In this document: positions 1 through 64,000 of the stretch, piece after piece
Numbering within the stretch: position 1 is the first letter of the stretch
Layout: each line of letters opens with the position of its first letter
Source of the DNA: Octopus vulgaris
Lineage: Eukaryota
NCBI GenBank assembly: GCA_951406725.2
Contig: OX597815.1
Coordinates: 68,386,001 to 68,450,000 of the forward strand
DNA: 64,000 bases
Reading direction: 5' to 3'
Program-made: the position numbers and the translations under genes
The notes under the pieces: model-generated
What the model was told of the DNA's origin: nothing
The model's input: the letters and a program-made list of their open reading frames with translations, nothing else
Databases searched by the model: none

Positions 1-1352
1 GCTCTTAATTCCTTTTGCTTGAAACATTGTTTTTGTTTGTTTTTATTAATTTGTGCAAGAAATAAGGTAGTAAGTTGGCAGTACATCAGACAAAATGCTT
101 AGCAGCATTTCTTCCTGCTCTTCACTTCCTGAGTTCAAATTCCAACAGTCAACTTTGCTTTTTATCCTTTCAAGATGAATTAAATAAGCACCAGTTGAGC
201 ACTAAGGTCAATGTAATCAACTTGCATGTCTTATGCCAAGATTAGAAAGATTTTTTTTTATAAGAAGTGGTGATCATGATCAGTACAGGCCACATTTGTA
301 GGATCAATGAAATTAATGTTTGGCCTAAATTTTTCTAAGTTGATGCCCACAGTGAAAACACTAAAAGGAATAGAATCCCAGAGGGTTGTTGCTAGGGAAG
401 ATATGCTAGGGAAGATATGCTGGCAGGAGACTTCTGATCTAAGACATTAGAGATGTGTTGTGTCCCTAGATATTAACTTAGGAAATTCTCACAGCAGATA
501 TAGTTGAAGGCTCACCTGATCTTAAGGCCAATGTTGCCTTTCCTAATGTTTTCAATCTGAGAAACCGCTGGTATATATATATATAATCTAAGAGAGTGTC
601 CTAAAATTGTGTAGCAGAAGGAACATTGTCAGAATCAGCTATCTTTGCATTTTGGTGGAACTGAGAATATTTCCACAGTAAATTGATGGAATGAAGAATG
701 TTTGGGAAGGGGTTCTATTGTGTGAAGTCTGCAATTGGAATCAAAAACATATTGATTTTTAAAGTGTAACTTTCAGAATTATCATAGGTGGTGGATGTTA
801 AATAGAAGTTTTGGGAAATTAGTATAAGTATCTAACTTGGAAGAGGAATAGAAAGTTTAGCTGTAATTTTGGAGGCAAAAGAGCTTTTGGTCTTTTGCTT
901 TCTTGACCATCATCATGTTCTAGGCTAAGTACTTTCTTTCTATTGCAACAAGTGAAACACTTGGGGTTTTTGGTTTGTGTTACAGTTGTAAGTCGTACAC
1001 CAAATATTGCACAGTCTTTCATTCTAACATCTCGCTTCCATATGTTTCCTACTAAATATTAATCTCAATTTTTTGCAAATTCTAACTGCTCTAATCTCAT
1101 TCTTATAATCTGTTCTCTCTACCACCTCATTCCACCAGTACTCAATATAATATTTAGTTGCATTGTATTCTTCATATATAACATAACATCTGTTTAAAAG
1201 TTGATCTCTTGAAAGCATACCAAGTGTATATATCTTAGTAACAAAGTCTTTTTTGTGTAAACAACTGTAGGTTCATCTGAAATCAGGAATTTGAGTTTAG
1301 CATTGGGTTTAAATTGTGTTATTAAACAATATATTATGGCTTATTCTTCCAG

Positions 1353-1439
1353 GACTTGAATCATCAGAATGCTAAAACGTCAAAATGCCACATCTGTCAT
1401 GATGGTAAGCTTCTAAATAAAGCAGAGAAACTTGCTGAG
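1353..1439 (+). CDS. Coiled-coil gene, exon 1 in window (87 nt): DLNHQNAKTSKCHICHDGKLLNKAEKLAE
   Basis: ttattcttccag| acceptor and GAG|gtaagc donor; open, phase 0/0; joins in frame to 5487. A competing donor (GATG|gtaagc) lies at 1404/1405. Confidence 0.65.
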
Positions 1440-2387
1440 GTAAGCTAGTGTTTTTCATTTTTCTCTTAAGTTATTAAATCTTACTTTACTCAGTGCAATT
1501 TGTAAATCTGCTCTACCTGTAAACCAGTATTAAACTGATCAGTACTACTTATTGAGCATATTTTTTAATGTTCTGTTTAAACTACGGTGGGTCAATACTT
1601 GCAAGAAACACATGAGCTAGGAGATTCCAGTGGAATGATGTACTGGAGAAGAATGATTGGAAACATTGGTTGATGCAGGAATTGATACACTAAGGGTGAT
1701 GAGAGATGGAGAGATGAGTGGGTGAGGAGTGCCTGAGTGGTGGTGGTACAACACCAGCTAGCTACAGGAAGTGGAGGCCATTAAAGCATGGGTTCCATTG
1801 GTCCTCTGACATCTTGAAATTTTTGCTGTAAATTACTGCTGATTATTAGAATTTTCTTTTATCTTACAACTCCACAAAACAAAACCCCTCAAAAAAAATT
1901 GGGATGCAGTATTAAGGGAGGTGGCTTTGTGTTAGGTGTTGAAAGACTACAGTATGATAGGACAAGAACGGGTATCTTGCTGTTGAGGAAATACATGGCT
2001 ACCCCAGCAGTAAAAGGAATAAGGATGGTGAAGATGAGGCATCAGAGCATACCCTCAAGGTACAAGAGAGAATGGGAACAGAGAATTGTGGATGGCTAGA
2101 TAGGTAGGTTCATGAGTGTGTGTGGAAAGGGAGTGATAGAATCATAAAGATAGGGATACAGGTGAACACAATTGCAAATCCAGGTCATACTACAGTTTTT
2201 TGTGATGTACGTTTTTTTTGTAAGTCACAAATCCTGTTTCTCTAATTGAACAAAAATAATCTCCACTATTCCTTCATGATTGTGTAGCAAAAAGGGTATG
2301 TAGTTGTAAAAATTCTTCTACAAATGGACTTCCCAACCATGCAAGCTTACAAAAGTGGATTGAGAACATTTCTCATTAGTGTTTTAA

Positions 2388-2602
2388 TGCTTTTGTTAAT
2401 GTATTTCTGTTGAAATAGACTGCCTTTGTTTTAATTAATTTTGAAAATAATAAATTTAGTAAAAATAACTTTGCCATATTAAACTGGTGTTTGAACAGAA
2501 ATTAATATGAAATTTTGGAGGAAGGTTTTAACTTGGAACACTTTAAAACAAGAACTTTGCATCATAGGATCCAAGGTAGTCTTGGCTAGAGTACTAAAAG
2601 GG
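2388..2602. mobile_element. piggyBac-like MITE family 2, degraded copy
   Basis: Interior aligns to 56385-56589 (tatttctgtt, ttaattt, ctggtgtttgaa, aaggttttaactt); ends aaaaggg|TTAA. Confidence 0.6.
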
Positions 2603-5486
2603 TTAAAATTTATCTTCCTGTTATAATATAATGTGAAACCAACATAATGTCTAGTTATATTTCAAATGAATACTGTACAGTTGTAAAATAAACTGGTGTT
2701 GATTTCACAATTGAGGTAACATTGGATAAGCTTTAGAGAAGATAATTCAGAGTAGAGGTTTTCTCCCAGCTAGACATCATGATTATCACTGAGCTTTTGG
2801 AGATGGGGGTTGGAAGTGTAACAAGATAGAATGTGCTGTTGTAAATATGGATAAGTAACACTCAGAAATCAATTTTGCATTTTTTTTTCTTTCATTTCTT
2901 TGTTGTTTTCCATTTTTCAACTCATAGATATACGTGGTTGTGAAAGTACTTTGTGCCATAATCATAAATCATAGATTCAAATGGTATTTATTGTCTAGTT
3001 TGGTAAACGAAGCCAAGTGCATTTTTTTCACTTTTCTTTTCCTTTTTTCCTTTTTAAATATCAACAGCAAAACTGCTTTCTGAAAAATATCTAAACCCCC
3101 ACACACACACACACACTATGATGTGAGATATTACTGCCATTATATAATGGATAATTGATTAACTGAATGAAAAATATCACTTTAATAAGATCAAAGATCG
3201 TAAAATCATTTTAGAGTGATTTTAAAAACTGTTTATACTGAGGAAAATATAAAGTATCTACTCGAGAAGTGTTTTTGAAATCTTATTTTCTAAATAGGTG
3301 ATAATGACAAAAGAGTTGCATTTATTGGACAGGAAAACCTCATAAGTTTAAGTGCCATTAAGGAAGTATTAAAATATTTGATTCTACATTTTCATTTGAG
3401 TGTCTAAGTTTTCAGGAACTAAGAACTGTTGGCAAACACAATCAGTTTAAAGAAAATTTATATCAATAAAGATATAATAATTTTTTTTAATTATGAGTTG
3501 ATAATTAATTATAAGTAGTGTATTGGCAGAATGCCAATATTTTGCAATGGTTCTTTATGTACTATGTTCAAATGCTGCCAATGTCAACTTTATCTTTCAT
3601 TCTCTTCTGGGATTGATTTTAATACTCCTATAATACACCAACCCATTCCAGTATGGAGAAAGGAGCTTTAAATAATAATGATGATAAAGCATCCTAGATG
3701 TAAATGGAATTTCAATTTTACAGAAATCATCTGATACTACCTGCCTTTGCTGGGACAGCTGCTGTTACACATAACCCTATTCTGGTGTGCCTGTAGTGCT
3801 TTGTTTGGCCATAAAAAAAACAACCAACTTAGACCATAAGCTGGATATCTTTTCAATCTGATCTGCTAGAAACAGCAACCGAACTTCCCTCCAGTCACAC
3901 CCTATTCTCTTAAGAAAGGAAGAATCCAATGGATACTGTAGTCCTATTGCAAAACCAGGTATCTGAGAAAACTGTAGATGGCCTTTGTTGACAAAAATTA
4001 GTCTATAAGAGAGTTTGGTAAGTTGACATCTGTAAGGAGTGGAGAATCTAATGATTCAAGCATTCTCCCTTTGTCTGAGAATGAAAATTATCATCATTGT
4101 TTTACTGTCCACATTTCTATGTTCGTATGGGTCAGACAGATTTTTCTGTGGCCAGATGCCCTTCCTGTCACTGACTCTCCCTTCTTTGCAAGTAAAGTAA
4201 TATTTCTCTCTAGCTGGACATATTTCCACTGAAGATTAGGACCAAAGGAAGCTGCTTCTATGATGGTGATGTTGATTTACAGTTATCACAAAACTTCAAT
4301 ACAAGAACGGGCACACACAGACACACACACATGACAGGCTTCTTTCAATTTCTGCATACCAATCCACTCACATGACTTTTGTTGGCCTGGGACTGTAGAC
4401 ATTTACCTAAAGGTATCCAAGTGTTGAAACCTTTATTTGAACAAACTCCATCTAATGCAATCAGGAAAACTGGATGGTAGATGATGATGATGAGGAAAGG
4501 TAAAAATGGCTGTGATGGGATTTGAACTCAGAAAGCAAGATACTACAATAAAAAACTGAATTGTTTGACTATGCCCTGTCTGCTACATGTATTATGTAAT
4601 CAATATCTGTTCAGATATAAGATTAACTGTAATTTGCACCTTGTGTAATGATGAACTAATTAATAGTCAACACTTCCTGTTGTAAAAAATGCAGCACTTG
4701 ATAAAAGAAAGATTAAGATTATGAAACCTAATTACATTATATGCATGTGCGTGCACTCTTTATCTCACTTTGATACAGATGATATCTTGATGATATTTCT
4801 AGCATAGTCATCTTTAAAAGTACAAAATGGGTTAAATTAAGAGCCTTCTTTGTAATTGCATTGTTGGATGTTAAGTAGAGCATCAGTTATAAAAACACCT
4901 GCTTTTCTGATAATTTGTAGAATTAATCATATTTGTTGGGGTGGGGGAATATTATCTAAACCATGTTTATGAGGGATGCATAAAATTTAAAGAAGAAAAA
5001 AATAATACAGAAATGTAAAATTCATATAGGAAAATATTTTAGAAACACAATAAATAATGCATGTAACAAAAATTTACTAGAATCGCCTACATAGAGCAGT
5101 GTATTTGTACTGGCAGTAATCTTCTGATGTCTCATTTGAGTTATGAAGGATTACATCAAATACATTTCTCACAAACATGTTTGTTGTCTTAAACTCTCAC
5201 AAAATACCTGCCTGTTTCTCTCTCTCTCTCTCTCTCTCTCAAAAACCAAATGCTATTTTATGAAACCAATGTCATGTCACAAGCAAAGGATATGAAATTT
5301 GATCAGATCATAATAAAGGTAGTTGTGATTTAGAAAGAGAAAAGGTTTGGAGGGGAAGGTACTAATGCAAACAGAAAGTTTTAAATCAAACCAGGATTAG
5401 CAACTTATGATGGTGGTGAGGGCTACTTGTGAGATCAGTGGTGTCTTCTCAATAAATCTTTATTATTATTTTTTTTTTCATTATAG

Positions 5487-5561
5487 GACATGAGCAAGAA
5501 ATATGAAGATGAGAATAAACTGAGGATACATTTGGAGAAAAAGCTTGATGAACAGCTGAAA
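5487..5561 (+). CDS. Coiled-coil gene exon 2 (75 nt): DMSKKYEDENKLRIHLEKKLDEQLK
   Basis: Poly-T tract with ttatag| acceptor, AAA|gtaagc donor, open E/K/L-rich frame, phase 0/0. Confidence 0.85.
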
Positions 5562-7014
5562 GTAAGCTGCAAATGTTATTGATTTATTTTTATATACATT
5601 GGAAATGTATATAAAACCTGAACTGGCAAGCTGCACTAGGTTCCAATCTGATTTGGCTTGGTTTCTACAGCTGGATGCCTTTCCTAATGCCAACCACTTT
5701 ACAGTGTGTGCTAGGTGCTTTTAACATGGCACTGGCACATTTATGTGGCACCAACACGAGTGTTTTTTTACATGTCACTGGCACAGGACTCTTGCAGGCC
5801 AATCCTCTTCACCAGGGAAATGTCTATCAATTCTGCTGTGGAGGATGGGCCTTCTTGAGTCAACTGGGACTTCAGCTTTTGCCTAATGGCTTGAACTGAT
5901 TCAATAACTTTCTAGTACTTAGAATACCAATACAGACAAGCTCACCCTTCCATTAAAGATAATATCAATGTTTAAACCTATGGTTTATGTGGTTGAAAAT
6001 TTTTGCATCATGAATTCACACCCACCATACTTCTATAGCCTTAGCATCTCCTTTTGATTGTTAGTATTTTTTTTTTAAAGAAATATTAATCAAAAGAGGA
6101 CAGCAGCTATTTTTAAACATCACTTTGTTGTTGTTTTCTCAGCAGCAGGCTGTTGAATGATATTTGCATTTGCTGAAAGCAAATCTCACTACCTTAGCTC
6201 TGATGTTTTGTCATTAGGCTATGTATATAACTATAAAAATATCATGTTCAAAGAACACAAAACAAAACCAAAAAGCGTATATACATATATGTATACAGCA
6301 TTTATGTGAAAAACTGTTGGAATATTTAAGTGGCTCCAAACATTTCAGATCACTCTGCTTATACGAAACTGTTAAACTAGCAGTGAACCACAAAAAAAAG
6401 TAGAGAAGAGCACTTTTAAGTTTAGTAATGGTAGGAAATTAGAAGATAACTTTGCATCTGAATTTACTGAAAGTTGTTTCCCAAGCCTTCTATGAAAGTA
6501 AAAATGACTATATTAATTTCTTTTAATATTGGGTATAGAAATTTATATAGCAGCTATTCATATATTTTATGTCACAAAGAATTTAATGCCACACTTTTTT
6601 GTTTTTTTACTTTTTTATATGTGTGTTGAGTGTGTTGTTTTATCAATAGCATAAAAACTGCTTACTGCTAACAAAGCAACTTGGTTGTGTTTTCAAACAA
6701 GAAAGCAAATTGACAGTAAATTTTGATTGAGAATGTACAGTAAAAATTATCTTCTATTGAAGGACAATCTCTACAATGTTTTGTTTTTTGGTTTATTTTT
6801 ATTTTGAAAAAAAAAAGGGGGCTATACAATTGTAAAAACCTTCATTTTTACTATTGGGAAGAGCATTTAGTCACTGTAATTGCCATCCTACTAAAAACCA
6901 TGTTGATTTAACCTGTGCAGCTATGCTTGTGCAGCGTGTGTGTATATATGTATGTTTGTGTGAATGAGATGTATGCAAATTATTCCTTTGGCTCAACTAT
7001 TTTTGTGTTTCTAG

Positions 7015-7119
7015 AAGCAGATGGCTAGTGACAAATGGTTATCTGATTCAACTGAGTCACTGAAGGATGAATTGGCTGAGAACCAGAAAACTATTGCACA
7101 CCAGGATAAATTAATAAAG
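7015..7119 (+). CDS. Coiled-coil gene exon 3 (105 nt): KQMASDKWLSDSTESLKDELAENQKTIAHQDKLIK
   Basis: ttttgtgtttctag| acceptor (tandem TAG-AAG-CAG), AAG|gtatat donor; overlaps ORF 7021..7209; phase 0/0. Confidence 0.85.
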
Positions 7120-7569
7120 GTATATTTTCATTGTGCTATTCCTTCTATATATTTATTATATTTATATGTAGGAATTCAACACTTGACCAGTCTAATGGTC
7201 AGTTGTTAAATTTCTTCCACATTAGTTTCATGAGTCTCATCATCCAATTTTTATAGTAGCATGAGTTGGGTAGTTCAACAGGAGATGGTGAGTCAGAGGA
7301 CTGCATCAAACTCTAATGTCTGCTTTGCCATGGTTTCTATGACAGGATGTTCTTCTTAATGCCAACCATTTTACAGAGTGTACTGGGTGCTTTTTAGTTC
7401 ATGTTGGCATTAGTGTGGTCTCTAAGTGACTGGCAAGACAAGACCCTACATATATATATCTGATATTTAGAGAAAACTCTTACCATTCTAAATTCTCTTT
7501 CTCATCTTATCAAATATTGCTATACAATATGCAAGCTTCCTCTAAGATCATCCTTTTCTGGTTTTCCTC

Positions 7570-7960
7570 TCATCATCATCATCATTTTAACATCCACTTT
7601 TCTTTCCTTGCAATTTGTTAAAGGAGATAAGTTTTCTACAGCTATACATCCTTCTTGTCACCAACCCTCACCTATTTGTAGGCAAGATAATATATCCCCC
7701 TTGATCAGATATATTTTTCATAGAAGACTAGAGCTGAACATCACCTGTATGACAAAGACCATCCTTTTCTGGATGTCACACACACACACACACACACACA
7801 TATGATTAACTTCTTCCAGTTACCATCTTTCAAATCCACTCATAAGGTTTTGACCAGTTTGACTTTATAGTAGAAGATACTTGCCCTGAGTACACACTGA
7901 GGGATTGAACCTGAGATAACATGGTCTGGAAACCAGCTTCTTATCCACATAGCCACACCT
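7570..7960 (-). mobile_element. SINE type B, reverse orientation (other reverse copies near 4085-4415, 22003-22355, 43700-44140, 52065-52318, 60115-60480)
   Basis: catcatcatcattttaacatccacttt tail, internal (CA)n, reverse head ending ccacatagccac. Confidence 0.75.
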
Positions 7961-8184
7961 ATTCCTATGTGGCACTCAGAAATGTTATTGTTCCTAATTA
8001 GGCAACAATAAAGCTTCTAACCTAGTTTCATTGTTATCCACATTATTTTTATCATCCTTCATTACAACATAAATGGTCTTGTTTTACTATTGTTCCTTTC
8101 CAATTGTCAAAGCATAATAAAAAATAAATGTAATTGTGCTGTCAAATTTCAAGTTAGATTTATTAGAATTAATATTAGTCAGAA

Positions 8185-8550
8185 AGGTGCAGGTGTAGCT
8201 GTGTGGTAAGAAGCTTGCTTCCCAACCACATGGTTCTGGGTTCAGTTCCACTGTATGACACTTCGAGCAAGTGTCTTCTACTATAGCCTAGGACCAACCT
8301 AAGCCATGTGAGTAGATTTGATAGACAGAAACTGAAAGAAGCCATTTGTGTTTGTCCCCCCCCCCCCATCACCATTTGACAACCAGTGTTGATGTGTTTA
8401 CATCCCCGTAACTTAGCAATTCAGCAAAAGAGACCAATATAATAAGTACTAGGCTGAAACAATAAGTTCTGGGGTCGATTTGTTTGACTAAAATCCTTCA
8501 AGATGGTGCTCCAGCATGACCACAGTCAAATGACTGAAATAAATAAAATA
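8185..8550 (+). mobile_element. SINE, tail type A, older copy
   Basis: Same head, core and tail as 47143-47540; a further partial copy follows at about 8640-8870. Confidence 0.85.
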
Positions 8551-9716
8551 ATAAATGAATATTTAACCTTTTAAGACTAATCCAATAGTGATCTGAGGAT
8601 CACAGGTTCAAATCCCTCTGCAGACATATGTACTCTTATAGGCGTAGGCATAGCTATGTGGATAAGAAGCTTGATTTGTAATTCTATAGTTTCACATTCA
8701 GTTCCACTGTGTGGCATCTTGGGCAAGTATCTTTTACTATTGCTACAGGTTGACCAATCCTTCATGGTTGAATTTGGTAGACAGAAACTCTGTGGAAGCT
8801 TAGTGTGTGTAATATATATATATGTGTGTGTCTGTGTTTGTCCACCACCACCACCATTTGACAACTGGAAAATGTGGTCTTTCTATTATCCTCTGAGTTT
8901 GCATGTGTATATGTGTGTGTGTGTACTACACACACACACACACATAATGTGGGACAACATGAGGTCCCCCCCACTCGACCCACCTTATTATCCACATCAC
9001 TCTCTTTTTCTCTTTCTCATTATCTCCTCCTACTTCAGTATCCCTTACCCTTGCTCCTGTCTCTTCCATTATTCTCCTCCCCCCATCACCATCAACACTG
9101 TCTTTTGTGTTACTGTTCACTACCACTCCCTCACAATATATCTGTTCCTCCCATTATACTTCTATCAGCACCTCACATAAAACAGCCACTCTATCTTATA
9201 TTCCCCTTCTCATTCTTACAAGGATGAAACTTATACAATATGCCAAACATGGACAGAGCATAGCTAGAACACATGGAATAGTAACTTTCTACTGATGTGG
9301 ATGTTAAAACTTCTGTTAAAAACCAGCTAGGAGCTACCCAACAGATAACTATGAAGTAAAACTCAGTTTCAGTTAATTGATCAACCCTCTAGATATAATG
9401 TGTGGATTATAGTTAGGGTTAGAATAAATCTGGCCTAGTTGACTTTGATGGTTGTTGGGAGGATCTGCCTGTGACATTACCATTACAGATTGAACTTCTT
9501 TGTAGAAGCCATTTCTGATTGTGTAAATGTAGTTTACTAGAATAAAACACTATTATATACTTGCATCAAGATCTGAATCTCTGGGTGAATTTTCTGGCCT
9601 GAACTTGTCATCAAATAATTGTTATTGCTCTTTTCTCAAACTGCTTGGGAATGACTTTGGAAAATCTGAATGGAGAATGGAAATACACTAACTATTCTTT
9701 TCCTTTTACATTTTAG

Positions 9717-9791
9717 GAATTATTAGAAAAAGCTGATAATCAAGAAATGACTTGGAAGAGAATTTCTGAAGATCTGGAATTAAAAATAAAG
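9717..9791 (+). CDS. Coiled-coil gene exon 4 (75 nt): ELLEKADNQEMTWKRISEDLELKIK
   Basis: ttccttttacattttag| acceptor, AAG|gtctgt donor; ends in the repeat's KIK motif. Confidence 0.88.
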
Positions 9792-10497
9792 GTCTGTATT
9801 TTCACTGGTTTAATAAATCATGCTTATGATAATCATCTGTATTGGATAAGCTTTTACATGCATTCATGGGCTTATGTAAATCTACAAACCAGCTCTTGAT
9901 TTATCTTTATGCTTACATCTTTATAGCTTCTTAAGATCTACAGTAATTACCTTACTCTAGGAAGATTTTTCCTAGAATGTTACTGAAATAGCAGTAAAGT
10001 GTTGGCTAACATAATTTTTATCCTCAGAATTCCAGCATCCGTTCTCATCATATATCCACTTCAACACTCTCCATCATCATCATCATCTCTCTTTCTCTCT
10101 CTCTCTCGCTGTGATCTGTGTGGTGTGCAACAAAAGGTGTTAACAATAGATTGAGACTACAAGAAAATACAGGCTTTCTTTGATAGAAGCACGAGTATCA
10201 AAATTGAAAGCCTTGTAAGTGGATTTAGAGGAAGGAAACTGAAAGAAGCTTGTTTGTGTGCATGCCTCCTTGTCCTGACATCACATAATAGTTATAAGAG
10301 TGTCACTGTCATACAAGCAGTGTCATTCAGTTCCAATATTCTCTGAAAACATGTCTAGCCATGGGGAAATATTACCTTTCTTGGAAACTGGTGAGTGTTG
10401 GTGACAAGAATGGTTTCCAGCTATTGACAGTCTATATTAATAAATTCCTTCCAATTTATGCAAACATGGAAATGTGGACATTAAAAGTGATGATGAT

Positions 10498-10895
10498 ATA
10501 TGGCTGTGTACTGAGAAACTTGCTTCCCAACCACATGATACAGGGTTCAGTCCCACTGCATGGTACCTTGTGCAAGTGTCTTGTACTATAGCCCTAGACC
10601 AACCAAAACTTTGTGATTGGATTTAGTAGATGGAAACTGAAAGAAGCCTGTTGTGTGTGTGTTTGTCTCTCCTTGCCTTGGCATCACACAATAGTTGTTA
10701 ATGAGTATGACAATCAAACAAGTAGCTTCATTCATTTCCAATATTCTGCAAGAACATCTGTGGCCAAGCAGGAAATAGTACCTTGCTTGGAAACATGAGG
10801 TTTGGTGTCAAGGAAGACATCCAACATCTGCCTCTGTTATACATTATCCAACCCATTCGAGCATGGAAAAGTGGACATCAAAATGATGATGCTGA
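10498..10895 (+). mobile_element. SINE with the same tRNA/CORE head but RTE-type tail (type B); other + copies near 10210-10497, 11588-11880, 26490-26775, 44718-45115, 60627-61015
   Basis: Head tggctgtgt...gggttcagtcccactgcatggtaccttg; tail gcatggaaaagtggacatcaaaatgatgatg matches the RTE 3' end. Confidence 0.8.
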
Positions 10896-11267
10896 TAACA
10901 TATAATCAATGATGCCTTGTTAGTTTCCATCTACCAAATTCACTCACAAGGCTTTGGTTGGCCTGGAGCTATAGCAGAAGATACTTGCTCAAGGTGACAC
11001 ACACGGAAATTGGACCCAAAGCTATGTTTGGGAAGTGAACTTCTTAGCTTCACAGCCACTCCTGTGCCAGTGTACATCACATCAGCTGTGTGATTTGAGG
11101 AAGCTTTGGCTGTTAATTCTAGAGACCCTAGTGGCTTTCTCATTTGAGACAAGATACAAACTGTCATCTCTTTTGTCAGTTAATTAATGACTTGCTGGTT
11201 TTTTGGTTGGGGGAAGGGTTTAAAAGTTGTATTTGTTTCTTATAATGTTTGCATTTGGTTTTGGTAG

Positions 11268-11393
11268 GTTTTGGAAGATGAATCAAATAAACTGAAAACT
11301 AAAGAAAAATCTAATGCTGAACTGAAGTTAAGCTTACTCCAACAGGTGAATACCTACCAAGAAGAAGTGAAGCAGCTGCGTAACCAGTTGCAG
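11268..11393 (+). CDS. Coiled-coil gene exon 5 (126 nt): VLEDESNKLKTKEKSNAELKLSLLQQVNTYQEEVKQLRNQLQ
   Basis: ttggttttggtag| acceptor, CAG|gtaatg donor; open heptad-rich frame; internal in-frame donor CAG|gtgaat at 11345/11346. Confidence 0.85.
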
Positions 11394-13296
11394 GTAATGC
11401 AATGTAATATTTCTATCTTCTGCTGGTTTCCTGACTTTTTTATGGTTTGAACATACAGAGAGGAAAGAAGAGTTTTGTTCAATTTAACTACATCTCTCCA
11501 CTTCTCTTTCATTACACACACAAAAGCAAACAAAGAAACAAACATGTATCTAAATACATATGCACATATCTCTACCTATCTATTGTTAGCACCTTGAGAA
11601 AGTGTCTTCTATGATAGCTCTGAGCCAACCAAAGCTTTGTTAGTGGATTTGGTAGACAGAAACTGAAAGAAATTTATTGTGTGTTTGTATGTATATGCTT
11701 GTGTCACATCACCGTCATGCAAGCAGTGACATTCTGTGAAAAAACTTGCCTAACCATAGGGAAATATCACTTTGTTTGGTGAGGCCTGGTAACAGGGAAG
11801 GCATCCACTCGCAAATCTGCCTCAATAAACTCTATCTGACCCATGCAAGCATGGAAAAGTGCACATTAAAATGTTGATGATTGGTAAAGTTATTCTCACA
11901 CATTCTTCACTTTTATGGCAATGGAGCAAAATACGAAAAAACTTTAGCTAAAAAATATATTTATTGAAGCTAAGACTTCATTATAGAAGTGAAATTGAGG
12001 GGAACAATAGCTAGTCTGCTTTAAGATGTATAAGCGTATGTAAAGAGACGTAATTAAGTCACCCCCTACACACATGTATGTAATATGTAGGAAAAGATTC
12101 CCTCTGATCTATGACTGTATGTATGAAGTGCTTTTGCCCTTAGTGAATATATTGGGTAATATAATCATTGGAAAAATTGCAGTTATTTATGCTTGACTGC
12201 AGCATCTGTTTGTGCAGCGGTGGCGACAGCAGCTGAGATACAAGATTACATTTACATAGAATAACGAGGCTCTTGTGATTCATACAGACATAAGAAAAAT
12301 TAGTTTCTCCACTTACAAGTCCTATAAGATTCCTACCACACTTGTAAATATACCTTCTCACTGTACAGGAAATATATATTGCTGTGAAATGCTTTGGCAG
12401 AGTTATCAGAGCATTGGACAAGAATGCCTAACTGTATTTATTCTGAACCTTTGTGTTCTGAGTTCAAATCCTACCCTGGACAACTTTGCTTTTCATGCTT
12501 TCAGGGTTGATTAAAAAAAAATGACACTAATCCAGGGCAGGAGATTGTTGAAACTCTAAGAATATCAAACCTGATACCTTTGGTATTTGATCAGGCCCTA
12601 TGTATTCTGAGTTCAAATCTCACCATAATCTTTGTGCTCTGTATACTTAATCCCTCATCCTGTTTAGCACAACCCCATGCCATCTTGAGTGTCTTTAGTT
12701 GAATCAACTCTGTTCTGCTGCAAGAATTTAGGCCAGGTCCTTTATTTGATGTTTTGCTCCCTCCTTCCCACCAGCCTTGAAGGCCTTGTAAAATGCCATG
12801 AGCATTACCTTCCTACTTCTCTAAAAGATTTTTCTTTAAAAAATTAGATTAAAAAATGTAGTTTTAGGATTTGAAAAATAATTCCAAGTATGTGTGTATG
12901 TAAATGACTTTATAGCTGAGAAAGTATTGAAGTTGGTCTTGAAACATAGACTGAAGACTGAAACTAAATGTATTTTTATTTTGTTTTCAATGGTAACATA
13001 ATTATATTTAAGCAGCAATTGCTTGTGAGGAGATATGGGAACAGCACTCAGACTTGCCTACATAGACATAACACACTTCTTTGCTATATAGTCTCATTTA
13101 TGGAATTGAATTTAAGCACCATTAAAATTTACAAATATAATGTCCTACAGGAGATATATATGTATGTAATGAAGTTAAAACTTCATTATAAGTCAAATTT
13201 GAGAGGTTGAAATAGTCAAACTGCTTTTAAGACATGTGAGTTATATAAAATGAGTTGATGTGTTATGAGGTAGACATAAGTTTTCCCATTATATAT

Positions 13297-15195
13297 GTCG
13301 TCTTCCTCATTATTTAACATTCGTTTTCGATTCTGGCATGGGTAGAATGGTTTGTCAGGAACTGGCATGTCAGAAGACTACACCAGCTCTGCTGTCTGTT
13401 TAGGCATGGTTGCTTGTCCTTCCTAATGCCAACCACTTTACAGAGTGTATTGGGTGCTTTTTATGTGACACCAGCAGCAGTGACGTCACCACTTAGCTAG
13501 CAGGACAAGACTCCTCCACTGAGAGGAGTAGTATTGAGAGACAGGAAAGGTGTCTTGCATAAAAGAGAAACATGCTTACCTCAGATGGAGAGAGAGAGAG
13601 AGAATAAGATTGTGAAGATGTGACAAGGAGTGGGCAGGGGCTGTACTCCCAAATTACAGGGTGGTGTGTATAGTAAAGTGGAATGAGGGTTGGAGAGGGT
13701 AAGTAGTGGGTGGGTTCTCAAAATTTCAAAAGGAGAGTGGGACCTAGATATGAGTGGGTACCGGTAGAGGGAAGGGGTATTAGGCAGTTATGGTGTGAAA
13801 AAGGGATTTAACCAGGACATATTGTATGCAGTTAGATACATGAGGAAGAATAGAGGGGAGTGGGAAACAGCAGGGTGAGCATGGGTGAGTTGTGGAAAGG
13901 GGTATGTGGATGGATTTTACTTAGCTGTATGGAGTCTTCTCAAGCACAACAAATCACCAATTGTCACAGTCTCTTGTCATTTCCTCTGTGAGGCTCTACA
14001 TCTGAAGATCACTTCTTACCACTTCATCCTATGTCTTCCTGGCTCTTGCCCTTCCACAGGTTCCCTCCACATTTAGAGATCAGCACTTTATGCAGATTTC
14101 CTCATCCATACACATCAGATGACTATACCAGCACAGTCTTCTCTTTTGTACATGACAACTGATGCCTCTTATACCCAATTTTTCTCTCAAAACATATTTT
14201 GTTGTATATGCACTCTGACATTGCACACCCAGTGGAGCATATGATGGCTTCTTTTCTTTTAAGCCTTCACATGTCCTCTGCAGTCATAGCCTGTGTTTCA
14301 CTACCATATAGTATAGCTGTCCATACAATTTGTCTTTCACTCTGAGGGAGAGACTCTTTGTTAACAACAAAGGTAATAACTCTGAACTTTGCCCAGCTGG
14401 TTCTTATTCTAGTAAGTATGCTTTCAGAGCAACTTCCATCACAGCTAATTTGGTCACCTAGGCAACAAAAACTATCTGCTACCTCCAAGGATACCCCTGG
14501 GCATTTGATGAAATCTATTTCCTGTACATTGTTAGTGTTTATTGTACCTGCACATCTACTACACACAAAGACTACTTTCTCTGTTAACCTTCCTGTGATT
14601 CCACTGCACCTCTTTTGTGACCATAGCTTACACTGAGTACACCAAATGTAATTTCTACCTATATCCTTTCTACATATCAAACAGGGCCATTTCCCTGAAA
14701 AGATTAGTAATTTGTCTGCTTTCCTCCTTACTTGTACTTTGTCCTTTACTAAATTAATTCTAAGGCCTTTGGATTTCAGTCCTTACTTCGATACATAAAA
14801 CTTCTTCATAAAACTTCATAAAACTCTGGCAGAGATACAGCTATAAGAACAAGGGCAATGAGTCTTAAATTGAATATTTCTTGCTATCCAGAACACCTCG
14901 AGCCTCTGGTCCTCACTCAGCAGAACATTGGCAAACTTCTTCCTTTCTACTTCTCCCCTGGCTAAATACACTTATCATCTAGCTTCTCTTATAGCTACCT
15001 GGTACAACTCTCTTCGAGGCCTGTTTCTTTGCTTTTATTGCTCTGTCTACTACACTGTTCTACCACCATGTCACTGTAGGTCTGGTTGGGTACTTTGCAC
15101 CAACTACAGAGTTTACCAAAGATTGATTCTCAGTAGAATCTTGTTTATCATAGTCCTCCAGGTCATAATAGAGGAATTTAAGACTCATTGCCCTG
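13297..15195 (-). mobile_element. Degraded, rearranged RTE LINE of the same family
   Basis: Tail and 3'UTR near 13300-13500; ORF 14267..14680 (CTQCKLWSQKRCS, FVCSRC, ILYGSET); EN-RT linker 14870-15100; a + strand RT piece 15108-15195 (LFIIVLQVIIEEFKT). Confidence 0.85.
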
Positions 15196-15872
15196 AGGAG
15201 ACTCATGTTGGTATTTCATTTGGCAGAAATACTCATTGGGTGGGTGGCTCAAAATGATGAAAATTTGGTTTATCTTCAAACATACATAAATACATATATA
15301 GATTAGGTAAGCGACTGTGTGCGTGTGTATATACAGTGATGGATTCAAGGTTTTCATTTATTTATGAGTTGATTTCTTAATTTCACCAGAGTATAAATAC
15401 CTATAATGGTGATACTTTAAAAAAAAAATTTAATTGAACTTATAAATTTCCTGATAAGCAAGTTTAGTCAAATACGTACAAAGCTTAATTCACTTCAATT
15501 AAAAAGCATGATTAAGTGACGCATTGTAAGCCACACTATAATTTGCAAAAAATTTATCTGTACAAAGTATGCATTGTCCCCCTCCAATGCCTTTTTCTTT
15601 CTTCATTTTTGTTGTTCCCCACACTCTACTTTTTTACAACTTTATCACTGTGCTTCAAACATTTAATATCTGTTGCAGTCATTTAAATTTTGCTATAATT
15701 CAGAGATACCATAACCCTTTTACTTAGCCTTGAATAACTGATTTCTTCTGTTAATAACTAGGAAATGACATCTAGTTTCATAACTTTAATCACTTTACAC
15801 ACTTTTCTGAGACTAATCACTCTTTTATCTTGATTAATGGTACATATTTCTTGTAAAGAAATGAAGCTAGTA

Positions 15873-16413
15873 TGCTCTGCTGGATGTGTAATGCCAGTGT
15901 GCATATACAACAGAGTGTAAGCGCCTTGAGAGGAAAGTTGGATGTAAGAAGCATCAGATGTGGTGTGCAAGAGAGACAACTGCACTGGTATGGTCATGTG
16001 TTATGTATGGATGAGGACAGCTGTGTGAAGAAGTACCACCCTAACTGTGGAGGGAAACTGTGGAAGAGGTAGACCCAGGAAGTGCTGGGATGAGGTGGTG
16101 AAGCACAACCTTCAAACATTGAGCCTCACAGAGGCAATGACAAGCAACCGAGACCTTTGGAGATATGCTGTGCTTGAGAAGACCCAGCAAGCCAAGTGAG
16201 ATCATAGCTGTGGCCAATACCAGTGTCACATAACCGACCCATTTAAACTACCCTTCAATCATCAGGCAATATGCTGTGCTTCAGAAGATCTGTTGAGTCA
16301 AGTGAAATCATTGTCATGGCCAATGCCAGTGGCACATAAAAAGCACCATTCAAGTGTGGCCGATGCCAGTGCCACCAGCCCATAGAAAGTGGACATTAAA
16401 TGATGATGATGAT
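15873..16413 (+). mobile_element. RTE LINE 3' fragment
   Basis: ORF 15872..16072 (QSVSALRGKLDVRSIRCGVQERQLHWYGHV) matches the C-terminus of the 27-kb copy; ends ggacattaaatgatgatgatgat. Confidence 0.9.
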
Positions 16414-16703
16414 TTCTTGTAAATGATATTTGGGAGGGGGGGACCTCTAAGCTATGCAGGTGAGAATTAGGCAACATGTATAAGGTGATACCAATAATTA
16501 AAAATAAAGACAATACATTGTATTTAATTGACAGGTTGTTTAATAATGCTTGTATTATATTTTGAGAAAGATTTCTCTTATCAAATATAAGATGGAAAAT
16601 AATCCATGAGTTTAGAGAAAAGTATTATCAGCAGGCTTTCCATTTCATTTCTTGGTTTATAAATTTATTACTTTTCCTTATGTATGTAATTAAAGCATTA
16701 GAT

Positions 16704-16868
16704 CAGTGGTTCCCAACCTTTTCACTACCAAGGACCCCTTTTATTTAAATGAATTTTCCTACAGACCCCAGAATATTGAAAGGTCTGTCAGCTCAACATG
16801 TTCACAGACCCCTAGTACTACCTTTGCAGACCACCAGGGATCTGCAAACAACAGGTTTGGAACCACTG
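16704..16868. mobile_element. hAT-type MITE (165 bp)
   Basis: TIRs cagtggttcccaacc / ggtttggaaccactg and a perfect 8-bp target-site duplication cattagat at 16696-16703 and 16869-16876. Confidence 0.92.
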
Positions 16869-17631
16869 CATTAGATGATCATGAGTTCTAATATTACTAC
16901 ATTAGTTGTACTTCAGGTCAGAAATATTATTGTATTTTAGTCAGTCTACCTTGTTGAAAACTAAGTACTTTCATGTCATTGTTGAGTGGTTAATAAGATA
17001 CCAACTATATTCCAATATCATACAAATGTTGGAATCTCTCTCAATATACTTTATATAAAGATGTTTATTCCATATAAGTCTATATACTTTCCTCCATTGC
17101 CACATACATACTTCAGTATTGAGAAAGTGTGTTTGCCTGTATATATCTATATATATCATTTATATGGTCTATGATTTCTACTAAATTAGATGAAACAACT
17201 CTTGCAAGAGAAGTTGAACCCTAAAATAATAATTACTGACAATCCAAACAACTCACAAAATTTGCTGCTTTGATCTTCATTGATGTGGAATGGTTTTTCA
17301 ACTTGGTTTTTTAAAAATGATGACATGACAGCATCATTCACTAAGTCTTTGGCCAATAAATTTAAAGCTATGGCAAATTTTTAGTTTGTGTTTTTTTTTT
17401 CTTTTGTTTGAATTCTATTTTAGAATGCTGGTAGGTTAAGTGTTAAAAATACGATAGCAAAGAACATTGATAAGTGACAGGTTTTTTTGGGTTTTTTTTT
17501 ACGGGGTGGGTTTTCTTTCCTATTTTCCAATTGACTCTGACTTAATATTAACATCTGTAAGCAGTATTGGCTTCTATACTGTGACTGAAATAGATTTTGG
17601 TTTACTGTGTTGTCTGAATTTTGCTTCATAG

Positions 17632-17985
17632 TTTTCTTCCTTTTCTTCCCCTTCTTCTTACTCTGCCTCTTCTTTTTTTTTCTCTTCTTCTTCTTCCTCC
17701 AGCATGTGAGACTGTTTCAATGAAATATGTTACACATTGAATTTATTCACAAGGAAAATTTACCATTATCATCACCATCTTTTAACTTTTAATATCCCCC
17801 CACCCACTTCTTACTGAAGTAGGCTTATGTTGTCAATTCATGATTCTGAAATATTGAAATTGTACCTATGGAATATCTGAATCCAAAATCAGCAGTATAG
17901 AACATTAAAAATACACTTTTGCGTTACCTCCTCCTCCTCCTCCTCCTTCTTCTTCTTCTTCTCTCCCTTCCCTCTCTCCCTCTTT
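17632..17985. repeat. Polypyrimidine (CTT/CCT)n tracts
   Basis: CT-only runs at about 17632-17700 and 17926-17985. Confidence 0.85.
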
Positions 17986-18460
17986 GAAGAAAATTTCTAA
18001 TATTCCTTCTCTTTGCACTACTGTAGACTCCATGAGCAATGTAGATCATGGGATGAGGGTTTAAGTACAGTACTTTCATTATAATAATTTAACATCTACT
18101 TTTCAAGCTAACATGGGCTGAGTGGTTCAACAGGAGCTGGCAAATGAGGACTGTGTCAAACCTCAGTGTCTGTTCTGGTATAGTTTATATGGCTAGCTTC
18201 CTTTCTTAGCATCAGTCATTTCACAAAGTGTACTGGGTGCTTTTTACTTGGCATTGGCATGGTCACCAAGTAACTTGCAAAACATAGGGAGGCGGGGTAG
18301 TATTGAGGGAAGTTGCTTTGTACTAGGTGATAAGAGCTTAAAGTATGACAGACAGAAACAAATGTTTTGCTGTTGGGAAGATACATGCATATTTAAGACC
18401 AAATTGCTATTACTCATCATTGACATTTAATGTCAATGATGAATAATAGCAATTACTAAA

Positions 18461-18860
18461 AGGTGCAGGCATGGCTATGTGGTAAGAAACTTGCTTCCCA
18501 ACCACATGGTTCCAGGTTCAGTCCCACTGCATGGCACCTTGGGCAGGTGTGTTCTACTGTAGCCTCAGGCCAATCAAAGCCTTGTGAGTGGATTTAGTAA
18601 ACAGAAACTAAAGCCTGTTGTATAAATATATATATACACACATATATATATATATGTCTGTGTTTGTCCTCCACCACTGCCCGACAACTGGTGTTAGTGT
18701 GTTCTCATCTCTGTAACTTAGTGGTTTGGTAAAAGAAACTGATAGAATAAGTACAAGGCTTAGAAAAAAGTACTTGGCCGATTTATTTGACTAAAAATTC
18801 TTCAAAGCTGTGTCCCTCATGGTCACAGTCCAATGACTGAAACAAGTAAAAGATATAAGA
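18461..18860 (+). mobile_element. SINE, tail type A
   Basis: aggtgcaggcatggctatgtggtaag head through aatgactgaaacaagtaaaaga tail. Confidence 0.85.
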
Positions 18861-18905
18861 AAGATACTAGTTACTTTGCTCAGAGTTGTTTTAATTTACT
18901 AAATA

Positions 18906-19785
18906 TGAGATGGTATCAAAAAGTTCCCGAACTGTAGCACACTAACAGATAGTAACAAACAGTTGCATGCACAGTGAGAGCTAGCATTGACCTTCATGGG
19001 TCAGTTTGCCAAGTGACATCACTGTGTTTACTTTGCAAGTTGTGAAATTTGTTTCTTTGTGATTGTGTATGTTGTAGTCAGTGATTTTGTCATGAACAGG
19101 AAGTTGAAACAAAGAGCCAATGTGAAATTTTGCATTAAAATTTGGGAAGTCTGCTACAGAGACATTGAGCATGCTTCAGCAAGCTTACAGAGACATTGAG
19201 CATGCTTCAGCAAGCTTACAGCAACAAGGCAGTCGGTCATATGCAATGGGTGCTTCAAAAGCAGAAGAACATCCCTGGAAGACAATGAGCAATCTGGAAG
19301 ACCTGCCACGTGCATCACCCCTGGAAATATGGAGAAAATTCATCAGCTTGTGCATGAGGATCCTCAGTGGACAATCAATGATGTTGTTGGTCTGTCTTAA
19401 GGGTCCATGCAAGCAATCCTGATGTTTGGATTCTTCACAACAACAGTGCACCCTGTCACCAAGATCTCACTCGTGAGTTTCTTGTCAACAACATGGTATC
19501 ACTTCCGCACCCACCCTTTTTGCCAGATTTAGCATCTGCAAACTTCCATTTCTTCTCCAAGATGAAAATGCAGCTCAAAGGTCACCATTTTAATACTGTT
19601 GTTGAGATCAAGAGTAAATCGCAGAAGGTCCTTGACTAACTTAATGAAAATGTCTTCCAGGACAGATTCCAAAAGTGGCAGGAATGCTGGGACTGCTGTA
19701 TTGCAGTGCAAGGTGACTATTTCGAAGGAGATGACGTTAAACTTATTAAACATAACTAGTCTGTGAACCGTTTGATACCACCTCA
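18906..19785 (+). mobile_element. Second mariner family, internally deleted
   Basis: TIRs tgagatggtatcaaaaagttc / gaaccgtttgataccacctca flanked by TA; remnants QRANVKFC, GKSATETLSMLQQAY, LPHPPFLPDLASANFHFF, GDYFEGD; 31-bp tandem duplication at 19156-19217. Confidence 0.9.
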
Positions 19786-19883
19786 TATTAATAGAAAATG
19801 TGTGGTCTTAAAGTGTGTTTAGTTGGAAGCCAAAAATAACGTTAAAACAATCTTAATTCTATTTTATGTGTTAATATTTTCAG

Positions 19884-19949
19884 GCAGTGACTGACAAAAT
19901 TACAAGAGATGAGGAATCGGTTACATTAGTACTTGAAAACAAAATTGAG
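19884..19949 (+). CDS. Coiled-coil gene exon 6 (66 nt): AVTDKITRDEESVTLVLENKIE
   Basis: aatattttcag| acceptor, GAG|gtaaga donor; phase 0/0. Confidence 0.82.
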
Positions 19950-20282
19950 GTAAGAGTTAATTCTGTTGATGGATTTGCTTGTGTCAAAATTTGAAACAAA
20001 GGCAGCCTGCTGACAATCATTAATGAATTGGACAAAATGCTTAATGACATTTCCTCTGACTCTTTATATTCTCAGTTCAAATTCTTCAGAGATTGGCATT
20101 GCTTTTCATCCTCGCAGAGGTGATAAAATAAGTACTAGTCACACATTAGAGTTGATGTAATTGTCTAATATCTTCTCACTAAAATTGCTGGCGTTGTGCC
20201 AAAATTAGAAACTTATTTTAATTTTTGTTGAAAAGTAATGAAATTTTTAATAACTATTAGTTGCAATTGTCATTTTTTTCAG

Positions 20283-20366
20283 GAACTGAGAAAGCAATTA
20301 GAAAAGAAGAGTAATGAGAAGGAATTGTCAGATGAACGAGAAAAACAACATTTACGAAAAATCAAG
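20283..20366 (+). CDS. Coiled-coil gene exon 7 (84 nt): ELRKQLEKKSNEKELSDEREKQHLRKIK
   Basis: catttttttcag| acceptor, AAG|gtcaat donor; fits the 28-aa repeat consensus. Confidence 0.9.
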
Positions 20367-22436
20367 GTCAATTACCAACTTTACCTTCTTTTATTTTTAT
20401 TCAGATGATACTCTCACAAGAGATACCATAGTTTTTATTCCATAATTACCTCTTTTCAAAACTAAACCTTTTCTAAGGAATCTTGTTTAGTTTTTCCATT
20501 TGTTCTTGTATTGTTGTCATTTCTTCCATGGCACCATATATTCTATTCTCCTGTCTGCTTGAGTCTATTTAGCTGTAGTGTTGTCACTGAAAGTAGAGTA
20601 GATTAAAGCAAACAAATAGAATATAATTTGTTGAATTTGCTTTCATAACCATATGGTTTCAGGTTCAGTCTCACTGAAAAAGAAAAATGTTATTCATTAT
20701 GTTTTCTTTGTGCATGTGCATGCACACACAGCTGTGGTTAAGAAGTTTGCTTATCAACCATGTGGTTTTGTGTTTGGTTCCACTGCAGGTATCTTATGCA
20801 AGTATCTTCTACTATAGCCCTGGGTTGACCAATGCTTTGTGTATGAATTTGTTAGTTAGAATGTATGTGAATGTTTATATCCTGCTCTAACACAAAAAAA
20901 TCACTCAACTATGGGCAGTGTTATCAACAAGTCAATCTGGTTCCACGCTTTTGAAAATGAGGGGAATGAAAATTCTTTTACTTGCAAAACAAAGTGAAAA
21001 AGAGGAAAAAAACAGATACAGATTAGAACAGGAAGATCTTGCAGCTGTAAAAACAATATACTTGAATAATATTCATTTAAGCCAATGCTGTGAAAATTTT
21101 TTAACTATCACCCTTGTTCTTTCTTTTACAAATACTATTTCAACACACCATTGCTACCTTTCAATGAAATCAAATATCCCACAATAAATAGCTGCTGGCA
21201 GGTTGATAACCATTAAAAGATTACGTGTACATTAGTCATTTCATGAATATAATATAGAATGTCAAAGCATTTTGCACAGAATAAAAATGAAAACTATTCT
21301 TTTTGAAAATTAAGGCTGTTAAAAACTGCATCTATCACTCAGATTTCATATGCAACTCTGTTCCCACTACACATGAAAAAAAAAAATTCTCACAACCCTT
21401 TGGGTGGTAGGTGATACAAGGCATTTTGGCACCACCGCCACTTATTTGGCATCACTGATTTAATACTGACTTATTTAGCATCAGGCATTTTAATGTTTCC
21501 TTTATTCTCACTGTCCATCCATCCAACCATCTTCCTATCTCTGTTTGTGTGTGAGCATATTTCTCTTTATGTGTAGGAGAGTGTCAATCATGTTCTATTA
21601 ATAAATTGTAACTTTCTCTCTTTCTATTTATCTGTCTGTCTATCTGTATATGTATATTTCTATGTATGCTTAACTCCAAAAAGTAATCACCACAACAGAT
21701 TGCATTTCCAGTCAGCCATACCAAATCATCTCATTGTCCCAAGCATGGTTGCACCCACTTTGAAATCTACGAATGTGCTGGTCTGATTCGTGCTAGCATG
21801 GAAAAATAGAGAAAATCCCAAGACAAAAGACATGAAAACTTACAAGCATCTTTACTTTCTTGATGGTCATCTTACCAATGTTGACGTGATGGTCAAACAC
21901 CTCCCAATTAATGATAATGACTGATCTTCTCAGGTTTACATGTCAATCTTATTTTCATCAGCTTACTATCACCATGACCTCTATGGAAGTGTATGTGTGC
22001 GATCATCATCATTTAATATCCACTTTATCTTGTTTGCAAGGGTTAGGCAGCATTCATTGAGGCAGACACATTATCTACTGCTGGATGCTCTTTCTGTTGC
22101 CAACTCTCACCTGTTTCCAAGCAAGATAATATTGCCTCATTGACTGGCATGTTTGCATAGCAGGTTGGAAAGAGATGCTGCAGTAATGCTCATTTACAGC
22201 TATCATGCTATGTCATGTGAAGGAGATGCAGACACTCACAAGGTTTTGGTCAACCCAGAGCTATAGTAGAAAACACTTGTGCAATGTACCATACTATGGG
22301 ATTAAACCAGAGATCACATGGTTGGGAAGCAAGCTCCTTAACCTTTCTGCCATGTCTGTGTGTGTATGTACATTGATACAAAGACAGTATAATGAATAAC
22401 TTTTTTCACTTTCGCTCTGTTGTCTTAAAACCTTAG

Positions 22437-22511
22437 GAGCTGGAAAACATTCTTGATGATAAGGAGAATCTGAAAGCAAACAATGAACAGCGGCTTCTGA
22501 CAAAGATTAAG
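22437..22511 (+). CDS. Coiled-coil gene exon 8 (75 nt): ELENILDDKENLKANNEQRLLTKIK
   Basis: ccttag| acceptor, AAG|gtgagt donor; repeat consensus shortened by 3 aa. Confidence 0.92.
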
Positions 22512-23548
22512 GTGAGTGTTTAATTATTTTTATCACCAAGATTACTGAGTTCATTCATGAAAAGACAAAAGACCAATGTAAACTAGTAGAAATTTAGAAG
22601 CCACAAGGCTGAAGGCTTTGACCTTCTCTCTTATTCAATGCTATATGTTAAGTTTGTGTTTGTCATTTGACCAATCATATATTCATACATTGAATAATCA
22701 GCTACATTCAATTTTGTAAATGTGCTAAAGGTCAGGTATCTGAATGGAAACTGTCATATTCTGGTAAATTGTTTCTGATAAGACTTGCTAACATTACACA
22801 CACACACACACACACACTGTTGTATGGTTAAGAAGTTTGTTTCCCAACCAAGTGGTTTCAGGTTCAGTCCAACTGAATGGCACCTTGGACAAGTGCCTTC
22901 TGCTATAGCTCTAGGCCAAACAAATTTTACAAGTTGATTTAGTTGACAGAAACTGAAATAAGCCAGTTACTTGTGTGTGTGTTTACACACTCAGAGTGGC
23001 CGCCTCCTTATTGCACTATGCCTCCACCTAGCTAACAATTATACTGTAAGTTGTGACATGCTGTAATAAATAGCATGTGGCTAGCATGGTGTGCCTTCAT
23101 CCACTGTGTGTGTGTGTCTGTGTATTGGATTGCATTTGCACTTCTTCCAAATCCTGAACTACAAAGCAGAGATGCTGTTGTCATTTCTCTTGCCAACAAA
23201 TCATCTCTTGGTTTTGTACCTTTCAAAACATTCAGAATAAGATATCCTTTACATTTTCCACTGCTGTGCTGTGAAAGTGCAAAGGGTAAACACACACACA
23301 CCTCTTACATATAATAAAATGTAATGTGTGTCCTATCATTCATTCTGTCAAAGGAAAACTAAAACAACAAATAGAGTGGAAGTGAGTAACAGTCAGAGAC
23401 ACTAAATGCAGGCAAAGTGTAGTGAGAGGTTTTATTCTGAAGTTACTGTGTAAATTTTTATCAAATAATATTTACTTCACCAATTTCACACACATATATG
23501 AAATTAAATATTACTGTTTTGTTTTCAAAATATCATTCATGTTGCATT

Positions 23549-23586
<38 letters not shown>

Positions 23587-25694
23587 TTCATTTTTTCCCA
23601 TGTTTCTAACCCTTATTTCCAAGTAAAAGATAATACAAATGTATATGTATGCACATGCATCAATGTACATATGCATGTTTGTGTGTATGGCTGTGTGGTA
23701 AAAAGTTTGCTCCTTGATTACATTATAACCCCAGATCAACTGAAGCCTTGTGGGTAGATTTCATAGACAGAAACTGAAAGAAGTCTGTCTTGTGTATATA
23801 TGCATCTTTGTGCATGTTTCTCTCCCACCACCACTTGGTTTGTTTACATTCCTATAACTTAGCAGTTCAGCCAAAGAAACTGACAGAATAAGTACCTGGC
23901 TTAAAAATAAGTACTGGAGTCATTTCAAACCCTTGTGAATAGATTTAGTGAACAGAGACTGAAAGAAGCCCACCATGTATATATACATGTGTATGTATGT
24001 ATGTATGTATGTATGTAGGTAGGTGGGTATGTGTGTGTGTGTATGTATATAAACCATAAAAATTAGGAGATTTGAGAGGTGAATATATATTTAACCACTT
24101 GCCATCCTTAGGATTGTGATCATTTTGCAAAATTCCTCATGTAGTATTAATTTTGGTGTGGAAGATATGCTTACATTTTTGCATTACTATGTATGCTTGG
24201 TATTATACTATACAATTGTATATTCTTTAAATCAGTGGAGATGAAGAAAAGCTAGCTTAGGAGACCACCAGAACATAATGGTTACACCAACAATCAACTC
24301 GTGTGTGTGCAAGCATGTGCACTTGTTTTACTGCCTCTTTGCCTTGACATTGGGCAGTAGTTGTAAGCAAGTATCACCATCATGCAAGAGCTGTTCTTCG
24401 TTTCCAGTCTTCAATGTAATCACATTTGGGTATGGTGAAACATGGCCTTACTTGGAAACAGATGAGGGTTGGCAACAAGAATGGCATCTAATTACACAAA
24501 ATCTGTCTGTTCCATGCAAGTATGGAAAAGCAGATGTTTCATAATATATTACATGGAGGATAATATTTTCAACTGAGACATTACCACCATATTTAATTGT
24601 TCGAAAACTTCAATTCTGTGTATATGCATATATTTATTCAATCACTGACATTTATCAAGAGTTTCTCCCATTGTTTTGATGTGCCATTTTTTATCATTAA
24701 TAAAACAGTCAGTATTTTTGATGACATGGGTATGCTAAGATATAAATATACACACACATATGATGGGTTTCCATTGCTGGCTTCTACAAAGTCCACTTAC
24801 AAGGCATTGGTGAACTTGAGGTTCCAAGGTGCCATACTGTCAAATAGAACTTGAGACTACATGGTAACAAAATGAAGTCTAACTCTACAGTTATACGTGT
24901 ACCTCAATGTACAGGTTGCATGTTATTGCATCCAATAGCATATAAGATGCCCCCCCCCCCCAAAAAAAAAAAACGAATGTCTCAAATCATCCTGGTTGTA
25001 GTATGCAAAGTTGGGTCTCCTCTGACTTTAATGCACTGAAAAGTTAACTTTCCTGAATTATGTATTGCTGAAATTGGTGTGTGTTTAATATGCCCATGCA
25101 TCATCAAATGTAGTGTTTATGTGACATACTAGTGTTAACCATCATTTAACAGGTAAATTTGGAAGTATATTTTTGTCACAGTGGCTACTATCTGGAAATA
25201 TGGCACTCATACAATAATTATAATTTAACTTTTATCAAATTTCTTATTGCTTATACAAAATAATGAATACTAAGTTTTAAATAATACTAAGTTTTAAAGG
25301 AAAAATATTTATTGCCATAAAATAAAATTAAACGAAACAAATTTTTTATTTGTATAAATATATGCTGCAATAAATATGTTAATATTTTTAGAAATTTTAT
25401 CAACATAATTGCAATTTACTCCATCAAAAACCGATCTCTGCAAAATTTCATTAAAAAAATTTGTATATCTTTCAGAAAGGTGTTGGGGTACCAAACAGAA
25501 GTTACACTCCCTCTCTCTTTCTTTCACGCATACCAAATCTAGTCTGTACACTAATCAGCCACCTCTTGTGTTAACTCTCTCCATATCTCTTTTTACATTT
25601 TCCCCCCTCTCTTTATAATGATGTAAAGCATGACTGGAAAACAATCAACTAACCAGCATATATATCAGCTATTATTATGGAGAGATATAAGGAA

Positions 25695-25905
25695 ATGAGC
25701 TGGCTGAGTTGTTACTGGTTTGGATAAAATGCTTAGGGGCATTTCTTCTGGCTCTTTATGTTCTGGGTTCAGATTCCACCAAGGTCAACTTTGCTTGTCG
25801 TCCTTTCAGTGTTGATAAAGTACCAGTCAAATACTGGGGTTGATGTAATCAACTTACCCCATCTCCTCAAAATCCCTGGCCTTGTACCATAATTAGGAAC
25901 AATTA
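25695..25905 (+). mobile_element. Old short SINE family of about 200 bp (copies also near 66-250, 3520-3625, 12390-12520, 20000-20215, 37845-37960)
   Basis: Recurrent gagctggc...aaaatgcttag...gttctgagttcaaattcc...gtcaactttgc...tcctttc...gataaa...gtaccagt. The central part resembles the MetaSINE-type domain from memory (unverified). Confidence 0.65.
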
Positions 25906-26000
25906 TTATATAGAGATAGAGTAAATGTTATCCATGTAGACTGCAACCCCAATATCTTTTTGATGTTTATGTGGGATTAAATGGTATTTATGTTTCACAG

Positions 26001-26084
26001 GAACTAGAGAATCAGTTAGACCAAGAAAATGTGGACAATAAGTTACTGGAGAGCAAGGAACAGCGACTTCTAGAAGAACTAAAG
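26001..26084 (+). CDS. Coiled-coil gene exon 9 (84 nt): ELENQLDQENVDNKLLESKEQRLLEELK
   Basis: tgtttcacag| acceptor, AAG|gtaagc donor; inside ORF 25971..26180. Confidence 0.93.
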
Positions 26085-26842
26085 GTAAGCAAGCTTTTAC
26101 TGAGAAACTGGAAATCCATGACCTCTCAAACCTATATAAAATGTGCTTGTATCATATATACACCACCTAATATGTCTTAGTGAAATGACTCTGATCAAGC
26201 AGTCCTCTGGCACACATTTGGCTGGTTAGATAATGAGGTACAGTCCATAGTGTCTTCCTTCCAATGACACTGTCTCCACCTAGCTAACACACATACTGTA
26301 CTCTCTGACATACTCTAAAGAATTGTATGAGGGCAGCATAGTGTAGCTTAACATGATTATTTAAAGATTTGATCAAATGTTTTCACAGAATATTAGAAGT
26401 GAATAACATTCATTTACAACAATCACAATATCATCACAAAATACTAAAAACTTGCATGCGCACACTCACACACACACACACACAGTGTATCATCTTGGGC
26501 AAATGTCTTCCATTAAAGCCCTGGATTGACCAAAACCTTGTGGGTGGATTAGGTAGAGAGAAACTGACAGAAGCCCATTGTATGACATCTGTAAATGATT
26601 GTCATTTGTCATACAACCAGTGTCATTCATTTCCAGTATTCTGTGAGAGCATGCCTGGTTGTGGGTAAATATTATCTTGGATACAGATGAGGGTTGGCGA
26701 CAGGAAGGACCCACTGTAGAAAATCTGCTTCAGTAAAACCCATGCAAGCATGGAAAAGTGGATGTTGATATGATGATAGATACACACACACAAGTACATA
26801 TATGCTTACATATATTTAATAATATATATGTGTGTGTGTGTG

Positions 26843-29800
26843 TCATCATCATCATCGTTTAACATCCGCTTTCCATACTAGCATGGGTTGGACAGTTCAA
26901 CTGGGGTCTGGGAAGCCCGAAGGCTGCACCAGGCCAGTCAGATCTGGCAGTGTTTCTACGGCTGGATGCCCTTCCTAACACCAACCACTCCGTGAGTGTA
27001 GTGGGTGCTTTTTATGTGCCACCAACACAGGTGCCAGACGAGGCTAGCGAACGGCCACGATTGGATGGTGTTTGTTACGTGCCACCAGCATGGAGGCCAG
27101 TCGATGCGGTACTGGCTACGGCCACGTTAAGATGGTTTTCTTATGTGCCACCACAAAACTACAAATTCCATTGACGTTCATTGATTTTGATTTGATTTTT
27201 GATTTTCACTTGCCTCAACAGGTCTTCACAAGTAGAGTTATGTATCCCAAGAAGGAAGGTATGCACAGGTGGACTGACTACGTCCCAGGTAGGGGCCATG
27301 GGTTATGGCCTCACTTGTCCTGCCGGGTCTTCTCGCGCATAGCATACTTCCAAAGGTCTCGGTCTCTGGTCATTTCCTCGGTGAGACCTAAAGAGCGAAG
27401 GTCATTCTTCACCACCTCGTCCCAGGTTTTCCTGGGATACCTCTTCCACAGGTTCCCTCAACCGCTAGGGTGTGGCACTTTTTCACACAACTATCTTCAT
27501 CAATTCTTACTACGTGTCCATACCAGTGTAGACGCCTCTCTTGCACACCACGTCTGATGCTTCTTAGGTCCAACTTTTCTCTCAAGGCACTTACACTCTG
27601 TCGGGTATGAACACTGACATTACACATCCAACGGAGCATACTGGCTTCATTTCTTGCGAGCTTACACATATCCTCAGCAGTCACGGCCCATGTTTCACTG
27701 CCATGTAGCATGGCTGTTCGCACACATGCTTCGTACAGTCTGCCTTTTACTCTGAGCGAGAGGCCTTTTGTCACCAGCAGAGGTAAAAGCTCTCTGAACT
27801 TTGCCCAGGCTATTCTTACTCTAGCAGTTACACTTTCGGCACACCCACCCCAGCTACTGACTTGGTCACCTAGGTAACGGAAACTATCAACTATTTCAAG
27901 TTTTTCTCCCTGGAATGTGGCGGAAGATGGTCTCTGCGCATTTTCAGTGTTTATTGCACCAGAGCATCTGCCACATACAAAAACTATCTTCCTAGTTAGC
28001 CTTCCTTTGACATTGCTGCACCTCTTATGTGTCCATAGCTTACACTTGGTGCATCTTATAGAGTTTCTACCTATACCTTTTCTACAGATCGGGCAGGGCC
28101 ATCTACCTGAAGGCGTTTGAGTTTTGTCTACCTTCCTACTTATGAGGACTTTGGTTTTAGCTAGATTGACTCTAAGGCCCTTCGATTCTAATCCTTGTTT
28201 CCACGCCTGAAACTTCTCGAGTTCTGATAGTAATTCAGCAATTAGAGCAAGGTCGTCAGCATAGAGGAGCTCCCAGGGGCATCCTGTCTTGAATTCCTCC
28301 GTTATTGCCTGGGGGACTATGATAAATAGGAGGGGGCTGAGGACTGAGCCTTGGTGGATCCCAAACTCCACCCGGAATTCTTCACTGTACTTGTTGCCAA
28401 CCCTCACCTTACTAACAGCGTCCCTGTACATGGCACGCACAGCTCTCACTAACCATTCATCTATCCCTAGTTTCCTCATTGACCACCAGATAAGGGAACA
28501 GGGGACCCTGTCAAAGGCTTTCTCCAAGTCAACGAAAGCCAGATACAGAGGTTTATCTTTGGCTAGGTATTTCTCCTGCAGCTGTCTCACCAGAAATATG
28601 GCATCAGTGGTGCTTTTCCCTGGCACAAAACCAAACTGCATCTCATCTAGGTTGACTCTCTCTCTAATCAGTTGGGCTCTGACCCTTTCCGTAACCTTCA
28701 TTACCTGATCCAACAGCTTGATACCTCTGTAATTACTTGTATCTAGGGCATCAATTTTACCTTTGTAGCAGTTGACTATTATGCTACTACACCAGTCATT
28801 GGGTATGACTCCTTCGTGTAACACCTGGTTAACTATACGGGTGACTAGGCTATAGCCGACACTGCCAGATATTTTGAGCATCTCGGCAGTAATTCCTGAT
28901 GGGCCTGGGGCTTTCCCTGTCTTCATGCTTCCAATTGCCTTAACTACCATGGAACTGTCAACTCAGATCGCTGGTCCCTCTATTGGGTCGACATTCGGCA
29001 GACTCTCTTTATCCCATTCATTCTCTTTGTTGAACAACCTTTCATAGTGGCATCTCCAAACCTCTCTCTTTGCATCCTCATTTAGCGCAAGTGAACCATC
29101 ATCCATGCGAACAGATTTCTCTCCTACCACATCACGATTCTCTCTCACACACTGTCTTGCAACACGAAACACCTCAAGTCTTTGGCCCTCACGGCACAGA
29201 ACATTTGCAAATTTTTTCTTATCTGCTTCCCCTCTAGCTAAATATACCTGTCTCCTAGCTTCTCTTTTCGCAGTCTGATACAATTCCCTACTACTGCCTT
29301 TCCTCCAGTCCTTCCAAGCCTGTCTCTTGTCTCTAATAGCCCTGTCTACAACATTGTTCCACCACCACGTTACCCTGGGACGAGATGGGACTTTGCTCCA
29401 TCCACAGATCTGGTCAGTGGCTCTCAGCAGATTGTCCCGTAGAAACCTCCAGTTGGCTTCCACATTATGTGATGCTATATCCCCTTCTATTTCGTCGAAA
29501 GCTTCGAGTAGAACTTCTCTAAATCTCCGTCCATTTACAGGATCTTTAAGTTTCCAGACTCTTCTCCTCCGAGCTGGTCTTCTTCTGAGCAGCCATTTGG
29601 CCCTGATCCTGAAGTCGCTAACTACTAATCTATGTTGAGGAGTACATTCCTTGCCTGGGAAGGTTTTGGCATTTATAAGCAGCCCTCTTTCCCTCTTTCT
29701 GGCGAGGATGTAGTCGATCTGGCTAGTGTGTCTGCCAGAATGGTAGGTGACTAGGTGGGTTTCCTGAAGTTGGTATTGCAAATCATAAGATCATTTGCAT

Positions 29801-29957
29801 TGCAGAACTCCAGCAGCCTGGTTCCCTCCTCATTGCGAGAACCAAAACCGTAGCCCCCGTGTATGCCATGGAAGCCCCCGACATGCCGTCCAACATGTCC
29901 ATTGAAGTCACCTGCCACGAAGAGAAGGTCACTGTCATTTGTCAACGAGGTAGTCTG
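26843..29957 (-). mobile_element. RTE-clade LINE, 5'-truncated, young, antisense to the host gene (APE endonuclease, RT with PHD-like insert, 3'UTR, (GAT)n tail)
   Basis: ORFs 29751..30038 (VAGDFNGHVG), 28963..29781 (SQIDYIL, PQHRLVV) and 27409..28950 (KAPGPSG, YRGIKLL, FVDLEKAFDRV, QGSVLSPLLF, LLYADDL, FRYLG, LHGSETW). The natural C-terminus is in another frame ending at TGA 27311-27313. Tail tcatcatcatcatcgtttaac at 26843. Confidence 0.97.
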
Positions 29958-29977
29958 TATATATATATATATATATG

Positions 29978-30022
<45 letters not shown>

Positions 30023-30116
30023 ATTTCGGAATGGTCATTTTGCCAGTTTAGCCAATATATATATATGTACACATTCGTAATATACATGAATGTGTATGTA
30101 TGTATGTGTGTGTGTG

Positions 30117-30160
<44 letters not shown>

Positions 30161-30168
30161 ATATATAT
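29958..30168. repeat. (TA)n/(TG)n microsatellite complex at the 5' junction of the RTE LINE
   Basis: Long TA runs at 29958-30016 and about 30117-30168. Confidence 0.95.
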
Positions 30169-30699
30169 TAATCAATGAAATTTCAACTTAGTTTGATTTT
30201 CATGTTTTATTATTTGCAATTTTTACAATTTTACAGTATTGAAATAACCTAGTACTTTCATGCATTATGCAACCATCAGGTTTATGTAGTGACAGTTGTG
30301 TTCCACAATTGACAACTGTAGCAAAATGGTCGGATTTATCCTTTAAATACCCTGATGGGCTCCACCAGGCTGAATCCTACAAACTGTATTTTGACCAATC
30401 AGCATGTGGCTTAGATGTCACAGATTGGTGGGTATCGTCAAGTATTCTATACTTTGACCACACCTAAAGGAATAATTGTTAGGCTATATTTTGGAATGTT
30501 GTAAACATCACTCTTATTTTCAATGAATTCTCTTGTTACTCTAGAAATTTGCACATTTTAATTGGACCAATGTTCAGTCAACATTACTACCATCCCCCAC
30601 TATTGTTGTTGTTAGTGGTGGCGGTGTTAGCTGTTGTGCTTAATATTATTATTATTATTATCACCATTACTATAACTATCCATTTATAATGGATTTGAC

Positions 30700-31268
30700 T
30701 GAGTGTAAATGTCTTGAGAGAAAAGTGGGGTATATGAGGCATAAGATGTGCAAGAGAGACAACTGCGTTGGTATGGTCATGTGATGTGTATGGCTGTGTA
30801 CAGCTCTGTGAAGAAGTGCCAATCTCTACCAGTGGAAGAAGGAGACCCAGGAAGATATACAATGAAGTGGTGAAGCATGGTCTTCGAATGCTGGGCCTCA
30901 TGGAGGCAATGACTAGTGACCAAGACATTTGGCAATATGCCATGCTTGCGAAGACCCATCAAGCCAAGAAGTGCTGGGCCTCACGGAGGTAATGACAAAG
31001 ACTTTTGGCAAAGGAAGATCCATCAAGCCAAATGAAATCGTAGTCATGGTAGATACTGGTGTCATGCAACTGGCACTTGTGCTGGTGGCATGTACAAGCA
31101 CCCATTACACTCTCGGAGTGGTTGGCATTAGGAAGGGCATCCAACCATAGAAACCATGCCAAATCAAACTGGAACCTGGTGCAGTGCCTCAGCTTACCAG
31201 CCCTGGTCAAACTGTCCAACCCATGCCAGCATGGACAATGGACGTTAAATGATGATGATGATGATGAC
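30700..31268 (+). mobile_element. RTE LINE 3' fragment with (GAT)n tail
   Basis: LRWYGHV and RRRPRKIYNEVVKHGL-like coding remnants, 3'UTR, and tail ggacgttaaatgatgatgatgatgatgac. Confidence 0.88.
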
Positions 31269-31274
31269 GGGGTA

Positions 31275-31560
31275 ATGATCACGCTCAAATGGTGTGCTTA
31301 ACATGCCACCAGCACGAAGGCCAGTTTGTTGCTCAGGCAATGATCTCGCTCGTATGGTACTCTTAGCGCTCCACTAGCAATGGATGCCAGTCACCGAGTT
31401 TGATTTCGACTTCGATTTCACTTGCCTCAACTGGTCTTCACAAGCAGAGTTTAGTGTCCAATGAAGAAAAGGCACGCATAAGTGAACTGGTTACACCCCT
31501 AGCATAGGCCACAAGGTTATGGTCACACTTGCACTTGCTGAGTCTTCTGGAGCACAGCAT
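31275..31560 (-). mobile_element. RTE LINE 3'UTR fragment
   Basis: Aligns by eye to 27060-27345 (gatttcacttgcctcaac, cacaag...gagtt, ggttatgg). Confidence 0.8.
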
Positions 31561-31571
31561 ATATGTGCATA

Positions 31572-31812
31572 TTAGGTCATCCCATAAATAATGCAGTTTT
31601 TTCATACTTTTTTTATTTTTCAATATTAAGATAAACAAAGTTCTTTTTTAATCTAAAATATACTCTCCTTCATTTTCTACACAGCTCTTTCATCTATCTG
31701 GTAGATTTGTAAGACTCCTCTTCTAAAATTCACTTGTCTGTGATGAAAAATACTTCTCCAATACTGTTCTGAACTCGTCTACAGAATTCATATTTTTTCC
31801 ATCCAAATGATT
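31572..31812 (-). mobile_element. 3' end fragment of the same mariner family
   Basis: TA followed by ttaggtcatcccataaataatgcag TIR; reverse complement matches about 49984-50226. Confidence 0.9.
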
Positions 31813-32034
31813 GATAGATAAATGACCTGTGGTTGCTGGAATTCTATGCACTACTGCACAATTTTTTACAGTACAAAGATCTGCTCAGTGTGTCATCTTT
31901 CTGCCTTGAATCCTGCTTGCTCTTCCCCAAAAAACAAAGGGAAAGAAAGTAGATGTAAAAATGTTGTTGATGTAAGACATGGACTTAAGATACAAGGTGA
32001 TTTGTGAGTGAAAGTTTGATGGTTGATTAATCCT

Positions 32035-33210
32035 CATCATCATTGTTTAATGTTTGCCTTTCATGCTAGCATGGGTGAAACGGTTTCACAAGAGCCGGCC
32101 AGGCAGAAGCCTGCATCAGAATTCTATGACTGTTTTGGTAGGATTTTTACAGCTAGATGCCCTTCCTTACACCAACTACTCAGCAGAGTGGACCTAGTGC
32201 ATTTTACATAGCACTAGCACAGGCATGGTCAGTTTTAGCTAGGTTTTTACAGCTGGATGCCCTTCCGAACACCAACCACTTTATTATATGGACTGGGTGC
32301 TTTTAAGTGGCACCTACACTAACAGGGTCACCGAGTACTTGCAAGACAAAAAAAAAAGCTTTCAAGAGGGGAGGAAGCATTGGAGGAGACGATTTTGTGT
32401 CGGATGATGAAAGTTTATTGTGAGACGGAGAGACAGAAACAAGTTTCTTGCTGTAGGGGAAGTACAAGTTTACCCGGCCAGAGAGAGCAGGAATGAAGAC
32501 AGAAACAGGTGCGCTACCACAAATGAAATACATGGTTACCCAACCTGAGGGAAACGCAGGAGAAGGAGTAAGAGTGGGAAACAACAGGATAGAGATGGTG
32601 GCAAAATGCCAGACATACTCACAAGGGTCAGGAATCAGAATATAAATGGGATGGTTGAGTAAAGGAAGAGAGAGATATAGATGGTGGCAAGTGCCAGAGC
32701 ATACTCTTGAGGTTCGAACACCATAATATAAGTGGCAGGATATTGCAAAGGAAATGTGATTAAAGAGTGCAGAGGGGAGAGAGTGAGTACTGAAAACCTG
32801 GGTATGTATAGTCAGGGGAGCTACCAAATAGCAATGATACAGAGGAACAGGGGAGTGAGAGCAAAGCATAGTGTATGAAGGAGGAAATGTGAGGAAGAGA
32901 AGAGATGTGATGTAGATTGGTTTGTTAGAGTAGGGTGAGTGAAAAGATTTCTTGTTACATGTGGGTGGAACACCGGTCAGGGACTAGCAGTTAGCGATAA
33001 TACAGTGAGACAGGGCATGTAGGTGGAACACACAGGTCGAGGACTAGTGGAGAGCAATGATACAGTGGCACAGGGCCAAGAGGACAAGATTGGGGAGTGA
33101 GAGGTAAGCATAGTGTATGAAGCGGAAGTGTGAGGAAGAGATGTAGAGACATAATTTGGTTTGTTGTGGTAATGTGTGAGAAATTTTCTTATGAAATGTG
33201 GGTGGGACAC
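32035..33210 (-). mobile_element. RTE-type 3' tail/UTR with long purine-rich block
   Basis: catcatcattgtttaatgtttgcctttcatgctagcatggg tail; duplicated ctggatgcccttcc...ccaaccact unit; GA-rich block with internal duplication (about 32833-32975 and 33056-33210). Confidence 0.6.
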
Positions 33211-33437
33211 AGTCATTGTAAATTACAAGAATTGCTCTTTTCTGAAAGTAAACTTGAGTATCATAGACCAAGGAAATGTAAAGTAAATGTTTATTTTCAG
33301 TGATGTTTGACATTGGATTTTACTGTTAGCAGAAAAATTAGAATAGAGAGAGAGAGATGGTAATACAATTAACTAACAAACTTATAATTTTATATTGATT
33401 TTTAATAAACCAGAAAATATTTTATTTCCTATTGCAG

Positions 33438-33521
33438 ACTTTAGGAACTGAGTTGGATCATGCTAATGCTGGTCGGAAGATGGTGGAAAGTAAAGAACAG
33501 CAACTCATTGATAAAATAAAA
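33438..33521 (+). CDS. Coiled-coil gene exon 10 (84 nt): TLGTELDHANAGRKMVESKEQQLIDKIK
   Basis: tttcctattgcag| acceptor, AAA|gtaagt donor; inside ORF 33432..33620. Confidence 0.93.
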
Positions 33522-34589
33522 GTAAGTATTATGAATATTGTAGACATTATTATTATCAAAGGGTTTCAAAATGTAAATCATATTGCCTATAATTATGTGA
33601 ATAAAGTTCTGAAAGTGTAGATTTTATGTCTTTATATCTACACTCAGTTATCTTTTACTTGTTCAGTCATGGGCCAGGCTGGGGCACTGCCTTGAAGGGT
33701 TTAGTTGAACAAATTGGCTCTTTATATAGTCTGATACTTATACTATCAGAATCTTCTGCCAAACTGTTAGGTTACAGGGATGTAAACAAACCAACACCAT
33801 TTCTCAAGCAGTGAGTGGAGAACACACACACATACACATGACAGGCTTTCACACAGTGGCCATCTACCAGATTTTCACACAAGGCAATTAGTTGGCCAGG
33901 GCTATGGTTGGAAAGCAAGCTTATTAACCTGCACCAATAATTGTGAAGTAGTATTACTATTTGGTAGCACTTTGATGTTTTAACCAAAACCTTTTAGTTT
34001 GGAAACTATATAGTGGCAGCAGGATTTCAGTTCATCTAAGTTAATTTCACTGCATTTTAGAAATTCTTGTACATAAATTTCAGAAATTCTGCCCTCTCTA
34101 AACTCCTTTTGCTACCCTCAGTAATAAAAGATTTTTTTTTCTATCTCAATACAAACTTGATTTGGGGATGCACGCATATTTAAATGCTATAGATGACATA
34201 TTATTATACTATAACTTTCATTTGCAAGTGAATAGGACTTGGTAGCTAACAGCATGCTTTTACTAATTGTTTTTGATAGCTATGTATTTGTGAGCAGTCA
34301 TAAATGCCTTCTTGGACTTCTTACACCCTAATCACTAGGCCACATGATTAATTAACCTCAGTGTATTTATTGGTATTTATTTTGTTAATCATGAAAAGAA
34401 ATGATAATCATTGTTGAAGCTGATACCATGATTTGAACTCAGAACACTAAGATATAAAGGTATTGAATCCTCTGTTGAACAGTCCCAAATGTGTTTGCCT
34501 CTCATTATAGTTATTCCAAAGGATGTTTTTATATAATGTCGTTTTTGTTTCACAGTAGCTACTTTATTCAGTACTTGATTTCTAATGCT

Positions 34590-34710
34590 CACCTCTACCA
34601 TTACTACCTCCTCCATCACCACTGTTACCAACACACTATCATCATTATCAACAATGCTACCACCCTATCATCATCACTACTACCACCACTATCATTATCA
34701 TCATCATCTT
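34590..34710. repeat. Degenerate (CAT/CAC)n trinucleotide repeat
   Basis: catcac/catcat/ccacca low-complexity tract. Confidence 0.8.
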
Positions 34711-36393
34711 TGCCAATGTAACCTTTCCTCCAAATTTTGCTGTTGAAGTTTGTGCTGCTATTGTTACTCTGAAATTTCATTGCATCACCAGACTTGTCTC
34801 ATAGTACCAATGTTGCTACCTTATTGTATTTTTTGTTATTTGTGTGGGAAGTTAGAATGGTTTGTTATTTGTGTATCTGTTAGAGTTCTGTACACTTCGT
34901 TCTTCCTTCATGCCTGGTAATGTTATCTTGTAGAGTCTATCCAGTTTTGTATGAATCCTGCTACCTCTATTCATAAAACCTACTGATTCTGATATAATTG
35001 AGACTGCTGTTTCTATGTATTTATATACATATCATCTGGAAAATGGTTTCTGTCTCCTTTAGAACTGTGGTGTGTGTGTTTTTTGGGTTTTTTAAAGGCT
35101 TGAGAAGCCTATCAATATATTTCCGTATCCAGGAATTGTCAATAACCTCATGGCAGAGCCACAACTATATCTTATTGATAATACTTCTCACACTTGTCAT
35201 AGTGCATGCACATATGTATACACACACGTGCTTTAAAAAAATAGTCATCCACAACATCAGGTTAGATGTACTGTGATGTTCCTATGTTCCAGGTATTTCT
35301 GTAAAGCTGCCTAAGTTATTTTGGGTTTACATATGGGATCTGACCTAGATACTCGTTCAGTAGTGCATTGTTACAGGTAACATATTCTGTTCTACTGGGA
35401 CCAGCTGTTCCTGTCATTCTGTTGGAGTTGATAGATATAGAAATTCTCTTATTCATTTACTGTTTCAGTTGTTGAACTGTGGCCATGCTGGGGCACCATT
35501 TTCAAAGGTTTAGTTAAACAAATCAACCCCTGTATTTATTTAATGTGTAGTATCTTTCTCTTGGTTTCATTTTGCCAAAATGCAAATTTTTTTGTAGGTG
35601 TTGGGTGTAAACAAATCACTGGTTGTCAAGTGATTGGGAGTGGGGAACAAGCACACACACACACATACAATGATATATAAAAAGCTTCCACAGAGTTTCT
35701 CTGTATCAAATCTGCTCATAAAGCCTTGATCAGCTTGGAACTGTAGAAAACACTTGTCCAAGGTGCCATACAGTGAGACAACTTGAAACCACATGTTTGT
35801 GAAGCAAACTTCTAAACCATGCCTTAATATTGTGTTGTGTTGACAGAATTGACTGTTGTCTCTTTCCTTTACAAGATACAGAAGTGACTTAATAAATAGG
35901 ACATTATTTTTATTTATACAACAACAACCACTATTGTTAATTGTAGGTTTGCTCTTCCCTTTTCTGTGTAAATTTAAGAAAATAAATTTGCATGCTGATC
36001 TTAGCTTACTAAATGCAAGGCTTTCTGTTCAGAGCTCAGGCACTATGCAACTGATATCATCATCATCATCATCATCATTTTAATGTCCACTTTTCCATTT
36101 TTGCATGAGTCAAATAAAATTTGTTGAGGCAGATATTCTACTGCTGAATGGCCTTCCTGTCACAGACTCTCACCTATCTCTAAGCAAAGAAGTGTCTAAC
36201 CTAATGGAAGGGATTTCATTTTGAAAGATCTATTTTTGTTTTAGATTTCTCAGCAGTGCTTCTATCTCCTGCTGATGTAAACTGGCTAAAGACAAATATG
36301 CATACATTTTGTTTCGAAACAGCTTTTTTGATTTTGAGGTTTCTTGACTCAGTTTTAGGCTTTTCTCTACTGGGGTTGAATGTAGTCTGTTAA

Positions 36394-36612
36394 CCCTTTA
36401 GTATTTAAACCGGCCATATCCGGCCAAAATAGTTAATCTGTTTTATGTTCAAACTGACCAGATCCAAGCTCTCACACCTACCCTACAATGTTATACTACA
36501 TTAAGTAATTACACCATCAAGATCTTGAAGATATGAGATAATGCATGATTAATTCAAATCAATGGGAATCAATAAGCATTATGTTTGATAGAATAATCTG
36601 AACACTAAAGGG
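36394..36612. mobile_element. TTAA-flanked piggyBac-like MITE, family 1
   Basis: TTAA|ccctttagt ... actaaaggg|TTAA; second inverted copy at 45327-45540. Confidence 0.82.
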
Positions 36613-36854
36613 TTAAACAAAATTAGTTCACTGGTTACAAAAGAATGAAATGTAAAATTAGTTCAGGTAGGAGTTGAAATTTGTTCAAATCCTCTAACTT
36701 AGAGGAAGAGGAACATGGGTGGTGGTAGCAATGGTTGTGACACTTGCTACTTCCTACTCAAATATATTTTCCTTCATTTGATGATGATGTTGGTAGTAGT
36801 GGTGCTGGTTACTGTTGTAGTGTCTGACAATTCCAAATATTTCTTCTCTTTCAG

Positions 36855-36938
36855 AATTTGGAAAATCAGTTAGAAAGTGTAGAAAGTGGCAAAAGAACAC
36901 TGGAAAACAAAGAACAGCGTTTAACTGATAAGATAAAG
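36855..36938 (+). CDS. Coiled-coil gene exon 11 (84 nt): NLENQLESVESGKRTLENKEQRLTDKIK
   Basis: ttcttctctttcag| acceptor, AAG|gtaaga donor. Confidence 0.93.
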
Positions 36939-38783
36939 GTAAGATTAAAACAATTGTTCCAAGAGGTGAACAAGAAAGAGGGTATCATGCCATGGGTTTT
37001 GTTGATAAAGCTTTGATATCTTTCATGCCAATTTTGTTGTTTTTAGTGAGGGTTTGAATTTAAATACAGGGATAATAATGTTACCAAACTATGGTCATGA
37101 GATCAATTTTACTAGTTAAGATTGTCATTTAGCTGCACTAGATGGTGTTCAAACTATATAAAAACTGTACCAACACTAACAATTAGTGAGAGTCATTATT
37201 ATATCATTGACAATAAGCAATTAGGTATGAGGCTGCATTTATAGACATGAATGACCACATAAACAAATAAGTATGTATTTATGATATTTAGCTGTTTATA
37301 TCTTGTATCTTTACAAATGTGTATTTATATCATGTTGAAGAATATATCTGTGTGTCTATAGGTAATATTGGAAGATTTATAACATGGAAGATATAGAAAA
37401 TGATCTCATTAAATTTGTTGAACGTACTTTACATTATTATAGAAATGAGAGAAAATAGAGCAGGTCAGTGAATAGAGAGATATATGCTGACATCAAACAC
37501 CAGAGTAAATCAAATTTTGTTGAACACATCTCCTTTGAGTAAAGGAGAAAGAGGTTAGAGCACATGTCATGGCACAAAGTGACAATGCTCGCTGTGAAAT
37601 TCAAGTTGAATCTGGCTCAGAGTTCAAATAATTTATTTAACCTAGAGCAAAACCTTCCAGTACCTTTGAATTGCAAGTTGGGGGGAAGCTTACATAACCT
37701 TCCTTTAAACATGCCAACTAGTGCTGATTGACCAGCAAACATTTATGTGGGTATTCCGTTCTTTCAAGGGACTGGCCAAAGCCTCACTACAAGTTATTCA
37801 TCTCTAGAGCAAGCTCAGTGAGTTTGATCTTGGTGTTGGTACTGAGCTAATTAGCACAGTGGTTAGTGTTGGATAGAATGTTTCACAGCATTTGTTCTGA
37901 CTCTGAGTTCAGATCCCACTGAGATAATTTCACCTTACAGTCTTTTGGGGTTCAATTGAAAAGTAGCAATCCAAAGTGGTAGATTGATGGAACTGTTAGA
38001 CTCATTGAAAGATTGATGCAACCAGGATATTCTGTTGATCTGAAGAGCTAGCCTTCTATATCTGCATTGATTTGTAAATGTGCAATAGCACTATGCAATG
38101 TATAACATGCATCTTAGTGCAGACATGTAAAATAATTTATTATAATCTCTGTTGAGATGCTTTAGAAGAATAACATGTTAATAACCTAACGATATGTCTT
38201 TCTTATTTTTTTTACTCCTCTGACGAGATTTTGTCTCCAAAAATGTTCTAATTACTGGAATTTAATTCATTTGGGCAATATCGAAACAGCTGTAAGGGAA
38301 CATGTTGATATTTTGCAGTTAATAAAATATATTAATGCTATTTCTCTATTTTCTGGATTTTAATTTGAATATTTATAAACAAAGTTTTATACCTAAATCT
38401 ATTACTTTAGGAATATTACTATTCACAACAAAATAATAGGTAACAAACCAGTAATTCATTGGATATTTTCTATCCCTTAAGGTAGTTATTTTAACTTCTG
38501 TTTAAACTTATACACTAAAATAAGAATTATTATTACATGATGAAGACTGCCAAATGGACATCATCCTACGGATATCAACTGGTGAAATATATTCATTTCT
38601 GATACCTTCTGACTTTTTATGTTCTATATACTCCTCATAAAATAATTTCATTGATTGGATCTACTAGATTTTGGCTACATTGACTCTACATTACAATTCT
38701 CCATTGGATTGCTATGTGGTATGTAGCTAGGTCCACTAGAGGAGCTTTTCTGTGATTACCACTAGATTCCATGAATCCATATA

Positions 38784-39178
38784 TCTTTATATATAAAAGC
38801 GAAGTTGTGTGTCTGTCTCCTATGATTTAGATTCCTAACTACTCCCACATTTTGCGGTGCAGTTTAACCAAAACCGGGTATCTTATAGTCATGATTCATA
38901 TCGAGCCCTTCTGGGTATTAGCGCGCATCTACGATGAGTTTACGATTTTAAAAAAATTTACCATCATTTTTTTCCATTTTAATGCATTTTTTCGCTATTA
39001 TATAAGGGAAGTAACTCTCTAAAAATGTCTACAATGAGTCAACGATTTAAAAAAAAATTTACCATCATTTTTTTCCATTTTTAATGCATTTTTTGCTATT
39101 TTTTGGCTATAACTCTCTAAAAATGCTTATATAGTTATTTCCCTTATAAACCCGAGCAACGCCGGGCGATACTGCTAG
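38784..39178 (+). mobile_element. Non-autonomous Helitron (395 bp)
   Basis: 5' TC start, 3' hairpin cccgagcaacgccggg (39151-39166) then CTAG end, inserted between A (38783) and T (39179) with no TSD; internal duplication of about 70 bp. Confidence 0.85.
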
Positions 39179-39447
39179 TTGCACATAAAATTTATATATA
39201 AGTCAATAACTGGTGAAACATTGAAGTCAGTCTTAACCATTTCCTTGTAAAAACAAGCATGATGTTATTCACTAAATATTTACTATATTGAGCCTTCAAT
39301 TAATGTTTGACTATTTTTATATATATTAAGTATATATTTTTTAAAAAAAACTATATTTTTTTGAGTGCATGTGTTTATGTGCATCTTGATGTATGTTAGT
39401 GTGTGTGTTTATATATATATATATATGGGTGTATTATTCTTTTACAG

Positions 39448-39531
39448 GCATATGAGCATGATCTAGAACAGGAAAAAATTGGTAGGAAACTTGCTGAGAA
39501 TAAAGAGAAGTGTTTACAAGAATCTGTTAAG
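39448..39531 (+). CDS. Coiled-coil gene exon 12 (84 nt): AYEHDLEQEKIGRKLAENKEKCLQESVK
   Basis: ttcttttacag| acceptor, AAG|gtaaat donor. Confidence 0.92.
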
Positions 39532-41336
39532 GTAAATCATAATCATCTAACAGCCAGGGCATGTGGAGTGATATAGATTAAAAGAGTATTACTAAAACAT
39601 CTGTGGTGGATTTAAAATCAAGTTTATTAAGCCTGTAATCCACTACCTTACTCACTCAGCCTCTGCTATTTGTTAAAATTGTAATCTCTGTTTTGACAAA
39701 TGGAACAGCTGATGATTAAATAACTAATTTGTTGGTTGAAATATTCTGTATTCAAAACCTGATACTATCATTGGAGCTTAGCTTAACAGTTAACCTAGTT
39801 GTCTTAACTCTTAACTTCATGTGCAACATCATACAAGAAAGAACTTCATCAATCAACCAGTCCCGAAACTTGCGATATCACAAGAATTGTACTAACCTTA
39901 TTTACATTCATTTCGAAGTAAGTAAGGAACTCTTTAATGTAAGGGAGAAGACTGTAATCCCGTCTATTTCTATAATGTAACAATTATTACTAGACTGTAC
40001 TTTTGAGTTAGAATATTTGCAACAAGTTGTTAAGAATTAAATAAGTTTTATTTTCATTTCATGGTTGAATGATTAAACACATTTTAGTGTAGCTTGTGGT
40101 CCTATGTTCTTTAGCTATTCTCAATGTCATGTTTACAGACATACATCCTACAAATTAATATTGTGAAAGAAGTACAGAGCATTATGAATCACTGTATAAA
40201 AGGAATATTCATTGATTGACACTACTAGTTAAGGTCTGTGAATAGGAGAGAAAAATTAGGTAAAATAAACCAAAGTTGATTTTGCTTGCCTTTGAAATAA
40301 CTGCCAACCAGAAGGTTCTAGAATCCAATTGGCAGGCAGACTTCTGCACTTATGAAGTTGTGACCTCAGACATAAGTCAGCCAGTGTTGATTGGTCAAAC
40401 CATGTTTGCATAGGCATTAATATATTTTATGGTAACACTTTTCCTTTGATGGAAATATATTAGGTCATGATTCTAGACTAGGAAAAGTTGAGCACTATGG
40501 TTTGAATTTCAGCTGGTTTCCTAGTGCAGGAGGACATTGAAAAAGCCTAGATCTGTTACGGCACAGTAGAAATGAATTCAAAACTGTGCGGTCATATGAC
40601 ACAGATGGATGTCAACAGCTTCATATAGGAAACGCTGATCACTCAAAGTGGATGGAACACATGGGGCAAAAAGTACTGAAGGACGACTTCAGAACACTGA
40701 ACCTTATAGAGATGATAAAGTTCTGAGATATCTGGCACCATGCTGTACTAAAGAAGATCTATCCTCCACAGCAGAAGTGTTAAGACCACTCCCCTTGATG
40801 AAGAGGAACAGCCGGCAAGAGCCCTCTACCAGTTCCACATAAAACACACTCATGCCAGCACCACATAAAAGCATTTGTGCCATGTTAAAAGCATCCATCA
40901 CATACTGTAAAGTGGTTGGCATTAGGAAGGGTCTTCAGCTGTAGAAACCAAGCCAAATCAGACAGAAACCTGGTGCAGCTTTCCTGCTTGTCAGCTCTGG
41001 TTAAACCATTCAACCGATGCCAGTAAGTAAAATAGGTGTTAAAGGAAGAGGTGGAAGACAGTCACCAAGTGAGCTTTTTAACCATCATAGATGCACTTAT
41101 TGATGAACATTTTTAAAACCAGAAGCTTCAGTAGCATTTATACAAACTTAGAATATTAGAGTCACTGAATAATATTAGGATATGTGAGAGCCTTGTTTGG
41201 TAAAACATTATGATCTTTAATGAAAATGTATTTCATATTAAAGGTTTTTAGGTGAAAATTATGAAAATACACTTCAATATTCTGATATTTTTCAAGATCT
41301 ATAAATATTATGCCTTCTACTTCCATATTTTTGTAG

Positions 41337-41420
41337 TCTCTTGAGAACAAGTTGGATGATATTACATCATCTAAAAAACAATTTGAGAACAAAGATCGTC
41401 GCAACTTGGAGAAGATCAAG
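41337..41420 (+). CDS. Coiled-coil gene exon 13 (84 nt): SLENKLDDITSSKKQFENKDRRNLEKIK
   Basis: atatttttgtag| acceptor, AAG|gtaaag donor. Confidence 0.92.
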
Positions 41421-41829
41421 GTAAAGCTTACATATTGATTTTTTTTTTTTTTTTGGCTCTTCTCTTCTTGATAATGTTTATAACTATTAACTGTTCTGGC
41501 AGCAGAAATTTACCTGTTAATTTTACTTTGGTGCTAATTAATGTGTCTGGTTAAAACCTAATTAATGGATGAACTATTTAAATTAATTATCTTTCATTTC
41601 TTTCATTTGAAATTAATTCACTCCCTCCACCTACTACCAATCTCTGCATTTTTTTTTTTCAAGTATTTACTTCGAATTTCTAATAAGCGACAAAGAAAAT
41701 AAGGATATTTAAATTTTTTTAGTGACTGGTATATCTATGAAAATATTGATTTTTTTCTGTTTGTTTGTCGTTTTTTAATTATTTTTCTGTTTCAAGATGA
41801 TGTTTGTTTTTGAAATTTTGTTTCCATAG

Positions 41830-41913
41830 CAACTGGAGACTCAATTAGAAAAAGAGTCATCAGACAGAAAGTTAGCTGAAAATAAGGATCGACGAAATCA
41901 AGAAAGAATTCGG
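41830..41913 (+). CDS. Coiled-coil gene exon 14 (84 nt): QLETQLEKESSDRKLAENKDRRNQERIR
   Basis: ttttgtttccatag| acceptor, CGG|gtacgt donor; shares ENKDRRN with the preceding exon. Confidence 0.92.
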
Positions 41914-42149
41914 GTACGTATGGCACTGGTTACTGTTGTAATGATGATAACAGATTTATAGAATTAGAATTCTTTGGAGTAAAAAAAAAATTATCTTCCA
42001 TGTCTTATGTAATATATTTTGTACTATCAGTGTTGGGTGTGTTAAAGAATAATTTTTATAATATTTTTAATTTTTACACCACAATATCTCTACTCATGAA
42101 ATTTTAAATGTGAAACTACTAGATATTTTTAAATTATTAGCATTACTTT

Positions 42150-43142
42150 CCAGCTTGAATGACAGCAAGAAATTCCTTCTTCATGCAACCATAACTGAGA
42201 TATGTTGCAGTTCTGCACCAAGAATCTCTGTCTCCCATTAGCCTTGGTAGATCCTCTGTTACATGTTGGGTATGTCTGCCAATAAAATCAATGTAGTTGT
42301 GGATATCTTCAAAATATAACATGATCTGGCCTATTGTTCAGCTTGAAAGCAGTGACTGACAAAGCTTATCCCATGTTGAGCAATAATAGCATAGATGGGT
42401 GGAATGTATCCATAAATCTTTTCATTGGTTTTGTACTCATGCCATGAGAAGCTTTGTGTTTGTAGCATCAAAGTGATCTTAAAGCTCATTCTTCATAATC
42501 CAGGTTTTGACTCCCAAGAGAAAAATGGTCAGGAAATGCCTTGAAGAAGGCAGACCTTGTTGAAATACTTTAAGCTTGTTACAGGTACTCTAAAGTTGTT
42601 TCATGTGTGTAAAGAAGTGTTACTGTCAGTAACATAGGACTCAAAGTATTTGAAGTCACTGACTTCCTTGAGTTGTGTTTCCATTGTTGGAACAAATTGA
42701 TAAATGGCTTTCATCATCATTGATGGTCATACATTCAGTCTTCGTTGCATTGGGGAGCAGATGAACCTAGGCTGCAGCATTCGCAAGAGATGTTAACCAG
42801 TTTTTTACAACACACGGTTGATTAGCTGTGAGGGAAAGATCACCAGCATAATCATGGTTAGAAAGATTCAGGCTCTGCTAACATCATCCCTTTTGCTTGC
42901 TGATGCAGTCTGTCTTGGATGGGGAGCAACACTTTGCCTTAGGTTATAGTCTTCTACAATCACTAACAGAAAAGGAATTAGAGTGTCTCCTTGACGGATT
43001 CCTGCTATTGTTGGAAACTTACTTGGATTGTCTGTGCTTTGCACAAAGCTTGATGGGTTTTTGTAGATGAAAGTGATGGTTTTGACAATCTCGTCTGGGG
43101 TGATACCATAGTTCAACAGGATACGTAACATGACCTTTCTGA
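42150..43142 (-). mobile_element. Degraded LINE fragment, second RTE-like family
   Basis: ORF 42868..43131 (ILLNYGI, AGIRQGDTLIPFLLVIV); downstream YAGDL and EVSDFKYF-like RT motifs; many stops. Confidence 0.8.
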
Positions 43143-43235
43143 ATGTTCCAAATGTTGTAATACAAAAATTGAGAAATATGTGCTGTTGGCTTCTGTTTGA
43201 ATGAATTTATATTGGAAACTTCATTGGTTTCACAG

Positions 43236-43319
43236 GATCTTGAGAATCAGCTAGAGAAAGAAAGCTCTTGTAAGTCATCACTTGAAAATAAAGAGCGGCG
43301 TTTGTTGGACAAAGTTAAA
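43236..43319 (+). CDS. Coiled-coil gene exon 15 (84 nt): DLENQLEKESSCKSSLENKERRLLDKVK
   Basis: tggtttcacag| acceptor, AAA|gtaagt donor; inside ORF 43197..43391. Confidence 0.93.
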
Positions 43320-45326
43320 GTAAGTAGATTCTGGAAACTTTATAACTTAAATACACTATTATCAAATCCTCTTCAGTATGACAATGAGTGAATTGGTATT
43401 GATTAACAAAAGTATAGTGTGAGCCAACTCCATAGAGATATATCATAGTACCTACAGCTAACTAGAATGATCTAATGAGAGGTAAGTGTTTAGGCCATGG
43501 GCTGTACATTGCTGGTAGTTTCATATGAAATATCAATACTTTGGCTAATATTCTATTGACTTTATAGTTTATTCAGTTGTAATTTTCATGTGATTAATAT
43601 ATATTGATGACTTGAAAAATGTCTATACAAGGCTTGTTACTTTAATCAACATAATTAGAAAAAGGAATATACTTTGTATTATGTGAGGAAAGACAATCAT
43701 CATTATTATTATTTAATGTCCACTTTTCCTTACTTGCATGGCCCAGACAGAGATCGTTGAAGCAGATTTTCTATAGTCAGATTCTTTTTCTGTTACCAAC
43801 CTTCACTTGCTTCCAAGCAAAGTAATATTTCCCCATGGATATGTTTTTCATGGAAATGAACCACATTATCCATATACTCATTTACAACTATCATATGATA
43901 TCAAGACAAAAGTACACACACACATATAAACATATGCTGAGCTTCTTTCAGGCTTTGGTCAATCTAGGGCTGTTATAGAAGAAATTTACCCAATGTGCTA
44001 CACATGACTGAACCCAAGACCATGTGGTTTGGAAGGAAATTTCTTGACCACATAATTTACATCTTGAAATTTGCTCGTGTTGCTGCACACAAGGACTGAA
44101 ACTACATGTTTGGGTAGCAAGCTTCTTAACCATACACACAGGATAAGCCTCCTTACAGCTTTTTACTTACAAACTCAACTCACAAAGTATGATGATGATA
44201 AATGTCTTTCAACACAATACAAAGTATGTTACCTTTTTCTAAATTTCCACAAAAGATGTAAATTTCATGGTCAAGGAGCTTTCTTCCCAACCATCTGGTA
44301 AAAAGCACTTAGTCCTCTCTATGGAGTGGTTAGTATTAGGAAGGGCATCCAGTTTTAAAAACCCTGCCAAAACAGACACAGTAGCCTGGGGTAGTCTTCC
44401 ACCTGGCCGGTTCCTGTCAACCATCTTACCATGCATGCATGGAAGACAGATGTTAAACAATGATGATGATGATGTGCTCTTCCACATGGCTTTTCTTTAA
44501 ATACAATAGAAATCATTAAATATTAAAGATACTGATTAAAAAATTTTTTTTCACATTCACATGGTTGTAAATATGGTTTAGAAGTTTACATCACAACCAC
44601 AGGATTCTAGGCCTATTACCATTGACAACCACATGGGCAAGTCTCTTTTGCAATAGCTTCACAGATACTTTGTGCATGGAGTTTGTTAGTAAAATGCTGT
44701 AAGGAGGCCAATCTTTTGTGTATGGTTAAGAAGCTTGCTACCCAACCATGTAGCTTCAGTCCTTGTGTGCAACAACACTGGCAAATTTCAAGATGTAAAT
44801 TACATGGTCAAAAAAACTTCCTTCTAAACCACATGGTCTTGGGTTCAGTCCATGTAGCCCTGACGAAAGCCTTGTGAATGAAATCTGAAAGAAGCCCATC
44901 ATTTATATATTCATGTATGCGTGCATGTTTGTATGTTTCTTTGCCTTGACATCATGTGATGATTGTGAATGAGCATCACCATCATCATCATACAACAGAT
45001 GTTGTTCATTTCCAGCCTTCCATGAAAAATATATCTGGCCATAGGAAATCTATTTCAATAAATTCTGCCTGACCCATGCAAACATAGAAAAGAGAGTTTT
45101 AAACGATAACAAGGATGGTGTGTAATGTGCTCTACTATGGTGCATTCTTTAAGCACAGGCATGGTTGTGTGGTTTGGGGTTCAGTCCCTGCTGCATGTCC
45201 ATTGTTGACTAATCTTCTGAGTACCAAATCCACTTAAAAGATTTTGGTCATCATAGGTCTATTGAAGACACTTACCCAAGGTGTCACACACAGAATGAAT
45301 TCGAAGACATGTGATTGGAAAGCAAA

Positions 45327-45540
45327 CCCTTTAGCATTCAGATTATTCTGTCAAATTTAATGCTTATTTATTCACATTGAATTAATCATACATTATCTTG
45401 TAGCTTCAAGATTTCAATGATGTGACTGTTTATTTTTACAATGACAATAGGGTAGGTGTGAGAGACCAGATCTAGCTGGTTTCAACATGAAAACTGGTAA
45501 AATATTTTGGTCTGATATGGCTGGTTTAAATGCTAAAGGG
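45327..45540. mobile_element. piggyBac-like MITE family 1, inverted copy
   Basis: ccctttagcatt ... aatgctaaaggg|TTAA; interior is the reverse complement of 36394-36612 (gggtaggtgtgagag). Confidence 0.82.
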
Positions 45541-45770
45541 TTAAATACTTTGTACCTTACTTTTTGAAGATATAGTTTCTTATAAATAATTTCTTTTTGG
45601 AAATATTCAATTAAGATGACCATTCTTTTTCTTTATATGAGGCGGGCAAAAAAATACAGAAAGCAGAGATGAATTTGAAAATTGAGATAGGTGTAGTCGT
45701 AATTCCAAAAAGCTACAACAAAAATTATGATTTCCATTTATCACTGTTATAAACTGTTTTTGTATTTTAG

Positions 45771-45854
45771 GGTTTAGAGAGCCAAGTTTCAAATGATGAA
45801 ATGACAAAGCATCAACTGGAAAATAGAGTTGCTCAGCTTCAAGAGAGGATTAAA
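45771..45854 (+). CDS. Coiled-coil gene exon 16 (84 nt): GLESQVSNDEMTKHQLENRVAQLQERIK
   Basis: ttttgtattttag| acceptor, AAA|gtaagt donor. Confidence 0.92.
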
Positions 45855-47009
45855 GTAAGTTGACTTCTTTTTTATGTTTTGTTGTTGTTTTTTTTATGAT
45901 TGATAAGGGGAGACGGAATTTATCTTGGTGGCAAACACATTTTTTTACGTGCTATCTGTTGTTTCTTAAACAACAGACAACATTTGAGAAGAAAATTAGG
46001 GAAGCTGCAGGTGTGACTGTGTAGTTAAGAAGTTGCTTCCTTACACATAGTCTTAGGTTCATTCCCACTGTGTAGCACCTTGGACAAGTTTCTTCTACAA
46101 TAACCCCAGGCTAACCAAAGGCTTGTAATCCTCTTGATTACATTGTCAGGAATGAAGAGAGATAACAGATTAGTGAAGACTGCAGTCTTGCACTGCACAC
46201 GAAGAGCATGCAGCTGTAGAAGCCATGTCAAAATGGAACATAGGAGCCAGACATGATCCTCCAACCCATCTTGGAAGAGCAATAGCCCCAAGTTACAGCT
46301 AACTCAGACAATGCTCAACTATCTTATCAACACCAACATTGAAAGCAGGCATAAGAGGATTATGGTGACAGCAATGGTAGTGGTTAGTGTTATTGTTTGG
46401 GAGAGCTCTCTACACTGTCTATTTTCTTTCATTCAGATTTCACTCATAGTATTTTAGCACACAGACTAATGAATTACATTTGTTATATTGCATGTTTTGT
46501 GTCTGGCAGTGGTGAGCTGCATTAACCATTTATATTTAGATATTTTTCACCATTGACAATTAATGAGTCTGTGTTATAAATGAATGTTGAAAAAAAACCC
46601 AGCTTTATAGTAGCAGCTCAGTGAGCTGAAACTCATTGTAAATATATCTGTATTTTCTGACATTAACTTTTACTTTGAGAGGAAAGTATAATGTAATATA
46701 TGTTGCTATGTGTGTGTGAATACAATATAGGTGCAGATGTAACATCTATGTGTTATAGATGTCTATATTGTATACCAAAATAACAGCTTTGAACAATATT
46801 TTACACTTTACTTTCATTACTTTTGTCATTCACTACTGACCATGAACAGTAATACAACAAATCCATTAATATAAAAAATGACTGTAGAAATAATGACACG
46901 TAATAGCTGCCAAATAATAGACAGGCAAGTCAGTAAACACTTTTTATTCTGCTTTGTATTTGAAACAAAAATTGACTTCTGAATTATATTATTTCATATT
47001 TTATTTTAG

Positions 47010-47084
47010 GATTTAGAACAACAGATGGACAAGAAAGACAAACAAGCTGATGCAACTGAAAAGCAATTGGAGGAGAAAATAAAG
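47010..47084 (+). CDS. Coiled-coil gene exon 17 (75 nt): DLEQQMDKKDKQADATEKQLEEKIK
   Basis: attttattttag| acceptor, AAG|gtatgt donor. Confidence 0.92.
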
Positions 47085-47142
47085 GTATGTGTTTATCTAT
47101 TCTTGTATTTTTATTAGTTAAATTAAGGTAACCTAACCAAAT

Positions 47143-47540
47143 AGGCGCAGGAGTGGCTGTGTGGTAAGTAGCTTGCTAACCAACCACATGGTTCCGGGTT
47201 CAGTCCCACTGCGTGGCATCTTGGGCAAGTGTCTTCTGCTATAGCCCCAGGCCGACCAATGCCTTGTGAGTGGATTTGGTAGACGGAAACTGAAAGAACC
47301 CTGTCGTATATATGTATATATATATATGTGTTTGTTTGTGTGTCTGTGTTTGTCCCCCTAGCATTGCTTGACAACCTATGCTGGTGTGTTTACATCCCCG
47401 TCACTTAGCGGTTCGGCAAAAAAGAGACCGATAGAATAAGTACTGGGCTTACAAAGAATAACTTCCGGGGTCGAGTTGCTCGATTAAAGGCGGTGCTCCA
47501 GCATGGCCGCAGTCAAATGACTGAAACAAGTAAAAGAGAA
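47143..47540 (+). mobile_element. tRNA-headed CORE-type SINE, tail type A, young copy
   Basis: A-box tggctgtgtgg, B-box ggttcagtccc, CORE-like cttgggcaagtg, internal (TA/TG)n, tail ggtgctccagcatggccgcagtcaaatgactgaaacaagtaaaagag; near-identical to 57800-58209. Confidence 0.9.
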
Positions 47541-47773
47541 ATACATATCTTCTAGATTGTGATTTGATCTAAAGATTTTCTGGGGTTTTACTGCTTTATA
47601 GGTGCAGGTGTGGCTGTATGGTTGAAAAGTTTGGTTCTGTACCACATGGTCGCAGGATCAATCTCACTGTGTGGCACCATGGACAAGTGTTATCTATAAT
47701 GGCCCTCAGCCGATCAAAGCCTTGTGAAAGGATTGGTAGACAGAAACTGAAAGAAACTTCTTGTGTGCATACA

Positions 47774-48592
47774 CAGGGTGTTTAGTCTAAATTTGATGAT
47801 TTTTTTATGTCTCCTTTCTTCAGGAACAGCTTGATGTATTGGTGAACAGTGTTGGAGAGCATGAATATTAAAGTTGTAGTTTAGAAAAAGTTAGATGATA
47901 TGGAAGACTGGAAGCCATCTGAATATTGGAAAAGAGTTCCCTGTATCATGGTGATTTCTGTTGGCATCAAAATGCCAATGTCATGACTGCTACTCAATGC
48001 TCTGAAAACACTGTAAAGGCTGTAAGACATGACATAGACATCATGAAAACCAAGTTACCCCAAATTGTGATGGTCTTTGGATGTGCCTGTAATGAGATGG
48101 TGTCATGTGTCCCACATCTTTGAACAGGACCGCGACTCAATTCTGTTGGAAGGCCATATTTGTGGCAGTAGGATTCAGCTTCTGGCCATAACTCTAGAAA
48201 GAGTCAGAAGTGGTTTTTGGAGAATTTCTACTACTTCACCACCCCCAATTTCTGGCCTCCTAATTCCCCTGATTGTAATCCAATGGATTACTGTGTGGGG
48301 TCAGGTGGAGAAAGACACCAACCACTCTGCCTGCAACTCCAAGTCCAAACTGGTGACCAAGTAAGATCAAGGAAGTGTTCATAGATTTTCCCAAAGACAC
48401 AGCAAGGAACACATGCTGCAAGTTCCAGAGCTGTCTTGAGGAGACTATGGTGGAAGCTGAGGGCAACTACTTTTCTCCTAGCCATAATCTAGTTGAGATT
48501 TTTTTAAAACTTTTTTAAATACTTTGACTTTTAAATAGGAAATTGTTTTCCTTTACATTTTATGCAAACTGTCAAATTTAGCCTGAATACCC

Positions 48593-48594
<2 letters not shown>
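47774..48594 (+). mobile_element. Tc1/mariner superfamily element, maT (DD37D)-like, internally deleted
   Basis: TIRs cagggtgtttagtctaaatttga / tcaaatttagcctgaataccctg; remnant FWPPNSPDCNPMDYCV near 48249-48298 resembles the WPPxSPDLNPxDY motif. Confidence 0.82.
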
Positions 48595-48632
<38 letters not shown>

Positions 48633-48636
<4 letters not shown>

Positions 48637-48966
48637 AGGCGCGTGGCTCAGTGGTTAGAGCGTCGAGCTTACGATCGTGAGGTTGTGAGCTCGAGTCCCG
48701 GACCGGGCTGCGTGTTGTGTTCTTGAGCAAGACACTTTATTTCACGTTGCTCCAGTTCACTCAGCTGTAGAAATGAGTTGCAACGTCACAGGTGCTAAGC
48801 TGTATCGGCCCTTGCCTTTCCCTTGGACAACATCGGTGATGTGGAGAGGGGAGGCCGGTATGCATGGGCGACTGCTGGTCTTCCATGAAACAACCTTGCC
48901 CAGACTTGTGCCTCAGAGAGTAACTCTCTAGGTGCAAACCCATGGTCAGTGTCTGACCGAAGGGGG

Positions 48967-48970
<4 letters not shown>
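48633..48970 (+). mobile_element. Distinct young tRNA-headed CORE-type SINE embedded in (TA)n
   Basis: A-box tggctcagtgg, B-box-like gctcgagtcc, CORE-like gttgtgttcttgagcaagacacttt...cactcagctgtagaaatgagt; CpG-rich; flanked by (TA)n on both sides; degraded relative near 54030-54135. Confidence 0.85.
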
Positions 48971-49002
<32 letters not shown>

Positions 49003-49006
<4 letters not shown>

Positions 49007-50226
49007 GTCATCCCATAAATAATACGGTTTTTTTCAATTGCATGAACTTTAGTTCATTTGGAGTGGAGACAGGATAAACTACCTGCATCAACTTGCTATA
49101 AACGCGGGTATTAATTTTACCATAATCTTATTCCCAGTGCAAGTTTTGAAGAGTGCAGTTCAATTTTAATAGCTATTTTTTCAAAGCTTTAATGGAAATG
49201 ACAAAGGAGCATATTCGGTATATTTTGCTTTATGAGTTTAATAAAGGCAACAATGCAACAAAAAGTGACAGGAATATTAATGCAGTATATGGGGATCGGA
49301 CAATAGGCATAAGCCAGTGTCAACGATGGTTCCAGAAATTTCAGGCCAGAAACTACAGCCTAGAAGACAAGTCTCCTCCTGGAAGAACTATAGAGCTCAA
49401 CGAGGATGTCCTGAAAACCCTGGTGGAACAAAATCCAATTGTAACTGTTGAAGTAGCAGAGAAGTTTAGATTTGGTCATTCAATCATTCGTCGACATCTG
49501 TGTGTCATTGGAAAAGTCAGAAAATTGGGTCAGTGGGTTCATTAAACTTTCTGAATCTAATCGTGTGCTCTTCTTTGCTGTCACATCTCACAAATGAACC
49601 TTTTTTGGACCAAATAGTGACTGGTGATGAGAAATGGGTTCTCTATAAAAATGTCAAGGAGAAACACCAACACTCCAGGTTAAAGAAAGTCTTCACCCAC
49701 ATAAGATGTTGTTATCTGTTTGGTGGGATATGAAAGATTCAGTCCACTTTGAACTTTTAAACCCAAACCAAAGGATAAAGATCTACTGCAAGCAACTTGA
49801 GCAGCTTAAGTCAGTGCTTGAAGGAAAACGGTTATCTTTGGTTTCAAGACGAAATAATGCTCGGCCTCATACAGCAAGGATGACATTCCAAAGGCTGGAG
49901 CAGTTTGAATGGGAAACAATGCTCCAACCATCATATTTGCCAGACATTGCCCCACCTGATTATCATTTATTCTGCAGTCTTCAAAATCATTTGGATGGTA
50001 AATAAAATATGAATTCTGTAGGCGAGGTTAGAACAGTACTGGAGAAGTATTTTTTATCACAGACTGAATTTCGGAAGAGAGGCCTTGCAAGCCTACCAGA
50101 TAGATGGAAGAGCATTGTTGAAAATAAAAGAGAGTATATTTTAGATTTAAAAAAGAACTTTGTTTATCTTAATTTTGAAAAATAAAATAAGTGTTAAAAA
50201 ACAGCATTATTTATGGGATGACCCAA
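49003..50226 (+). mobile_element. Mariner (DD34D-type) DNA transposon, near full length, defective transposase
   Basis: TIRs ttgggtcatcccataaataat / attatttatgggatgacccaa with TA on both sides; ORFs 49153..49545 (HIRYILLYEF, QRWFQKF, LGQWV), IVTGDEKW, LLSVWWD, NNARPH, YLPDIAPPDYHLF; frameshifts and deletions. Confidence 0.96.
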
Positions 50227-52966
50227 TATATAGATTGTGTGTGTCCTTGTTACTCATTTCCAATATTCTGCAAAAACTATGTCTGGTGACTATGAAATAT
50301 TACCTTGCTTGGAAAAGTGTGGGGATTGGTGATATGAAGGTCATCCAACTAGCCTTAGAAAATCTACCTCAATAAAATAACCATCCAACTCAGTCCAACT
50401 TGGAAAAGGGACATTAACATCATGATGATTATATAATTTCTTAGTTGATTGGTTAGTCTCAACAATAAGGGAAATAAATGCAGTGCAGCAATCTTTTGTT
50501 TCTGTTAATGAATGGAAAGGAATAAAAATTTTTACCTGTATGTATTAAAATTTTTCTTTTACATTCATATGTTGCTACGACTTTAATTTAATTGGATTTC
50601 ATCAGTACAATGTTTAATACAGAGTGTGACAAAAAAAAAACTCTACCTATTACTATTACCAGCAAACACAGGGTGTGTACCATTCCAAACCATAATAACA
50701 ACTGGAAGCAAAACAACAAAATATTAACTACATAAAAGCACCATTATCACTTGTCTAACTTCACTTGTGGCAGAGTGCAATAGAAAAACCTCTGATCTTT
50801 CTGTTACATTTTGATTCTGTGTAACTTGTCAGATTTATACTTTGTAAATATTAACTGTTGACCTATGGTCATACTAATATTAATTGCTAGACGCTGGTCA
50901 AGGAAGTCTTTATGTTGTATTTTTGCTTCTTTGATAGACTTGAAAGTCTATTATTCTGTTGAAGATTACTGGTGACTTTATAGATGAAAAAATCTGCATG
51001 GTTTTCTTAGAAGGAATAAACTTGATTTGCTGTTGCTTTCTCCTAGTCCATAAAAAAAACTTGTACTCATCTCTGAAAGATCATAAAACAATGAGCTGTA
51101 CTTACCTTCAAGGTACCTATTACCAATTAGGCAGATGGGCCATTGTGAGTTAAAATGTCTTAGCTAAAGGATACATTCCCATACAAACCATTGACTTTCC
51201 AATTAATTTCCCAACATTCACACAATTTCAGTTTTAATATCTAAATGAATTAAAATCCCAATTGGCATAGTCTTCCTGCTTAAGTGTTGAAATCACTGTC
51301 TTGAAATTACTGACTGATAAAAGATCAATAGTTTGAACAAGATGATTGACTGGTTGATTGATTAGTTTTAGTGAACTTTAGTTGGTCTAATAATCAAATT
51401 GCAGGAAACCACATTCACTGGTGATACTTTAGCTAATGTCAATGTACTTCACCAGAAATACATGTCAGATGAATAGAAAGTATTATTGGGAATGCATCGA
51501 GTTGATTAGTTTGGTTAATTCAGATAGGTTGATATTTGAAATCCTTTTAGCTAACCATATTGTTGTAGATTTTATCCTTTTACTTGTTACAGTCATTAGA
51601 CTGCAGCCATGCTAGGGCCCCACCTTAAAGTATTTTAGTCAAATAAGTCAACACCAATACTTTTTTTTTTTAAGTTTGGTACTTATTTCATTAGTTTCTT
51701 TTGCCAAACCATTGTTATGGGAATGTAAACAAACCAACATCAGTTGTCAAGTGGAGGGGAACAAACAGTTACATGCCCATAATATGCTTCCACATAGTTT
51801 CAATCTACCAAATTTCTTCACAAGGCATCAGTCGCCCAGATCTATAGTAGAAGACACTTGCTCAAGGTGCTGTGTAGTAGGATTAAACCCAAAACCACAT
51901 GGTGGCAAAGCAAGCTTCTTAACCACACAGCCATGCCTGCACCTACTGAAGAATCTCCTTTATAAATTCCATTTAACTATTGATAAGCTGAAAGCATAAC
52001 TCAAAGTATTTGATAGGGATCTTTGTGTTAAGTTTTTGATAGGTGATGCAGGCCTGTCTTCTCTCAGCATCATTTTAACATCCACTTTTCCATTTTTGCA
52101 TGGATTAGATAGAACTTGTTGAGTTGGATTTTCTATGGCCAGATGTCCTTCCTGTTTCCAAATAAGGTAATATTTCCCTGTTACCAGACATGTTTTCATG
52201 GAAGATTGGAAATGGATCCAGCTTGCATGATGGTGACACTTGCTTACAACTATCACACAATGTCAAGGCAGAGAGACAGTAACGTGCATGTCCGTGCACA
52301 CACACACAGCCATGCCTAATGACACTTTAGGCTTTGCTAAGTTTACCTTGAGGTCTCTCTAGCCTATGTTTTGTTTCCATGTCTGGAATTTCTTCTCTAA
52401 TTCTTTTACAGATTCATCTACAATAACTAAGCCATCACCATATAATAATTTCCATGAGCAACTCCTCTGTTATGGCTTAGAATACTATACTGAGCAGAAA
52501 AGGGTTGAGGACTGATCCTTGATGGTCTCCGTACCTGAACACTAAACTTGTTGCTGAATGTGGATGTATGGTTTTGCAAAAATGTAGCATCAATTCTTTT
52601 TACAAAAGCAACTGTGCAAGAATCTATTTTCAGTGGTGGTTGACTTGATACAGATAATAAAGCATGCATCAATGTTTCATTGATTTTGAGGGAGGTGGGG
52701 TATCTTTTGTGGACTGAAGAGCACTTAAGTGCCACAGAGACTTCTAGATTTATAGGTCATTCCCTTGTGTATGTGTAGAAATATCTGCACATCATGTGTG
52801 TGTGTATCACAACCACACACACACACTCACACAGCATGCTATATTGTGAGCTTGTATAAATAAAATCAAAATTTTTTTTAGAATTTTGCAGCTATTTCTT
52901 TATTGAGTTATTGTTCCTAAGAAGTTTTGGATTGAATTATTGTCATTTCTGTATTTTATTATCAAG

Positions 52967-53050
52967 CTACTTAAAGATGAAGTGCGGTCTTATTCATCGA
53001 AGGAAAAACTTGGAGAATCCCATGAGAAACATCTGAAATCAAGGATAGAG
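52967..53050 (+). CDS. Coiled-coil gene exon 18 (84 nt, probable GC donor): LLKDEVRSYSSKEKLGESHEKHLKSRIE
   Basis: gtattttattatcaag| acceptor; exactly 84 nt open in repeat register ending GAG|gctagt (non-canonical GC donor). Confidence 0.7.
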
Positions 53051-54349
53051 GCTAGTAGTCTTTATATATTATTGATTTATTGACTGGCTTTTGTTTGGGA
53101 TTTAATTTTTGAAAAATACTTTGATGATGTAGACGTTTTTGTTTACTGTTACATATGGATGTTAATTTTTCACCCTTTTTAGCTCAGACTCAACTCAATA
53201 TTAGCCATGTGATAAAACATATTTATCTTTTAGCTTTGATTGTCAGTCACATTAAAATTATTTATTATTTATGTATGAAGAATCTCTACTTTTCACTCCA
53301 TCTATTTTCTTTTTTAAATATTGCAGACTTCGTGGATATGTTTGTTTTTATTTTATATTTTCATTGTTTTATGCCATTGTGGTATGAAATCAAAGTATCT
53401 AAAATAGATGTCTGCTGCTGCCAAAATACTTTTCATTTTAACAATGAAGTATTTTGATTGTTGTTGTGGAAACAAGAAAAAAAAAGAAACTTAGTTTTAA
53501 AAATTATTTTATAAAAAAAAATTCTTTAATTACAGAAGGATGTTTAAGTGAGCTTTGCTATGCATTAACCAAGGATTTTCTGTTAATTTTATTTGCATTA
53601 ATTGTCAGAGTTCTTTAAGCTATAGATTTCCTTGTGAATTCTGACAGGTGATTTTGCTCCTGAGTTTTAATGTGAACTTTGATATTTTTAGCAAATTTGC
53701 TTGTTAACACATGCCACGTAATATACATACTTACATAGCAGTAAATGCTATTATCTTGCTTTGTTGACATTTTGAATTTTGGAATGATTTCAGTTAAATA
53801 TTTTATTAAAAAATTAAATTAGCTAAGAGATATTTGGTTTGTTAAAACTGACTGAAAATTCATAAATTGCCCGAAATCTTGGTAAAGTGCTCTTGAAGTT
53901 TAATCAATGAAAATCTAAAATCAAATAGATTTTCTCAACAGAGTTTGAAACTAGAGCCAGCATGGAGATTATTTCTGATGATTTTGATAAGCCCCAATGT
54001 GTGTGTGCACGCACATACGTGTACTCGTCCATGGCCTATTGGTTAGCATGTTGCAGTCACAATTGCAAGATCATGGTTTTGATACCCATACCAGGCGATG
54101 CATTGTGTTCTTGAGCAAAACACTTCATTTCAAATTGTTCTGCAATCACCTCAACATCTGATGTGTGGCACCTGTATAGGGAATGTCAATTTGATGGAGA
54201 GAGTGAACAAATGCACAGGACAAACATTTGGTCACTATAAACAAATTATCTTTGCATATTGTTCAGCAACAAGTTGTTAAACCACCATCTGTCATTTATG
54301 ACAGGAGAGTCCACTGTGTAGTTTGTTCAGTTAGGGGATATAAAATTTC

Positions 54350-54800
54350 TCAGCATTGCTGATACACATCTTCCATCCATGCCATTTTAAAACTCTTGGA
54401 TAGTGCATCTACTGTATTCTAACAATTGGTTGATGTAGTGTTTTGCTGGTCTTTTTTCCGTTTAAGATGAACAGGTTGCCACCGAAGAACTTCAGCCACT
54501 AACTCCATTTTTTGACACCAGCTGTGTCCAATAAATTACAACCTGTGCTTTCATATTGTTTCTGTGATATATGGGATGTCTTGGTGTAGTTCTTTATTAG
54601 TCGTATTGATGCAATGATAAAGTTAGAGCAGCACAGACCAACCTGATGTATGTGCCAGTTAGTGTTTTCTTCATGAGAGCTATTAGTGTCCATAATAGAT
54701 TCAGCTGCAGCTCTAAAGAAGTCTATTTTAGTTTTCACAGAAGATTAAATTTCCATATCCTATCCAAACAGTTAAGCATTCCCCATGCTTTACTAATATA
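54350..54800 (-). mobile_element. Degraded LINE 3' fragment resembling the 42-43 kb family
   Basis: ORF 54499..54738 begins KTKIDFFRAAAESI, resembling the RTE KxxLFRATVESILLYG motif; RPAKxYI-like C-terminal remnant. Confidence 0.55.
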
Positions 54801-56384
54801 TATATATATATTTATTTAAGGAACTTGTTATTTCATTTGAATGTTTCTGTGTTAATAATTTTACATCAAAGACTTTCTTTTTGTTTAAATTTTGTTTGTA
54901 CAATTTTCCAATCGGCAATAGCATGTTACATACAATATGTCCTGCCAGTCGTGCATATGGAGATGGTGGTGGAGGTGGTGGGGGTTACCCCCCCCCCCCC
55001 CGACCTGGCTTTCTTATTAAAAGTCAAAAATTATTTTGAACCCCATGTATCTGCCCACAAAATAATGGACACAGCAATATACAGTATCATCTTATTGTCC
55101 ACTTATTTGAGAGAAAACATTGGCCACATTTTAGACTACATCCATATTTAAAAAATTAACAAAAAAATGATCCAGCCTTCTTTTATCAGTTGAGTTAACA
55201 TGTAACTCTAACTTCCCTCTCTCTCATTTACTATTCTGGTCAGTATCTGCTGATGATATACCACCTCATCTTTATTCGCTCAATAATGCATCAACCTGCT
55301 CCTGTTATCTCCACTACACCCCTACCATCTCACTCTCTAATGAAGTAATTGTTCAGTTATTTATTTTTCTGCATTTGTATATTCTGTGGGAACTTCTGAT
55401 AGCATAGGTTAGGTTAGTATTATTTTGATTAGTGTATACTCTGTTTGAGCAACTTTTACTTCAATAATTTCTGTAGATGAATTGTAGTGATAAAGAGACA
55501 AAGTAATGTTATTATATGATTAGTGATGGGTTAATTCATAGAAAATATATGAACAAGTATTGCAGGACTGACTGTATGTAAAACTGGTATCATTTTTGCA
55601 AATGCTTAGGAGCTGAGTACATTTAAGCAAGAACTTTGGCATTGAATCACATTGCTTGGCATGGGACAGTATACAAAATATTACTTGTTAATTTTATTAA
55701 CTTTTGGAAGAGGAAAACTTTGGCTGTATTGTAGTTGATAGCTATGTGTTATTCAGTAACTATATGTTGTTCATTAGCTACATGTTATTCTATGATGTTA
55801 ATTGCCACAGTAGTATAACTGCTTTTAACTAACCTATACATCATAGCTTTGTAACAATGATGATATGGACAATAGTTTTAACAAACTTTCACGTTCCAGT
55901 GAAAGTCTGGCAGTTGTTTGTTCCTAGTAACTTATTGGTCTCACCCCTTCAAAGCAAGGAGCCAAAAAGCTTTTAGAAATGTAAATAAGGTTCACTCTAC
56001 ACTCATGTAAACATCTTTGTGACAGAGGACAATATATTTAGAAATTTTTTAATATTTTCCAAATATTTTTCTGAAATCATTATTACTTAACTTCTTTAAC
56101 AATAAGGAGTTACTACAAATTTGCTCATTAATTTAGCAGCAAATATACTTTAATATATTTTAAGATGTTGATAAGGGCTGTCACAGTTGGCTACTGTCAG
56201 TATGTTACATAAAATTCTGTGTGAATTATAATTAAATTTTCACTAAAATTCAACAAGAAATATCTGATAATTATTCAAAATTCATCAATAAAGCAATAAA
56301 CATAAGTAGGATTGTTTTGGTTTCTATCTACAGTATGTCTGTCAATATAAATTGAAGATCTGCAAATGTTCCCTTTTCTGTTAA

Positions 56385-56589
56385 CCCTTTTGTTATCATA
56401 TTTCTGTTAGAACACATTGCATTTGTTTTTATTAATTTGGAAGATATTAAAGAATTTAGGACAATAGCTTGGCTATTATTAAGCTGGTGGTTTGAAACAA
56501 AATTCTCAAAAAATTTTGATGGCAAGGTTTAAACTTACGTAACTTTAAAGTAGAAAGTAGTGGTCTCAAGTGTGTTGGTATCAAAAGGG
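56385..56589. mobile_element. TTAA-flanked piggyBac-like MITE, family 2
   Basis: TTAA|cccttttg ... caaaaggg|TTAA; related older copy at about 2388-2602. Confidence 0.72.
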
Positions 56590-57024
56590 TTAATATAAAC
56601 ATTCTTTATTTCTAAGTTTCATTGCCTTTATCAACTACAGATAGAAACACAAAAAATTTGATAGCTAAGGGAGCCTAAAACTCAGCTGTAAAATATTAGC
56701 AATTCTTAAAATTTTTATTATTTTTTTAACAGTAATTTTCTACAGCAAATTGATCAGTATTGTCTATAGATTTGTAATGTCTCTCTGAAGCTTTTAGGTT
56801 TGTAAACACTTCAGTGCCAGTGGTCATCTTTTCAGCCAAGGGAATCCATCAGCTATATGTACACCTCTCTCTTTGTTGGTTTTGTAAATAATTCAGATGT
56901 TAAATGTTGCATTAACTTGCAGTAGTTGGTGCAAAGTATTTGACTCACAATGTGTAAATACTCAATGGGCATATGTTATAGCAAATAGACTTGATAAAAC
57001 AAAATAATGTGTGATTTCTCACAG

Positions 57025-57108
57025 AACAAAGAACTTGAAATTGAAAGATTGAAAGCTGAAAAAACTGATGTTAGGAAAAGAGACAAGTTGTGCCGAGAAA
57101 AGATCATG
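57025..57108 (+). CDS. Coiled-coil gene exon 19 (84 nt): NKELEIERLKAEKTDVRKRDKLCREKIM
   Basis: gatttctcacag| acceptor, ATG|gtgagt donor. Confidence 0.88.
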
Positions 57109-57799
57109 GTGAGTGCGCACTGCTGTCATATCCCTGTGATCATGTGGCTGCTCTGGAACTGAAGGAGCAGAAATATTTGATAAGATTCTAGCTGCATCTA
57201 CTCACTCTAGTCTTCAACAATAGCACATCTCCACTAATATTCTCTTGTCTCTAACTGTACACTGCTCATTGCTTCCATTTATTCCATCAAATTTTCCCCT
57301 TGCTAGCATGATGCATAGATCATCTCTTAGTATTTGCTTTTGCTTTGAAACCTTGTATTATGAGTGCATTTGATGTTTACTATCAGCAATACAAACCTCT
57401 CACCTCTTTTAACTGGTTTTGTTTAAATTTTCCTGCTTATTTTATGTGATTTTGTAACCCTTTCTTCTGTTTAATAATTTGGGAGAACTTTCATTTAATT
57501 TTCTTTGTTTTTCTGTGTAAATTGCTTCACACATGTAATAACATTATGACCTTGTGTGTTTTCTTCTTTTTTTAAAAAAAATTTTTTTAATGCTGGGCAA
57601 GGATTTCTGCTGTCATTTACTCAACAGTCAATGTTTTTTAATGCCTTATTCCAAACACACACACAAAAAAAAAGAAAAAAGAATTGTGAAATTACATTTT
57701 TATTCTTCTACTTGTCTGTCAATAGACTGCAGCCATCATGGCCTGATTAAGACCCATAGAAGCCCTAAGCACTTAAAAAAAATTTTGATGCCCCCATAT

Positions 57800-58209
57800 A
57801 GGCGCAGGAGTGGCTGTGTGGTAAGTAGCTTCTTTACCAACCACATGGTTCCAGGTTCAGTCCCACTGCGTGGCACCTTGGGCAAGTGTCTTCTACTATA
57901 GCCTCGGGCCGACCAAAGCCTTGTGAGTGGATTTGGTAGACGGAAACTGAAAGAAGTCCGTCGTATATATGTATATATATATATATGCGTGTGTGTGTTT
58001 GTGTGTCTGTGTTTGTCCCCCTAGCATTGCTTGACAACCGATGCTGGTGTGTTTATGTCCCTGTTACTTAGCGATTGGGCAAAAGAGACTGATAGAATAA
58101 GTACTGGGCTTACAAAAGAATAAGTCCCGGGGTCGAGTTGCTCGATTAAAGGCGGTGCTCCAGCATGGCCGCAGTCAAATGACTGAAACAAGTAAAAGAG
58201 TAAAGAGAG
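57800..58209 (+). mobile_element. tRNA-headed CORE-type SINE, tail type A, young copy
   Basis: Near-identical to 47143-47540, CpGs retained. Confidence 0.9.
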
Positions 58210-61141
58210 TATATATATGTAATTCAAAATGTAAACAATAATAAGCCAAAAAAAATGCATTTTTATTATTCAAAATGAAACAATACTAAGAGTAAGATGG
58301 AAAATAATGTGTATTTTTGTATACTTCGATTTTATATATATTAGAAAAGTTTTCTCCTACCTTTTTTAATTGCTAAGTCTTTAGTCAGATCCTCAAAATT
58401 AATCTTATTTAATACATTCGTTTCTATATTTACTTAGTAGAGATAAAGCATCCTGAATATCATTTCAGCAAGTTTCAAGTGATTGTTTTTGTGTCACAAA
58501 CTATTTACCATTTCTGTGGTACCTCCTTTCCCCTGATGCCCTAAGCATATGCTTATTTTGTGGTTAATCCAGCGTTGACAGCTATGTTGGGTTACTGTCT
58601 TGAAAGGTTTTAGTTGAACAAATTGACCCCAGTAATTATTTTTTTGAAATCTGATACTTGTTCTATGAATCTTTTTAGCAAAACTGCTAAGTACAAAATT
58701 ATGCCAATTGTCAAGCAGTGATTAGGGGGAGGGGGGGCAACATACACGTATATGTATAAGTATGTGTGTATATATACACACACACACAATGGGCTTTCAC
58801 ACAGTTCCCATTTACCAAATTCACTTACAAGACAATGGTTGTCCTGAGGTTAAGTTGTATATAGAATACACTTACCCATGGTGCTATGCAGTGAGACTCG
58901 AGTGAGCTTCTTAACCACACAGCCATGCATCTAGCTAATGTAAAAGTTTTAAATAAAAGTTAAATTTAACTTTGCCAAACAGAATGAAACCCTAACATAA
59001 TCTAGGATAATTCATTGAGGGAATTAGAAAGTGCAAAGTTCAAACTTTAAAAAAAAAATTCACACAGCTTATGTTTTGTATTTTTATTTTATGCTTGATT
59101 TATTTAATGTCATCCAGTTTAAAATTGAAATTCAACCCTCAACCTCAATGCAATAATACATTTTAATATTTATGATGTTGTGTTGTGCTAGCAGGACCTG
59201 ACAGATCTAATAAACATGTATTCAGCTCTGCTAACATATTTTTTTTAAATAAATCATCGCATTACATCATCATCATTATCATAAAATTCACTTTCCATGC
59301 TGAATTGGGCCGGATGCTTTGATAGAATCTGTAAACTCAGAAGACCACATTCTGCTTTTAATGACTCAGTTTTGGTATGGTTTCTATGGTTGGATACACT
59401 TCCTAACATGAGCCACTTTACAGTATTTATATTAGTTTATAATACCTTCAAGCTTCCTAATTCCTATTTTATAACCTGCTTCAATATAAGCCCTCTATAC
59501 TGGTTTGATTTTTAGCTTGAAATGTTTATAGGTAGGGTTTGTATTTTCTCAAAGTAAACCTGAACATTAACAGAGAGTGAGTTTCTACTATTTAGGGCTG
59601 GATGTAAAGAGGAACTAAACTCAACCCACAACAACCTAGAAACCAATACTATTACTGTTTTCTCATGTAAAATATCATTTTTTCCAGATTTTTAAACCTA
59701 AGAATTATGGGTTTGTACTACACATGAAAACTTAATGTTATCTTTGTTGTATCTCAGGAGGTTCATTATGTGAATTGTAAACCCATCCATTGGCTCTATT
59801 TCACTTTTTATTATTATCAGGCAAGTTGGTTAACCATTTAACCAATTAACTAATTGATTGTTTGATTAATAGCTCATTCAATCAGCTAGGTTTGTCAAGG
59901 GTTTTTTGTCACCATTTGCTACCACATCAATGACATGAGCTATCTATTTCAGGTCTGCTTTATGTCTGTTTTCTAGTTTACGGTGTCTATATTTATACGG
60001 ATGCCAGTAAAAATGTATATGAGAGAGAAAAGGAGAAAGAGAGAGTGTGTGCATGTGTGTTCATGTGCTTTTGTGTGGCTTAGTTTGGATTCTGTGAATA
60101 CTCACAGAAGTGCAGTTTTCTATGCTTGCATGGATTGGACGGAATTTATTGAGGCAGATTTTCTTTGACCAGATACCTTTCCTGTAACAAACCTTCATGT
60201 TTCCAAGCAAGTTGATATTTCCCAAGGCCAGACATGTTTTCTTGAAAGATTACAAATGAATGACACTGTATAACAGTGACACACATTTCCACCTATTACA
60301 TGATGTCAAGACACACACAGGATTCTTTTAGTTTTTCATCTACTAAATCCACTCACAAGGTTTTGTTCAGCCTGAGGCTATGGTAGAGGACACTTGACCA
60401 ATTTTTCACACAGTGGAACTAAGCCTAAAGCCATATGCAACAGGGAAGCATACTTCTTGGCCTCATAGCCATGCCTGCATCTATTGGTATAGTTTAATAT
60501 ACTGCTCCTGCGATTTAATTTGGGTTTCATTCTAAAATGCAAGTATATTTTAAATTTCTGAAACTACTTCTATTTATCACTCATTAAATTAAAATTCCTT
60601 TATATATCACCTTTATTCAAATACATAGGCATGGTTGCGTGCTTATTTCCCAAGCATATTGTCTTGGGTTCTGTCCCTCTGCACAGCACCTTAGGCCAAC
60701 CAAAACCATGCAAGTGGTTCTGGAAGACAAGTCAAAAGAAGCCCGTCATGCACGCGTACGTTTTTGTGTATACCCTTTTCTAGACACCACATGATGGGTG
60801 TCAATGAGCACTGTCATTCAATCAAGGTTGTTCATTTCCAGTCTTTTGCAACAATAACAAATTTTTTTTTTAAATGTCTGGTTATCGGAAAATAATGACT
60901 TGCTTGGAAACAAGTAGAGAATGGTGACTGGAAGGATATCCAACCACAGAAAATTTGCTGCAACAAATTGTCTGATTCATGCAAGCATGGAAAAGTAGAC
61001 ATTGAATGTTGATGATATAGTATCATGAACTATATTTGTTCATGATAGACAACTGTTTATCTTGCTGACACTCTGTATTAAATCATTTTAATCTTCAGGT
61101 GATTATTTTTATTTTCTCTCTATTTTCTCATTTCTAATAAG

Positions 61142-61177
61142 GAATTAGAGAGCAAAATATATCATTATTTCCATTAA
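61142..61177 (+). CDS. Possible terminal exon of the coiled-coil gene: ELESKIYHYFH*
   Basis: Long pyrimidine tract 61101-61135, then aag|GAA TTA GAG (the repeat's ELE start), stop at 61175-61177 and AATAAA at 61201. Weak; the gene may continue beyond the window. Confidence 0.3.
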   Translation, partial: ELESKIYHYFH

Positions 61178-62269
61178 AAAAATCTTGATTTTGGCTTTCT
61201 AATAAAAAAAAAATTCTATTTACAACTGGAAGTAAAATATTACATGAGATTGACTAACATTTTACTCAGGATAATATCTGGTTGATTAGTTTCTTATTCA
61301 AAAACAAGTTGAAGAGGCTCTCTCAAAGACTGAATATTATTAAAAAAATTTTTTTGTCTCTTGATTCTACAAGAACCATTTTATCATTATGATATTTATT
61401 CTGATTTCATTCAATGATCACTTAATTCATAATTAGTTTGGCAGCAGATGTTTTACACCTCATTTATATTTGTTGTAAATTATACTTTTAGTCACCGACT
61501 TCACTGTATATATACCCTTCACACACACATGCCTACACCAGGTGTAAACCTGATTGTATGGTGAAGAAGTTTACTTTCACATCACATGGTTTTGGGTTCT
61601 GTCCCACTGTGTGGCACCTTTGGCAGGTGTTTTCTACTATAAACTCAGGCAGACCAAAGCTTTGTGTGTGGATTTGGTAGACAGAAACTTAAGAAGCCCA
61701 TTGTGTGTGTGCGTGTTTGCTACAGCTAGCTGTAGAAAACTCTGTCCAACCTACATGAGGAAGTAGATATTCAAATGATGATGTTTAATACAAAATGTCC
61801 AACAACACTCTCTCTCAAAACTTTCTCTTCCACCACTACCTTCATTAAACTCCTCAAGCCCACTCCCCTCATTAAGTACCATGGCTCAGGGTATTCCGGA
61901 TAGCCAGTTTATTACTCTGTCATTCATTCTACAACGTGTAGGAAATAGAAAAAGTAGCTGGTATAAACCTTAAATATTTGAAGATACTGTTGCCACTTCC
62001 CTAACTTCACAAGTACTATATTTATGGCCATGTAAAATAGGGTGTTTTTTTTTTCTTTTTTTTTTTAACCCCTCTCTGTACTAGTTGCCCAGGCAACCCT
62101 GGACAGTTAAACTATGTCCTGGCAAATGAACCAGATAACAGTTATATTACCATTATATTGTGTCCTTTATAGGACAGTGAATAAATATTCTTTGACATTG
62201 AAGTCACCTTATAAGGTGATTTTGTCTTGTATTTGTATTCTGGCTAAGAGACTAAGTTATCTTTACCTT

Positions 62270-62668
62270 TAATCTTTTATTTGTTTCAGTCATTGGACTG
62301 TAGCCATGCTGGGGCACCACCTTGAAAGGTTTAGTTGAACAAGTTAACACCAGTACTTATTTCTATCTGGTTGTTATTTTCGCGGTCTCTTTTGCCAAAC
62401 CGCTAAATTACAGGGATGTAACAAACTAACACCAGTTGTCAGGTGGTGGTGGGGTATGCATAAAATCAGACATGCATGCATGCACTCACACACATAAAAA
62501 TACATATGGGCTTCTTTCAGTTTTCATCTACAAAATCCACTCACAAAGCTTTAGTCAGCCCAGGGTTATAGTAGAAGGCACTTGCCCAAGGTGCTATGCA
62601 GTGGGACTGAACCTAAGATCACATGGTAAAAAGCAAGCTTCTTAACCACACCGTCACACCTGTGCCTA
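62270..62668 (-). mobile_element. SINE, tail type A, reverse orientation (similar reverse copies near 33650-33935, 35450-35822, 51575-51942, 58575-58930)
   Basis: Reverse complement of the type A consensus (cttttatttgtttcagtcatt ... cttaaccacac). Confidence 0.8.
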
Positions 62669-63099
62669 TAAGTTAGTGCAAAATCCTTTTTTAACTTCCT
62701 CATCTGCATTAAATGTGGGTGTATACACACTGACAACTGTAGTCAGTGCATCTATTGGAAGCAGCAAGTTTGAAACAGTGAGTCTGAAATCTTTCACTGA
62801 TGACAGTAAGTAGTTATGGTAGCCTATTAATGAGATCATTGTAGATTGCCAAGACTATTGTGTGTATGTGCTATTTATCTAATAGTTTTTCTTTCCCAAA
62901 ATTAAGTTATATCCATCACTGTCTTCCTTTGTTGAGTACCACAATTTGACAACTTCAGGTTGATCATGGGTGGAATTTAGTGTTAGTGGACCAAGCTGTG
63001 TAGAAGACTGGTACGTTTTTGTGGGTGTGTATGTGTGACTCTCTCTCTCTCTAAGTTTGTGCCAATGCAAGCTGATGTTGAGTTGTGTCCCTTTATTTC

Positions 63100-64000
63100 A
63101 AGAATGGTACTTTTGTCTTTCAATAAAGATTCCTAAAATAGGAGAGTATTGTAGTTCGCTTGAAGCATTGTGTATTGTTTGTAAAGAATAAAAAGTTTTG
63201 AATGGTATAACAATGCACTATAATACAGACAATGGACTATATACCTGTTGTAATTTAGTCATCCATAGTCTGTTATATTTCGGAATAATGTTCCTTCTTC
63301 AGATATTCTTAGATGGAGTCACTGCTATAATCGGTTTGCCAACGGCTTTTTAATTTTTTTTGGCAGCGTCTTAGCAGTGGTTTCACAATGCTCCTTCTGG
63401 AATACCTCATAAGAAGTGTGTGTGGTTGGCCATGTCTCAATCTCATGTGTGCTGGTACATCCGTAGCACTGCTTCTAAGTTACATATTATACATGTTGCT
63501 TCCTTGAACCTACATGCACCCGATGTATCTTAATAATGTATTGATTACCAACCTCCAGCCTGTTGTTAATTTGGGGCCCTAGTCTGTGTATGAGTATAGC
63601 TTCCTTAATTCTTAAATTACCCAAATTTCTTTCATTGTCCTCAATTGTGACTGTTATGCTTTTGTCGGTGTTCTGGCATCTGTCTAGATGTTTTCTGAAG
63701 AGAGAGAGAGGGTTGTTGGACATTTTGTATTAATCATCATCATTTGAACATCTACTTTTGTCCATCATCATGGACAACACCTACTTCTCATTCCAGGACC
63801 ACATATACAAACAGACAACAGGTCTCCCCATGGGATCCAGTCTCTCGGGCCTACTAGCCATCATTTATGTGAGCTATCTGGAACGTCGAGCACTCAACAT
63901 CTGCCTCTCATGTGTCTTCTTCACCAGATATGTCGATGACATCTTCATACATCCTCCTGTGAAGAGGCTGACAGAATGTTCACGACATTCAAGAGCATGG
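63100..64000. mobile_element. Penelope-like retroelement: inverted GIY-YIG C-terminus/pLTR (- strand) abutting an RT fragment (+ strand), cut by the window edge
   Basis: + strand 63755-63950 reads TYFSFQDHIYKQTTGLPMGSSLSGLLA...FTRYVDDIFI (PLE-type RT); - strand ORF 63487..63723 has LRIKEAILIHRLGPQINN (GIY-YIG C-terminal motif). Left boundary approximate. Confidence 0.88.

Follow-up and report, generated by a model that had tools for sequence, protein, structure and literature searches.

A coiled-coil array in octopod citron kinase, probably exon-duplicated and a likely spacer within the rod

Citron kinase exons in the window

The window, that is, the whole 64,000-nt stretch of Octopus vulgaris DNA analysed, carries exons from the middle (central coiled coil) of the citron Rho-interacting kinase gene. 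Nineteen exons of 66-126 nt (exactly 84 nt in 11 of 19), all of phase 0-0, were joined by their coordinates into 1608 nt encoding 536 amino acids with no stop and no proline, exactly as an earlier note, made from the letters alone, had described. Splice-site and profile scans provided 18 of them, and the 19th (9717-9791) was placed by mapping a homolog. The donor is GT in 18 exons and GC in one (53050, paired with an AAG acceptor at 52967). All 19 exons correspond to residues 653-1188 of O. sinensis citron X1 with 2 differences in 536, and the O. vulgaris model P0002 holds 18 of them. The features are as follows, with the evidence in brackets.

1353..1439, +: citron kinase exon, 29 aa, pre-array coil with a CxxC motif, not a repeat copy (gene model, joined ORF, profile score)
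5487..5561, +: exon, 25 aa, pre-array coil, weak repeat likeness (gene model, joined ORF, profile score)
7015..7119, +: exon, 35 aa, pre-array coil (gene model, joined ORF, profile score)
9717..9791, +: exon, 25 aa, pre-array coil, missing from O. bimaculoides isoform X2 (homolog mapping, joined ORF)
11268..11393, +: exon, 42 aa, pre-array coil, aligning with a segment of Mya citron (homology, gene model, profile score)
19884..19949, +: exon, 22 aa, pre-array coil (gene model, joined ORF)
20283..20366, +: array unit 1, 28 aa (profile scan, gene model)
22437..22511, +: array unit 2, 25 aa, 3 residues short (gene model, profile score)
26001..26084, +: array unit 3, 28 aa, where a run of eight core units without a gap begins (gene model, unit alignment)
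33438..33521, +: array unit 4, 28 aa (gene model, unit alignment)
36855..36938, +: array unit 5, 28 aa (gene model, unit alignment)
39448..39531, +: array unit 6, 28 aa (gene model, unit alignment)
41337..41420, +: array unit 7, 28 aa (gene model, unit alignment)
41830..41913, +: array unit 8, 28 aa (gene model, unit alignment)
43236..43319, +: array unit 9, 28 aa (gene model, unit alignment)
45771..45854, +: array unit 10, 28 aa, last core unit (gene model, unit alignment)
47010..47084, +: array unit 11, 25 aa, 3' end joined to unit 12 in RNA contigs (gene model, RNA contigs, unit alignment)
52967..53050, +: array unit 12, 28 aa, AAG acceptor and GC donor (RNA contigs, unit comparison)
57025..57108, +: array unit 13, 28 aa, cassette exon seen in included and skipped forms (gene model, isoforms, RNA contigs)
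+74343-74426: array unit 14, beyond the window
+74714-74797: array unit 15, beyond the window
from about -77274: kinase exons, upstream of the window
about +117000 to +137000: C1-PH-CNH exons, downstream of the window

Identity of the gene

The gene is already annotated in O. vulgaris (CAI9717546.1), O. sinensis (XP_036355921.1), O. bimaculoides and Argonauta (GAB1597252.1). It is thus neither hidden nor nameless, as the earlier note had supposed, but citron kinase by annotation, domain order and kinase tree. A homology search with exon 11268-11393 led to an Octopus kinase, and P0002 mapped exon by exon over 200 kb of flanks; the N-terminal domain that the note proposed to seek upstream is encoded there by the kinase exons listed above. 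The Pfam order in the octopus protein is kinase, Pkinase_C, C1, PH and CNH. Specifically, an N-terminal AGC kinase domain (Pkinase, E 2.8e-59) with its Pkinase_C tail has an intact glycine loop, catalytic Lys, HRD and DFG in P0002, and C1 (1871-1920), PH (1951-2063; 25.0 bits, cut-off 25.1) and CNH (2099-2353) follow a coil that was assigned by its heptad pattern. The octopus kinase fell inside the citron clade, apart from ROCK and MRCK (SH-aLRT 100), in a quick tree without bootstrap of 37 rows, 19 of them in the citron clade, whose outgroup rows were typed by Rho_Binding, KELK and DMPK_coil. Meanwhile, the MRCK families KELK, DMPK_coil and PBD and the ROCK family Rho_Binding were absent from P0002 and P0003 at E<=0.1 and from P0010 at E<=0.01.

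Residues 1690-1765 of the O. sinensis protein, at the coil end, align with every one of the eight named outgroup citrons (34-50 bits) and may be the Rho-binding site. A 42-aa cassette exon upstream of the window was considered as the counterpart of the vertebrate S699 cassette and found no support, as the alignments place the exon elsewhere. Searching the O. vulgaris genome with one array unit returned at least 3 matches at E<=10, all inside the window, and the first kinase exon found only itself among the matches listed.

The match to a known gene with a documented layout that the earlier note had allowed for therefore exists as regards identity, but the layout was not found in print. Literature on citron with octopus, cephalopods, molluscs and cytokinesis, and on exon duplication in coiled coils, yielded no published account of the octopod citron array or its exon layout. 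The main text of bioRxiv 2022.03.11.483953 mentions neither octopus, mollusc nor exon, and its Supplementary Figure S4, on citron lengths, might cover octopus.

A repeat array with one exon per unit

The array comprises 15 exons (13 in the window and 2 beyond it) encoding 414 aa in units of 28 or 25 residues. One exon per repeat, as proposed earlier, holds for the 13 window exons of the array but not for the first six exons (1353-19949), which are not clear repeat copies; their repeat-profile scores of -11 to 17 lie within or near the background (maximum 20.5). Two 84-nt exons outside the profile training set scored 35.9 and 22.1, and the best minus-strand score was 14.2. Among the thirteen 84-nt units (11 in the window, 2 downstream), identity was 29% in register versus 11-13% at offsets of one to three heptads. 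Lags 28 and 56 were the top autocorrelation lags; the lag-28 z was 12.6-15.2 in three octopods and 1.1-3.8 in eight named outgroup citrons, none of which is as strongly periodic. Additionally, 24 introns in a row are in phase 0, compared with 16 of 34 elsewhere; the introns of the downstream coil are in phase 0 in 9 of 12 cases.

The unit alignment confirmed the core positions 2/6/9/13/16/20/23/27 named in the earlier note. The best-kept columns are the core and core-flanking positions a, d, e and g, and outward columns are partly kept (E/D at position 7 in 11/13 units, N at position 18 in 7/13). Judging from these sequence patterns, the array likely grew from a single exon that was duplicated repeatedly. 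The intron flanks (180 nt on each side of 13 units) gave no trace of recent duplication, apart from a 90-nt similarity at 71% between the regions upstream of units 1 and 3, each of which sits in an interspersed repeat. From the earlier proposal of a lineage-specific rod grown by serial exon duplication, the four-heptad repeat, the exon per repeat, a likely duplication and lineage restriction within the sample survive, and the stand-alone filament or tether does not.

The top repeat-profile match fell at the same aligned place in four of eight outgroups (Lingula 753, Owenia 755, frog 767 and P0051 755) and elsewhere in the other four, with a shuffle control that does not keep heptads. The seed was likely a segment that other citrons hold singly, close to where the first coil segment, CC1, ends. 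Human CC1 spans 420-785, with KIF14 binding 420-585 and MKLP1 586-785, and human CIT has an isoform-specific segment in CC1 (PMC13282566). Frog-to-human numbering was obtained by taking frog S702 as human S699.

Predicted coil and dimer register

In-register g-e', g-a' and a-e' pairs gave 42 attractive versus 4 repulsive combinations by charge count; the null net was 9.9 +/- 8.4, and 0 of 2000 shuffles reached 38. In heptad-shifted registers, attractive and repulsive counts were about even. The unit charges are thus predicted to fit an in-register parallel two-chain coiled coil. The a positions of the core are hydrophobic in only 17 of 32 cases, so the coil may be weak or may bend. Moreover, the measured length of MRCK1 was 55 nm against a predicted 78 nm (bioRxiv 2022.03.11.483953), and 60 nm for the array is therefore an upper bound.

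Transcripts and splicing of the array

RNA contigs contain unit 13 in both included and skipped form, and NCBI isoforms exist without unit 13 or without unit 15. Skipping was seen for only 2 of 15 units, and most units appear constitutive, which counts against a tunable ruler. The junction check suggested by the earlier note found joints at units 11-12 and at unit 13, although the short side of the joint into unit 13 covers only 28 letters (30 if the two shared ones are counted), below the 31-letter bar. Two contigs, 3437 and 3429 nt long, stop at exon 52967 and, judged by length alone, have the length needed to reach the kinase coding start. The contigs are regarded as RNA on the basis of splice-site joints and empty introns. 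The DNA-like run X17 had no such joint, a weak control as it covered the stretch patchily. A first alignment of RNA contigs to 33300-53200 was dominated by interspersed repeats, with no exon joints among the matches listed.

Rod length and conservation

The span from kinase to C1 is 1460 aa in octopus versus 732-1153 (median 966) in 14 other citrons. The octopus citron rod exceeds that of other animals by about half, largely because of the array. Between conserved anchors on either side of the array, the distance is 723-728 aa in octopods, 284-289 aa in Lingula, Saccoglossus, Antedon and frog, and 401-434 aa in Mya (with a weak N anchor), Branchiostoma and Owenia, which have extensions of their own; P0051 was left out of this comparison, and the C anchor of Patiria (isoform X3) was poor. 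The net gain relative to Mya is 324 aa, not 414-440, and a few loose look-alikes of the unit lie in the Mya segment, so that some of the array may have an earlier origin.

Within octopods, unit number and order are identical in three Octopus species and Argonauta, and 13 of 13 Argonauta units best match their positional Octopus partner (19-27 of 28 residues). Array identity between Octopus and Argonauta was 83.8%, compared with 79.9% and 82.5% in the flanking coil. The cephalopods sampled were Octopus and Argonauta. In searches aimed at squid, cuttlefish and other relatives of the array, the matches listed came only from Octopus and Argonauta clusters (2 of 7972 and 1 of 7993 candidates scored), a weak result that gives the array no date. 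Citron coil length is reported to be more variable in protostomes (bioRxiv 2022.03.11.483953); together with the separate extensions in Mya, Owenia and Branchiostoma, this suggests that length may be loosely constrained.

A probable spacer and its alternatives

We consider it probable that the citron kinase array, likely a product of exon duplication, forms an in-register coiled coil and adds a spacer of at most about 60 nm, its function being assigned by analogy with human and fly. Midbody-ring localisation and the binding of KIF14, MKLP1 and anillin come from human and fly only (PMC13282566, PMC6743463); in the fly, CC2a needs anillin and the Rho site lies in CC2b (PMC6743463). Copies of an 84-nt phase-0 exon would keep both the reading frame and the heptad register, and would have accumulated before the Octopus-Argonauta split from a seed corresponding to the segment present singly in other citrons, close to the CC1 end. 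The array would then distance the kinase and the kinesin-binding CC1 (KIF14 and MKLP1 in human) from the anillin- and Rho-binding CC2 and the C1-PH-CNH end, and the longer kinase would bridge a wider gap from midbody microtubules to the cell cortex. Skipping one unit would shorten the rod by ~4 nm with the register intact. A bolder version, in which octopod citron is a ruler half again as long, assembled from 4-nm exon modules, that resets the midbody microtubule-cortex distance and is tuned by tissue-specific skipping, for example in neural progenitors, seems to us quite unlikely.

Exons of 84 nt, neutral as to frame and register, might instead have been duplicated in long, repeat-rich introns, with copies kept for foldability and total length irrelevant. 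The variable length of protostome citrons (bioRxiv 2022.03.11.483953), the independent extensions in the three outgroups and the general tendency of coil introns to phase 0, as in the downstream coil, agree with such tolerated growth, but we regard it as unlikely, given the fixed unit number, order and anchor distance in the four octopods, conservation as good as that of the flanking coil and the mostly constitutive units. Very unlikely is a binding platform, on which each unit would repeat the last portion of the CC1 part that binds MKLP1, so that centralspindlin or some other partner could dock at many sites. The seed lies at about frog 767-790, where by inferred numbering the MKLP1-binding human fragment 586-785 ends, and some outward columns are conserved; against this, inter-unit identity is only 29%, the best-kept columns are a, d, e and g, and the Aurora B-type site controlling MKLP1 binding lies ~65 residues upstream of the seed. 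The stand-alone myosin-tail-like filament or tether protein of the earlier note is hardly credible. It would account for the 28-residue period with a charged core, and language-model look-alikes include Myosin_tail_1 clusters (0.93-0.94, 115-144 of 256 features shared), which serve as a lead only. As a main product, it is ruled out by the kinase and C1-PH-CNH exons, which lie in frame with the array in the models of four species; the 3437- and 3429-nt contigs, long enough to reach the kinase start, and the failure of Myosin_tail_1 (PF01576) to match in the Pfam search at E<=0.1 also argue against it. A kinase-less transcript starting inside the coil might exist beside the main product.

Comparison with known systems

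What is unusual here is the array and the stretched rod; the citron kinase gene and the variable length of protostome citrons were already known. Citron is a human microcephaly gene (MCPH), and its alteration in a large-brained invertebrate is noteworthy, with no tie between array and brain size made here. Octopod citron shares its domain order, its clade and the conserved anchors that flank the array with CIT/CRIK and Drosophila Sticky, whereas the outgroup citrons lack a regular array of one exon per 28 residues, and the median span in 14 other citrons is 966 aa rather than 1460 aa.

The rods of myosin II and paramyosin have a four-heptad period and, like the array, charged residues at core positions. 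Unlike them, the array has no Pfam Myosin_tail_1 match, no accompanying motor domain and a likely seed inside citron. In the PEVK region of titin, each exon encodes one motif. These motifs have 26-28 residues, and heavy alternative splicing sets length (PMC7691732). PEVK is proline-rich and disordered, whereas the octopus array is proline-free, a predicted coil and mostly constitutive.

ROCK and MRCK resemble citron in layout, with a long parallel coil between a DMPK-family kinase and a membrane-binding module. Their coils have been described as molecular rulers, with a length reported to be conserved over 650 million years (PMC5082667; bioRxiv 2022.03.11.483953), and full-length CRIK was uncharacterised as of the 2022 preprint (bioRxiv 2022.03.11.483953). 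Conserved coil length is the basis of the ruler idea, and in octopod citron that length has undergone a large change in nature, with plus/minus-one-unit isoforms and register-neutral 28-residue modules that could serve as 4-nm inserts to probe citron length against midbody geometry. In contrast to ROCK and MRCK, the octopod citron rod has grown by about half, in exon-sized steps and with at least two skippable units, to a length that is fixed among four octopod species and differs from that of the outgroups.

Identity of the gene

Joined by their coordinates, the 19 exons gave 1608 nt and 536 aa with no stops and no prolines, 11 of them being 84 nt long, as the earlier note had described from the sequence, and all 19 were phase 0-0. 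Eighteen came from scans (AG...GT ends, coil-like composition and the repeat profile), and the remaining one was supplied by a homolog. The window (contig positions 68386001-68450000) is AT-rich animal DNA from a 2.8-Gb genome. One exon has a GC donor:

52967-53050, +, AAG acceptor and GC donor, directly 5' of the skippable unit 13

A homology search with exon 11268-11393 reached an O. bimaculoides kinase fragment, and its coil led to the O. vulgaris 'citron rho-interacting kinase-like' protein (2431 aa) and Argonauta citron, which share a protein cluster with the O. sinensis and O. bimaculoides isoforms. Apart from its first 68 residues, O. sinensis isoform X1 was placed as 57 internal exons that together span more than 210 kb, each junction translating 6/6. 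The Pfam order was kinase, Pkinase_C, C1, PH and CNH; Myosin_tail_1 was absent from the Pfam matches of octopus citron. The N-terminal domain that the earlier note expected upstream was located in a scan of the 100-kb upstream flank, as a kinase N-lobe exon approximately 77 kb before the window. The gene is citron kinase and, contrary to the earlier note, is not hidden.

In a quick kinase tree, the octopod rows clustered with citrons from molluscs and other animals and not with ROCK or MRCK. Separately, the octopod kinase (flanking exons L006-L011) sat on a long stem of 0.51 changes per column, a lead only, given the odd zero tip lengths of this unfinished tree. In O. bimaculoides (protein records P0004-P0017), the gene is annotated as two pieces, N-terminal (1505-1561 aa) and C-terminal (1121-1165 aa), which likely reflects a break of assembly or annotation. 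The C-terminal piece starts with 207-251 foreign residues that look helitron-like.

The repeat array

In scores taken against the eight core units, the exons from 20283 onward reached 18.6-39.5 and the first six window exons -11 to 17, on a background with a mean of -8.8 and a maximum of 20.5. The array thus comprises 15 exons (13 x 28 + 2 x 25 = 414 aa), the final two of which lie beyond the 3' end of the window. A segment of Mya citron aligns with exons 9717-19949. The array lies inside a run of 24 phase-0 introns; of the 34 introns outside this run, 16 are phase 0, including 9 of the 12 in the downstream coil.

Unit-to-unit identity was 29% in register and 11-13% when the register was shifted; between their DNA sequences it was 32-60%. 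By sequence, the units appear to be old duplications. No trace of recent duplication was found in 180 nt of intron on either side of 13 units, with one exception. A 90-nt stretch, 71% identical and in the same orientation, lies upstream of units 1 and 3 (~20130-20250 and 25820-25910) inside interspersed repeats, and could be a duplication relic or two separate insertions. The array introns also hold mobile elements:

26481-30190, -, copy of a non-LTR retrotransposon between units 3 and 4, whose 517-aa open frame has RVT_1 (E 6.8e-27) plus a PHD-like finger (another PHD-like fragment lies before the array, at 14267-14782)
48587-50235, +, broken mariner element, its Mos1-type HTH and its partial DDE pieces lying in different frames

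Comparison with other citrons

Searching 50%-identity representatives yielded 150 proteins (10 looked up, 9 with names). O. sinensis and Argonauta each have a kinase-to-C1 span of 1460 aa. The span was 732-1153 aa (median 966) in 14 of 16 non-octopod citron-clade rows, the Lottia fragment and protein record P0028 not being measurable. Anchor-to-anchor distances were 723-728 aa in octopods, 401-434 aa in Mya, Branchiostoma and Owenia, and 284-289 aa in Lingula, Saccoglossus, Antedon and frog. The lag-28 similarity z was 12.6-15.2 in three octopods versus 1.1-3.8 in eight named outgroups.

For 13/13 Argonauta 28-mers, the positional partner was the best match, and array identity between Octopus and Argonauta was 83.8%, like that of the flanking coil, which indicates that the array predates their split and has been retained since. 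No decapod or Nautilus sequence for the array was among the matches listed. The best repeat match fell at one aligned place in 4/8 outgroups and elsewhere in the other four; the shared place is likely the single-copy seed of the array.

Coiled-coil structure

Unit positions 2, 6, 16, 23 and 27 are mostly hydrophobic; a13 is K/R and a20 is E/D, each in 11/13 units. Among the eight core units, in-register cross-chain pairs were 42 attractive and 4 repulsive, and a 28-residue shift gave 38 and 7. Shifts of one and three heptads were about even (27/29 and 24/27), and two heptads gave 32/24. The observed net of 38 was reached by 0/2000 position-preserving shuffles. Such a charge pattern would be expected of a parallel two-chain coil whose code repeats every 28 residues, the structure predicted here. 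At the coiled-coil constant of 0.1485 nm per residue, the upper limit for the array would be 61.5 nm, each 28-residue unit contributing 4.2 nm.

Exon 1353-1439 (+) carries a CxxC followed by His inside the coil (CHICH; CHLCH in Argonauta), and the outgroup alignment showed no CxxC at the corresponding position. Two chains would juxtapose two such motifs, and paired CxxC motifs resemble the Rad50 zinc hook.

Expression and splicing

RNA contigs were compared with positions 52850-57690 of the window, loose-end letters were matched to units by eye, and four junctions were tested. In three runs, each from a different study, contigs connected units 12 and 13 through the GC donor (joint 53048/57023, two shared letters), the short side of 28 letters being below the 31-letter bar. 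At loose ends, unit 11 preceded unit 12 (runs X1 and X8), unit 14 followed unit 13 (X5), and unit 14 directly followed unit 12, skipping unit 13 (X5 and X8). In these contigs, the GC donor of unit 12 serves both inclusion and skipping. Because two contigs ending at unit 12 (3437 and 3429 nt) are unbranched and long enough to reach the coding start, they hint that units 1-12 are mostly constitutive, although contigs drop rare forms.

NCBI isoforms without unit 13 occur in three Octopus species, and other isoforms lack unit 15, exon 9717 (25 aa) or a 42-aa exon that lies shortly before the window:

-2330 to -2205 relative to the window, L004 cassette exon, 42 aa (six heptads)

O. sinensis X1 and Argonauta contain L004; it is missing in both O. 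vulgaris models, in O. sinensis X3 and in O. bimaculoides X5. All skippable exons are whole phase-0 modules, and the 28- and 42-aa ones preserve the heptad register.

Possible role of the array

Human citron binds KIF14 through 420-585 and MKLP1 through 586-785 (PMC13282566; PMC4821246); in fly citron, anillin recruits CC2a, the Rho site is in CC2b, and CC1 goes to midbody microtubules (PMC6743463). The seed is at approximately frog 767-790, which would be the CC1/CC2 junction if frog S702 corresponds to human S699. From that position, the array would hold the microtubule-side anchor farther from the cortex-side one and increase the distance of the kinase from the membrane end.

The ROCK and MRCK coils have been proposed as rulers of conserved length, and the reported length of the citron coil is 145.9 nm for deuterostomes, with greater variation among protostomes (PMC5082667; bioRxiv 2022.03.11.483953). 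The array probably acts as a spacer. Tolerated accretion of units, which would lengthen the coil with no such role, seems unlikely, and a multiplied binding site is more doubtful still.

The gene is already annotated, and the length variation of protostome citrons is in print. Literature searches, whose coverage stopped short of one supplement that may contain octopus lengths, turned up no mention of the array of one exon per four heptads, of its seed or of the units that can be skipped. Genes built as one exon per repeat are themselves a familiar kind.
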